Assembly: GCA_030295235.1 (NCBI GenBank) | Contig: AP026126.1 | Location: 434,001 to 498,000 of the forward strand | Reading direction: 5' to 3' | DNA from: Fistulifera solaris | Lineage: Eukaryota | Length of the DNA stretch: 64,000 nucleotides | Shown: piece by piece, positions 1 to 64,000 of the stretch | Position numbering within the stretch: the first letter of the stretch is position 1 | Layout: the number at the start of each line of letters is the position of its first letter | Translations under genes and position numbers: made by a program | Notes under the pieces: generated by a model | What the model was told of the DNA's origin: nothing | Databases searched by the model: none | Seen by the model: the letters and a program-made list of their open reading frames with translations, nothing else

Positions 1-2831
1 TTTTCTTGTCGCTGCTTTTTCCTATGCGTTGGTCGCACGCTTATATTCCCGTTTTACCGCATTTTCTGATTCCCATCTTGTCGGCACCCATGCCGTTTTT
101 GTGTGGCATCCACAAAGCGAATTTAGCGGATGCACTTTTCGATCTGAGTCGAGATTGTGTCTTGGTCGATTTGGACCGAAACATTGTAACGCTTGGTCCG
201 GACACGGCTCCGCTGCCTCCGCTTCCTCCTGTTCAGGCGGAAACTTTACGCAGGGAGCTTGATCAGAATGTTGGCATGATATTTCGCGAAGCGCGTTCTT
301 TGCGCAAGACGGATGATTACTCCGAAAATGGCCTCCACTTACCAAATCATGTAAAATTGATGGCTGAGGATATGTGGGAAGCCAAGCTTTCCCTATTTGA
401 CGAAGCTTTCAACCTCGTCTTCACGCCCGATCAGATTCGCAAGAATATTTTGAACGGCAACGATGCATCAGGACTGGATATCTCCGAAAGCGATCGCATC
501 AATCTGGGCATTGATAAGCAGCAGCTAAAACGAAAGCAGTCCGTATGGGATGCTGTACAGGAGGCATTCCTCGACACGCATGTCTACTTGCTACGAAATT
601 ACAGAAAGTACCTTGTTTTTCCGTCCAAGCACAACGAAGGATCGTACGGTGGAGCCGGCTTTCGTTCCAAGGAGTTCATCGAAAATCAGCGTTATGATAT
701 GCGAGAGTTTTTGAACCAGTTCATCGGCACTCAGATGTTTGATAACTTTATAACCAAGAGACTCTATGGAAGTGGCGAGGCGGATGTTGCTTTCTTTGAT
801 ATGGCCGTCGATCGATTCTTGAAGAATGCAGGTATTTTCTCGGATGTTGACATCCGCAGCCGCATATCAAGTAGCCTTAGGAGAAATATTGGTAAAGATG
901 AACCCCTCATTCAGAGCTCTCGTGTCCATCGCAAGCTGAAAACAATTGTGCCACCTGAGCCTTCCTCGGAAGGCCTACATCACCGGGTCAAGCAACAGAT
1001 GACGGTTCTGAACCAAATGACGATGGAAGTGTTCAATCATCCGGTAGTAATCGAAAGGAGAAAACAATGTCGGCACTGACGCGAATTCAGGAAAAGGCTG
1101 CCGAGATTTATGAACGTAAGAAGCTGCCGAAATATACTTACGATACCTTTCCGTCCGAGTTAAAGGAAGATCTTTTCGGAGAACCTCGTCCATTGCCAGC
1201 AGCAGTAATTGCAGAATTCGACCGTCAGCGGAAGGATGCCGCCCGGTTCAAGCGAAAAGGTGCTAAAACTCCGAAAGACGCAAAACAGCACATTCATCGA
1301 GCTCATGCAACCGTAGATCCGATAGTCCCTCCTTCGCCAGAAGAAGCGACTTTTACGGTTTTTTTTCATGGCGTTCACTGCCCTTGCGGGCAAAGAGTTG
1401 GTGGAAATAGCCAGCAAGAAGGAATCCAACGACCGCACCATTTTGTCAACTTATGTATCCACTACTTCAGCAACGGATGACGAGACAGTAGCAACCGATA
1501 GCGACGCAGGAGATAGTGAGATTGATAAGGTCGATGAGAAGGAGAAAGAAGCTGTCGCTGAAATGAAAACATCCCGGCCAAATATGGGCGGTATGTTCGG
1601 AGACGATGAGGACGAGAATACTCCTCAAAATGCTGTTGTTTCTGACGATGATGAGAGTGCAGATGAAAAAGGCAAGGACGAATCCAAAGAATCCGATAAC
1701 GAAGATGATACTTTCCAGACTGCACCAGACCAAGAAAACGGCACGGAAAGTCCAACCAGCACTGTAGTCACAACTGAAACGCAGCCAAAACAACGATTCC
1801 GTGACAAGCTGTCTGATCTTGAAATCGAAGAAGCAAAAGCGGCCGGTCGTGGCTTGTTAAGAATTGCTTTTGAAATGCTGACAATGATGAAACGACGAGG
1901 ACTGAAGGCTGACCCCGAAGCATATCAGTGCTTGATTGATGCTTGCGGCCGAGTTGGAGACACAAAGAGAGCAACAGAGTTGCTCGGGAAAATGCATGAA
2001 GATGGTATTGTTGCCGACGGAACTGTTTATGCCTGTCTTGTTTCAGCATTCTCTGCCGACAGCGCTTGGAAAGACAGTGCAAAGGAAGAAGAACTCCCAG
2101 AATGGGCAAATAGTACTGCAGTGGAGATGGACTGGAACAAGCTCCAAAAGCGATCGATTCTTGACACGATCATTAGCCAGGTTGTTGATTTGGAGGACGA
2201 AGTTGAGGATGAAGAAGGGGAAGGTCAGTCCACTTATCAAAAGCTCAAAAAGCGCATTCAAGCCCGCGTGCGAAAGCAACAAGAGGCTGCGAAGGCGAAG
2301 GAGGATGGCAGGTTGGAGTTCTTTGTCACGGAACCTGTGGAACGGCAAATTACGCTTGGAGAGAATTTGTTGGAAATTGTGTTCCCTGATATTTCCGTAG
2401 ATACGGAGAATGAGGTGTGCGGTCGATGCAACTTTGAGCTCACAGACGACGATGTCGTGGAAGGGTGGAAAGCTGGAGACAGTAATGACTATACAACGAT
2501 GTGTCCCAACTGCAAGCAGCGTTTTGTCCCTCATTTTAACGTGCAGTGCTCGTCTCCTTCGTTTGTGGGGTCTCGGGGGCCAGCGTCACCGCTTGTCTGC
2601 GAGCGACTGAGCCCGTGGGTCTTACAAAAGGAGATTCGGAGTGTTATGGGCGACGAAGACGGGATTTCAAATATTCAGAGCCCCGCTTGGAGAGAAAAGG
2701 AGTACAAAAACGCCAGTTTGTGGTGGAATCTCATTCTTTCTTTCATGCGCTATCGACTGCCTTTCACCTTCTTATTGCAAGGCAGTTTCGAGCAGAGCTT
2801 AATCGCGCCTTTGCCAGATGATGATCAATAA
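1..2831 (+). CDS. DENND4/CRAG-like Rab GEF (DENN + PPR + C-terminal Cys cluster), 5'-truncated by window edge; two apparent frameshifts
   Basis: cDENN motif 'W.HAYIPVLP...LSAPMPFLCGI...VLVDLD'; dDENN 'FLNQFIGTQMF..FI'; PPR 'AYQCLIDACGRVGDTKRA..LL.KM...GI'; C-terminal 'CGRC...YTTMCPNC...LSPWVLQKE' as in DENND4. Stitched from ORFs 6-1079, 1067-1480 and 1368-2831, with shifts near 977 and at the T-run near 1360-1367. Confidence 0.8.
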
Positions 2832-2964
2832 AATCGTCAGTAGTACATCAAATAATAGATGAGCTACGTACATTTCAACTTTCTTGCAAGCTTATTAGGA
2901 TTAGGACTAAGTTCCGGGACTGGAATCCGATTTTAAGGTTAGCAGTTAGCAGGATACCAGTTAC

Positions 2965-3003
2965 CCCGGTACCGTAAAAGTACAAGTACCGGTACAGTAC
3001 CGG
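2965..3003. repeat. Cluster of GTACC/GTACCGGTAC short palindromic repeats in the intergenic region
   Basis: 'ccccggtaccgtaaaagtacaagtaccggtacagtaccgg'; the same word recurs at about 23695-23706 and 55736-55745. Confidence 0.5.
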
Positions 3004-3188
3004 AACAATGAACTCCGAAGACTGCTACAAGTCTGGACGTCGACACTCGGTTCTGTTTGCGGGCGCAAACGCAATAACGCGCGATGAAAAAAAAATGCAG
3101 GAAAAGTTGTTCCATTTACATGATTCTTTGCTAGACTCCATAATCTTCATTTGTCTCGTTTTTGTTAGCAACACTACGACACTCGATA

Positions 3189-4208
3189 ATGATAATGGCA
3201 TTTTGTCGAATAGGGAGCTTTATTACGGGTCAAATAGGACTGCCTTCTCGGTGTTCTTGGCTCGCGTCACGACACCTCGTCCATGAGATGAAAGTAGCAA
3301 ATAGACCACTTTCTTCTCGGACTGCCACTGGTTCCGGTCTACGTCGGCGACGTGTGTATCAAAGTCAGATCAAAGAGCCGATCTACGGATCTTTCCGCAA
3401 GGATGACTCGTTTGGAAATCTGTCGGAGCCGTACCAATTCAAGGAAGACGATCTCGAGACGTATTTGCAAAAGGCATCCTTGAGTCCATGGGTGCCGCTT
3501 CCTGATGCCGTTGCTCGCAAAGTGTTTGATTTGGCCAAAGTTACAGCTCAAGATAAGCATGTCGATCTAGGTTCTGGCGACGGACGCGTTTGCTTCCATG
3601 CGTTGCAATTTGGAGTGGCCTCATCGATAGGGATTGATATCGACGAAGGCATTGTTGATGTTGCTAAGGAGCGACTTGCCAAACGCCATCCTGCTCCAGA
3701 TAATTTGGCGTTCTTGGTGGCGGATTTACTGGATGATACGGAACCTGCTTGGAAACATGTACAAGAAGCTACTATTATTACCATGTATTTTGCCACGGAA
3801 GCTCTTGAACGCTTCCGACCATTGTTGGAACGAAAGCTGGTAGGACGTCGATGCAAAATCATTACTAGTGGATACGAAATGCCGGGATGGAATTCAGTCA
3901 TGCAGGAAGTGGTTTTGGGCACTCAAATTCATTTGTACGATTGGGGAAATACGGAGGGTACTGGCTTTGACGACGATTTTTTATTTCGTGGTCCCGATAT
4001 TCTCACCGATAAGCCAAAAGAACTAGCTGATGTTCATCAAAAGGAAAAGATAAACGGTCAAACTGTCATTGATCGCACCGGTCAACATGCGATACGCGGC
4101 TTTAATCCGGGCTTATTTGAAGCCAACGACGAAGAAGATGACGATGAAGATTCGTTGTGGAGCGAGAGTCTCGATAATGAAAGTGATAAAGAAGGTAAGG
4201 ACGTATGA
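3189..4208 (+). CDS. Class I SAM-dependent methyltransferase, FAM173/ATPSCKMT-like; probable organellar presequence
   Basis: 'SPWVP' then motif I 'VDLGSGDGRV', 'GIDID', 'ATIITMYF'; Arg/Ser-rich N-terminus; acidic tail. Confidence 0.75.
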   Translation: MIMAFCRIGSFITGQIGLPSRCSWLASRHLVHEMKVANRPLSSRTATGSGLRRRRVYQSQIKEPIYGSFRKDDSFGNLSEPYQFKEDDLETYLQKASLSPWVPLPDAVARKVFDLAKVTAQDKHVDLGSGDGRVCFHALQFGVASSIGIDIDEGIVDVAKERLAKRHPAPDNLAFLVADLLDDTEPAWKHVQEATIITMYFATEALERFRPLLERKLVGRRCKIITSGYEMPGWNSVMQEVVLGTQIHLYDWGNTEGTGFDDDFLFRGPDILTDKPKELADVHQKEKINGQTVIDRTGQHAIRGFNPGLFEANDEEDDDEDSLWSESLDNESDKEGKDV

Positions 4209-4294
4209 GTAAGGACTCGATACGTATTAAGAAGCTGAATTGCACCATCACGATTGTTTGCCTCGAAAAGCTCCCAGGTCCTTCCCACGCGATG

Positions 4295-4581
4295 TACTAT
4301 AGCCCATACTGTAGGCTGTACGTCACCATGACTGCATTTCTGTCACGATCGAAACACGGGAAACTAATATAAAGGCAAAAAATTAATACCAACAATGAAC
4401 TTAGGAAATGTTCGTGAACATCTTATGGCGACCAATGTGTCGTTGCTATTTAAAAACTGATTCAAATGCAATATTCTTGATTTTTTTGCGTCGAAGAGCG
4501 TCCGATATCTTTCATGGAGGTTGTACTATAATCCCAAAGTGTGATTCGTTCTTCGCCGTGACTGCGGGTGTTGGTCGTGAG
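4295..4581 (-). repeat. Direct pair of the ~55-bp intergenic hairpin/CTATAGTA element (4295-4348 and 4524-4581)
   Basis: TACTATAGCCCATACTGTAGG..CCATGACTGCATTTCTGTCACGA and TACTATAATCCCAAAGTGTGA..CCGTGACTGC..GTCGTGAG; cores 230 bp apart (4326, 4556). Confidence 0.7.
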
Positions 4582-4610
4582 TCAAGATCGCAACTTTTTT
4601 TAGTGATCGA

Positions 4611-4813
4611 AGCGAAGATAAATGTTCCTCTGAGCGATTATCCAATGAACAACCGCAATAACAAGATCAACTTCGAATACAAAGCCAATCGGTAACTCAA
4701 CACTTCTTAATTAATGATTACTCTACTTCTGTTCGAACAAGATTGCTCTTCGTCAACACTGACGTAAGTCCGTCACACGTGTCATTTCGACTCATGACTG
4801 AATAAGTCTCGTT
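4611..4813 (-). repeat. 3' LTR (203 bp)
   Basis: Base-for-base identical by eye to 11035-11237. Confidence 0.97.
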
Positions 4814-4822
4814 CTCTCTCTC
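4814..4822 (-). other. Polypurine tract GAGAGAGAG
   Basis: Purine run on the element strand directly abutting the 3' LTR. Confidence 0.8.
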
Positions 4823-4887
4823 AATCGTAGCTTCGAACTTCTTCCTAAAAATCCTAAGTCTCTCTAAACATATAAACTTGACAAGTC

Positions 4888-7800
4888 TCACCAACCCATC
4901 AATAACCTGCGCTTTGTTTCAAACTCTCCCTTCGATAAGCCCTTCGTAAATATATCCGCTTTCTGCTCAGCCGTATCGATTCGTCCTTCGATTTCTCCAT
5001 CTTTGATATGCGAAATGAACCACCAATACTTGCAGCCAATATGCTTTGTCCGAGGGGTCATCTTTGGATAAGAATTGTTCATCATAGTAAGCGCTCCATT
5101 GTTGTCTTCCCACACAATAGAAACAGTAGACTCAGCACTTCGCTCAATCTTGAGATGCTCTGTCAACTCTTCCATTACCTCGCGTACAGGTAACAACTGT
5201 CTCATCGCCATAGATGCAGCAATAAATTCCGCTTCCGTAGTAGACAATGAGATCTCACTCTGCAATTTTGATCCCCAAAGTACCGGAACACCTCCAAGCG
5301 TAATAACATATCCAGTCCGACTTTTCACGTCAGGATCGTTCGGCGTCTTCAGAATTCCATAATCCCGCGAAATCAGCATCCACATATAGATCCAATCTCA
5401 AATCCTTATCAGGACGAATAATCATCCCACGATCTTTGGTAGCTTTCAAATATCGACCAATTCGTTTCAATGCTATCTCATGCACTCGCCCGGGCAATGC
5501 GTAAACCTCGCACATTGATGCACCGCAAATGCAATATCCGGTCGAGAGTTTGACGCCAAATACATCATCATTCCGACAACAGAGGCATACGACCACTTCT
5601 CAACACAATCTTCTCCATCAGGATCCTTTCCTAACGTTTTCGATTCAGCAGGCGTCGAACTCGTCCGACAGTCCTGTAAACCCATGGTAACCAAAATCCG
5701 ATCGATCAATCCTTCTTGTAATAGCTCAATCGACCCATCATCCTTTCTTTGAATCAAAATCCCAAGGAATCCAGCAACATCATCCTCAATATTCAACTGA
5801 AACCTTTGGAACTTCTCATTGTTACGTAAGTCATCAATCACTGCATCGATGTCGCGTTCATCGCGAGCGAAGAACAAACAATCATCAACGTAGGTCAAAC
5901 AAATCACTTTCTTCGACATAAACAAACAAGGCTCATTCTTCGACTGAACAAATCCTCGATCTTCCAATCCCTTCTTCAGACAATTAAAGAAGTTCAGGGG
6001 ACTCTGTCTTAAACCGTAAACACTTTTCTTCAATCTCAAAATGTATCCCGGACGCTCGAACCCTTTCGGCATCTCACAGAACACTTCCTCGTTCAGGTCA
6101 GCTTGCACAAACGCCAACGTGTAGTCGACTTGCTTCAGTAGCTAAGCCCAAGACGATTGACAGAATCAACAACAAGCGAACAGTACTCCACGAAACCACC
6201 GGGGCATAGGTCTCAAAGAAATCAACGCCCTCAATTTGACGATCTCCTTCGAATGCACCATCTCGCCTTAAATTTCTTGATCCGACCATCGGGTATCTCT
6301 TACATTTGAACGCCCCAAGTACTCGGCAAGATATTCGCTCCTTTCTCAACTGCGTCAGATCTCGGAACTACGTCCCAAGGATCCAAACTCTCTAACGATT
6401 CAATCTCTTCGACCATCGCTTGACGATAGCCTTCGCTATTGGGTCCATTCATCGCTTGATAATAGTTTGGAGTGTCTTCGTTGTTCGCTTTTGCAGCAAA
6501 CGCCAAAGGATGCAAATCATCGAGCAACCCGTTCTCATCAACGTTCGATCGCATCAACAATGCATGCGCACCCCAATTACCTTGCGACAAGATATCATCT
6601 TCAAAATCCAGACTCGCCAGAAAAACATCGTTCTCCCGACGGAAGACCAAACTCCCTTTTAACTTTCTCAATCAATTCAGACTCGGTCTCTTTTCCGAAC
6701 TCAGTAATATCGTCATTTGCAACATGGACTTCATCATCTGGCCCATAGAATCTTCCTTTGCTAACAGGCCTATTCACGAAATCAGAACCAAAGTATTTTC
6801 GATTCCAACGTCAGCGGTCTCTCACTTCCGACGGGGAGCAGACTCTTCCACATCCTCATCGCTATCACTCTCATCTCTCTCTGGAGCTAAAATAGGAACA
6901 TCATCTTGATCTTGATCCACATGAATCTGATTCGGCTCAACTCTAGGCTCTCGATGGCGAGGCCCTGGAGTCAAATTCCTTTCCTGAACTCGTCGTTTCA
7001 ACAACAGCTCTCTCTGTTTCTTTTCGCTATCAGTAAGCCAGTCCTCATGCAACAAAGGTAGCTCTTCACCATCCTCTGTCTCAACTTTATCCCGGCTAAA
7101 AGTCAATAGCTCTTCCCAATTCTTTGGCTCTGGCTCTTCTACATCAGGCTTTGGAATCAACGGAATCGTCAAACAAATCATCGTACACCACATGAAATTG
7201 CAGCGACACCGCTCCCGTTCTCAAATTCCGAATTAGCCCAATTGTACTCGCATGTCGCGTCGACATCCCTAAGAATTGACCTCTCGCGACTCTTTGGCTT
7301 CCACTTAGGCAATTTCTTTCCGTCTTGAATCCTAGTATCCAGAACATAGCACGGACACCCGAAGACTCTCATTCGGCTGAAGTACACTCGTATCCATCGT
7401 AACTCCAGAAAGTAGCTCAACTGGTGCCAGTCCTGAGTCCTGCTTTGGTAATCTGTTCCACAAATACACGGCATAGTCCACCGCCAGCGGCCATAAGTCC
7501 ACCGACGTTTCATTCGGCCAGTGAATCATAGCATGCAATAACATCGTCCTTGCACTTTCGGTCACGGTTCGGATCGCATTCTCTGCAATTCCGTTCTGGT
7601 GATGTGCACCGACACCTGAGAAATGAATTCGCTGTCCTTGCAACTCCAAATCTCTCAGAAACTCTCAGCGACTTGTACACTCCTAGGTCAGCCCGATACT
7701 CCTTGACTTCAACTCCATACGAACGAAGCTCTCTCGAACGCATGTTTTGACCGAATAGTTTCAGTCGACAAAGTAGACACTTGATTCTGCACAAACAAAT

Positions 7801-8650
7801 ATGTTGTAGCCGTATCCACAAAGATAGTACCACACTTGTACTTGTCATGCTCTTGCTCTTTTCCATAAGTATGTGACCTCCTACCAGATACACTTGACAC
7901 AAACTGATCCGTCGATACCATCTGACCTGGCGTCAAGATACCTTCTTTCAACGAACCATCTCTCTCTGGGACTTTCGACTTGTTTTCTGTCCCAATAGCC
8001 TTTCGTTTTGCTTTGCCAAACTGACATGATGCACAGATCGGCGGCTCACAAGAGGACGTAGACTTGTATTTTGTGCGCAAAATGGGCTCCTGCACTCTAT
8101 CCCCCTTCGAACTCGCGTGAGTCGCTGAATCCAAGGAAAATTAAAGTGGCCCAATCTATCATGTAACTGCTTCAGTTCACGCTGCGCCGGCGAAAGATTA
8201 AGATTCTCTTCCACAGCGACTTGAGGCGGCGTAAAACTGGGGAACACTGAAAGATCCTCAATAGAATCCGTCACTAAACGAGCAATCAGAAGTCGGTCAT
8301 GGGTGGCATGGAACGTCAACAACTTCTTGGTAAAAGGAAATCGAAAGACAGAACCAGTTTCCGTAACACGAAATTCACCACGACCCCCTCTGGCTTCAAT
8401 CTGCAAATGCACCTGTGGACTAAAGAGAGCGAACTTGAGCGTCAGGCACATAGAGCTCGTTTTCAATGCATGCTCTTGTCCAGTATCATCTCGAATCTTC
8501 CAGCAAACAGTACCAGAACCACAGACTGCGTGCCGTTTGAGCGATCCCAGTCAAAGACGAATCACTCGGCGAAAAATCAATAAAATCTTCTCGATGTGGC
8601 GTAACACCAGTAGACGCCGCCAGTATCGAAGACAATAGGGCGTATCATTC
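4888..8650 (-). CDS. pol: Copia pol (PR-IN-RT-RNaseH), broken by many apparent 1-nt indels
   Basis: PR 'PIVFDTG' at about 8615-8640; IN 'HDRLGH..CASC', 'STDQ', 'NGIAE'; RT 'KKSVYGLRQSP..YVDD'; RNaseH 'YVDADFAG..STTEAE..EDN..ADIFTK'. Confidence 0.92.
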
Positions 8651-9055
8651 GTCAGCTCCAAAGTAAATGCTCTGAAGCTGAAAGCATCCATCAACAGGAT
8701 CTTGATTGTTGTAGGCCAGCGGCTGTAAAGTCGCCAAGCATCCAACCAAACTGTCTTCCAACGAAGGAAACCGCAACCAAGAAAAGCGACCGAAACCACA
8801 GAGGAGATCCAGCAATTCTGGGTTGGCGGCATGCTTCCCTCGAACATCTCAGGAATCGTAGGAACTGGACGAATGGGTATATCTGCCCATCCTTTGATCC
8901 ACTCAGAAATCTCGTCTCCTATTGCAACAGGACGTTTCGTGACGCGTTTTGACTTCCGAAGTCTTGCTCCTGCGAAACCACAACAAGCGACGGCGTCGCT
9001 TTTTCTTTCCTTAACTCTCTCTCTGTCGCTAGCACAATTGGTCGGGCGACTAACA

Positions 9056-10948
9056 TCAAACCAAATTGGGGCAACAGTTCCAAATCCAATGATACCGTCC
9101 GCAACGAAGTACAAGCGAAGCGGCATTTCCATCAAAACAAGCTGACGAACAAGAACCATCAGCCACTGCTTCGAAGGTAAGAACTCCAATCAATAAAATC
9201 CAAAGTAGCAGCCCAAAAACTCCGAGCTTGCTCCAACAACTCAAGTTCATAAACTCCTGCACAATCCTGGAAAGTTTGGGCCATTTGCTCCATCGGTCCA
9301 GATAGCCAATGAAGCGGCCCATTAAAAACGCTGGCGTCAAGCGGCCGAAGTTTCCAGACTCTTTCTTATCATCAGACTTGTCTTTCTTTCCGTCAGACGA
9401 CTTGTTATCCGAATCATTCGCCATCATTGCCAACATAGCACGATGCTGCTCAGTGTTGTGATCCACCCACCGATTGCACCGGCCACACCAATGGTAAGTC
9501 TTGCCATTGATGGTCTTCGTGTGGCTTTCACCCTTCTTAGGCGGAATGCTGAAGGGATCCTTGTCTTTGGCATCATTAGATCCATTAGAATCACCTCCAC
9601 GACCTTGTCCACCATTACGACCACCACGGTTGCCACGACCGCCACGGCCACCGCGTCCTCCGCGTCCATTACCACGTCCAGATCCAGAACCGCGATTGCC
9701 AGACTCATTCTTGTCATTACCATCCGTTTTCTTCTTAGGACAGTCGGCGATCTTGTGACCTTTTTCTCCACATTCGTAGCAAGTACCACTAAAGAATCCA
9801 GAGTCGCCTTGTTTTCCATCTCCAGCAACCCAAAGACTCGCTCCCAATAGTCCTGCATACAACTCATTGGCTTTATCGGTCAACGCTTCAATCGAACAAT
9901 CGCGTCCCAACAGCTGGCTTGAGCCGTCAAATCGCTATTGAACTCCGGGGCGTTGAGCTCGCGATCAATCCACGTTTCACAATCTTTGCCATATCCGGAA
10001 CAACAGAATTAGCAGCCAGATTCATTGAATTTGCAAGCATATTGTAGACTCCCACTGCAACTGTGTTGTAGTCGCTACATTCTCTCCTGGAAAGTCCTTC
10101 ACCGTAAGCTTTTCAAACTGACTGATAAGTCCACGAATAGTAGACGAATCGCTGCACAATAACGTAATCCATCATCATCTTAAAATAGACCGGCCCGCTC
10201 TTGTAGGCAGCCTCTTTTCCAAAAGGTACACTCTGAGCCTGAGTCTCAATCCGAGTTCGCAAGTCGGGCGAGCAACAGTTCAAAATTAATTCTCCAGACC
10301 ATTGCAAATTTTCAACTTGCCAATCCGGCACCTCGTGCCGTAGAAATCACAAGCTTTCTTGATAGTCTCCATGTCCAACTTGTAATATCCGGTAAACAGA
10401 TCCACTAGCTCACTTCCTTCTGCCGGAATAGGCACCGAAAAATCAGGGTGGGCAACAAAATCCGACGGAATTTGGAAAACATCAGCCATGTCGTATCTCT
10501 CCGCAACCAAACGAACTTCAGCAATGCGTAGATCAACACGGTAAGCTTTGGACAGAGTTGCAACTGCTTCTCCATCGCTCAAGTTAATTGAATCCATGAT
10601 CTCAAACTTCGTTTCAATGCCAGCCGTGGCACTTTCATGAAGCTGAGTCCGCTCTTTTGGCTTCAAGCCATCGCGATCTTAAGCGCCTTCAACAGCGCTT
10701 TTCTTCCCCTTTACATCCTGGGTAGTACGATCAGTCGCTCGTGGAGCAACTCCAAGCATCCGGGTCAAATATTCCAAGCTTGCCATCCTGTTCTCAACCT
10801 CGCCGTCGTCGGCAGTCGGATTGTTGTCGTTCTTTTCTTCTTCCGTTCTTGCTTCTTGCCAGAAAATGTTCAAATGAAGCCCTCCAAGCACTTCTTCCTC
10901 TTCCTGTAGTGATGCAAGGCTCTCTTCCTCTTCTCTCCAATCAGTCAT
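9056..10948 (-). CDS. gag: Copia gag with CCHC knuckle, RGG tract and second Cys/His motif; frameshifted
   Basis: 'CYECGEKGHKIADC', 'GRGGRGGRGG', 'YHWCGRCNRWVDH'; upstream fragments 10679-10948, 10286-10666, 10113-10331. Confidence 0.85.
9277..9329 (-). promoter_or_regulatory. Putative -1 ribosomal frameshift signal (G_UUU_UUA plus bulged stem-loop)
   Basis: In-frame GCG TTT TTA, then A-TGGGCC-GCTTCATTGG-(CTATCTGGA)-CCGATGGAGC-AAAT-GGCCCA. Confidence 0.6.
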
Positions 10949-11020
10949 CCACCGGTGCGAACGACTTCAACAACTCTCAGATTCACGCTTTTCAATCGAA
11001 TCAATTCCAACCGGCGTGAC

Positions 11021-11034
11021 CTGGGCTCATAACC
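11021..11034 (-). other. Primer-binding site GGTTATGAGCCCAG, complementary to the anticodon arm of tRNA-iMet (half-tRNA priming)
   Basis: Plus strand CTGGGCTCATAACC reads as an initiator tRNA anticodon stem-loop with CAT; it abuts the 5' LTR; same type as Drosophila copia and yeast Ty5. Confidence 0.9.
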
Positions 11035-11237
11035 AGCGAAGATAAATGTTCCTCTGAGCGATTATCCAATGAACAACCGCAATAACAAGATCAACTTCGA
11101 ATACAAAGCCAATCGGTAACTCAACACTTCTTAATTAATGATTACTCTACTTCTGTTCGAACAAGATTGCTCTTCGTCAACACTGACGTAAGTCCGTCAC
11201 ACGTGTCATTTCGACTCATGACTGAATAAGTCTCGTT
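11035..11237 (-). repeat. 5' LTR (203 bp)
   Basis: Identical to 4611-4813; followed on the element strand by the PBS. Confidence 0.97.
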
Positions 11238-11386
11238 ATCGAGGAAGTTTTGATGACCATGAAACGTGACAGGAAACAGTTCACTTGCAATGTTCTTATC
11301 ATTCTTATCGAACGATGGTCCAATGCCCACAATCTAGTTCTTTGACACTTCCTACTCAATTTTTGACTAATAAAAGAGCCCCAGCT

Positions 11387-12389
11387 ATGGTGGATGTGGG
11401 CCAAATAGGGGAATGGCTTCTGTCGTTAACCGACCAAGACCAAGACCTGCTCCGAGATACGCGTGCATTTAGTGATTTTCTTGACGCTGCAAGCCGTTTA
11501 AAGAGAGCTCAACAACATATTACTCAAAATGACGTATTGGGAGCGGAAGACTGTTTGGTATTTTCGAAAAGTTCTTTTCTTCAGAACATTTTATCCGACG
11601 AAGTTGTGTCATGTGTGTTGGATTACTTGGAGTCACATTCTCTATGGCAGATAGCAACAACATGCACACGTTTACGTGACTTGGCCTATCGAAATGCAAG
11701 AAGACGGTGTAAACAAATCGAACGCGAACGTCAAGTGACAGACGTCATTCGTCTACTTTGTGCAAAAGAACAAATGGAAGGCTTATATTCGAACTGTAAT
11801 CGAAACGGAATGACTGTACCTCCCATCCCATTTCCTAGCGTGAGGATACCCATGCTCTTGCCCGGAAGAAAAGTCGTGGTCACTGAAGTAGGTGATCCGG
11901 AGTTCAACGGAGTCTATTTCTGCACGGGGTGTAACGGCAATGGCTTTGTGTTTACAAAGCCACGATATACGCTTCAGACAAGATTAACACGACAGTCGGG
12001 CCAAAATAATAAAGAACAGACGAGCTGTAACTCCCCACACCTATACTGCATTTTTGCGAGACGCTTTTCGGGACAGGTACGAAATTGCGTTCGGTGATTG
12101 CAGAGCAATGACGGTATCGACGTCTGACGGAATTTTCACGCAGGAAATGTTGTGGTACTTGTCGAAAGAAGTGTACCAAGATGCTGAGGAAGAAGCGCAA
12201 GTAATTGGAGACGGCCTCGTTGAAAGCTTTTTATTTTGGGCGCCGCTTCCTACGACAGAATCGACCACACCACACTTGAATTCCTATCCCAACCAGTCCT
12301 CGACTACACGACAAGCAGGTCAACGAACGTGGCAGTGTCTTGAAACGACAAGTCACCTGAACCCACCCATCGTAGAAGTAGTCGATTAG
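11387..12389 (+). CDS. F-box-like protein, intron 12077-12143
   Basis: 'LSDEVVSCVLDYLESHSLWQIATTCTRLRDL' F-box pattern; the GT..CAG intron joins the two ORFs in frame. Confidence 0.7.
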
Positions 12390-12448
12390 ATCAAAATTAT
12401 GAAGGTGCGTTATAGGTTATGATTCTTTTTATGAACATATCGTGTCGA

Positions 12449-13909
12449 TCAGCAAAGCTTCTGTACAATGAGAACCAGAGAAAGGACTAATATGGATGGC
12501 AGAGATCTTGATCCTGTAGAAACATCCGATTCGTTCAATGGATCACTTTGCACAGAATTGCCGGGCTGTTCGATTATGGATTTTGTTGTGTCATCTTTGT
12601 TTTCATTATGAGATTCTTCTGGAACAATTTCAACACTTTCGGCGAGGGCATCTGTTTCACCATTCTCGGGAATATCGTTTTTGATGGGTGCGGTATTTAC
12701 AGGCGAGTTTGTAGCAACTTTTGTCTCCACTGAAGCAACAGGATTAGATGTTGCTGGCACAACTGGAGAGGCTGTTGGTACAGACGTTGCTAGCGCCATT
12801 GGAAAGGTTGTCGGACTAGAGGTTGCTCGCGTTATTGTCGGGCTGGATGTTGCTCTTGTAGTCGGAGAGATTGTCGGACTAGCCGTGTATTCAGTGACGG
12901 ACGAGTCGATGAGGTTCGTCGTCTCTTGGACCGCTGGAGCGGCTGTTGCTGGTGCATCAGGGGAATTGATGCGGTTCGTCAACGCTTGCATGATAGAAGA
13001 AGAACCAGGAGAATTCTCTAGAGCGACGGAAGAAATTTCGGGTTCAGCCGTTTCCACTGGAGTGGTAGAGCTCGGCAAAATAGTGATTTCGGCGCAGTTG
13101 AAAAATTGCTCGGGCTTTAAAAATCCTCTGGATCCATCGAGAGGAAGTGGATAATTACAGACTGTCAATATGCTATTCCAATACTCTTCGGGAAGGATTT
13201 CATTGTCGGCATTGCCTCCTCTAAAATAATCGTGGTAATCCGCAGGATTGCACGAGTTTGCGCTAATGTAACGCCACTATTGCATGAATGTTTTGAGAAT
13301 TGGTAGAACATTAATTTGAAAAAACAGCGTCAATCGATCCCGACTTACCTGTAAAAGAACATTTTCACCTGAGACATTGTCGGGCAATTTGAAATCCATC
13401 GAAAATTCTTCTCCCAAGGAGAGGTATCCACGTTCCGGGTGTTTCGGATCCGCCGGCATGCCGTGCGCAATATCCTGAGCAAAGGTGAGACGATGCTGAT
13501 CGAAGCATTCTTGAGTGGATGCTCTGCCGTCCGGGCATGCGCTGACTTCGATGTGCCCCAAATGATGAGCTTTGATGATGGTATTGATTCGAACGATACC
13601 TCCTTGCTCGTACGTTGCTTGAGATTTCCACGGCATCGGTGACCCTGTAGAATCTAGCCAGTCATCGTAGTTGTGATCATGAATGGAAAGACCACAAACA
13701 CCGGCATTGCGGGTCAAGCAAGCGTGACAGTATTCGACGTACGGTGCTCCGGGAACTGGTGCCTGCTTTTCGCCGAGACCATCTTCATGGGCTACAAAGT
13801 TTCGACTGCGAGGCGAAGCTAAGTACCCATGTGCTCTTGTTTGATGAATTAAGAGGGAGAAGGAGAGAAAGAAGGAAAATAACGACTGATTATTCATTTC
13901 GAGCAGCAT
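12449..13909 (-). CDS. Lytic polysaccharide monooxygenase (AA15/AA10-like) with S/T-rich stalk and probable GPI signal; intron 13277-13348
   Basis: Signal peptide then mature His1 'HGYLASPRSRN', 'AHHLGHIE', 'VLLQ|WRY..ANSC', 'EQFFNCAEI'; T/S/P-rich linker; hydrophobic C-terminus 'SILVLSLVLIV'. Confidence 0.85.
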
Positions 13910-14589
13910 TGTCGGATTGTATTCTTTTTTTGTGGAATGAAAGAATGATGGGAGGAGGGAGTCGCACCTTTTTGTTCCAGTAAGATGTCGGAGGGATAAA
14001 AAATTCCATAAATGACTCCCCAGTACTAAAAACTAGCCCAACGACCTTCGGTTGATGACGTGCCGAGTATTGTGTGATGGCTTTTGGTCATTGACACGGA
14101 GAGGGCCTTTTTTCTTCTTTATGCCTCACAGGATGGGGTTAAATTTTTAGGGTTCTCAGCGACATTTCACTCGTAATGAATTTTTTCAACCACGATCCGT
14201 CAACTTCGCCCGATCCGTCAAGCCTCATGATTGTAGACCAATTTGTACCTCGTGACTGATTGACTCCCTCTTAACTCTTGACTTATAAGGCCAAAGGCCT
14301 TAAGCCCTTCAACGTTCAACATGATGCCAATCATGTACGAGGAGTCACGAACCTCTAACGTCTGCTCGTTGTAAGGCTGAAGATCGAGCGACTGCACGAC
14401 GCAAAAATCCGACGAAGCGCAACAACGGACAACGGTCCCTGCGTTGGAAAAAGGACGCAAAAAGACACTTCTTGACACCATTCCCCTCCTTTCTCTGTCA
14501 TCTTGCATGCTTTGCGAGGATACGAAGAAACTTATTTACAGTTTAAGGATTCTAGGTTTTGATTATCGAAGTACCGGGAACTTGACATC

Positions 14590-17500
14590 ATGGGGGTTCC
14601 AAAGGTATGCGGATCGTGTTGTAACTTTGTTGGCTTTCTGTTGCATCAGGCACCCCTCACTCTCGAGTCTTCTTCACTATTGTGCAATTAGTTCTACCGC
14701 TGGCTTTCAGAGCGTTACCCAAAGATCAATCAGATCATTTCCGATAATGCGCTACTACCTGAATTCGATCATCTGTATTTGGACATGAACGGCATTATTC
14801 ATGGCTGTACTCATCCGAGTCATATGGATATTTCCGATGTCCTCAGTGAACGTGATATGATGCTAGGTATCATGCATTGTAAGTTTCATCGGCAAGTTTG
14901 TTGTTGTGTGCTGCACTTTCTCTGACTGGCGTACACAGACCTGGATCGCATCATTACGCAAATCGTCAAGCCGAAAGTTTCGGTCTACATGGCCATTGAT
15001 GGAGTTGCTCCCCGTGCTAAACTCAACCAGCAACGCAGTCGTCGATTCCGCAGTGCCAAAGACACGGCAGAAGCGACCAAAGACTTACCGGCGAGTGAAA
15101 AGCACGTCTTTGATTCCAACTGCATCACTCCGGGTACCGAGTTCCTGGCCAAAGTCTCGGAGCATATCCAGTATTTCATTCGCAAGAAATTGAAAGAGGA
15201 TCCTTTGTGGCATGGACTCACCGTGATCTTTTCCGGGCACGACATTCCGGGTGAGGGTGAACACAAAATTATGCAGCACATTCGTGAATTGCGCAGTCAA
15301 CCGGGGTATCAGCCCAACAATCGGCACTGTATTTACGGGCAGGTAAGAAGAAGTCGGTCTTTGTTTCCTTCAGCGACGGAAAAAGTTCTCATACTTCATC
15401 CCATCAGGATGCTGATTTGATCATGCTTTCGCTGATTACGCACGAACCGCATTTCACGATTCTGCGTGAAGTGATTGACTTTAACTTTGGTCGACAGCAG
15501 CAGAATACTCTCAAAGCAGTAAAGAAGTTCACCAAGGAATCCGATTTCCAGTTACTCCACGTGTCGATCTTGAGAGAGTACTTGCACATCGAGTTTTGTC
15601 ATGAACATCCTCAGTATGATTTAGAACGCACGATCGATGACTTTGTCTTTATGACGTTCCTGGTGGGAAATGATTTCTTGCCGCACCTTCCGGCTCTGGA
15701 CATTGGCGATGGTGCTTTTGATTTGCTCTTTTCTATCTACAAAGAGCAACGTGCGGGCTGGGGTGAAGGAAATTATCTCACAGAATCGGGTGATATTAGC
15801 GATCCGCATCGTTTGGAAGTTTTCGTGGAAGCAATCGGTGCCGTCGAAACGGACATTCTGGAGCAACGAGAAAAGGAAGAAGCGGCATATGCCAAGAAGA
15901 AGAGACGGTGGGATAAGCGTGACGGGAAAGAAGAAGGGCCGTCGGATGCTGAATTAGCTGCTGTGGAGTCCGAGAAGCAAAACGATTATTTGTCCATGAT
16001 AGAGGCACTTATGCAGCAGCCAAATTGGTCACCAGAAAACTTCGTCGCGGGATGGACTCCGGTTACAGAGTCGGGCCAGAAGGACTTCAAAGGTCGTTAC
16101 TATTTCGAAAAGCTCAAGTTTACACCACTTGACAAGGAGAAGCATTGGGCTTTGCGTCGCTCGTACATGGAAGGCTTGATGTGGTGTTTGGCTTATTACT
16201 ACAAAGGGTGTATCAGTTGGGGTTGGTTCTATCCCTATCATTATGGTGAGTCGATCATCGTCTGCTTTTAGAAAGAAATGTCTCGACGTCTAACTAACAC
16301 TACTACAGGTCCAATGTTGAGCGACTTAATTGATATTCCTCGGATGTTTGCGGAAATTGAGTTTGAGCTTGGGGAACCGCTTAAGCCGTTTCAGCAACTC
16401 ATGGGTTGTCTTCCGCCGGCTTCGTATGCTTTGGTTCCAAAACCTTACCGATTTCTCATGCAGTCTCCCGATTCACCCATCATTCAGTTCTATCCTTCGG
16501 AGTTTGAAGTTGATATGAATGGTAAAAAGTATGTGAAAATCCAATATACGTCTCAACGGAGTTGCTCATTTCATCTGATCCTTTTCTCGCATTTTCAGAA
16601 ATCCATGGGAAGGTGTCAACTTGCTTCCTTTCATCGATATCGCTCTCTTAAAGTCTACAATTGAAAAGTTTTGCCCTGATAGCAAACTTTCGACAGCAGA
16701 GCTGGTCCGGAACTCCATGGGCACTGTCTATTGTTACAAACACGATCCCACTTCTATCGAAACTGTTATATCGCCGAACCCGAGCATTGGTTTGCCTGAC
16801 ATTTCGGTTTGTCATTCCACAATTAGCGTGATTGAATTCGACGAAGGTCCAAGCACTTCAAAGTTTGAACCTAAATTAGTCAGCGGAACCCAATTACCTT
16901 ATCCGGGTTTCCCGTCTCTGAACGTACTCCCAATCGCCTCGATTGCTTTGACAAAGGCCGGACTTAATTGTTTCGGTGTTCCTTCTAAGTATCTTAGCAC
17001 GATTCTACAGTTGACAGAACTTCCGGAACTCGCTCCGATCGAGCAACTGGCGGAAAGCTTGCTAGGGAAATCTGTTTTTGTAAACTGGCCCATGATGCAC
17101 GAAGCAAAAGTAATTGGCTTGTCTAACGAGTTCAGGGAAATTAAGATATTCAACGGAAAGCGCAAAATGAGTGAATTTGGTAAAATTGAAGCGGACAAAT
17201 GGCGCACCGATTCTATGGAAATGTTGCAGTCCTACCACGTGGGAAATGGCACTCCTGGTTCTGGTGGAGTGTACATCGGTCCGGTTAGATTACGATTGAA
17301 AGTGCAGCCGTTGCAGGGCATGAAAATCAATCCGAACAATGGCTCGAAAAAGAAGTATTTTGGTCAACAAGAAGCTGATGTACCGTTGCAACTATGCCTG
17401 TTCCAAGCACCTGCACCTGATCCTCGCTTTATCGAACGTGGTCCTGCAACGCTCCAGGACCGATTCCCGCTGAACAGCCAGGTTGTGTTGACGAAAGGAA

Positions 17501-19524
17501 AATATCGAGGGTGTAAAGGAACTGTCATTAGTATCGCAGATGCAAAAAACGTTGCTGTTAATGTTCAAATTATTCCACCTGAAATTCCGTTTGGACTTTT
17601 TGCAGTCCGAGAAGTACAAGAATCGTACATGTCATCCTTGGAAGCTGCGAAAATGCTGAGAATGAATGCTGGAGTACTCGGTAAAATTATGGGCCGCCTT
17701 CAATTCGAACAGGGCAAGTATGATTTGGGCCTCAATTTGAAAACGGCCGATGGTATGTGTGTTCCGGGCTACACTCGCAGGAAGGTCGAAAGTGCTCGTA
17801 AGGCGGGCAACCGACAGGTGTGGTCTGCTGGTGATACTTTGCTCGTCGTTGGAAGCCAAAAGCTACCTGAAAACAGTAACACAGATGAAAGAATTCAGTG
17901 GGAATACACCCCGAGAGCCATCAAGCTTGTAAATGAATATCGTACAAAGTTTCCACAGCTCTTTTCAGGCATCATGAAAAACTCCAATGAGAAGAGGTAC
18001 GATGCAAATGAAATCTTTGGCAACAATGGAGAAGCGTGGCTCCCTGTCATACGCGACTGGCTAGACAAGCACGAATCTGCCAAGATACCGAGATCACCTG
18101 TTACGACCGAGTCAATGCCTCGTGAGGCTGTCACGAAGGTAGAAAAATACGCTGCAATTCGCAAGCTGGCTCTTCAAAAGAAAGGTTATCCCAAAGAGTC
18201 CCTCATAAAGATTCCCGGAAGCGCATTATATCGTGAGGGTTCAATCGGAGCTACGGATGTCCTGTTGGCGGCCGACTTGAACAATAGCGAGGCACCGCAG
18301 TTGGGAGATCGAATCGTAAATCTGTGCGTTGATGGGATTCCATTCGGTGCTAAAGGGACCGTTATTGGTATCCATGAAGCTGCAACCACGGGGTGTGTTG
18401 AGGTCGTGATGGACGAAGAATTTATGGGAGGAACATCGCTCCAGGGGGCTTGCTCAAATTTCCGAGGCAGGCTATGTCTATGGGCTCATTTGTTGAAGGT
18501 AACTCCTGAGAATGCTTCTGCTTTGGTTGAAAAAATGGTCCCGAAAGCATCAGATAAGGCGAACTCTGATAGAATGAGAGTCATGGTAAACAACCAGGTG
18601 GAGCAACACAAGGACACTGTTGCCAGCTGGGATGGCCGGAAGGATGAAAGTGTCTCGCTTAAAAAATCGAACGTGCCGATGCCACAGCAAAGCGACGGAC
18701 AATCGCAATCAGTCAAGGCGAAAAGTCCTCTTCGACCCCAAGCAAAAGCTAGATCGACTTCGCGCGACGGGTCATTGGCAAGAGGAAAACAAGGGGCCTG
18801 GGAGCAAGCCCGTGGACCTGACGAGAAGACAATAGGCTTTCAAGGGAAGAGAACGGCAGCAAAAAGTGGCCACAAGCAATGGAAAGAATTAGTTACCAAG
18901 AACGAATCGATTGCTCGAGATGCTCCTAAAACTCTGTTGCATCGTCCACCCTCGCCAAGCGCTGTTTCCACTGAGGAGGCCACTTTAAAGGCCATTCTCG
19001 GCTTGCCACCTTCTTCTTTGCAGCAAACGTCGTCCTCGGCGTCAACAACGGTGGGCGACTTCACTACACGACAGACGCCATCTTCAGCCGCCGAGAAACT
19101 GAGAGCGCTCATGATTTCCAGCAGACCAGTTATTGGATCCGGTTCGGGGCCCATGCCGTTCAGAGGGCAAGCGCCTACAGGATTTAACTTCACCTACGTC
19201 GAAGAAGGCCAGGAGCTGCCTCAAGCCATGCCGATAAATGTACCGGGGCCCATTATGCCACAGCACCCATTGACGTATGCACCAATGGGACCCGGCCCGT
19301 ATCCACTCGCAATGCCGGGCTACAATGGATTTGTACCACCTCAGCAAGGGACTATGACGCAAACCTTCAATTTGAGGAAGACTGTACCTGATCGAACACC
19401 AGTGAACGAAAAGGACTTCCCGGCTTTGGGAAGCGTACCGAGTCAACAGGTGGATGTTGGGCGTCAACCGCGGGTCGACAACGTAATGGTACCATCTGTG
19501 CTCGCCAGTAAACAAAAAAGATAA
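14590..19524 (+). CDS. XRN1: 5'-3' exoribonuclease 1; introns 14605-14691, 14879-14938, 15343-15407, 16246-16308, 16529-16598
   Basis: '[15 protein letters not shown]', '[10 protein letters not shown]', '[19 protein letters not shown]', 'PGEGEHKIM', 'GNDFLPHLP', 'W.W.YPYHY', plus XRN1-type C-terminal KOW/SH3-like domains. Confidence 0.96.
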
Positions 19525-19552
19525 ACGTTCTCACTATAAATTTAAGAGCCAG

Positions 19553-22500
19553 TTAACGCCGACCTCTCCCGCGTCCTCCTCTTCCTCTTCCACCACGGCC
19601 TCTTCCTCGGCCTTGAGATTTAGTCCGCTCAGATCCCTGTTTTTGTGTGTAAGATCCTTATTTGTTTTTCAACGACATTCCGTCTTGTTTCTTTCATAAT
19701 ATTGAGACTTACCTTGAATATCTGAGAAGTATCCTTCATAACTTTGTCCGTGCTAAACGAGCACACGTGCGACAGCTCGCCTGATGGCAGGGGTGACTTG
19801 CCACTTTTGAAGTCAACTTGAATCATTTTACAATCAGATCCGTCATTCTTCGAATCTAGGATTGTAAGTTTCTCGATGTCCCTGGACAAATTAACAATCG
19901 TTGGGTTTCGAGTTGCGACCAATCTCCACTTCGGACCAAAATGGGGGTCAAGAATCAGAACACCGTCTCCATCAGGATCCTCGGCGACCCTTAATTCTTC
20001 CACAAGAGGATGTTGGTCTGGCAATGGACATTCCAGTGTCAAGTTTCTTCCGGCAACACGTCTTATTTGCCTTTCCTTTTCCGCATCTTCTCTGTCATTT
20101 GGGTCTCCGACGAATTCGTCAACGTCAAGCGCCCAATCTGGGTCGTTGTAGCATCGAGGGCATAAGGGGAAGGTTCGCTGCGGCTGTCCTACCGAGTAGA
20201 GGCATAACTCGAAATTGCACCCATTAACCGGACAGGTGCGCCCACTCCATTGTTTGACGATTCCGCCGGAAGGCAAGGGGTAAACAGATTCTGTCCACTT
20301 GTTGTACAGTCTTTCTGGTGGACCTGGTATGTATTGCAGATAACGTCTAGTCAAGCCGCAACGAGTAAACGGTTTGCCAATGTCTTCAAGCTTTGAGAAA
20401 GAGCTGGCAAAAGAACGTCCATTTTTGGATATTCTGGACGAACCCGTTGTACTTTTCTTTAAACAATGCTAGAGCGCGTTTCACAACCACCTCCCTGCTT
20501 GCTAAGCCTTTTGAAATCTTGTTACACTGATCTTCAATGTCGGATCTTACTCTGGGGAGAACAAGCGAGCTATCAATGAAATGATATCCTTGTGCCAACA
20601 CCAAACCGAGTTTCGACGGTATCAATTTTCGACCTGTTTCAAGTGTCACGTAATTGCGCTTTATGACGTTTTCAATGTGCGTAGCAATACTGGCATCTGT
20701 TCCTATCCCATTTTTCTCCATTAAACTGATTAATTCACTCTCTGTGAGATAAGTGGGTGGCGTCGTCATTTTCTCCTTGATGGACAACGTTCCGCGAACG
20801 ACGTCGCCCAGAGCAACATTTACTTTACTAGAATTTGTGCCTACTGACGATGTTGCCAAAGGAACTACCTCTCCGATCGTAAATTCAGGAATTTGTTTCT
20901 CTTCTTCCTCGTCTTCGTCGTCGTTCTCTTCTCCGTACTCTTTATGCTTTAAAACAGAAAGGAATCCAGGGGAGACAAGTTCCTTACCACTCAAAGTAAA
21001 ATGACCTTTATCTCCTAGGGCTACAATGGAGAAGTCAACTCGAGTTGATCTCCATACTGCATCCGGGCTGACCGTGGCGATAAAATGCCGAGCTACGAGC
21101 TCGTACACCCGGGCCATGTCACCCGATAGACCCAGACCCGACCTCATAATGGTAATCGGTGGGTGATCACCCATGTCGACTCCTCCACGAGGCCTCGTAA
21201 CTCCCGTCTGGAGAAGTTCTCTAACATAAGCCCCCCAAGCGGGTTCGGATGTCTGTTGTTGCAACGTTCCGTTTATGTCAAACGATTTCGGATAGGCAGT
21301 TGATTCAGTTCGAGGATAGGAAAGGTACCCACTGAGATAAAGTCGCTCAGCTATTTGCATCGCTGAGTGCGGCCCAATCCCCAACGCCTTGGAACAAGCT
21401 TTTAACAAGGCAACCGTGTTCATCGGTGTCGGGCGCCCTTGTTTCTTGTCCTTCGTAACAACGTTCTGAACAACAGCGTGAGCCTCATTCTCGGTGGCAA
21501 TCTCTTTGAGTGCTTCGACCTTGGCTTTCTGAAAGGATCTTCCTGAAGTCCACAAAGCTCTCATTTGTCGACCACGTTTATAGATACCCAGCTCCAAGAC
21601 CCAGTACGGTTCCGGCTTGAATGTTTCAATATCCAAATGTCTCTGGACGCAAAATCCCAGCGTAGGCGTTTGACAAGGACCGTAACTCAACACTGCACTA
21701 TCCAAATCTCCGTACCGTCCTTGAAAGTAGCGCGTTTGAAAGCGCGAGAATGCCACACCGACTTTCAGATCCAACTCTTGTCTAGCATCCACCGACAAGG
21801 CTTGATTGCGATCCGGTTTCCCCAATGCTTGATATGCTTTCTGTATATCCGAAGCATTGATGGCACTAAAGTAGGCACGGTACACCCGGTCGTAATTCGT
21901 CCCCGTATTCGACTTTTTCATCAAGTCCATGCAACAATCGAGAACCTCAAAATTGATATTTTCGCCTTCTCGATCGCAATCCATCCAGAGCACAATGAAA
22001 TCCACACCCGCGGCCTGTTCTTTGAGATGTCGCACCACCGATCCCTGACACGCCTTCTTATCGACGGGAGCGTCAAAGAGTTCGGCGGGATCGACCGAAT
22101 CCCACGACTGATATTGTTGCGGGAAATCCACGGAAAAGACGTGTCCGGCCACCGAAGTGACTTTGTGTTTACAGGAGGATACCTGGGGCGCTTTGGGAAA
22201 GGCGGGACCCGTGAATTCATGAACGGGTAACTTCGATCGGTGTGTACTGGGACTGCCTTGACACAAGCCGTGGGCAATGGCTTGCGCAATACTTGGTTTT
22301 TCCGCGACATGCAGAATCGATATAGATTGTCCCTTGCCGTAGTTGATATCACTCGTCTGCTGGGGCTGCGATGGTGGAATTGATGTTGCGACGGCATTAT
22401 CGGTAGGATTTTCATTGTATTTCGTCTTCTGTGAATTGTTTTGTTTCCCCTTGTTGGTCTTTTTTGGGAGGTTTCTTTGCCTCGTCTTGAATTTTCACGT

Positions 22501-22951
22501 CCGTTGGTTTTGTCGCCTTGTTGTCAATCTTTTTGTTGTGCTTGGTCTTTTTGTCGGAGCCTTCGTTTTTGTTGGAGTGCTTGGGGGTTTCTTGCTCCGG
22601 TTGATCGTCGACTTTTGGTTCTTTCGTATTGTTTTCAGCATTGGATAAATTCTTTCCTCGTCCTCCATGTCTACCTGCATCTCGTCCTCCCGCTCTTCCT
22701 CGTCCGCCAACCCTCCCATCACTACGTCCTCGACCTCTACCATCGCCTCCACTTTCATTCCGGCCTCCCACCCGGCCTCGTCCTTGAGTGTTGTTTCTTC
22801 CTCCTTGTGACACGACAGCGTTTGACTCGACGGTGGTTTCACCTCCAGTATTGTTATTGCTTCTGTTGTTCCTTCCCCTTCCACCGGATCTTCCGCGGCC
22901 TCGACCACCTCTTCCGCGTCCAGGTCCGCATGCCAATGGTTGATCTGTCAT
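19553..22951 (-). CDS. TOP3B: DNA/RNA topoisomerase III beta, with RGG tracts at both ends; 3' intron about 19637-19711; apparent frameshifts
   Basis: Toprim 'HVAEKPSIA', 'WMDCDREGENI', 'SYGPCQTPTLG', catalytic 'YLSYPRTES', 'GIGTDAS', C-terminal Zn-ribbon Cys and RGG tail ending TAA at 19553. Confidence 0.93.
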
Positions 22952-23347
22952 GGTTTTTTTCAAAGTGAAGATTCCGATATCCTTTATAATGTATTTTGTT
23001 GTATCTTTGTTGGTGATCAACTGAGATTGTGTGGTGGTGAGAAGCCTAAACCTGAACGCCAATTCACATACGCCAAAAGGCTCAGTCCCGTGTTTCATCC
23101 CCGCTTATGACGTCATTCACAGCAATATCCAAAGCCTTGTTGGATGAAAACGCCGGATGCATACAATACTAGAGAGCACTCGTTATGGAGATGTGTCTTC
23201 ATCATTGTGCAAATAATACATTTGCTGCATGATGTGTAATGGACGCCTTGATGATTCTTGATCTGGAAAATCCCGGCGGATCGCTGTCATCTCAATTTAG
23301 GTACCGTAGAACTCATGGCTCATTGCCAAAGTCGTGTCTCGACGTAG

Positions 23348-23753
23348 CCACGACTGCATTTCAGTCATAAATCAGGAGCTTTTCCGATCTGACAGCTACC
23401 GAACCACAGTTCGTTCTGCTAGCCAAGTAGGCTCCATTTGTCGTGACAACGATGCAATTACCATCAGCATCATATTTGCAAGAGACGGCTCGAATCTTTA
23501 CGTCAAAAATCTCGACGGATCGGTGTCTTCCCAGTTTACTATAGGCCAGCGTTGCTTTCCGCAACCATGACTGCGATTCAAATGCTTTGAAAATAATTAT
23601 CAAGCTGAAGTCCTATCCCTATAGCGCCAACAGCTTTTACAATGGACTTTTTAGTTTTTTATGTCGAAAATCTTTGTGGATACTTTACCCATTACCGGTA
23701 CCGGTAGTCCAAAGTGTAGGTTCAATGCGTTTAAGACTGCATTACAGTCATGA
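23348..23753 (-). repeat. Three copies of the intergenic hairpin/CTATAGTA element (23348-23370, 23537-23580, 23703-23753)
   Basis: CCACGACTGCATTTCAGTCATAA; TACTATAGGCC..CCATGACTGC; GGTAGTCCAAAGTGTAGG..AAGACTGCATTACAGTCATGA; core spacing 217 and 166 bp. Confidence 0.7.
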
Positions 23754-23953
23754 ATCGACGATATGGGAGTGGTAGGGATTATTGCGCGCCAGCCAATCCA
23801 TAAGTGCCGGGATTATATTCAAGTTGAGTGAAACACAGTTTGGTCTACACGTCATCATAAGCTGATATAGTGGGATGATTGCATGGAAGACAAAGGAAGC
23901 CGGAAGGGAACTCGATAGTAGATGTTCTATTCTCGACAAATCCATTATTTTGA

Positions 23954-24798
23954 TTATGACAGTTGCACCGTTCCCGTCGAAACGGCCCAACGCACCAATT
24001 CCGTACGATTCTTGGTTTGTGTTTTACGAAACATGGATGTCATGAGTTGTTCCACGCGCCTTGTCGAAAGAAAAACACGCTCCGCAATTTCTTTATTTTT
24101 CAAGCCCTGACACAAATACTCCAACACTTGGCGTTCGTCGGGAGCCAAAAGACCTGAGTCGCTTGGACCCATCCATTTCCGACACCACCACCCCCATGTT
24201 CCAACAACAGTTGTTTGATTTCTTGTAAATCCTTCTGTAATTCTTCCAAACTCACATTGCCCGCTGTATCTTCTTGTCGTTGCAACACGGCATCAACCAA
24301 AGACACCAATTCGTCCGGATCAAATGGTTTCGTTAGATAAGCATCACACGCGGCTTCGTATCCCGCAATCCGATCACGCGTTTGTCCTTTGGCGGTCAAC
24401 AAGACGACCGGGACCGCCACCAGTCGTTCGTTTTGTCGAATTTTCTGCAAAAATTCCAAGCCATCCATCCCACCCGGCATGCGGACATCACTGACAATGA
24501 CGTCCGGAACTTGTGGTTCATCCACTACAACTTGGAGGGCGGCTTCCCCACTCGCACACGCCGTGACTTGATAGCCTTTTTCGTGCAGCAGACGACCGAC
24601 GGCCTGGCGGATCGATGCTTCGTCATCGACCAATAACAACCATTTGGTGGATCTCCAGGCTTCTTTCGCCGATGATGCTTGTAAAGAAAACGAAGGCGTC
24701 TTCGTTTGTGTTTTGAGAAGCGGTAGAAAAGAGTCGGAGACTGACAGAAAGAACGTGATGCAGCACAAGCGATTCATCGATATGATCGAAGGAACCAT
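23954..24798 (-). CDS. ycf29: Nuclear-encoded, probably plastid-targeted NarL-type response regulator (Ycf29/Rre1-like; REC + LuxR HTH); one apparent frameshift near 24150
   Basis: 'LLLVDDE..SDVRMP..LLTAKG..DRIAGY....DAYLTKPFDPDEL' and 'GLKNKEIA......R.VE......F.KT....RTELVR'; signal peptide ending 'VSDS|F'. Confidence 0.8.
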
Positions 24799-25231
24799 GT
24801 GTGTGTAAAAATTTAGACCATCGCGTCGAATAAATTAGTGCTGGAATGAGGGAATCTAGTAAGAAAAAGAGGCAAATGATATTGAAAAGGATAATACCAG
24901 TAATTACCTCGACTTCATTTGCTTCATTACGGCAAAAAAAACATGATGTTGTCTAATTGTCTCATTATAATAATATTATCCCCATTCCGCGACAGTCCTT
25001 CGCTACGCAGCAAAAACGGTCGTTTACTCCACAAGTCAGTGTTGTGAATACCGGATGCACTGCCACCAACGGAGGGACAGAACGCGATGAGATGAAATAA
25101 TTGTGACGAATATAATCAACGAATGAGTGCAAAAGGAACTAAGAGCGGAAGAAAAGCAACAACAACCCATTTAAAACGAACCAAAGCAGCTTGAATAGCT
25201 TTACAAGTAAAAACTTGCATCTTTCAAAAGC

Positions 25232-26392
25232 ATGATACGAGTCCTTTCCGCTCGATCCAGTCTCATTCGCCGCCACTCCGTTGTCACTCGTACGTTCAGT
25301 GCGAATGCCAATCACGACGCGACGACAACCACACCTTCCAATGTCGACGACACACTCAATAAACTGTTCGCTGAACAACAGGAAGCGTTAAACACAACAT
25401 CAGAGGCATTACAGACTGCTTGGGAACCAACGTGGTACAATTTAGCCGATCAAGCTGTCGTCGCCGTTCAATCCTTTCATGATTACTCGGGCTTGGAATA
25501 CGGTTGGTCGATTGTCGGTGTCACCATATTGATGCGTTTGGGTTTATTTCCCGTCATGATTCGAGCCCAACAAACGACATCACGGATGGCACATTTACAA
25601 CCCGAACTCACGCAGATCAAAAATCGGTACGAAGCCCTCGGGGCACCATCTCGACAAGATCAATTGCAATTTTCAAAAACCATGAAAGCACTCTTTGACA
25701 AGTACCAAGTCAAGCCCATGCGCGCCTTTTTGGCACCAGCCTTGCAGCTGCCACTCTTTATGGGTATGTTCTTTGGTCTCAAGAAGATGCCGTCATTGTA
25801 TCCCGAAGAACTCGCGACCGGAGGAATGTTGTGGTTTCCCGATTTGACGGCTTCGGATCCGCTGTACATTTTGCCCCTGGCGTCGTCGGGAACTTTTTTG
25901 TTGCTCATAGAAATGGGAAAAGATCAAATGTTGGCACAAGATCCGGCGAAAGGACAGCTCATGCTCAATGTCTTTCGCATCATGTCGTTGGCCATGTTGC
26001 CCGTCTGTTTCAACCTGGATTCGGCCATGCTGTGTTACTGGACGGTTAACAATGTCGTGACCATGGGACAAACGGCCATTCTCAAAGCACCAATGGTACG
26101 GAAACAGCTCGGGATTTGGGATCCCCCCAAGCCGGTGCCGGGACGAACACCGGAAACCTTGACAGAAGCGGTGGAAAAATTGGCCAAACGGGTGCGGGGT
26201 GATCCTTTGAATGAAAAGCAACGCATGGAAGAACACAATCAAGCCGTCGAAGCCAAAAGAAAACATCTCAAGTCTTTCGACAGACATCACGAAAAAATTA
26301 CGGAATTACCGGAGTCAAGAATCGTCCCTGAATTTAAATGGATACTTAAAAAGTATTGTCAGTCTGTAGACACACACTCAAGTTGCTGTTAA
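25232..26392 (+). CDS. OXA1: Mitochondrial Oxa1/YidC membrane insertase (C-terminus uncertain, probable frameshift near 26260)
   Basis: Mito-type presequence; 'WSIVGVTILMRLGLFP', 'QLPLFMGMFFGL', 'GGMLWFPDLTASDPLYILP', 'YWTVNN'. Confidence 0.9.
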   Translation: MIRVLSARSSLIRRHSVVTRTFSANANHDATTTTPSNVDDTLNKLFAEQQEALNTTSEALQTAWEPTWYNLADQAVVAVQSFHDYSGLEYGWSIVGVTILMRLGLFPVMIRAQQTTSRMAHLQPELTQIKNRYEALGAPSRQDQLQFSKTMKALFDKYQVKPMRAFLAPALQLPLFMGMFFGLKKMPSLYPEELATGGMLWFPDLTASDPLYILPLASSGTFLLLIEMGKDQMLAQDPAKGQLMLNVFRIMSLAMLPVCFNLDSAMLCYWTVNNVVTMGQTAILKAPMVRKQLGIWDPPKPVPGRTPETLTEAVEKLAKRVRGDPLNEKQRMEEHNQAVEAKRKHLKSFDRHHEKITELPESRIVPEFKWILKKYCQSVDTHSSCC

Positions 26393-26445
26393 TGATATCT
26401 TTCTTTAGCATTATGCGAATACTGATGCGAAATGAAACTTAAAAT

Positions 26446-29400
26446 TTAGATTTCATCGCGATCAAAGTTGATGAGAGCATTCTCCTTGCCTAATTTGGCC
26501 TGTGGAGATTGCAAAAATCGATCGAGAGCGGTCTGTAAAACGGCATTCTTTTCGTTGGCCATTTCCTTACTATCGTTCTCCCCATTCGTTGCCATGATGG
26601 CTTGACTCATCTTCGCTTTACGTTGTTGAAGGTTATAAATGTCTTCATCCACAGTAGCCCTAGAGATGAGACGGATCACCGTGACAGGCTTTTTCTGGCC
26701 AATGCGATGACATCGATCTTCTGCTTGCAAATCCGTGGTTGGGTTAAAGTCCAAGTCGTGAAAGATGCAAGTGTCAGCTGCGGTTAGATTAATGCCCAAT
26801 CCGCAAGCTTTCGTCGACAAAAGAAAAATGGGAATGTCGGTGCAACGATTGAACTGATCAATCAGACCCTGCCGCTCGTTGACCGGAGTGCTTCCTTCCA
26901 TACGAAGATAACTGAGGTTCAAGGTTTCCAGCAGGCATGATAGCAGATCTAAACAGGAAGTCCAAACGGAAAAGATTAAGATGCGGTGACCATCAGAGAC
27001 CAAGTCCGGTAACAATTTTCGTAGCTTGATAAATTTCGAGGAGCAAAACAAATCATTCTCGTTCAAGACATATCGGTCCAAGTCAGCACGGCGATGCTCA
27101 TTTTCATCGATGAGTTCCAATGCGGAGAGGTGAATTTCAAAATCGTTAAATTTTTCAAGTTCTTCCGCCACCTTTTCTTTTGTGCAGGCCTCTCCTCGAA
27201 ACGCCCCATATCGATGAAAGTGCGTTGTCAAGTGCTCCTTTTCCGACGCAGATAAATAACGAGTGCGCAGTAACAAGGATGATGAGCCGCCTTCCGCAGC
27301 TGTGTGAACAGGTGATCCTTCGACGCCGAACCACCTTGGCGCTTAGCCTGAATGTGATTCGACAACAAAGAATCATAAACGGTTCGAGCTGTCGGGTCAA
27401 GATCGACCAGCTCAACCTTCTGCCTTTTCGGGGGCATAACTTGGCTCAGCACGTCAACCTTTCGGCGACGAAGGACAAATGGCGAGAACAGCTGCTTCAG
27501 CTTGTCGTAGGCGACTTCATCGGAACCACCTTTACCGCCTTTTATTGAAACAAAATGTTCTAGCATACTCTCACCGCCATCGTTTTGTCTCTCGTCATCG
27601 AAACTGTCACTTGCCTTTCTTGAAAACAAAGGCATCAGAAAGCAGAGAAGGGATAGCAACTCCTTAGGTGAATTTTGCACAGGTGTTCCTGTAAGAAGTA
27701 ATCGGTGATCCGTGGTGAATTTGTCCAGCGATTTGTACCTAATCCAATCCAGGTTGAGCGGAAATGATATAATGGTGCACGAAAGAATTATCTGCGATGA
27801 TAACAACATACCTTGTACCTTTCGCGTTCTTCAGCTGGTGGGCTTCATCGACAACAAGATAATCGTAGCGAAACTTTCTCAGAAAACTTCGATCATCCGA
27901 TTTCTCCTTTTGAAACAATGTAATAGGAGCAAGAATTACATCCAATGGATCCATGCCCATCATTCGCTTGCGACCCGGAAAATACAAACGCAGCTTTTCC
28001 TGCAAATCCTGACGTTCCGCCATGGATCCATGATATTTGATCACATGCAGTTGAGGCGCAAAATTCTGAAACTCGCGTTCCCAGTTGGAGAGAACCGAGG
28101 CGGGAGCCACCACAAGATGGGGCTTTCGGTCCTCCTCACTCAACTTTGATCGTGGGGAGTGATGGCTGTTCAACCAACTAAGAAACGTGATGGTTTGTGC
28201 CGTTTTACCAAGACCCATTTCTAATTGGGCAATTGGTTTGGTGAGAAGTGATAATAGGGAGTATACTATGCACTAGCACAAAAAATCTTACCATCCGCCA
28301 AGATGCCGTTGACATTCGAATGCCCGCGCGAACCGTTCACTTTGCATTTCATACCATTTAACAGTGCCATCCAGTTGACTCCGATCAACTGATATTCTGC
28401 CAGAGTAATATTGGGGCAGATGCTCGCCATGACTTCCGCCGAGATCCACTTGTGATCTTTACTATTATTTTGCGTCATGGTCGACAAGGACAAAGCACCA
28501 TTCGTAATGAGTCCCATGGTCGCCGAATTTCCATCCGAAGACGAACTGGACCATCGAGATAAAGTTTCCAGAATTTGCGCGCTTAGAGAATTGGCCTGCT
28601 CTAAAATGGATGTGGCTTCTTTGGCAGCAGGGTCTATGTAATCATCCTGGTCATCGTCTCTTTCTTCTTCAGAAGATTCGTCTAGCAGCATGTTGACCAA
28701 ATTGGGATCATCTTCATCAATGAATTCCGTTGACTTGTTTTCTTTCTCACTGCGGCTGATAGCCAATGCCAAAGCAATGGCCTCATCTTCGTTCTCATCT
28801 TGATACGCCTTGAATTTCGATTTCTTGAACTTTTTGGAACCGTTTGTCTTTAACTTTTCAACCTTCTTGTTGACATCTTGCAGTTTCTTCCGGAGACGAC
28901 CGGTGAGAGCTGGTTTACTGTCATCATCGTCGGAATCGTGATCGAGAGCATGCGTGGCTGGAGCCCTTTTTTTGGAAGCAAGAATGCAAATGTCCGAGTC
29001 GTCATCCGATAAGCTGCTGACTTTCGTCTCATACCTTCTTGCATGATTCTTTGGTTTCGTCGCCAAGAAACTGTCGTCGCTGTGATCGCTTTCGCCGAAT
29101 TTCTTTGCAGGCATATGAACTTTGATCGCTGAAACACTCTCATCAGTGTCATCCACATCTTTGGTTTCCGACACGAACGTGGCATTCGTTTGTGTGCGAG
29201 AAGGTTGTTTGATAAAGAAACGAGATTCATGCGGTGCATCGATGATTTCCAATTCGTCGTCGTCGTCGTCGTCGTCGGACGACGAATCATCGAGATTGAC
29301 TACATCCGGCTTCTTAGGAAATGTAGCTTTCGAACGACGAGAAGACGGATTCGATTGATTCATACGATGCCCCGGCGGAGGCTTGCTCACGCGTCGTTTG

Positions 29401-29660
29401 GTCAGATTCAAAAACGTATCCAAATCTTCTTCGGATTCCGATTCTTCCTCTACTTCACTCAACTCCTCGTCACTTTTCACAATGAAACTATCCATAGAAT
29501 CGTCATCATCATCTTCTTTTTTGTGTTTCGAGAGAACGGCCGGTTTCTTATTCCCCGGCGTTTTGTGTTTGTGACGCGCGGTCAGGGCCGTTTGTCGGTC
29601 TCGGGCAATGAGATCGTCATCCCGACCGCGTTTTTTCGTCGTCAACCATCCACTGGACAT
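26446..29660 (-). CDS. SMARCAD1: SNF2-family chromatin remodeller, SMARCAD1/Fun30/ETL1 subfamily; introns 28221-28291 and 27739-27811; frameshift near 27275
   Basis: 'YQLIGVNW', 'GILAD|EMGLGKT', 'VVDEAH', 'LLTGTPVQN', 'FVLRRRK', 'GLGINLTAAD..DFNP..D.QAEDRCHRIGQ'. Confidence 0.88.
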
Positions 29661-30119
29661 TTCTTTATATACACTGTGTGAAATGCCGAAGATGCACCCC
29701 ACCCTCTTCGACAGGACGCAGCAGATCGTTCGTGTCGATGTGGGTGTGTTGTTTCTTTTTTCTTTTGCGCCTTGGTACTACGTACCTGGTATCCTTGGGT
29801 ATGGCGGAAGATAGGCGGCAAAACTGCTTCCGACGTCCGACAGACGCAAGCCTGTCGGACCAATGCCGCGCGCTGGCCTGGTTCTATGAATGGACGACGG
29901 GCGTGCAACGGCCTTTGCTTCCAAATTCAAACATTCGGCGCCCACACGCCGGCCTGCACAACGAAATGCAACACAATGCAAACAGTACTGTGAACTGGCT
30001 TGCGTGGGGGTTATCGTTCGAACCGTTTTCACCAAAAAATCTCAAGATTTCGAGCCGATCCGTGCGACGATCTATTCATTCTCTCACACGTTCGTAAATA
30101 ACATTCTATTAACGGCAGC

Positions 30120-31054
30120 ATGTTAACTCCACAGAAACGAGTTCGTTCCGTGAGTTTGGATGATGATCGTACTACTAGTAGTATCCCGCCGGGTCTATCG
30201 ACTTTGCTAGAAGCGGCCGATCAACTGAACGTGTTCGCCGATATCACCAATTCTTCAGCACCACCCCAGCCCGGCATTGGTGTACTACTCGATGCCGCTT
30301 CATCGGTCGCCACCCAGCAACCGCGACTCTTAAAAATTTCGGATGATGAAGAGACACACCCGACGCTCGAACCGCACATAGTGCGGCGCCTCCTTCCTTC
30401 TCCGGAAGAATTAGCGGAAGCCACGACCTTTCGGAGTCGGACCGCACTCGACCATTGGTACGGCCGTCTTCGCGAATTGTACGAATACCAAGCCGTGCAT
30501 CACAATTGTTTGGTGCCTCAAAAGTATCCACCCAATCCGGCGCTCGGTATAGTACGTATCGTGTTTTGTTTCATTCTTTCTCTCTAGTAGAGCTAGCTAG
30601 AATATTATCGATCCTTCTTGAAAACAATCGATCTCACACACATTCACTCACCTGTTTTCTCTTTCTTTCTCTCTTTCTCTCTTCAATACACAAGTGGGTC
30701 AACAAACAACGCATGGAAAAGAAATTACTGGACCAAGGATACAAGAGTGCCATGACGAAATACCGTCTCGCCAAATTGAACCAAGCCGGCTTTTCTTGGG
30801 CCAAACCCAAGGGCGATGTGTCGTGGGACGCCAAATACGCCGAATTGTGTGCCTTTCGTGACCAACACGGACATTGTATTGTGCCTACCAAATATACGCA
30901 AAATACGGCCCTGGGACGGTGGATCAGTACGCAGCGGGCACAAGCGAAAGAATGGCGTCAAGGACGTCCGACCCACATGACTAAGGAGCGTTACGACAAG
31001 TTGTGTGCTTTGAATTTTCAATTTGAGTGTGCCAAAGGTGAGGTCCATTGGTAG
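30120..31054 (+). CDS. Helicase-associated (HA) repeat protein; intron 30552-30694
   Basis: Two 'W....EL..F/Y...H.H/NC.VP.KY..N.ALG.W...QR' repeats; splicing restores 'ALGI|WVNKQR'. Confidence 0.85.
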
Positions 31055-31159
31055 TAAAGATGAGCCGTGTGTGAAACATCCATTCTACACACAGTACAAA
31101 CAATGTAGCTTTATTTTGGGTAATGTTCTCCATTTTTTAGTGTATTACTCCAGTACGTT

Positions 31160-32631
31160 TTACGTTGTCATGTACTCTTTGTGAATCAAATGCGTCGTCG
31201 TTTCCACCAAATGCAACAATTCCTCAATGTCGCCGGCCCACTGCGACAAGATGGCTTCCGGGTTCGACGGAGGACAAAAGCGAACAATGTCGGCCGGACG
31301 ATCCATTTTCGCGTACAAACTGCCGTCACTCACCATTCCCGCAATCTCTTGTTCCAAGGTCGCTACATCAAGTTGCAGCAATTGGGCCAAGCGCGATCCG
31401 TGGATGCGTTTGTAATACAAAGAAGCGACGCGAATGTTGTGTTGAATGATGCGTCGAAAGAAGACTTCTTTCCAGTGTGTGCCGAGATCTCCTTCCATCA
31501 ACGCCGGAGACGATTCCCATTCGGCTTGATGAAGAGTGGGATAATGAATGATTTCTTGTTTCAAGAACAGATGGACGGTCGCTCTGCCAAACATTGTTGA
31601 AACAGTGTGTGTGTGAGTGTGAGCTGGTTATCTACAGTACCATGATTCGATTCCATCCACTTTGCCAACACTCGTCATTTTCAAACAACTTACTGATACG
31701 CGGGTAACTTTTCCAAATTTGAATCTTGAGAAATGCGGTGCATCATATCTTGTTGCTCATTGTTGTACGGACTGAGTGCCAAGAACAACACGGTCGCTTG
31801 TAAGGCCGGCATCCATTGTGTCTCGTCTTGTAAAGTACTCGGTGTCGAATAAATGGCGTGATAATCTTTCGCCAACGCCAAGGCATCTTTTTCGTGACGG
31901 TGTGATATGGTCAAGAGGGAAAAGAATCGGACCTTATAATCTTGCATCGACTCTTCCGCCAAGAATTTGCGCGACACTTTGCCGGCCACAATGGCCGCCC
32001 GAACAAAATCGTGCGCCGCGAGCGTGATGCGCATTTGTTCCAAAATGAATTCAACTTTTTCACGTTTCGACAAGGACCCGTACGTTTCGACGTGAACTTG
32101 TTGCAGTAATTGGGAGGCCTTGTGAATATCCCCGGCTTCTTCACGCAACGTTGCCGCCACGCGGGTCAATTGGGCCCGTTCTCGTTCCAAAAAGATTTTC
32201 CCGTCCGTAAGTTCCCGTAAGGCTTCGATTAAGAGATCACGTTGGGTGGAGGCGTCTTTTCCTGTAACTGGCAATGGCGTGTACGGTGTTTGTACACACC
32301 ACGGGAGGGCTGTTTGCACGAGTGCCTTGATAGCGACCGTCTTTTGCGAACGTCGTGTCGCGAAGGTTTTCAAGGTCGACAACAATGTCGCCCTATCGTC
32401 AGCTTCGTAACACGCCTTTAATGCAAATTCACAGACCTTTACGAGAGAAGCATTGTCATTTCCGACACGACAACGTTTTTCTAATGCCGTCAGTAATTGC
32501 AAGGCTTCATTCAATTGCTTGGCTTCCAACAGTTGCGTACACTGGAGTAATTTGGTATCGGTTTCGGCCGATAAATCTGTCTTTTCTTCCAATTCTCCTC
32601 CTTGAGCTCTGCCCGATTCGCGTGTTGCCAT
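31160..32631 (-). CDS. RPN5: 26S proteasome lid subunit RPN5/PSMD12; intron 31584-31693
   Basis: 'LEKRCR', 'TDGKIFLERERA', 'VETYGS', 'EFILEQMR', 'IIQHNIRV..YY.RI', PCI domain. Confidence 0.95.
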
Positions 32632-32808
32632 GTTGGAAAGTGTATTGTTGAAAGAAAGAGAAGAGAAGAGAAGAGAAGGGATATAACAATAGCAATAGCA
32701 ACACAAGAAAAACAATACTAAGGAACTAGGAAGTGTCGCGTCGTCTTCATTCGAAACAGATCGTCTTGGATCGGCGAGAGGACATGCGGAAAGACGATGT
32801 TTATTCAT

Positions 32809-32875
32809 TCATGACCGAACTGCTGCAGTGTGCAGTCATGGTTGCGTTGCTGGAACTTACACTCTGGGCCACAGT
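32809..32875 (+). repeat. Single copy of the intergenic hairpin element in the RPN5/PPR divergent region
   Basis: TCATGACCGAA..TGCAGTCATGGTTGCG..TACACTCTGGGCCACAGT; shares GCAGTCATGGTTGCG with the 23537 copy. Confidence 0.6.
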
Positions 32876-33030
32876 CCATCCGGAAGACACGGATGTCCGT
32901 ACGGTACTTCATATTCCACGTGTAACATAGCGGAAAAACGGTGCCCATATTTCCTCCAAAACATCATCATCATCGGCTGCTGCGTTACAAGTATTACTCC
33001 GTAATTGCCACCATCTCTGTTGTCGTCGAT

Positions 33031-33047
33031 GAGAGAGAGAGAGAGAG
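33031..33047 (+). repeat. (GA)n microsatellite
   Basis: gagagagagagagagag. Confidence 0.9.
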
Positions 33048-33196
33048 CCTTGGTTTTATTTTATTCTGACATATTATGAAAAGCGACGAGAGTACTGTCT
33101 TATCCTAACGCTTCTTGATGAGAAACACACACTGATATGATTTCCAGTGAATCGACGTGCCAACGAAGGAAACGGAGATTACAATCTCACTATCGG

Positions 33197-35687
33197 ATGG
33201 ATTCTTCCTTCCTGTTGTTGTTGTGGGTTTGCTTGGAACAATCGTCCTGGGCGTTTCTTACGCCCTATACACGCCCAGCTCTTCCATTTATACACTTTCA
33301 ACTATTCGCTTCTTCTTTACAATCATTCGATGACACAACCTTGGACGACGACGACGAAGACGAAGTTCATGCCCATTTCCAAAACAACGACACCACCACC
33401 TTTCTCTATCAGTCGGCCGGTGATAACGATCCCTTATCGACCCAATCCTTTCTTATGGATTTACGGAATTTGGCCGAAGAAGATCCACAACGAGCCCAAG
33501 ATGCTTTGGAAATTATGCTGGATTTATATCAACAACAACCAAACAGTCCTTGGACCATTCCACCCGATGTCTCGTGTTACGGCGCCGTCATGGAAGGGTG
33601 GATTGATGCCGGAGAATTGGAAAAAGCACAAGCGGTCTTGTACCAGATGGAAGACCAATTTCTTTTCAAAGCAAAGAATGAAGCATCCATTGCCGTTGAA
33701 ATGATCTATGTGACCATGATCCAAGGGTGGGTCAAGGATGTCCGACACGATTTCTCGGGAAAATCGGCACAAAAGGCCGAAAATTTGTTGCGACGAATGG
33801 AAGAACGCATCAAATCCGCCAATGTCAAATTGTGGACCATGGTATTGGAGGGCTGGTGTGAACGGGCCGGGATGTTTCGCGAAGCCATGACGAAGGCACT
33901 GGCGTTACTGGAAGAAATGGAACACCGGGAAGATATTTCGCCCAATGTCTTGACGTATACCAGTCTGATTGGAGGATACGCTCGTTCCAAAAGAAAAGGA
34001 CAAGGGAAAAATGGCGGAACGCGTGTTGGAACGCATGATCCAAAGAGGCGTACAACCGGATATGGTCGCTTACACTAGCGTCATTCATTGCTGGTCGAAA
34101 GCGGTCAGTCGGAGAGAACGAGAAGTGGCGGCGAGTCGTGCACTTCGGCTCATTGGCGAAATGGAGCGTCTGTATCTTTCCAAGGATATGTACCATGTCA
34201 AGCCGAGTTTGATCACGTACACAACGGTGATCAGCACTATTGGCAATAGTTTGGATCCCATGGCGCCCAAGCTCGCGGAAGATGTGATGAAACGCATGTA
34301 CACTTTACAAGAGTCTGGTGCTATTGCCAATATGAAGCCGAATACCAACACATATAACGCGGTGATCCATGCATTGAGCAAAGCAGCATCCGGAAGTCAA
34401 GTCAAGTACGCGCAACGCGCGGAACAAATTCTGTACGAGATGATGGAGAAAGCGGAACAGGGCGAACATGATATCACTCCCAACGTTCGAACGTGGGCGG
34501 CGGTGCTGAGGGCGTGGGCCCGATGCGGTGCTCCCGACGCGGCGGAGAACACACAACGGGTTCTGGAACAAATGGAAGCATTGTATGACAAAGGAGAAAC
34601 CGACGCGCGTCCTAATTATGTTTGCTTTACAACGGTAATGAGCGCATGGAGCAACTCGAAAAATCCAGATGCTCTGGACTACATGGAGAACATATTAAAA
34701 CGAATGGAACAGGCGTATGAAGAGACGTTGGAACCTGATACCAGACCAAATACGATATCGTATGTTACAGCGATTGATGCATTCGTGCGGAAGAGCGAAA
34801 AAGATGCAGCACAGCGTGCGCAGGCAACGGTAGATCGCATGGTCAAACTTTATGCGAAAGGTCTCGGGCACGTGCGACCAACACGTGTCGTTTTCAATAC
34901 TTTAATTCATGCATGGTCAAAATCCAAAGTAAATGGAGCTGCTTCGAAGGCGGAAGAAATATTTAAATGGATGGAACGAAAGTATCGTGAAGGTGACGAA
35001 CTTGTTCGACCCGATGAAGTCACGCTTTGTGCCGTGCTAAATGCGTGGGCCAACCAGGCTCAGCAGGGTGGAGCAGAGCGAGCGGAGCAGATTTGGAATC
35101 ACACCAAGTCTTTGTCAATTGAAGAGCGGGGGTTTCCGTTGACGATCATGATGCCCAATATTGTGATTAAAGCTATTTCACGGAGCAAGAACCCGAACAG
35201 TGCCAAGAAGTCTGAAGACATATTGCTGGAGCTCGATGAGGAGTATCGGAGTGGAAAGTCTTCGTTACGCCCAGATGTGACCACCTATTCTTCAGTGATT
35301 AATGCGTGTGCTTATTACAGTGGATCGATTGATGGACGTGTAGAAGCACTCGAAATTGCTTTGCGTACTTTTTACAAATTTTACGAGAATGAAGGAGACG
35401 AGCGCCACAACAATATTACCTTTGGAACTATACTGAAAGCAATTGCAAATTTGATGCAGGTGGGCGAGGAACGTGAAGTACTTGTCCGGGATTTGTTTGA
35501 CAAGTGCACCGAGGAAGGTGTTGTAGATTCTTTCGTTCTTTCTCAAGTGCGATACGCTAGCCCTCAACTTTATCGCGAGTTGGTAGACGAGCCTTGTGGT
35601 TTGGGCGGACCTAATGCGGATGATAGCATTCGAAGCATATTGAAACATATACCACCTGAGTGGTCAGCCAACGTTGTTGATTACTAG
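33197..35687 (+). CDS. Pentatricopeptide-repeat protein, probably plastid-targeted; frameshift near 33990
   Basis: Signal 'MDSSFLLLLWVCLEQSSWA|F'; many 'PN/D..TY..VI.AW.K' PPR repeats. Confidence 0.9.
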
Positions 35688-35799
35688 TGAATGCAGTTTT
35701 TTCGCGGAGCAACATGTTATTATGAAATTGCTGACTTAAACTCAAGACTGATTTATTAAGACAAATGGCCACGGGAAAATTAAATACGCAAGAGTGGCT

Positions 35800-38700
35800 T
35801 TAGAATTGAAGCGAGGTGGTACCACGAGAAGATCCTTCTCCGTTTTGTCTGTTGACGGACACTTCCGCACTTGAAGTAGTTAATGGGCGCGGGATTGGAA
35901 CACTTTCTGGGGCACTGATCAAAGTCGGCGCAATGCTTCCCCACCAACTTATCTTACTTTTCCCGTCCTCAATTACCTTATAGTCGTTTTGATCGAACTG
36001 GAAGCAATGTTGCCAAAACCGGAAGAAGACCTGCCCGTTCACTGGATCCTGGAGGAAGAGACAAGTATTTCACGACGGTGGTTTTCAAATAATCAAGATT
36101 GACATCTTCTCTTCGTCGCACACGGCGTAGCTCTTCGATTTGTTGTTCAACTTCGTGTACTTTGTTTTCCATAAAAGCAAGTTGATTATCTCGCTCGACA
36201 ACCTTTTCCATCATGCTTTCTATTGTCTTGTCACGAGCGGTAATCTGAGCAAGCTGCTGAGACTCTCGATTGCTCTGTTTTGCGGCCAATTCTAGAATGC
36301 GTCTGTCACTTAACGAGCCTTGATCGACTTCTTGTTGGAGCGCGCTATTCGCTTTTCGCAATTCGACACATTCTTGCTCTTTCTCTTGAATTAACTTCTG
36401 TGCTGCGGTACTCTTTTTCGCCATTTGCTGTCGTACAATTTGTAGTTCTTTCTGGAGGGACTCAACCATATTCTTTGTTTTTGCGTCCGGTCCTTTCGGG
36501 ACGGCGGCTAGGGCTTCGGCAGCTACCTTCGATTTGCTCTCAGCTTCTTCGAGCTGAAGACTAAGGTTTCGAATATTTTCCAAGTACTGCTGGATGGTTT
36601 CCTCTCTTTGGCTCATATCATACTTGATTGCTTCCAGTTTTGCATTCAACTCAGAATTGTTGTCAGTTGCATCTGCGAGCTGTTTTTCCAACAAACCAAC
36701 TAGGGCTGTCCGCTGTCCGTGACTACGTTCAGACGCCTCCTTTTCGGACTGCAAACGTTCCACGAGGTTACGATTCTTCGTCGACTCGAGCTTCAACATG
36801 TTAACTTGCTCCCTCAGTTCCGACACCTCACTTTCCGAAGATTTCAATTTAGATTCTTGTTTCTCTGCGCGAGCAAGCTTTTCAGCTAAGTTGTTTCTTT
36901 CTTCCACGATTGAATTCAAGTTATCCGAAAGGGCAGAAACTTTGCCCTGAAGCTCTTCTGTCATGTTCGCCTTACTTTTGACCTCCCTCTCCAAGTTCTG
37001 AATTTTTTCCAAAAACGCATTCTTCTCACGTGTTAAGGACTCTTGGATCTCTATCATGGATGATTCTTTCTTTGACGCAGAAGCCATTGTATCTTCTTTC
37101 TCCTTTCGTGCCTTCTCGAGGTCAGTCGAAAGAACTTTCGTTGATTCGAGAGCGACTGATAGCTGCTTTTTCAGTTTCTCATGTTCCGAGCGTAGTAACG
37201 CAGTGCCCGCAGTAAGCTTTTTCAGTTGATCGACAGCTTCAGTGCACTTAATCTCTTTTTCTTTGATCGTGTCTTGAAACTGTAATGTTTCTGATGAGTG
37301 AGTCTTCCGCAAGTCATCCAGCTTAGCCTTAAATTGACTCGTCAATTGATCAACGTGCTTTTCCATGGCACTACGCAGTTCTTCCTTTTCCTCTGATAAC
37401 TGTCGAATTTTTAAACCGAGCTCTTCGGAGAGCAAACCTTTTTCCTTTTCCAGCGTTGCGGCTGCTAACTGATTGATAGTATCACGATCCTTTTGTCTTT
37501 CCTCATCAATGTCTCTGAGGGCTTTTTCGTGGTCAGCTTTCAATGTTTCAACATAAAGGTCATGGCCCTCTTTCAGTTTCTTTTCCAAGTCCTCAAGTTG
37601 TTGATTAGCACCGTCAGAGGTAGTTTCTAGAGATTGCTTCAACTCAAACTGAGTCTTTTGCAATGTCTCAGAAAGTTTTTCCACTTGTTGCGTAGCCTCT
37701 GCCTCAGCCGTAGTAGCTGCTTCCAGTTTGCGACTCAAGTCCGCCAACGCATCTGACTTTTCTCTGAGCATCGCTTCGAATTGTGCTGTACACTGAGAAC
37801 GTACTTTTCGACTTCCTGAGTAGTATTGCTTTCTGACTCCTTGAGTTGTGCCTTCATCTCGGCTATGACGGTTTCAGCTTCTCCCAGAGACTTCTCTAAT
37901 TTTATAATCCGCTCCTCTGCCGTTTGCAATGCTTCGCTCTTCGCCGCTTCAGAAGCACTAAGTTTGGCTTCGTATTTAGATTTAAGCGACTGAATGGCGT
38001 CATGACTTTCCCATGAAGATGTTGAAATTTGCTTCTCTAGAGATTCCAGCTTCTCTGTCAATGAGCTTTTTTCGTTCTCTAATGAATTGATTCTGCCATT
38101 GAATTCAGTTTCTGTTGACTGAAGCTTCTGGGCGTAGGCAGCTTTAACCTTCGCAAAACTTTGTGCTACGGCCTCTTCTTTCTTTTTCGACTCTTCTAAC
38201 TGGAGTTCGTATTGACCTTTCAGCGATTCAATTTCGGCATCTCTGGCTGAACCAACTTCCTCACGCGCAGCTTGAAGCAGCACCTTCGTCTTTTCGGACT
38301 GATCTGCTTCGAGTGCCGCAGCTTGATCACTGAGTCTGCGTTCGAATTCTGCTGCTGCCTGGTTATTGAGTTCGATCGATTTGGCAAGTTCTGAGCGAAT
38401 CTGTTCTAGTTCCGCCTCAAGCGAGGCCTTATCTCCTGCAATGGACTGACTCGATTCGCTTAGCATCTTTATCTCCTCTTCCAGGTCTGCTAATCTTTTT
38501 CTTTGTTCGTTGACGATCTCTTCGTAGGACGCCCTTTGCTTTGACAGCGCTTCATCGAGCGATTTCGAGGATTCTTCAGCGCCACTTTGCGATGCTTGAA
38601 TTCTAGAGTCGGCCTCCTCTAGCTTTACCATCAACTCCTTCTCTCTTTCCGATAGCGCCCGTAGCTTACTTTTCATTTCATCATTAGCTCGTGTCACACT

Positions 38701-40455
38701 TTCAAGATCCTTAAGATGCGCTATGCGGATACTTTCCAGTTCAGATTTTGTACGAGTCTCCGCTTGTTTTAACTCGTGTTCGAGCCTTGCCTGGTGTTCT
38801 TGTGCTTGTACGTCTATTGCGTGTATCAATTCTTCTTGTGCCATTTTCTGTTGGTCAAGAAGCTTTGCCTCGTACTCAGTTTTGGTCGCATCCATCACTG
38901 CTTGTACTTTCTCCTCGGCTTGTCTTTTCGCCTGCATTAGTTTATCCTGAGATTCCTTTAGAGCGCTTTCTTTCTCCGCCAGCAACTTCGTCCTCAGGCT
39001 TTCAAACTCTCCCTCATAAACATCTTTGAGTTTAACAATGTCGGTTTCGGTAGCTGCAGTTTTAGCAATTTGTTCCGTCAGTGCCTGAATATTTTCTCGC
39101 ATTTCTTGTAAACTTCTTTCTCGGTCTTCCAATTCATTTTGAAGAGACTCTAGAGCAGATTTATGAGATTCTTTCTCATTTGCCAGTTGGACTTGTAAGT
39201 TTTCTGCCGTAATGGAGGTACTCTCAGCATTAACTTTCAGAGACTCAGCATGACTTTGAAGCTGAGAAAGTTCCTTCGCTGCGTCTGATTTGACTTGTTC
39301 TAACTGGTCGTCATGCTTCTTTTGTGCCTGCTCCATGACTTGTTGCCACTTTGTTTCCATTTCATTTCTTATCGCTTCTTCTACCGATTGCCGTGTTTTT
39401 TCAATTTCAGACACTAATAACGCTGTCGATTCGTTTTTGATAGCTTCTATTTGTTCGGCATGCTGTTTCTGCAGCTCCTCAATAGTGGCCGATTCGGAAG
39501 CCTCCTTGTCCTGATGCTTCGCTGTTTGTATCGCAAGTTCCGCCTTTAAAGCCTCCATTTCTGCCTGGTGCTCTTTCACCCTTTGCTCAAGCTCGTTTTT
39601 CGCTGCTTCCGCCATTTCCCCTCGGAGCTTCTCTAATTCGGCTGTTCTGGCTACTTGTACCTTATTCTTGAAAGCCAACAACTGGGCCTTGGCCGCCTGC
39701 TTCACTTTTTCTACTTCATCTGCAGTACTTGACGATTGAGCTTGGGCTTCAGTAAGTTTCTCCATCTCCGCTTTATGAGACTGTGTCAAAGATTCTTTCA
39801 ATGCAAGCATTTCTTTCTCGTGTGTTTCTAGCAGCTCCTTTTTTTCAGCCTCCCAAGCATCCCCCCTGTTGACTCTGCTGGCGAAAGTTTAGAAACTCAT
39901 TTTGCAAGTGCTGCAAGTTCAACGCGTTCTGTTCATCCACCTGTCGCCATGCGGCTTGAAGTTGTAAAACCTCATCTTGATCTTCTTTCACGTCTACCAT
40001 TCCATTCAGAATTTCATCCGTCACAAGAGACTTCAGTCGGGCCTTGTCCGTTTCGAGACTTTCTACCTTGGTCGTCAACTGCTGACGAATCACTGTCAGT
40101 GCTTTCACTTTTTTATTCATTTTCTGCAAAATTTCCAATAATTCGCTTTTCTCCACCGATTCCGCTTTCGAGGGTGTGGGTACATCGACATCGACTTCTT
40201 TACTTTTGGCCCGTTCCGCCAATTCATTCACTTGAGCGGCCGCTTTGGCCTGTAATTCTTGTGCCGATTGACGTAAGGAAGCACCGATCGAACTAAAGTT
40301 ATTGAATCGACCCGCTAAGCCTCCGGTCGGCGTCGGCGATGGCTGCTGTGGACCGTATATCGGATAATAATTATTTTGTGAGAAAAAGGATTGTCGTGGG
40401 ATGAATCATCATCGACATTTTTTTATAGCTAAAAATACTTTACCTTGTCCGACAT
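35800..40455 (-). CDS. GRIP-domain golgin (long coiled coil); first intron about 40346-40443; several frameshifts
   Basis: More than 1,300 aa of heptad-rich E/K/Q/L sequence ending in the GRIP motif 'VNLDYLK..VVKYL....SER..LLPVLATLL.F'. Confidence 0.85.
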
Positions 40456-40852
40456 CTTGAATTGCTCGTTACTTCTTTTATCGGCTTAGGGATGGGAAGA
40501 TCGAGTAACAACGTTCAATTACAACACTTCAAAACCGAAAACGCCGCTAATGGCAATGTTTGTTTTGCCATGGTGTGGAGGTGGAGTGTGGCGAGATAAA
40601 AAACGGTCACATTTGCGTTGGCTCGTCCAGATGTCGCATAGTTACCAAGCATAGAAATCACCAAACTCTATCATTGCCGGGACTGAAAATTGACGGGGCG
40701 AATGAAGATAATCATCATCCCAAAAATTTAGTCTGTTATTATTTTCCAATGTTTCATGCTAATCATTTAACCTTGAACTGAGATTCTAAAAACAATTTTA
40801 TATTTATCCTCGAGCAGAAGAGCGTCAAAGGAGACAAACCAATCCACGCTTC

Positions 40853-42301
40853 CTATTTCTTCTTTTTCGTCCTTAACGAACGGAAACTCGGCTTCTTTTT
40901 GCTCTTAACTGTGGTTGTTACAGCTGGTATCAACGAGACAACTGCAGTATCATTGTTCTCCTCTTCTTCGAAGGGAGCATCATCTATAATAATTTCTGGC
41001 TCTACGAATGGCTCCGCTGGTGTCACCGCAGCCAGGCGTTGCTCTTCCAGAGCATCCTCCTCCAGTACTTCTTCCTCGTCTTTAGCGCGTGGATCGGATG
41101 GAGCTTTTGGATTCAACAAAAGAGTATCCGATTCGTTTTCATCCGATTCCGGTGGGTCTTTGGTATTTTGATCCACCGTCACCAATGGTTCATAGATTCG
41201 TTTCTTTTCTTCTTCCGTAAGTTGAAAGACGGACAAATCTGAAACACAAGAATGATAAAAATAGAGTGAGTCCTTCCCAGTTTTGTTGCCTTTTGCAATA
41301 AAAAACACATTGACGTACCCAGATCCGCGCGCGTCGAAGGATCCAGTGCTTTTCAATCAGCCGCGGGTTTCGAATCAACTCGGCTTGATACTTTCGTTTC
41401 AACTGTTTTCGCGTTCTCTTTTCCTGGAAAAATGCTTCCATCGTACCAAAATCGGTCCCAACTTGTCGCAGCGCTTGATAAAAGAGTCTCGTCTGGTCGG
41501 CCGTCCATCGTTGAGACTTGTTGCGATTCGTAAACGAATGAGCGGTGGCACCGACGACAGCCAATTGGGCTTCTTCTTCGACCACCGACGCATCTTCGTC
41601 CCCCCGGTTGGCCCGATTGATGACGACACTACTTTCTTGCAAGACAATTTCTCCATTCACAATTTGTACGACGGGACCCGCCGTCGTAGTCTCGTCCCAG
41701 GTTTCGCGGTGTTCTCGATGCGGGGCGGTCGTTTCTTTCGCGGCTCCTTTTTGCGTTTGACTTTGAATTGACTGCAAAATGTTGTTAAGCGGGGTAGATC
41801 TCCGGGATCTTTGGCTAATATGGCCTCGTCCATCTCATCCATGGCCTTGGTATCTTCGACAACAAAGACTCGTGTGGTCGCTGGTGTCGGAAGCGGTTCC
41901 TCGATGACGGTCTCGGATGATGTTTCGACAGTTGTTGTTGTTGCTGTTGTTGTTAATGTGGGAGGCCTTACGGATCCGACGGAAACGGCAATCTTTTTGT
42001 ATTTTTTAGGACGAGTGCGTGGCCGTATTGCTTTGGGTGGAGGTTCTGACGCAACTGGCATCATTTCCTGTTCGTCTTCCGGATTCAAGTCCGCGGAAAA
42101 TTCTTCTTCTTCTTCTTCTTCTTCGATTCGTTGTTGTCTCTCTTCTCCTTCTTTCTCCACGGCGTGGCTCACATCAGAATTCGTACGCTGTTTGTGGACC
42201 GCCTTGGCATTCTTCAACCTGGTGGGACGAAAATTGCGTTTTCGTTTTTTACCCATTTGAATCACATGATGCAGCGGCGTGAGAGCAACTTCGTCCGACA
42301 T
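40853..42301 (-). CDS. BDP1: TFIIIB B'' subunit (Bdp1-like SANT); intron near 41239-41317; frameshifts
   Basis: 'GP.VQIVNGEIVL.ESS', 'RWT...T.LFY.ALRQVGTDF..M...F..RTRKQLKRKY..E...NP'. Confidence 0.85.
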
Positions 42302-42753
42302 TGTTCAATGAAATTTATGATAATGATCATCGAAGAAGTAAAGCAAACCAAAAAGAGTCTTTCTTCTTTGTTGTTCTTGTGGAGACGGTACCTGGTAAGA
42401 GCGGCGAATGAGAGGGACGAGTGCTGTTGATGCGCATGTGCGTTGTGCGCTACACAAAACCGATGAAAAGGAGGGATTAGGAGACTTGCGTCTATCCGGT
42501 ATACTATGAATTTTTGATTTTATAGTCAAAAACGCATTCTGTCACACATATGACAACCGCTAAGACTTTGACGATGTCAGCAACACTCAATTCTCGTTTC
42601 TCACACCCCCAACATTTTTCCAACGCTTTCGTTTTTTTTTTTCTGCAAGTGAAATAATTATCTTTTTGCAACGCAACAAAGAACAATTATATTGGAGATT
42701 ATAAAAAATCATCTGATTCGATTAAGTGCTTAACACAAAAGAATGTTTTAAAA

Positions 42754-43874
42754 ATGCACAGAATAAAGAATGCGTACGCAATCCTTGTCTTTTCCTCATT
42801 CATACAGAGAGCAATCGGATGGGCCGGATCTGGCGGGTCATTCCGTTCTCGACGGGCGAAGCATGCCACGAATGTTCGGTCACTCCGACGACGACTCGAA
42901 TCATCATCGTCCAGTGACTTGGAGCACAAGGAACGAATAGATCCCTTGGTTTTTCAAGAACAACCGGAACTAGACCGATTAAAGGAAGAAAATCAACGAC
43001 TGCGGGAAGCACTCGATCGGGTCGAAACCGAAAATGTGCGATTGCAACAAACGTTAGACAATCGGATCATTTTAGAAGTGTTCGAAGGAGAATCGAGAAT
43101 GAAACGCGATCTTGCAAATACCGGAGAATCCGTCACATTGACAGCCGAAAACATGCTGGGAGAAGAGGTTTATTTGGAGGAGGAGGAGGAGTGTTTGCTG
43201 GAGGATCCCGATAGCTGTCCCATTGAGCCGCAGATACCGTTTGGTGAAGCACTCCGTGATCGAGCGTTCTGGTTGGTGGGTCTTTTGGCTATGCAGTCTT
43301 GTAGTGGCTTTATTCTCGCGAACAATGAGGCGCTACTCGGAAATCATCCGATCAGTAAGTACCTACGGACTCTGTTGTGTTTGCCTGTATATCCTACGTC
43401 CTTTCGATTGACATTCGTTTCAAAGTTGTCTATTTCTTAACCATGTTGGTGGGTGCGGGCGGCAACGCCGGTAACCAAGCAAGTGTACGAGTCATACGAG
43501 GATTGGCATTGGGGACTTTGAACAAAGACACACAACGTCAGTTTTTGGTGCGCGAATTCAAAATGGCGTGTGCTTTATCGATGATCCTTTCACTGACAGG
43601 ATTCATCCGCGCAGCTGTCTTTCGAACACCGTTTCCGGAAACGATTGCTGTTACGACTGCCCTAGCGTTGATCGTCTTTAGCAGCATTTGTCTTGGTGCT
43701 GTGTTGCCACTCTTTCTCAAGGCTTTAGGTGTTGATCCGGCGCACAGCAGCACAACCATCCAAGTTGTCATGGATATTCTAGGGGTACTGCTTTGTGTGT
43801 TTGTCTCGAGTGTTGTCCTGGACAGTCCGCTGGGTGCCCTTCTCGTTTCACGGCTGTCCTTTGGTGCAGCCTGA
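42754..43874 (+). CDS. MgtE-family Mg2+ transporter, possibly plastid-targeted; intron 43355-43425
   Basis: 'R..WL..LL', 'FLTMLVGAGGNAGNQ', 'GVDPA....IQV.MD' with the conserved Asp; N-terminal signal-like segment. Confidence 0.88.
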
Positions 43875-44219
43875 AATAAGTTAAGATAGTAATATATTAA
43901 TTACTAGAGACTCAATAGAATCCTCAGTGTATGCTTGAATGATAGAACCGAGGTGTCTGTAGAGGACTGAAGCCCGTAACTCGGGTTCAAAAGGGCAAGA
44001 ATGGTTTCCTTATTAGCGTTATGGCTTGATATTCCTTTCAACGTGGTTAGTCCGTCAACCGATCACAAACCCAAAACCACGAAAAGTTCCCAATAAGAAA
44101 GAATGTTTTTGAAATGGATGCGACGGGAAACCAATGGTGCCTTTTCATTCTCCATGTTCGACCTTGATAGCAGATTTTTTACAAAAACGATTTGAGCATC
44201 ATTATTTCTGTCATAGCCT

Positions 44220-45572
44220 ATGTGGCGCGGAGAAGATTTTAACGAAAACGGCGAAGCGGTTCGACTCTACCAGCCGATTCTGTATGGCAAGAAACCGATA
44301 CAAGATGATCTGACGTGTTCGTTCATCGGAGGACAGTCGTCTACACCCCTTCAATGCAGCTCTTGTCAAGATCCTTTATATCTGCTGGTGCAGCTCTACA
44401 TACCATCGCAATTTTCGCCTTTTTCCAAGAACAGAACGCTGCAGATTTTTTGCTGCAATCGAGCGTCCTGCACAGAGGCATTATTTCTTCCCAAAGAAAA
44501 AGGAAAGCTCGTAGATGGAAGTGGCGTTGTTGTCTGCAAACGCATCGTGACAGAAGCAAGTCCAGCCTTACCAAAGGAGGTCAAAGGCGATGATTGGGAT
44601 GCACCCGATAGCAATGATTGGATTGCAGAAACAGGAGACGAAGAAGCAGAAATGCAATCACTTGAGGCCAAGCTGGCCGCAATGGAGACAATGCCGACAA
44701 AATCAAAAGCTGTTGTCGATAAGAAAAATAACAAGCCCATTGAATCCAGCAATGCTTTTCCCTGTTTCTTGATTCATTCGCAACAGGAACCTCCGGCTTT
44801 GAGACCCGTCGAAGATGATGACGACGTCGGCATGACGGGTTCTGATGATAAGATACAAAAAATGCTGGAAAGGTACATGATGGAAGAAGAAGACGAAGAA
44901 ATTCTAACAGCACTTCGTGGTAGCGTAGGACCATCGAGTGGTGGTGGTGGTAGAGAAAAGGATGAACGTCTTTCGGCCGCCGATCGCGCCTTACTGACAT
45001 TTTCCGATCGTCTCAAACGCTGGCCCCGTCAAGTCTTGCGGTATGCCTACAATGGCGTGCCGCTTTGGTCCATGTAAGTGTATTGTTGTTGTCCACTGTT
45101 GTGGGTTTTGGACGCTCATCGCATCGTTCTCTAGTCCTATCGAAAGCCCTATCGAAGAAACGAAACACATTCCCCAACGAGCCAGGGCCAAGAAACAAGC
45201 AGCAGCCGCACGAAATTGGGAGCCGGTGATACCCGCCTGTCGATGCGGTGCCCCCGAGTCTTCGAACTACAAATTCTTCCTTCGCTGTTGCATGTTTTGG
45301 AAGTCGACAAAGCTTCCACGGGGAATGATTTGGGATCACTTTACAGTTATGGTATGAATTGGGGCAATTTATGCGTCTACTCGTGTCCCCATTCGTGCCC
45401 CGTGTCTGATGCGGAATTTGTGGTGGTACAAGAATCCGTAGACGAGAAGCCGGCGGAAGCTCGACGCACTATGCATGACGTTGTTATTCAGGAAGATTCT
45501 CAATTTGCCGACGACGACGAGGACGAAAATGGCGATGAAAGTGACGAGGAAATGGACGATGACGAATGCTAG
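44220..45572 (+). CDS. PDCD2/TSR4-family uS5 chaperone; intron from about 45074; frameshift near 45240
   Basis: 'IGG....CSSC...L.LLVQLY', 'PRQVLRY..G..PLW', 'C..RVFELQILPSLL', 'MNWG...VYSC..SC'. Confidence 0.85.
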
Positions 45573-46048
45573 TTTTATTTCTTTCAAATTTTATCTTGAT
45601 TACACTTAGGCAATAATGATGATGAAGGAAGCATCCAATGACTCTAGAAAATTATGTTTCGTGCATGTTCGTAAGTGGGCGCAGGGCAAACCATAGACAA
45701 TAACCACTACGACATACATTCCAAAGTTTGCATTCTCTTTTGCGCGCCTGCCAGCCCAGCCTTGCTCGGAATTTCCCTCCACGAAAAAGGAGGGAAAACG
45801 ACGCTGCGGGCGTTTGGGAAAACTCCATCACCGCACTCCTCGGCGTGAAAGGAAGTAGAGAGGGAAGCTTGCACCATTCTTTCGTTCCTTTGTGATGCTG
45901 TTTATTTGAAAGCAGGTTACTTACGAAAGAAAGGAAACAGGGGATCGAAAGCGCGTTGCCGTACTTACTTCACGGAGCTACATTTTTATCAAAGAGCGAG
46001 AACATCCGAGGATCTCCGTTGTTAACGAAAAACAATTTTAACTCTACC

Positions 46049-49000
46049 ATGGACAGCTCGCACTGGAATGCGACACGCTCAAAGCAAGAGCCACTGCACC
46101 AACCTAATTATAGTTTCTCTTACGTACCGAAAGCCCGGCCGGACTTGCAAGGATCGTCCTTGCAACGCATCAATGATCGCCAGCATTTATTGAAAAGCAT
46201 GGCGGAAATGTTGCTCTTGTGCAAGGAAGCGACCCGTCGCCGGCCCACGGGTAAAGGCTCCGGAAGTAAGCCATTGTCGCTCGAGTACATGGCGGACCGC
46301 TTAGATATTGATGATCCCCTCTTTGGTTACGTCATTCGTACGAACGAAAATTTGGAGCAGCACGAAAGTTGGAAAAAGGGCATGTTACAGGGATTTATTA
46401 CGGTGACGACGTTTACCAATTGGCAACGAACGTTTCGTTGGGATTCTTCGATAGAAGCGGCGTTTGATCATGATACGTTGGAGGAGCGTGTTTGGGATAG
46501 TACCAACCAACTGGCGAGGGAGCTGCAGGCGACGGTCCGATTCGGTAATATTTGGGAAGAAGGTGTAGTATGGCCTCGCATTGCCGAAATTTCGCTATTA
46601 GGTGCACTGGGTTGCGGCAAGGTAAATCAGCTGGACTTTTTGTATTAATTGCTTGTGGTAGTCTGTTATAGTCTTGACTCACGGATGCCCTGAATTGAAT
46701 GCTTGACAGGCTTTGGTAGCTTTAGTGATTGAGGAATTGGAGCGCTTAAAAGCGTCCGGGAAAGCCAATTATGATTACGTCGTCTTGCAGGCAACAGATA
46801 ATTCAATTCCTTTTATGAATCGATGGGCTTTGTCCGTGTTGGTGCTGTTACGGCCGTCGACGAAGCGGAGCAAAACAAACGATTTTATGAAGATGCGCAC
46901 GAGTCAAACGAAGTAACCGCGGAGGTATTACCCGATCATTCCCCGGAAAAACCTTCGGCACTAGCCATTCCGAACCATTTTGTCAGGTCGGAGCTTACCA
47001 TATACAAAACATCCAAGGCAGGAACTACTCTAGCCGATGTTGCCAAGAGATGCCGAGCGGATGTGTGGGATATCATTTTTCTAAACAAAAGCATGTACGG
47101 TGATTTGACACCGAGTAGTCGACTATTGGCAGATACGATTCTTTATGTTCCCGTGAAATCGAAATTTGATTTATCCAGTTCGCCTCGCAAAGAACGTCTC
47201 ACGAGACAGTCCGAATCGGAGACTCCACAATATTACACAGCAAAGGAGAATGATACGCCTCGCTTAATCGCGAAAATGTTTGGTGTAAACTGCCTCGATC
47301 TCGTCGAAGCGAATAAGGTCCGACTACCAGGGCTTGTTTCCAATTCGAGACTCAAGAATGGCACGAAAGTTAAAGTCTCACATCTCGATCAACCTGAGGT
47401 CGCTTACAAACCGTATGCTCATTGGTCATTCCCCGACGATAGCTTCGAGGAAGGCGAACCCAGTTATATGATGGCTCGCAAGCTGGAACGACGCCGAGGA
47501 AATGACGCACGAGAGCGCCCGTTTGCCGCATCTCTGGCTGTCAGCGTGTCCGAGTACGAACCAACAGATCTCTTGCTTCCTCCATCACCATCCCCTGTCA
47601 AAATCAGACAAAGGCATTCCAGTGTCCGCAAGAATCGACGTACATCTCTTCCGAATGAGCCGATTCGACCGAAGAAGCCGATGGGATCATACTTTTTCTT
47701 TGCGTCTGAACAACGACAAATTTATAAAGATCAGTTTGAGGGCAGAAGTACCGGCGAAGTGTCGAAAATTTTAGCCGACGAATGGAAGGTATTGCCGGAA
47801 AACGAAAAGGAGAAATACATTGAAATGGCTGCGAATGCCAAGGCTGAGTACGACGAAGCGAAGATAATTTATGAAAAGGAGCTTGCGGCTTTCCGCGCTG
47901 CCAATCCATCTCTAGCTGAATCGGAACCATCGGAAGCTGCAAACGAAGACTACACTACTCCAAAGAAGATTGATCTATTTAATAAAGTTGTCAAGCTTAA
48001 GTCTCAAGCTATCACTGAAGGTTCTGAATACCAATACTGGTAAGTTATTCTTTGACATGTCTTGTGTGGTGCGAAGTGTGCATCATTCTTCCTAATATTT
48101 GGTCACAGGTATGTTCTTACTTACATTCCTGATTTGAAATGGTGTCACTTAGCGCCCATGGTTCAGGTTGGCGTGTTTGGCCCCGACAAACAGAAGGCCG
48201 CAGGTCGACCGAAGTACATGTTGGTTGATGAAAGCTTGGGCAAAGAAGTTGACATCGCTTCTAGTTTTTGCATTCCCGTAAAGGCTCGTTTCATGAAACG
48301 TACACTTGATGCCGATAAAGAAGAATGGGATGTTATCGATGGGTTGACGGACCGTGTCTCCTCCAAACGTCTCTCTTCAATCGGTGGCGATTCTTCTACT
48401 GAACTGACTGCTAGTAAGAAAAGTGCTTCTTCTCAGGTCCTTGTCGCAAAGTATCCAGGTCGTTCTGCACTGATTTCGGTGCGTCTTGTAGGGGTAGACG
48501 ACGAAAGCCAAACATCTCCGCCTCGAAAACGAGGTAGACCGAAGGGATCGAAAAATCGCTCAACTCCGCCGCCACGCCGAATTCGTGACAGTGAGACATC
48601 CCCTACAAGTCTTTCCTCTGCGTCGTCACTATCGACATTAAATCTTGACTTCTTTATTGCAAACACGAAGAAAAAAGCTTCTTCTGGGCCCATTGCCAAG
48701 CAGCCCAAGAAAAGAAGCACAACTGCTACTGCTACATCGAAGACGCAGGCCTCAAAGAAAGTCGCTTCGACGACTCAGCTGAAGACCAAGTTCAAAGTTT
48801 TGCCACCACCACTAACCCCAGAAGTGAGTAGGAAGAGGCCTTTAGCTTCCTCATCAGCCGAACCGTCTTTGAAACGAGCTAGACGAAGCGCAGCCCCTCG
48901 GTTCCTTGGAGAAGCAATGATTGAGTTTGACGATAAATCAGACAAGATTCCCTATAACCCGCCGAAGAAAGCGGGTCAACGTACAAACGACAAATCCACC

Positions 49001-49330
49001 ACTCCTGATATTCCATTAGTTTTGAGCTCCAAAATCAACGCAACTCACTCGAAGAGGAAGTCGGAGGGCATTTCGAATAAAGATGCTAGCAAGACCGTCC
49101 AAAAGTCGGTTGCTACGACGAGCAAACGCTGGCATCCGTTCCGAGAGACGAGAAACGGCAAGCTCACACCAAGAACTAGGAGGTCCGAAAATCAACCTTC
49201 CCCGGCTGTCCTCCGATTGTCCCCTCGCATTCTCAACTCAAAGGACAATATGATTGATGAAAAACCGAAAGCAAAGCCGACTCTTTATGAAATCATCAGC
49301 AGAAAGCGTTCTGTCGGTAATCATGGTTAA
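46049..49330 (+). CDS. Multidomain GNAT acetyltransferase with two LysM, HMG box, SH3/Tudor-like segment and AT-hook; introns 46622-46709 and 48040-48108; frameshift at T-run near 46812
   Basis: GNAT 'IAEISLLGALGCGK|ALV..YDYVVLQAT.NSIPF(Y)ESMGFVRVG'; LysM 'Y......TLADVAKR...DV.DI..LN' and 'YTAKENDTPRLIAKMFGV...DLVEAN'; HMG 'PKKPMGSYFFF..W..LPENEKEKY'; 'RKRGRPKG'. Confidence 0.8.
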
Positions 49331-49366
49331 ACTTCCGAAGCAGAAAAAATCATTTATTTTAGCAAT

Positions 49367-50485
49367 TTAGTTAGACTTACTTTCTCTATTCGCGTGTTTC
49401 GCAGATGGAACCATTGCCGCCAATTCTCTTTGGAGTTCAAGGAGTCCACCGCAGGGTTTTCCATCTTGACTCGTTTTGACAACCGCACGAGCACTGACGA
49501 GCATGACTGGTAGTCTACCGGCTTCGCGTCTCAAATTGTCCGAAAGCTGTTCGCGCACCAGTCGCACCCGTCGGGCAAGTTCGCCTTGGTGCACCAAATC
49601 GCATTTCGTAAGCACTACTTGAATGGGCGGCAGTGTCTTTTTCTTAATGTTGGCGGAATCTTTATAGACGAGTTCGTCTTCCAACATGGTTAGAAAATCA
49701 ATATCCGCTTTCTTCATCCCATGCCGGGCATCAATAAGTAACAAAATACGTTTCAAATGACCCTGTCGCTGTTTCAGAAACGAAAAGATGAGATCATCTA
49801 CGGTTTTCTTTGTTTCTTCGGAAGCATACGCAAACCCGTAACCGGGCAAATCCACCAAGCAGAGGCGACATGTGCTATCTTCTCCACTCGACAAGTGATA
49901 AAAGGTAACTTGCTTCGTCTCCCCCGGTTTATTGGACGTAACGGCTTTGATTCCTTTCGGTAACTCTATCGTTTGGATGCGGGATCGTCTCCCCGCTCTT
50001 CCTCCATCCGCCGCCCGATTCTCATTTCGATTCGCGTACAGCAACGTATTCAAAAGAGTGGATTTGCCCACATTGGATCTTCCAATGAAAGCAATTTCTG
50101 GACGCTCTTTGTGAACAGGAGGAAAGCCCATGTTTTCATCGAGTGTATTGACAGCGCTGACTGATGCAATAACACGAACGGGAAGAGCATTGGGACCGAA
50201 CGGCAAAGGAACCTTCCAGGACGTCGGATTGTTGGCATTTTCGTCGGTGGTCCCATCATTTCGTCGATTTTTCCTTCGACGAGGAGGAATTCCCACTCCA
50301 ATGGAAGTTATGTATTTAAGTATAGAAGGATCGACGGGGGTGTCTCGAAATTGCTGTCTTTGACTCTTTCCGACGGAAGCGGCCGTGTCGGTAGCGAACG
50401 AAAGCAGATGCGGACGGGTGAAGAACAGCGTCCGTCGTAGCATCGGCGCGCCACGAATCACAAGTCCTCGCAGATGCGACTTCAT
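49367..50485 (-). CDS. engB: EngB/YihA ribosome-biogenesis GTPase, probably mitochondrial
   Basis: 'PEIAFIGRSNVGKSTLLN', 'PGET', 'VDLPGYG', 'LTKCD'. Confidence 0.92.
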   Translation of the reverse strand: MKSHLRGLVIRGAPMLRRTLFFTRPHLLSFATDTAASVGKSQRQQFRDTPVDPSILKYITSIGVGIPPRRRKNRRNDGTTDENANNPTSWKVPLPFGPNALPVRVIASVSAVNTLDENMGFPPVHKERPEIAFIGRSNVGKSTLLNTLLYANRNENRAADGGRAGRRSRIQTIELPKGIKAVTSNKPGETKQVTFYHLSSGEDSTCRLCLVDLPGYGFAYASEETKKTVDDLIFSFLKQRQGHLKRILLLIDARHGMKKADIDFLTMLEDELVYKDSANIKKKTLPPIQVVLTKCDLVHQGELARRVRLVREQLSDNLRREAGRLPVMLVSARAVVKTSQDGKPCGGLLELQRELAAMVPSAKHANRESKSN

Positions 50486-50600
50486 TGTTGTTTTCCATTC
50501 AAAACCACCAAGCGATGACTGTAATGCAACTTTAATTTAGTTTTGACGCGTGCAACATGCACGGCAGTATTTTTTTTGACAAAAGGGGCAAACGGATAGC

Positions 50601-50880
50601 CTCATGACTGAAAAGCAGTCTTGGCGAAGTATCTCCTACAGTTTCTGACTATAGTCAATTCTAAAGCGAACGATCTGACAGGGCCGTCAATGATCCAGGG
50701 CTGAATTTCAACCGCTATGAGAGGTAATTTCATCATCATCCTGAACAGGATTGCCGATGAACGGGCTAACCTTGGTGATCATGGTCTCTTTGTTTGGCCT
50801 GGACGTTTTTTGGCATTTACCTCGTGACTGAAAGCAGTCATGGGAGCGTTTCTCCTAATCTCACACTTTACGCAATAGTA
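50601..50880 (+). repeat. Direct pair of the intergenic hairpin/CTATAGT element (50601-50655, 50821-50880)
   Basis: CTCATGACTGAAAAGCAGTCTTGG..CTATAGT and CTCGTGACTGAAAGCAGTCATGG..CAATAGTA; 220 bp apart. Confidence 0.75.
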
Positions 50881-51036
50881 AATGTTGACCATTGATTTCT
50901 TGAGGACGATGTACGAAAAGCGGACGAGAGCCTACGAAACAACGAATCTGCAAAGCATTTTTAAACATTTTATTACCTTATCTAAGTAATCGCATCTCGT
51001 TTTTCGTCTCGTCGACATTTAAAGCACAAAAGAAAG

Positions 51037-51462
51037 ATGGCAACCACAAGCCCCGCCGAGAATCCAGGCAATATAATGGCTTCCGCCGTGGACGCCGAAG
51101 TCACCAAGTTCAAAGTACTGCAGCAAGAAATCACCAAATTTCGTTCCGATCTCCAATTCGTTTTAGGGCAGAGGACAGAAAATGAAATGGTGCAACAAGA
51201 ACTGGATCTTATTGGGAACGATGGCATTGTGTATAAACGAATTGGCCCGGTACTTCTTCAACAGGAGGTAGACGAGGCTCGACAAACGGTGCATAAACGA
51301 TTGGAGTTTATTCAATCCGAAATTGACAAAATGGAGTCGAAGATTGCCGCCAAAGAAAAAGAAGGAACAGAGATTGCTGTCAAGGTACAGCAAATGCAAT
51401 CACAACTACAGCAGGTGACGGCGGAGGCAGTACGAGCCATAGCCGAACAACACGGAAAGTAA
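51037..51462 (+). CDS. PFD6: Prefoldin subunit 6
   Basis: 'Q.TENEMV.QEL....VYKRIGPVLL.Q...EA...V.KRLEFI..EI'. Confidence 0.93.
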   Translation: MATTSPAENPGNIMASAVDAEVTKFKVLQQEITKFRSDLQFVLGQRTENEMVQQELDLIGNDGIVYKRIGPVLLQQEVDEARQTVHKRLEFIQSEIDKMESKIAAKEKEGTEIAVKVQQMQSQLQQVTAEAVRAIAEQHGK

Positions 51463-51508
51463 AATAATACCTGGTATACAATCTTTATGGTTGTAATCAT
51501 TCTTACAA

Positions 51509-53947
51509 CTAATCTGAATCATCATCGGACCAATCGACACCTTCTTGAACAGCATCATCCTCTTCCAAGGCTTTCTCGTCGATGGGTTCTCCTGGCTTCT
51601 TTGTCTTTTTCGACTTTTGCTTCTTTTTCGTCTTCGTCTTTTGCTTCGGAGCATCATCTTGATCGTCGTCTTCATCGTCATCTTCATCGCTTTCTTCTGC
51701 CTTCATGGGTCGTTTCGTTTCCTCAGCTGCCCGATTTTCTTTCATTCGCTCGTCGAGTAATTTCTGCTCCCTCTGAACCGACTCGTCATGACGTTCTCTC
51801 ATTGTCTTAATCGACGTTGGACGAAGACATTCCAGTTGCTGGATGTCCTTGGGTGATTCTTGTAGTTTTTGACGTGCCTGTACAGCAAATGCCGAATACT
51901 TTTCACATGTTTCGATGCAACCCTTGGCCATGGCACGCCATCTTGGTTGACGCGACGATTCCTTGGAAAAGGTACGAAGACGCTGGATGATGCGACTCGA
52001 GTATTCCGGGAAACCGGCTGAGAATCGGTACAATTCAATGTCGCGATTCAATAAGACGAAAAAAGCATTCATGCCGGCCTGCATTTGCTCGTGTGTCCGT
52101 AATGCGTCCTCTTTCGATCCAAGCTTCAATATCAACTCCATTTGAGGCGGATTCTCGGCCTTCTTCGTTTTCTTCGGATGCAAGTACCATTCTTTCAAGT
52201 CGAGTGACTCTAACAAAAGTGCACTTGTCGGAATGAATGTCTGTGAAAATGCGGCTAATTGCTGAAGAAGCCGAATGCAATGAAACCGATAAGGTAAGTT
52301 TCGAGTGGGAGAAGGAGTGAAGCGAATGGTGCCCATAATAACCTCGGTCAAGGGATAAATCAAGGAGCGCATCAAGGAATCTTCTTCAATTGTAGAGTCA
52401 CACAAGACAGCAACCCAGAGTTTCAGACAGTGAAGATATTGCCAATGATAAACTTGTTGCATGGCTTCCTTCGTCTTCTTGTACATAGCCGTACGAAGAA
52501 GTAGAGCCAATTGACGAATGTACACAAACGCATGCTGGTAAGACGAGTGGTGATCCAAGCTGTACAATTCACAAAGGCAATTGCCCATAAAGGTCAGAGT
52601 GGGAAGAACGGAAGAAACTGAGGCTCCTGTCCCAAACTTAGCTCGCTTGGCATAGGCAAGGTACGTCTTTTTTAGTATATCTTCGATGAACGGAAATGGC
52701 TGAGTCAAAGCTAATTGCCGAATGCGAAGAAATGCATTCAATCGTACAACTTGATATTTTTCAGAAGTATCCAGTGGTGCTGACCAAAGTGCAGTCAAGC
52801 ACTTGAGCATGGCTGACGCTAATCGGGGAAATGGCGTCAAGTAGCGATTCAACTTTGCCAGTGCTCTCAACACAAACACTAGTAAGTCCGGTTCCTTCGC
52901 TTCTGACATGACGTGTAGTGTTGATTTGAAAAACGACTGGATTATTGGGCGGAGTTGAGGCCACCGTTCGGCCTTTTCAAGAAGTTTGGGGTTTAAAGGC
53001 TTATCGTCTTCGACGACCGCCTCTTTGTCATCTTCAGCAGAAGCTTTGTCGTTCGTTTTTTCATTTAGTTCCAAGCGCAGCAAATGATAATGAAATTCCT
53101 CATGAATTCTATTCAAACACAAGAGCATCAGTTCATCAAATATCTTCGAAGAATCGATGATGTAAGGACTGCTCCCTTTGTCCTCGTCGGCTGCATCGGA
53201 AAGATGACAAGCAGCCTTGTACGCCACCACCAATTTCTTAAGACTTTTTAATCCGTGGGACTTAAATGTTCCTTTTTCTAAGGACGCAAGGACGCTAGCA
53301 GTGAGATGAATTTTGTCATTTCCTCCCTCGTCGTCGCCATCATCATCTTTCATGTCGTCGCCGTCATCGTCGTCATCACCAAACTCCAGCAACGACTCCT
53401 CATTTTCCTTCAAGAATTCATGAAACTCAGGATCCGCCTCTTTCATTTTAGCCATTTCAATTTTCATTCGTTCTTCAGCCGCATCAAGGTCTTCATCGTC
53501 ACTATCGTCACTTTCTGACGAATCATCACTCTGCTGATTGTTTGACTGCTTTGACCCTTTCTTCTCTGCCTTATCTTCCACCATTGAATCGTCCTCACTC
53601 TCCGAATCACTTGCGGAGTCTTCATTTTCCGAGTCATCGTCAGCGTTTGACTTCTTCTTATCCGACTTGTTTAGATTATTATCGCTCGGCAGGGTGTCAG
53701 TAAGCTTTTCGAAAAAGCTATCAATATCCAAGTCCCCTAAATTATTGTCACCAAGAAAATCATTGGGTCTAGACTGATTTCCTAAAGGTTGTTGTTCCGA
53801 TGCTGTCGACTTTTCCGGACGGCCCGCCATGCTCTTTTTCTGACGTTTTCGAGGTTTGCCTTTCGTGGCCATACCGCCTCGTTCAAGTCGACGCTTTACC
53901 CCTCCGGACGCCTGAAACTTACGTTCTCGTTTAGTGGGCTTCCCCAT
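51509..53947 (-). CDS. NOC2: Nucleolar complex protein 2
   Basis: 'K..DPEF..FL', 'SYQHAFVYIRQLA..LR', 'VY.WQY', 'LIYPL', 'FPE'. Confidence 0.93.
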   Translation of the reverse strand: MGKPTKRERKFQASGGVKRRLERGGMATKGKPRKRQKKSMAGRPEKSTASEQQPLGNQSRPNDFLGDNNLGDLDIDSFFEKLTDTLPSDNNLNKSDKKKSNADDDSENEDSASDSESEDDSMVEDKAEKKGSKQSNNQQSDDSSESDDSDDEDLDAAEERMKIEMAKMKEADPEFHEFLKENEESLLEFGDDDDDGDDMKDDDGDDEGGNDKIHLTASVLASLEKGTFKSHGLKSLKKLVVAYKAACHLSDAADEDKGSSPYIIDSSKIFDELMLLCLNRIHEEFHYHLLRLELNEKTNDKASAEDDKEAVVEDDKPLNPKLLEKAERWPQLRPIIQSFFKSTLHVMSEAKEPDLLVFVLRALAKLNRYLTPFPRLASAMLKCLTALWSAPLDTSEKYQVVRLNAFLRIRQLALTQPFPFIEDILKKTYLAYAKRAKFGTGASVSSVLPTLTFMGNCLCELYSLDHHSSYQHAFVYIRQLALLLRTAMYKKTKEAMQQVYHWQYLHCLKLWVAVLCDSTIEEDSLMRSLIYPLTEVIMGTIRFTPSPTRNLPYRFHCIRLLQQLAAFSQTFIPTSALLLESLDLKEWYLHPKKTKKAENPPQMELILKLGSKEDALRTHEQMQAGMNAFFVLLNRDIELYRFSAGFPEYSSRIIQRLRTFSKESSRQPRWRAMAKGCIETCEKYSAFAVQARQKLQESPKDIQQLECLRPTSIKTMRERHDESVQREQKLLDERMKENRAAEETKRPMKAEESDEDDDEDDDQDDAPKQKTKTKKKQKSKKTKKPGEPIDEKALEEDDAVQEGVDWSDDDSD

Positions 53948-54099
53948 GATACAATTTTTCGATTGTCGATTGTGACCAAACCTCCTGCCGACTGGAATAA
54001 TAGGTCATTTTCTGTTGTTGAACGAAGAATGATGGTCGCTATTTTTTTGGTTGGCTTTGAAAACTCCACCCAACGACTAACGAATGCCAGACGATCTAT

Positions 54100-54363
54100 T
54101 ACTCTAGACCTAAATTGTAGACTCAACTTTACCACGACTGCATAACTGTCATGAGTCATGAATCATCGTGAAATAATAATAAAAGATGGCCACTATGTAA
54201 ATCCATGGTCCTTTATATCTGTAAATTTTGCTGAGCGGCAAAATAACAAGTATAGCAGCATTTGCAATGAATGCCTCGTTTCTTGGCGTCAAAAGCCTGG
54301 CATGTACGAGCTATAATTATGGATCCAAAATGTGACTTACATTCATGACTCATGACTCATGAG
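54100..54363 (-). repeat. Pair of the intergenic element (54100-54155; degenerate 54311-54363 with tandem TCATGAC)
   Basis: TACTCTAGACCTAAATTGTAG..CCACGACTGCATAACTGTCATGAG; second core TCATGACTCATGACTCATGAG 211 bp downstream. Confidence 0.65.
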
Positions 54364-54527
54364 ACCGATAATTTTTAATGGAAAACCGCCGGAGTAAACG
54401 ATTTTATCACTGATCGCATACATTACGTACGATTATTTGGTTGAAAAAGTTCTTGTTGCTGTTGTTGTTGTTTCACAGGAAGTTTTCTTTACCCGGATGA
54501 TCGCGTGTTGGTGAAGAAAGCACAAAA

Positions 54528-55682
54528 ATGATACAAAGAAATCGTCGCCGGAAGCTTCCGGCTTGTTTATTCCTACCAATCGGCGTGGTAACGTCATTAG
54601 CTGTACCAGTGTATTTTGACTCAACCAATCATCTTCATCGCGATATACAATACCATCCCGAGCAACCAGAACGCATTTCGACTTGTCTTTTGGAATTGGA
54701 AAAACATCAACAGAAGAATATTGGATGCATTGAGCTCATTGATGTTGCAGAGGTACCTTTGGATTTATTTTCAGAAATTTCGCACAAACACGATGGGATT
54801 TCGGCGACGGAGTTATCTCACGCGGAAGCGATGCTATTCAAGGTCCACACCGAAGACACTGTCTTGCAATTAAAACAACGATGCCACCGATCCAAGCAGA
54901 AACGACTGGACGAAGGAAAGCCCGCTTTGGGTCATATCGGCTATTTGGATTCAGACACTTACGTGACTACAGAGACGTACGACGTTTGCTTGCGAGCCAC
55001 GGCGGCATGGATCCGTGCGGCAGATTTTGTATTGAACAATGGCGGTGGTGCCATGGCTATGACCCGACCACCCGGACACCACGCGACCAAGAGCAAATCA
55101 AATGGATTTTGTCTTTTCAATTTTGCCGCTGCTACCGTTGCTCACATTTTAGAAAGAAACCCAAGTGCCAAAGTGAGCGTGTTGGATTGGGATGTCCACT
55201 ACGGCCAAGGGGTAGCCAATATTTTGATGGACGAACCACGGGCACGGTATGTCTCGATCCATCAATATGGTGCGTTTCCTTTTATGGGGCAATTCCTCAA
55301 GACCCATGGAGAGCATAACAATGTGCTGACTATACCAATATCACCCGATACAACATGGAGCAGTGGATACAAAAATAGCTTCGAAATGGCGCTCGATTTT
55401 ATTTGCAAACAAGATGAGTGGATACCGGACATTGTTATCATCTGCGGCGGTTATGATGCTCTTAAAAGCGACGAATTAGCCAGCGTAGATCTTAACTTTG
55501 AAGACTACGGAACAATGACGGAAATGCTGATTCTACATTTAAAGGCAACTGTCGGGGCTGAGGCTCCCAAGATAATGGTAGGATTAGAAGGAGGGTATCA
55601 GCTGAGTCCTACAGCCGCTGGTGGAAATCTACAGGACGCAGTTATTGAAACAGTTAAAGCAATTTATAGAATCATCTATTAG
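54528..55682 (+). CDS. Zn-dependent deacetylase (class II HDAC / bacterial-type); start uncertain
   Basis: 'HPEQPERI', 'RPPGHHA', 'GFCLFN', 'DWDVHYGQG', 'GYDA', 'LEGGY' catalytic residues intact. Confidence 0.92.
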   Translation: MIQRNRRRKLPACLFLPIGVVTSLAVPVYFDSTNHLHRDIQYHPEQPERISTCLLELEKHQQKNIGCIELIDVAEVPLDLFSEISHKHDGISATELSHAEAMLFKVHTEDTVLQLKQRCHRSKQKRLDEGKPALGHIGYLDSDTYVTTETYDVCLRATAAWIRAADFVLNNGGGAMAMTRPPGHHATKSKSNGFCLFNFAAATVAHILERNPSAKVSVLDWDVHYGQGVANILMDEPRARYVSIHQYGAFPFMGQFLKTHGEHNNVLTIPISPDTTWSSGYKNSFEMALDFICKQDEWIPDIVIICGGYDALKSDELASVDLNFEDYGTMTEMLILHLKATVGAEAPKIMVGLEGGYQLSPTAAGGNLQDAVIETVKAIYRIIY

Positions 55683-55889
55683 GTTGCTGTCACTTTTCAT
55701 TTTGTGACGGTGATTTTGGATGCCTCCTTCGCAAGTACCGGTACGAATGGGTTGATTTTTCGGGCAACACGCGATGCGACGACGACAAAAAAGCGGCAAT
55801 AAACTGTCTTCATCTTCAAACGCAATCAAAAACATCTTTTGCGATCTCTGTCAGCTGTAGAAAGTCCTTTTATCGTTCGTAACAGTAAA

Positions 55890-57519
55890 ATGGAGTCTAG
55901 CGATTCATCTTCGTCGGCCGACAGAAAGAAGCGACGGAAGGAGAAGAAGTCATCAAAGAGTCGAAAGCGGGAGGAGCGCCAACCGCGAAAGAGGCGACGA
56001 TCGGATTACGACGATGATGCTACTTCTTCCAGTGACGATGACAGTTCCTATCGAAGAGATCGAAAGCGTGAGAAGAAAGAGCGAAAGAAAAAACAAGAGG
56101 GGCAAAAGAAAGTGAAGAAAGAAAAGAAAAAGGGCTAGTAGAGACGCAGACGACTCTAGCAGTCAGAAATCCGACCCCTTGCACAGAAATTATGAGCTCG
56201 CAGATGCTCTTTTGAACATGTTGGAAGGTCACCCTGCACTGGTGGAAGATTTTCCTATCATGTTGATTCGTTTAGCAAGCGGAACTACATTTGATCTGAG
56301 CCAAATGTCGGACCGAGATGCCGCCCATTGCCTTGCACAAGTCTTCACCAAGCTAGAACCATTCGGTGTGGCACAGGATCATGCCGGTGCCTGGTGCTGG
56401 GTAGGAGGCAGTCGCTTATCGAATCCTTCTCACAATGAGCAAATCGTTCTGGTGAAGCTGGTACGCGCCATGTTGGATCAAGTAGGTTTCACTATGCAGG
56501 CAATTGAGCGGCACGATAATCCGGAAATTCCTTCCACCCCCGAGATTGAAAAGGTTCAGTCCCACAACACGACGGAGGAGATAGCCTACATGACAGCAGG
56601 TACGTTACGCGACTTCAATCCAGAACTGGCGCAGGAGCTGGCGGGCTTGTGTCGCATGATCTTAGACGGTGAAAGTATCGCTTTGGATGGTCTTGAGGAT
56701 AATCGCCTTCGCAATGCTCTTGAGAACATTTTCAAAGAATGCAGACTAGAGAAATTAGAGATGGAAAATGACGAAGAAGAAGACAACGACAGTGTTGCAT
56801 TTGGTTATGGTCTACCACAGGCTGCTAACGAGGAATCAAAAATGAGAATACGTTGTGTAATGCAAACCTGCGAGGAAACAGCGAAAAAACCAATTGTAAA
56901 AGGTCCTTTGAAGCCACCTAGCTCCTACACAAACCAGGTGGATGTCCTCTACGATGATTCCGAGTCTTCCGACGAAGAAGGTCCTGCCATGGTAGGATCC
57001 ACACGACAAACGAAGGGTTTATCAAAAGACCTCGTGGCCGCCCAAGCCGCGTTACGCAGCCGCCAGCTTGCGAACGCAAAACAAGGCATTGATGTCTCCA
57101 CAGCAGAAGCAATGGAGGGGCAATCACGAGAAGAGTGGATGGTGGTCCCGGGTAAACAGTTCGACTTTTTAAGTGCTGTCAAGGCGGGTAAACCCATGAC
57201 AAGTCGAAAGTTCGGCGCCCAAAGCAAAGTAGATGTAGCGAAGCAAGGCGAATCGATTCATCCGTCGATACAAGCCGAAATCCAGGCCATCAAAGAAGCC
57301 CACGAAGAGTCGCGTGGTCCATCGCTGATGGAACAGCATCGGGAGAGAAAATTGCAAGAGCAAGCAGCAGCAGCAGCTGCAGGAAAAAGTGAGTCTTGGA
57401 AATGGAATCGCGAAAAAGATCTCGATTCGGGAAGACGTGTCGACAAAGACGCCTTGGGCATGATTCTGGGTAGTGCTGGCAACGAATTGAAGTCCAAATT
57501 TCACGGCGGCTTCGGTTGA
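55890..57519 (+). CDS. GPALPP1/DUF3752-like nuclear protein; frameshift near 56090-56135
   Basis: Lys/Arg-rich N-terminus; 'REEWM..P', 'RGPSLMEQH', 'W.REKDL', 'L.SKF..G'. Confidence 0.7.
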
Positions 57520-57544
57520 GGCGGCATCACGTAAGTATTTCCAT

Positions 57545-58314
57545 TTAAATTGTCAGCACTCTTCGTTTCGTCCGCCTTTTTCTCTCAACAGGTTTCTCTG
57601 CTTTCTCTTGTAAATCTTTGAAATACTCGCTCAGCATCTTATCTACTTCATCGTCCCGCCCCTTGCGATACCCTGCTAAAAATTCAGCGACACAATCCGA
57701 CGCGAGGCGCATCATATCCCTCGCGAACTCTTTCAAATCTTCCGTGGATCGTATTCCGGTTCGTTCTTCGACTTCCTTTCGCAATGTATCCGCTCCCTCC
57801 CTTAGAAATGTAACATTCCGTTTCACATTTTTCTGAATTTTCTTTCCTGTCTTTTCAATTTCTGTTTCTTCTGATTCGTTTGGTTTTACTACCTCCTCGA
57901 CATTCGTCGCGTTCTTTTCCGGATTGTCTTCGACCAGAAATCCACTGGAAGTAAAGAATCCTTTCCATGTACCCTTGTATTCCACCCACGCCCTGGAAAA
58001 TACTTTTGCGAAAGGAGGCAAAGCTGTCAAAGCCTCGACCTGTGCGGGCGTAGGGATTCGGTTCGTCTTTGTACGGATTCGGAAACAAGATATCGGCTAC
58101 AGTTCTGGTATCAACTGCGTCGTCTTCTTGATTGTTGTGTAAAGCAGTCATCTTGGAAAGCCTGTTCTGACGCCGGAATTGCTGAAGTTCACGTCGACGT
58201 CGGGCTCTACCGGAAGTGTAACTAAAGAACGACGGGGACGATGAAAAGTAGCGGTAACTTCGGGAAATCGATGATTTTGGAACAGCGTATGGGGGAAACA
58301 AAGAGGGACACCAT
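57545..58314 (-). CDS. Uncharacterised, probably mitochondrial protein (frameshifted)
   Basis: Overlapping ORFs 57855-58376 and 57545-58030; R/S-rich presequence ('RYFSSS'); helical C-terminus. Confidence 0.55.
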
Positions 58315-58712
58315 TTTGGACTCAAAAAATTGATCAATGATGTCAATAAAGAAAAGTATAGACGAAATGAACACACTGCAAACCTTGTCTCATCGAAATG
58401 TTTTGTTTTTAGCGTTAAGTGCGACAGTAATAAAATTTGCTTATCGTTTGTTCATCGTAATCACATTACAGATGAGGTTACCTGTAAGCTCTACTGTGGT
58501 CAAGAATAATGACGTCATATGAATATGGTTGAAGAAGTAGACTCACATTCTGAGCGGTACTGAAAAGGAGGGAAGCTCATCCGCGAAAAGATCCATTTTA
58601 TTCTTTCCGTTTTCCAATGGATTCGTTCGAAGGCTCGCAAATCATCCTCCAGGTTCACTCGAATGCTCATAGATCATTTTCCGAATCAAAAAGCATTCGA
58701 GGCGACAAAACC

Positions 58713-60017
58713 ATGAAACCATTAATCACCGACCGAATCAAAGGATCACTGCTGGGGTGGGTCGTTGGAGATGCGTTGGCTGTCCCTGTACACTGGTATT
58801 ATAGCCCGGCCAGAATGCGAGCCGATTATGGAGATATCGATTCAATGATAACACCGCTCCCCACACACCCGGAAAGCATGGTGCAGGGTATGTCATACAC
58901 GGGGACGATTGATATTATGCACGACAAGGCCAAACACTATCAAGGAAATGCCATCAGTGATGCCATACTTTCCAAAGAAAAAGAAGAGTCTCTTCGCGAC
59001 GATCATGGTAACTTCGTGGGAGTTGCTCAAGAAGAGCGAGTGCACTATCATAAGTCTTTGTCGAAAGGTCAGAATACAGCAAATCTTTGTCTGGGTCGTC
59101 TGGCTGTTAGATATCTGGCAAATGTCAACAAGGGTGGAGCAGATGGCTACGACCCAGATGGCTTCTTGAGCGAATTTTATAATTACATGACCACGCCTCC
59201 TCCTTCTACACCGGATCCAGCACAATTGATTGCTCACAACGATACGTATTTGGATGTTTACTTGCGCGGTATGTTCGCCAAGGCATCTCAAAAGGACGAC
59301 CATTCACTTCACGATTGTGCCCTTTCCCAACGTGAGACGTGGAGTATTGGTTCCTTGGATGGGGTTGTCATGACGTTGCCCATCCTGGTCGCTTATTGCC
59401 GTGAGCCCGAATCCTACGTGACTGGAAGAGCCATCGAACATCACATGCTGACCCACCGATCCGTTACAGTCACCGCGGTTGTTTCGGTCCTAGTGCCCTT
59501 ACTGCTGGATCTGTTTCGTGGTGCGGATCTACGTTCCACCTTGGATGAAGCCATGTTGAAGATGCGTCCTCCTAAAATAACGGGCCGTGAACAGCGAGAT
59601 TCCTATCTTCAGTTTAAAGGCCCGGGACACATTCCCAAGCTTGAAAAGTGGAAGCAGCACATGGTACTAGCCGACGAAACAATTAAAGACTTGGTTCACC
59701 GGATGCTCGATTGTGAAGATGAGGATGTAGCGGGTTGGGGTGATCGCGACCATTCGAGACTTTCCACCGCTTGCTATTGTGAACACGCCTTTACGGTAGT
59801 TCTTTATTTGGCGTATAAGTATGCTGACAATCCTAAGAAAGCTCTACTACAAAATGTAAAATTGGGAGGACATTCTACGGCCCGAGGCGCTATTTTGGGT
59901 GCTATATTGGGAGCAGCACATGGTTCGGAATCGGTCCCATTCGTGCAAGATCTGGCAGCTCCGGATGTAGTAGAACAAGAGATTGATGCTTTGATTGGCA
60001 CAATTTGTGAAGTTTGA
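58713..60017 (+). CDS. ADP-ribosylglycohydrolase (ARH/DraG-like) family protein
   Basis: 'RIKGSLLG..VGDALAVPVHWYY', 'LTH', 'AL..N...GGHSTARGAILGAILGA'. Confidence 0.85.
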   Translation: MKPLITDRIKGSLLGWVVGDALAVPVHWYYSPARMRADYGDIDSMITPLPTHPESMVQGMSYTGTIDIMHDKAKHYQGNAISDAILSKEKEESLRDDHGNFVGVAQEERVHYHKSLSKGQNTANLCLGRLAVRYLANVNKGGADGYDPDGFLSEFYNYMTTPPPSTPDPAQLIAHNDTYLDVYLRGMFAKASQKDDHSLHDCALSQRETWSIGSLDGVVMTLPILVAYCREPESYVTGRAIEHHMLTHRSVTVTAVVSVLVPLLLDLFRGADLRSTLDEAMLKMRPPKITGREQRDSYLQFKGPGHIPKLEKWKQHMVLADETIKDLVHRMLDCEDEDVAGWGDRDHSRLSTACYCEHAFTVVLYLAYKYADNPKKALLQNVKLGGHSTARGAILGAILGAAHGSESVPFVQDLAAPDVVEQEIDALIGTICEV

Positions 60018-60379
60018 AGGAAATTCGAACAAAAATAAAACAAGTATACATGGTTGTAAATAGACTAGCTTTGACACAGTCTTATTTTTGTTTTATTAGG
60101 ACGTCCAAGCAATAATCACGGCAACGAGGAAAACTCTGCCAAGACTCGGGAGTCCCGAGCTCGTGAAACGTATGAGATTGACGTCATCCTCTCTTCAAGG
60201 CAGTGTAACATTTCGTCGCGTTTGTAAAAAGCGCCACCGCTCGTCAATCGAACACATCACACACTCGTATAACTCGAAACCACTCGACATCAACGACAGC
60301 GAGCTTGTTCATCACTATTGTATCACGGGTAGCTCACAACTCTTACCGTTTCTGCTAGCAAAGCCTTCTAATCACAACC

Positions 60380-61653
60380 ATGGGCTTGTACAGCGTGTTC
60401 TCGCTGCTGATTGCTCTTCACTTCTTCCTTTACCATGGCGTCAATTCATTTGTACAGCGATCGGATTTGATTTCAACTCGTTTCTCGTCGACGGCATTCA
60501 CCCGATCATCGCTGCAGATGCAAGCCAACAGTCCTCCTCCTTATCCTGTCCGTATCGCAGTTATGGGCGGAGGTAACTTTGGATTGGCGCTGAGCTCGAT
60601 CAGTGCACGCAAAGGCTTTCCGACTACTATTTTAGTGCGCGAGCAGGAAATTGCCGATAGCATCAATACGAATCACACGCATCCACGGTACATGCGAGAT
60701 GTGAAATTTCCGCCGACACTGCGCGCTACCACCAATCCGCAAGACTGTTTGCCGGATGCTACGTATATTGTGCACGCGGTTCCGGTGCAATACAGTCGCA
60801 AATTTCTGAACAGTGTCAAAGATTATATTCCTCCGGGTACGCCGGTCTTGAGTGGTTCGAAAGGAATTGAAACATCCAGCCTGGGATTCATGGCGGATAT
60901 TCTCAAAGAAACACTAGGGGAAGAGAGACCGTACGCCTTTTTATCCGGACCATCCTTTGCTCGTGAGATATGCGAGGGAGTTGCCACTGCTGTCGTCATT
61001 GCGTCAGAGGACTTGCTACTGGCCAGAGACTTGGCTACGTTGCTCAGTGACGGAAATTTCCGCGTGTTTACTTCGAGAGATGTCATTGGGGTGGAAATTG
61101 GCGGAGCAGTCAAAAATGTGATTGCCTTGGCCGCTGGTATGTGTGAAGGTCTTGGTTTAGGGACGAATGCCATGAGTGGCCTAGTAACACGTGGCTGTGG
61201 TGAAATGCGAAGGTTAGGACTGACTCTGGGTGCTCGACCTAGCACAATAGCTGGATTGTCTGGTAAGGAAGTGTGGAAGAACTGGCTCGGATCGATTACG
61301 ACTTTGCCATAAAGACATTATCTTACTGTGCTTGATTGTTTGCAGGTGTCGGCGACACATTTGGGACTTGCTTCGGTCCCTTGTCTCGCAATCGTCAGTT
61401 CGGCTATCGGTTAGGGAAAGGTGAAACGATGGAAGAAATCTTGGCTTCATCTTCCGAAGTTGCAGAGGGTGTAGACACGTCAATTGCACTTGTTAATTTT
61501 ATCAAACAAAATTGCAAGGGATACCGACTGGATTTGAAATACCCCATTTTATTCGGAGTCGCGGATATTCTTCAAGGCAAGCTAACACCACTTGACGGTT
61601 TGAAAGGTATTATGAATATGCCTTTCTTAATGGAGAACTTTGACGAGAGATAG
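60380..61653 (+). CDS. gpsA: NAD(P)-dependent glycerol-3-phosphate dehydrogenase, probably plastid-targeted; intron 61264-61345
   Basis: 'GGGNFG', 'SKGIE', 'SGPSFA', 'GAVKNVIA', 'GLS|GVGD...TC....SRN'; signal peptide 'GVNS|F'. Confidence 0.95.
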
Positions 61654-61741
61654 TGATGCAATCGGAAAGACTGCATACAAACACACTACGGTCGGTAAAT
61701 TTGAATTATCTAAGGCTAGCATTTCTTATGTGAGGTGAGTA

Positions 61742-62316
61742 TCAATAGCTACTGTACGTGAAAGGGACAGGTGGCCATTTAGGTGGATCGTAGCCCTTCC
61801 CTCCAATAGGAGAACACCGTAATAACCTCCAAGCAATCAGTATAACTCCTTTTTTTGGCCCAAATCGTTCAATTGCCTGGACGCCGTATTGTGAGCATGT
61901 AGGAACGAAACGACAAGCGGGTGGAAGGAGCGGTGAAATAAAATTTTGTAAAGACCCAAAACGGATATCATGGCAGTGGAGGTCATATTCTTTTGGCTTT
62001 TGTCGCTCTCGGTTATTCCTTTCAATGCATCATCCTCTGGTACGGACTCGTCTGATTCCGTGTAAAATCTATGCCTCGCCAGACGAGGGCGATGTGATGC
62101 AGCACGAGCCATCACAGCACCCAAAGTAGCCACAGTAACCAAAGTGTTCTTTCGCAGGATTCCTTTCGTCAAGGTCAATCCAAGCAAAGCGTGCTTTCCC
62201 CGGGGAACATCGTGTCGCAAAAGCACCGGCCACGGAGAGCACACCTGACAGCCTTCCACAAACCACAACAGCGCATTGCAGAGCATTACAAGGATCGTTA
62301 AGCGCAAAGCTCCCAT
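61742..62316 (-). CDS. yidD: YidD membrane-protein insertion efficiency factor, organellar; frameshifted
   Basis: Alternate frame reads 'SPLLPPACRFVPTCSQYGVQAIERFGPKKG.....WRLLRCSP.GG.GYDPP.WPP'. Confidence 0.88.
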
Positions 62317-62431
62317 ACTACTCTTGCTAAAAGATAGTTCAGCAAAGAAAAGAAGCGTTCATAAGTAGCGTATGATGCTCGCAACATAAAGCAACGATAA
62401 AATCGCAACAAACGAAACAATGTTGCAATGT

Positions 62432-62668
62432 CTCGTGACTGAAATCAGCAGTCATGGAGAAAAATTGAAAAGACTTTGGGACTATAGTAAAAGTTGAGCT
62501 AAACGATGATTCGACTCAATGAACACGAATAATTTAACAAACTTATCTCATTACGCAATTAATTCGATAGCGAAGACAGAACAATATAGAGAAAGTGAAA
62601 GTTAGACACACAAGGGACAATAAAAGGGGCTTAATTTCGTTTTACTCGTGACTGAAATCCAGTCATGA
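62432..62668 (+). repeat. Direct pair of the intergenic element (62432-62489, 62645-62668)
   Basis: CTCGTGACTGAAATCAGCAGTCATGG..GACTTTGGGACTATAGTA and CTCGTGACTGAAATCCAGTCATGA; 213 bp apart. Confidence 0.75.
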
Positions 62669-62837
62669 TTTTGGTTGCATTTTGGATGACAGTCCATTTT
62701 GGTGCGCGGCAAAAATTGCGTGGAAAAGACGGTCGATCGAAAAACGAATAGTTGACGGATGAGTTTATCAATCATTAATTCCCATTTACTTATGCGCAGA
62801 TCGTTTCTCGAACGAAGAAAACTAATATATCAGTTCA

Positions 62838-63655
62838 ATGTTTTCTGTTGCTTTTAATCATAAAACGGTGATTACTGCCGCCAGGATTTGTTCTCGCAAC
62901 ATGTCGACCAAGCAGCCCCTACGAGCGTATCCGATGTACACTGTGTACGGCGCTGATTGTTACTTTAACCTCAAAGTAATTTTACCCAAATTTCGGACAC
63001 GCAATAATGTGCTTTCTACGGATGGCTTTCCACAATATGGCAGTCTTCTTTTGGAATGGGTCCCTCGCGGAAGCGACGGTAAGTTCAGCGGTCTGTCGGC
63101 CCGGCCCGGTGGCGCTTCTCGGATGTATAAATGCTTCGGTCAGTTCTCACTTAAATTTTTCCACTGCATACATGTACAGGAAAAGGAACTCCAGACCGAA
63201 GTCTACGTTTTGCTCTTTCTCCTCAAGAGGCTGGGTTGCTGATCGATCAGGCACGGAATGAAACGGTCGAGTTTTCGAGGACCGGCTTTCCGCCGAATGT
63301 CGTCGACAAAGTCTTTCGGGTCAGTCCACACGAAGCTGGAGCGGTCGAATTTCAAATCGATTATGAAACAGAAGGCCGCGGTGGTCAGAGTCCCACGGAT
63401 CGTCCCGACTTGGAAGGTATAGCTCCGCTCGGAATAGTGTTTCAGCGTGGCGAGTACGTTGTTCTCCGCGAGCTAATGAGGAATTCTATTCCCACTATAG
63501 CCAACTGGGACTTTATGATTAAAATGCAAGTTGAATCTGCCATTACAGAAGCTTCCAAAAGTCATTTTCAGACGATAGCTCGCCGTATGAAGTGCCTTTT
63601 TAACTGGGCGACACAAATGACGAATTGCTTCAATGTTTTGTTTTCCTTGCAGTGA
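62838..63655 (+). CDS. Whirly-like ssDNA-binding protein, probably mitochondrial; intron 63079-63179; C-terminus uncertain
   Basis: Spliced: 'Y.VY....F.LK...P.F..GSLLLEWVP..RFALSPQEAGLLI..KVFRVSP..GEYVVL......IP.IANW' parallels the Whirly fold pattern. Confidence 0.65.
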
Positions 63656-64000
63656 TCCTTCTCAATACATTCAAACATGTTACTACCATCTGTTTGTTGC
63701 GTGAATTGTAAGGTCTAACAGAATCCATCTAAAAAACTAATAGTAGCTCTCCTTAGTCCATTCTTACTTCTCGTTGGCTTTTTCATGACAACACTCCTCT
63801 GAAGTAAAGCATCTAAAACCGATGCGATACATATCAAAGATACTGAAATAGGAGAGACGACAAAGATTCAAGATTCAACACCGGGATTCACGGTCATCAC
63901 ATTCGGACGAAAGCTCGCGTGCCTCTCTTCGTCTCTTCGTTGCCACAATGCCATCCATCATCATTGCAACGCACGAACTTTTCACAAAAAGCGTTCGCTT

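What the first reader, a model, noticed from the sequence alone, without database searches (positions are those of the whole stretch)
4295..62668. Unannotated ~55-bp intergenic element, repeated about 12 times and phased in direct pairs 211-230 bp apart
Seen: approximate consensus CTCRTGACTGAAA(N0-4)GCAGTCRTGG (a hairpin/palindrome), then about 20-30 nt often ending in YACACTTTGGG, then CTATAGTA. Copies lie at 4295, 4524, 23348, 23537, 23703, 32809, 50601, 50821, 54100, 54311, 62432, 62645 and a partial one at 14249. All are intergenic, mostly upstream of or between divergent genes, and I saw none in coding DNA. Distant copies share long words, e.g. ACTTTGGGA(C/T)TATAGTA at 4524 (revcomp) and 62473. 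Five independent loci have two same-orientation copies with core spacings of 230, 217, 220, 211 and 213 bp around unrelated spacers. Inference: about 55 bp of element plus about 160 bp of spacer fits protein-bound sites bracketing one nucleosome, i.e. a genome-wide promoter/insulator or origin grammar. Alternatives are 3' ends of a Helitron-like rolling-circle family (hairpin then CTRR-like end) or a USE+TATA-type small-RNA promoter.
Basis: partly seen in the sequence, partly recalled or inferred. Interest (0 to 1): 0.8.

Follow-up and report, generated by a model that had tools for sequence, protein, structure and literature searches.

The report
Dispersed satellite-like repeat in diatom promoters
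The repeated 55-base motif is the best-preserved part of a roughly 220-base DNA repeat that has spread in short head-to-tail rows into the gaps between genes of a diatom, so the even spacing is simply the repeat's length, although its small palindrome may also be a protein-binding site that the host keeps at some loci.

Summary
The motif is real: 11 of 13 listed copies score on an independent profile, and the genome holds 401 exact palindromes (control 0). The spacers are not unrelated. Five of 6 window spacers match a family consensus, so core plus spacer is one ~220-bp monomer in arrays of 1-13 copies. The host has two ~90%-identical gene sets, which allowed locus-by-locus comparison. Most sites are shared, but copy number and spacing differ, and there is no helical phasing. 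Young arrays on different chromosomes are 88-92% alike, start and stop at different points of the monomer, and the one junction pair checked against an empty site shows no target duplication. That fits spread from circles or templated repair, as in Drosophila euchromatic satellites. A second repeat family with a similar period sits at 10 of 11 places on these sites. The palindrome shows no base-pair covariation but a fixed 5-bp gap. It is kept above the neutral rate at structurally stable loci (248/259 against ~0.895), but not when all loci are counted (436/482). Helentron, replitron, Crypton and ribozyme tests failed or were inconclusive, and no mobilising enzyme was found. This scan appears to have noted this family before on other DNA.

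The parts
4294..4348 (-). core (palindrome + box 2 + box 3), last of a pair
   Evidence: 39.0 bits; kept in second gene set
4350..4522 (-). decayed monomer body ('spacer')
   Evidence: z 3.2 against consensus, 0 of 200 shuffles reach its profile score
4523..4582 (-). core with altered loop, first of pair; a Copia-like element starts about 30 bp away at 4611
   Evidence: 18.0 bits over 4523-4565; extent
14249..14259 (+). left-arm word only; not supported as a member
   Evidence: below 3 bits
23198..23286 (-). monomer body remnant after the last core of the triple
   Evidence: spacer profile 13.4 bits
23326..23373 (-). core, third of triple
   Evidence: 29.8 bits
23374..23534 (-). best-preserved monomer body in the window
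   Evidence: 51.9 bits, z 11.2
23535..23580 (-). core, left arm decayed
   Evidence: 15.6 bits
23582..23703 (-). shortened monomer body
   Evidence: 17.0 bits, 0 of 200 shuffles
23704..23756 (-). core, first of triple
   Evidence: 36.4 bits
32807..32876 (+). single core with expanded loop in a head-to-head gap (PSMD12-like gene / PPR-like reading frames); the second gene set has about 3 units plus the tail module here
   Evidence: 23.6 bits
50601..50657 (+). core in the 551-bp head-to-head gap between a GTPase and a prefoldin gene
   Evidence: 36.0 bits
50660..50819 (+). monomer body
   Evidence: z 4.2; alignable in second gene set
50821..50882 (+). core; replaced in the second gene set by 2.8 kb (second repeat family flanking a 10-copy, 222-bp array)
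   Evidence: 17.9 bits
54099..54157 (-). core in the Noc2 / histone deacetylase head-to-head gap
   Evidence: 33.4 bits
54158..54310 (-). monomer body; replaced in the second gene set by a ~1.1-kb array of the second family
   Evidence: 16.9 bits
54311..54365 (-). decayed core: boxes recognisable, palindrome replaced by a 7-bp tandem
   Evidence: sequence; not scored by the profile
62431..62490 (+). core
   Evidence: 29.6 bits; 37-nt island matched in run X5
62644..62694 (+). core; the spacer before it is the one with no detectable homology
   Evidence: 23.7 bits

Best explanation
A dispersed, satellite-like repeat family. The monomer is about 220 bp: a 24-bp palindromic core, two short boxes at fixed distances, and a ~160-bp body. 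SHOWN: arrays of 1-13 monomers lie in intergenic gaps, mostly beside gene starts; many are older than the split of the two gene sets; copy number changes locally; monomers have moved between chromosomes since the split. INFERRED mechanism: recombination between direct copies releases one-unit circles or concatemers, or offers templates, and these are pasted into intergenic breaks by repair. This gives same-orientation rows, variable end points and no target duplication. Existing sites act as landing pads for newer arrays and for a second repeat family. Coding insertions are purged. INFERRED role of the palindrome: a double-stranded binding site for a dimeric protein, needed for the family's propagation and probably kept in place by the host at a subset of promoters.
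For: Tandem arrays and a 220-bp consensus from 51 units. Spacer homology 5 of 6 and 11 of 14. Of 38 mapped cores, 22 have a scored orthologous core, yet arrays differ from 0-1 to 10-13 copies. Bodies at unlinked loci are 88-92% identical, above the 80.5% of fourfold sites between gene sets. Five young arrays start or stop at different monomer positions, and L033 is 2.0 permuted units. A 900-bp piece was copied 87 kb away with about 570 bp of flanking DNA and no target duplication; it is absent from the other gene set. Of 11 second-family clusters, 8 lie within 600 bp of a core and 2 more replace cores of the other gene set; a further case is. No covariation in the arms; the gap is 5 nt in 128 of 169. 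The same features are described for Drosophila 1.688/Rsp-like (PMC7403614, passages).
Against: Old copies have a sharp left edge and no shared upstream module. A subset has a defined right-hand tail (8 of 105 last cores, 0 of 124 internal; 15 of 20 tail-picked loci have a core just upstream). Both point to a bounded transposon-like ancestor. Circles were not observed. Conservation concentrated in boxes is more than neutral decay of a satellite predicts. No large heterochromatic parent array was looked for. Clusters favour head-to-head gaps (12 of 22 against 29% by length, p=0.01), which either targeting or function could explain.
Confidence: 0.58

Rival explanations
1. Non-autonomous rolling-circle element of Helentron/HINE type. 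The monomers are its central repeats, the tail and closing palindrome are one end, and a Rep enzyme elsewhere moves it.
For: Strict polarity, a tail only after last cores, and a closing palindrome in a subfamily. The same palindrome builds the second family's arrays. One copy carried flanking DNA. Oyster HINEs carry such arrays (PMC7492417, passages).
Against: No shared 5' module and no 11-13 bp subterminal inverted repeat seen by inspection of the tailed copies. The left flank reads TGA rather than TT. Young arrays have arbitrary ends. No Helitron_like_N or PIF1 match in G000, though the first search had no working control and a small TC...CTAG Helitron-like insert shows such enzymes have acted here.
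Confidence: 0.18
2. Primarily a host cis-regulatory, insulator or origin module for head-to-head promoters. A dimeric factor binds the palindrome, pairs position a nucleosome, and the arrays are secondary expansions.
For: Arm retention 248 of 259 at 19 stable cores in 13 clusters (95% CI 0.93-0.98) against about 0.895 expected. Palindrome identity exceeds local noncoding DNA at 30 of 40 cores. Fixed gap without covariation. Bias to head-to-head gaps. A 37-nt island at 62427-62463 in a syntenic contig of run X5.
Against: With all 40 cores, retention is 436 of 482 (CI 0.87-0.94), not above neutral. Boxes 2 and 3 are not above neutral. Most gaps have no core (22 clusters among about 200 gaps). 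Spacing is neither phased nor conserved. Whole clusters are missing or replaced in one gene set. The prefoldin allele whose promoter lost the second core still appears in three RNA-like contig sets (RNA status is a guess).
Confidence: 0.14
3. Site-specific recombination target (tyrosine-recombinase type: two arms around a short asymmetric gap plus accessory boxes). One-unit circles excise and integrate at it.
For: Arm-gap-arm geometry with boxes at fixed distance. Many old clusters read core-body-core.
Against: Subtype switches and array ends fall at many positions, not in the palindrome. No PF00589 match, though that model may miss Cryptons. No 5-6 bp terminal direct repeat as in CryptonS (PMC3212892).
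Confidence: 0.05
4. Structured RNA or retrozyme-like element: monomers are transcribed, circularise and retro-insert as multimers, or the core is a small-RNA promoter.
For: Monomer size and permuted multimers fit RNA-circle spread (recalled from retrozyme literature, not tested).
Against: No Rfam match at gathering level in the window; only 3 weak matches, all far below their gathering scores, on 7 array loci. Monomer folding z about 0 on both strands. No compensatory pairs; A.C mismatches are about as common as G.T outside the consensus pair.
Confidence: 0.05

Closest known systems
Dispersed euchromatic satellites, Drosophila 1.688 and Rsp-like (Sproul et al. 2020, PMC7403614; passages read)
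   Same: Short arrays near genes; lineage-specific expansion; new arrays whose first and last monomers are complementary truncations; a second family inserting into the older one (82% there, 10 of 11 here).
   Different: Here the monomer carries a strongly conserved palindrome and boxes, some copies have a defined tail, the family is spread over all contigs listed, and no circles or parent array have been shown.
Helentron-associated HINE/DINE-1 elements with central repeats (PMC4067079, PMC7492417; passages)
   Same: Polarised, non-coding, tandem central repeats, a palindrome near one end, no target duplication.
   Different: No subterminal inverted repeats or 5' module seen, no TT flank, ends of young copies are variable, no autonomous partner found.
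Bacterial REP/BIME mosaics (recalled, no call)
   Same: Small intergenic palindromes in rows with linkers, used as insertion targets by other elements.
   Different: No hairpin covariation here and no Y1 transposase match; all copies are direct.
Centromere/ARS motifs of Fistulifera solaris (bioRxiv 10.1101/2021.11.10.468027, section 7 read)
   Same: Dispersed ~50-bp intergenic motifs in a diatom; motif 3 shares the short word GAAAATTCAGTCG with a variant of the right arm (by eye).
   Different: Two diagnostic words of motifs 1 and 3 are absent from the monomer, and 1 of 20 hits lies within 600 bp of a core. Motif 2 was not tested.
Replitrons (PMC10288648; passages)
   Same: Direct repeats at the ends; a palindrome near an end.
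   Different: Their repeats are short (6 bp in Replitron-1), and the paper reports none detected in diatoms.

Membership tests
Dispersed euchromatic satellite-like repeat | Head-to-tail monomers in short arrays at many unlinked loci | tested here: met
Dispersed euchromatic satellite-like repeat | Local copy-number turnover and spread to new loci with variable ends | tested here: met
Dispersed euchromatic satellite-like repeat | Presence on extrachromosomal circles | not testable with these tools
   needs circle sequencing
Dispersed euchromatic satellite-like repeat | Large heterochromatic parent array | not tested
   longest array seen is 13 units; genome not available as a file
Helentron/HINE | 11-15 bp subterminal inverted repeats at both ends | tested here: not met
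   no shared upstream module among 103 first cores; none seen by inspection in tailed copies
Helentron/HINE | Short palindrome near the 3' end | tested here: met
   closing palindrome in about 7 of 28 tailed copies
Helentron/HINE | Insertion into TT without target duplication | tested here: inconclusive
   left flank TGA-rich in 74 clean first cores; no clean empty site of a tailed copy obtained
Helentron/HINE | Autonomous Rep-helicase partner with the same ends | tested here: inconclusive
   0 matches; one search had no ringing control
Helitron1 | 5'-TC and 3'-CTRR ends with a hairpin about 11 nt from the end, A|T target (features recalled; AT target also) | tested here: not met
   homology runs on past box 3 into the body; a separate small element with exactly these ends sits inside arrays
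CryptonS | 5-6 bp terminal direct repeats, mostly TATGG; tyrosine recombinase | tested here: not met
   ends variable; TATGG occurs only as the reverse of one box-3 variant; no PF00589 match
Replitron | Short direct terminal repeats and HUH transposase | tested here: inconclusive
   no fixed termini in young copies; no suitable profile searched
Structured ncRNA / hammerhead retrozyme | Covarying stems or Rfam match | tested here: not met
Nucleosome-bracketing promoter/insulator pair | Unrelated spacer with conserved, helically phased distance | tested here: not met
Nucleosome-bracketing promoter/insulator pair | Protein occupancy and positioned nucleosome | not testable with these tools
   needs MNase/ATAC/pull-down
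Nucleosome-bracketing promoter/insulator pair | Site conserved in place above neutral rate | tested here: inconclusive
   248/259 at stable loci, 436/482 at all loci

The most novel reading that the evidence does not exclude
The palindrome is bound by a diatom protein that does double duty. It marks a subset of head-to-head housekeeping promoters for the host, and it makes those sites the landing pads where this family and sequence-unrelated, similarly nucleosome-sized repeats are copied in. That would be a site-targeted, self-renewing promoter satellite system whose turnover rewires promoters differently in the two parental gene sets of an allopolyploid alga.
Probability: 0.2. Interest if true: 0.75.

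Novelty: new variant of a known kind. Interest (0 to 1): 0.42.

Why it matters
Cis-regulatory DNA and repeat dynamics in diatoms are thinly described. This family has roughly 2,000-7,000 cores (extrapolated) in gaps next to gene starts. It differs between the two gene sets of one nucleus, which gives a built-in test of whether promoter repeats change allele-specific expression. If the palindrome is a host-bound site, it names a factor to purify and a possible natural integration target for engineering. If not, it is still a repeat family that annotation should mask, and it explains an eye-catching 'phased' pattern as ordinary monomer length.

Tried and rejected
Rfam: nothing at gathering level in the window; three weak matches far below their gathering scores on 7 array loci. 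No tRNA genes. Pfam family searches of G000 for Helitron_like_N, PIF1, Phage_integrase and Y1_Tnp gave 0 matches. These are weak negatives: one search had no ringing control, and the search is intron-blind. Metagenome scans: 0 hits, then 2 near-identical 57%-GC stretches with the palindrome only, no boxes or body, taken as chance. Sequencing runs: no holder on record as RNA. The RNA-like contigs did not cover the element-bearing bins; this is no evidence either way. Sequence look-up among earlier findings returned nothing. The idea that the second family's 215-mer is homologous to this monomer was rejected (p about 0.5), although the tail of this family ends in that family's palindrome. Inverted-repeat (MITE) architecture was rejected: 0 of 14 close neighbours in one region and 1 of 38 in the other are opposite in strand. 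The 41-of-58 spacer count includes training loci and is not used as evidence. Helical phasing was not found. The search for diatom nucleosome repeat length gave no usable value in the listing. Literature searches (listings only) showed no description of this family. Repbase and most subscription papers were not searchable. The supplements of the bioRxiv diatom genome paper, whose Fig. S16 shows unnamed intergenic repeats, could not be seen and may bear on novelty.

Full report
1. Observation. The listed sequences are present. The window is G000:C6:434001-498000, in a 51.7-Mb genome with compact genes. The genes beside the cores include housekeeping ones: PSMD12, PPR, GTPase, prefoldin, Noc2 and histone deacetylase. 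Two exact patterns match 183 and 401 times genome-wide, against 0 for reversed controls. A profile from other contigs recovers 11 of 13 copies, as does the refined profile; 54311 is decayed and 14249 is unsupported. In 394 kb and 390 kb of fetched DNA the refined profile finds 41 and 65 cores, and none in 1.57 Mb of shuffled or reversed control. That refined profile was trained partly on those regions. Extrapolation gives about 2,000 cores (from the ratio of profile hits to exact hits, 106/20) to 7,000 (from density).

2. The core is part of a longer monomer. Loci elsewhere show head-to-tail arrays with periods of 215-241 bp. Fifty-one units align to a 220-bp consensus. Window spacers look unrelated to each other (3 of 15 pairs at p<0.05), but 5 of 6 match the family body. 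So do 11 of 14 spacers in the C6 region, which was not used to train the body profile. First-pair spacing at 50 loci has a median of 219 (quartiles 215-231); 8 more pairs fell outside 170-280 and were left out of the phasing test. There is no 10-11 bp phasing. Across 215 dereplicated cores, conservation is concentrated in the palindrome (mostly 85-95%) and two boxes, with a variable linker. The left edge is sharp and has no shared upstream module. A tail word, GCAGACGGAAATTCTG, follows 8 of 105 last cores and 0 of 124 internal ones (background 24 of 3000). Of 20 new loci picked by that word alone, 15 have a core within 130 bp upstream, 3 more within about 330 bp, and 2 none. In about 7 of 28 tailed copies the tail runs on to a short closing palindrome.

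3. Two gene sets. A second copy of the Noc2 gene on contig C5 (92-95% amino-acid identity) led to a collinear region at about 80-94% identity; fourfold sites are 80.5% identical (29,924 sites). Alignment breaks fall at several of the element sites. Of 38 mapped C6 cores, 22 have a scored orthologous core (2 more could not be mapped). Array size differs: C5 has arrays of 13, 10, 7 and 5 cores where C6 has none or one, and C6 has clusters that C5 lacks. Orthologous pair spacing changes by 2 to 141 bp. At 50821 the C5 copy has lost the core and gained 2.8 kb. Run X5, a wetland sample whose listed letters equal the C5 letters at the 21 positions checked, has a 1,604-bp contig whose joints indicate both cores. 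So the replacement looks recent.

4. How it spreads. Bodies on different chromosomes reach 88-92% identity, above the divergence between gene sets, so dispersal continued after the split. Young arrays begin and end at different monomer positions; L033 is two circularly permuted units. A 900-bp piece with three cores and about 570 bp of flanking DNA was copied 87 kb along C6; the empty C5 site shows no target duplication (one event). A second family built of CCAGAAATTCTGG-like palindromes forms 11 clusters on C5. Eight lie within 600 bp of a core (10% of the region does), and 2 more replace cores present on C6 (p about 1e-6 against a generous 20%). A further C5 array replaces a C6 cluster outside that region. 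Its long monomer is unrelated in sequence (p about 0.5) yet has periods of 206-219 bp. Sproul et al. (PMC7403614, passages) describe the same features for Drosophila euchromatic satellites and attribute them to circles and repair-mediated insertion. The mechanism here is inferred by analogy; no circle was observed.

5. Is the palindrome functional? In 169 cores not chosen by the search pattern the arms show no compensatory changes, and A.C mismatches are about as common as G.T ones outside the consensus pair. The gap is 5 nt in 128 of them. The monomer folds no better than shuffles. That favours a double-stranded binding site over a hairpin. Where C6 has the consensus base, C5 keeps it at 248 of 259 arm positions at 19 structurally stable cores (cluster bootstrap 0.93-0.98), against about 0.895 per branch expected from fourfold sites. 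The reverse direction gives 229 of 241 (largely the same loci). In one search, 20 of 57 mapped cores were dropped as ambiguous. With all 40 C6 cores included, retention is 436 of 482 (0.87-0.94), not above neutral, though misalignment lowers that figure. Boxes 2 and 3 are not above neutral. No core of 40 lies in coding-like DNA, and 12 of 22 clusters lie in head-to-head gaps (p=0.01); gene calling there was approximate. Most gaps have no core. The C5 prefoldin allele, which lacks the second core, is present in three RNA-like contig sets, but those runs are only guessed to be RNA and contigs do not measure expression. Verdict: constraint at a subset of loci is plausible, not proven; conversion back to the consensus could mimic it.

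6. Known families. HINE features were taken from PMC4067079 and PMC7492417 (passages). An end palindrome and central repeats are present; subterminal inverted repeats, a 5' module and a TT flank are not seen. Classic Helitron ends belong to a different small element inserted in three arrays. Replitrons were not detected in diatoms by their describer (passages). CryptonS termini do not fit (passages). The published Fistulifera centromere/ARS motifs 1 and 3 (section 7 read in full; also part 1 of 6 and passages) are a separate family. No mobilising enzyme was found (weak negatives).

7. Novelty. Searches listed no description of this family; Repbase and the preprint's supplements were not seen. 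Earlier notes of this scan appear to describe the same family on other contigs and split between mobile-repeat and promoter readings; their sequences were hidden, so identity was not checked. This work adds the gene-set comparison, the tail module, the permuted ends and the landing-pad pattern. It works like a dispersed euchromatic satellite with a conserved binding box; it is not a demonstrated member of any transposon family. Interest 0.42.

Noticed in passing
window 4611-11240: Copia-like LTR retroelement with two identical 206-bp terminal repeats and an RVT_2 match, reading frames in pieces; absent from the second gene set; inserted about 30 bp from the 4523 core.
   Followed up: partly
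L164 (G000:C5:960100-962800); G000:C5 near 515k, 569k, 619k, 678k, 731k: Second repeat family of CCAGAAATTCTGG-like palindromes with periods of 33-34, about 52 and 206-219 bp; 86 hits on C5 against 4 on C6; arrays replace intergenic DNA.
   Followed up: partly
L031, L058 and G000:C5 near 591.4k: Small (~170 bp) element with TC start, end hairpin and CTAG, inserted inside monomers; L031 and L058 carry it at the same monomer position on different contigs.
   Followed up: partly
L015, L067, L165 and G000:C5 near 672.4k: About 80-bp miniature element with 19-bp terminal inverted repeats, seen several times beside these arrays.
   Followed up: no
G000:C6 near 606.9k; G000:C5 near 468.3k: Words of the published centromere/ARS motifs occur as dispersed single copies (20 hits in 784 kb), so that motif set may itself be a dispersed repeat.
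   Followed up: partly
L031, about 3160-5240: Array with alternating 215/240-bp monomers forming a 456-bp higher-order unit.
   Followed up: no
family-wide: The tail word reads as a diverged direct copy of the core palindrome, and the centres of the core, the tail, the second family and published motif 3 all contain a G-AAAT(T)-C word; one protein might read all of them (by eye, untested).
   Followed up: no
window 3189-4208: Methyltransferase with a weak DOT1 match just over the Pfam cut-off.
   Followed up: no
G000:C5 about 534.7-537.6k: A gene next to the 13-copy array is present in extra diverged copies on C5 relative to C6.
   Followed up: no
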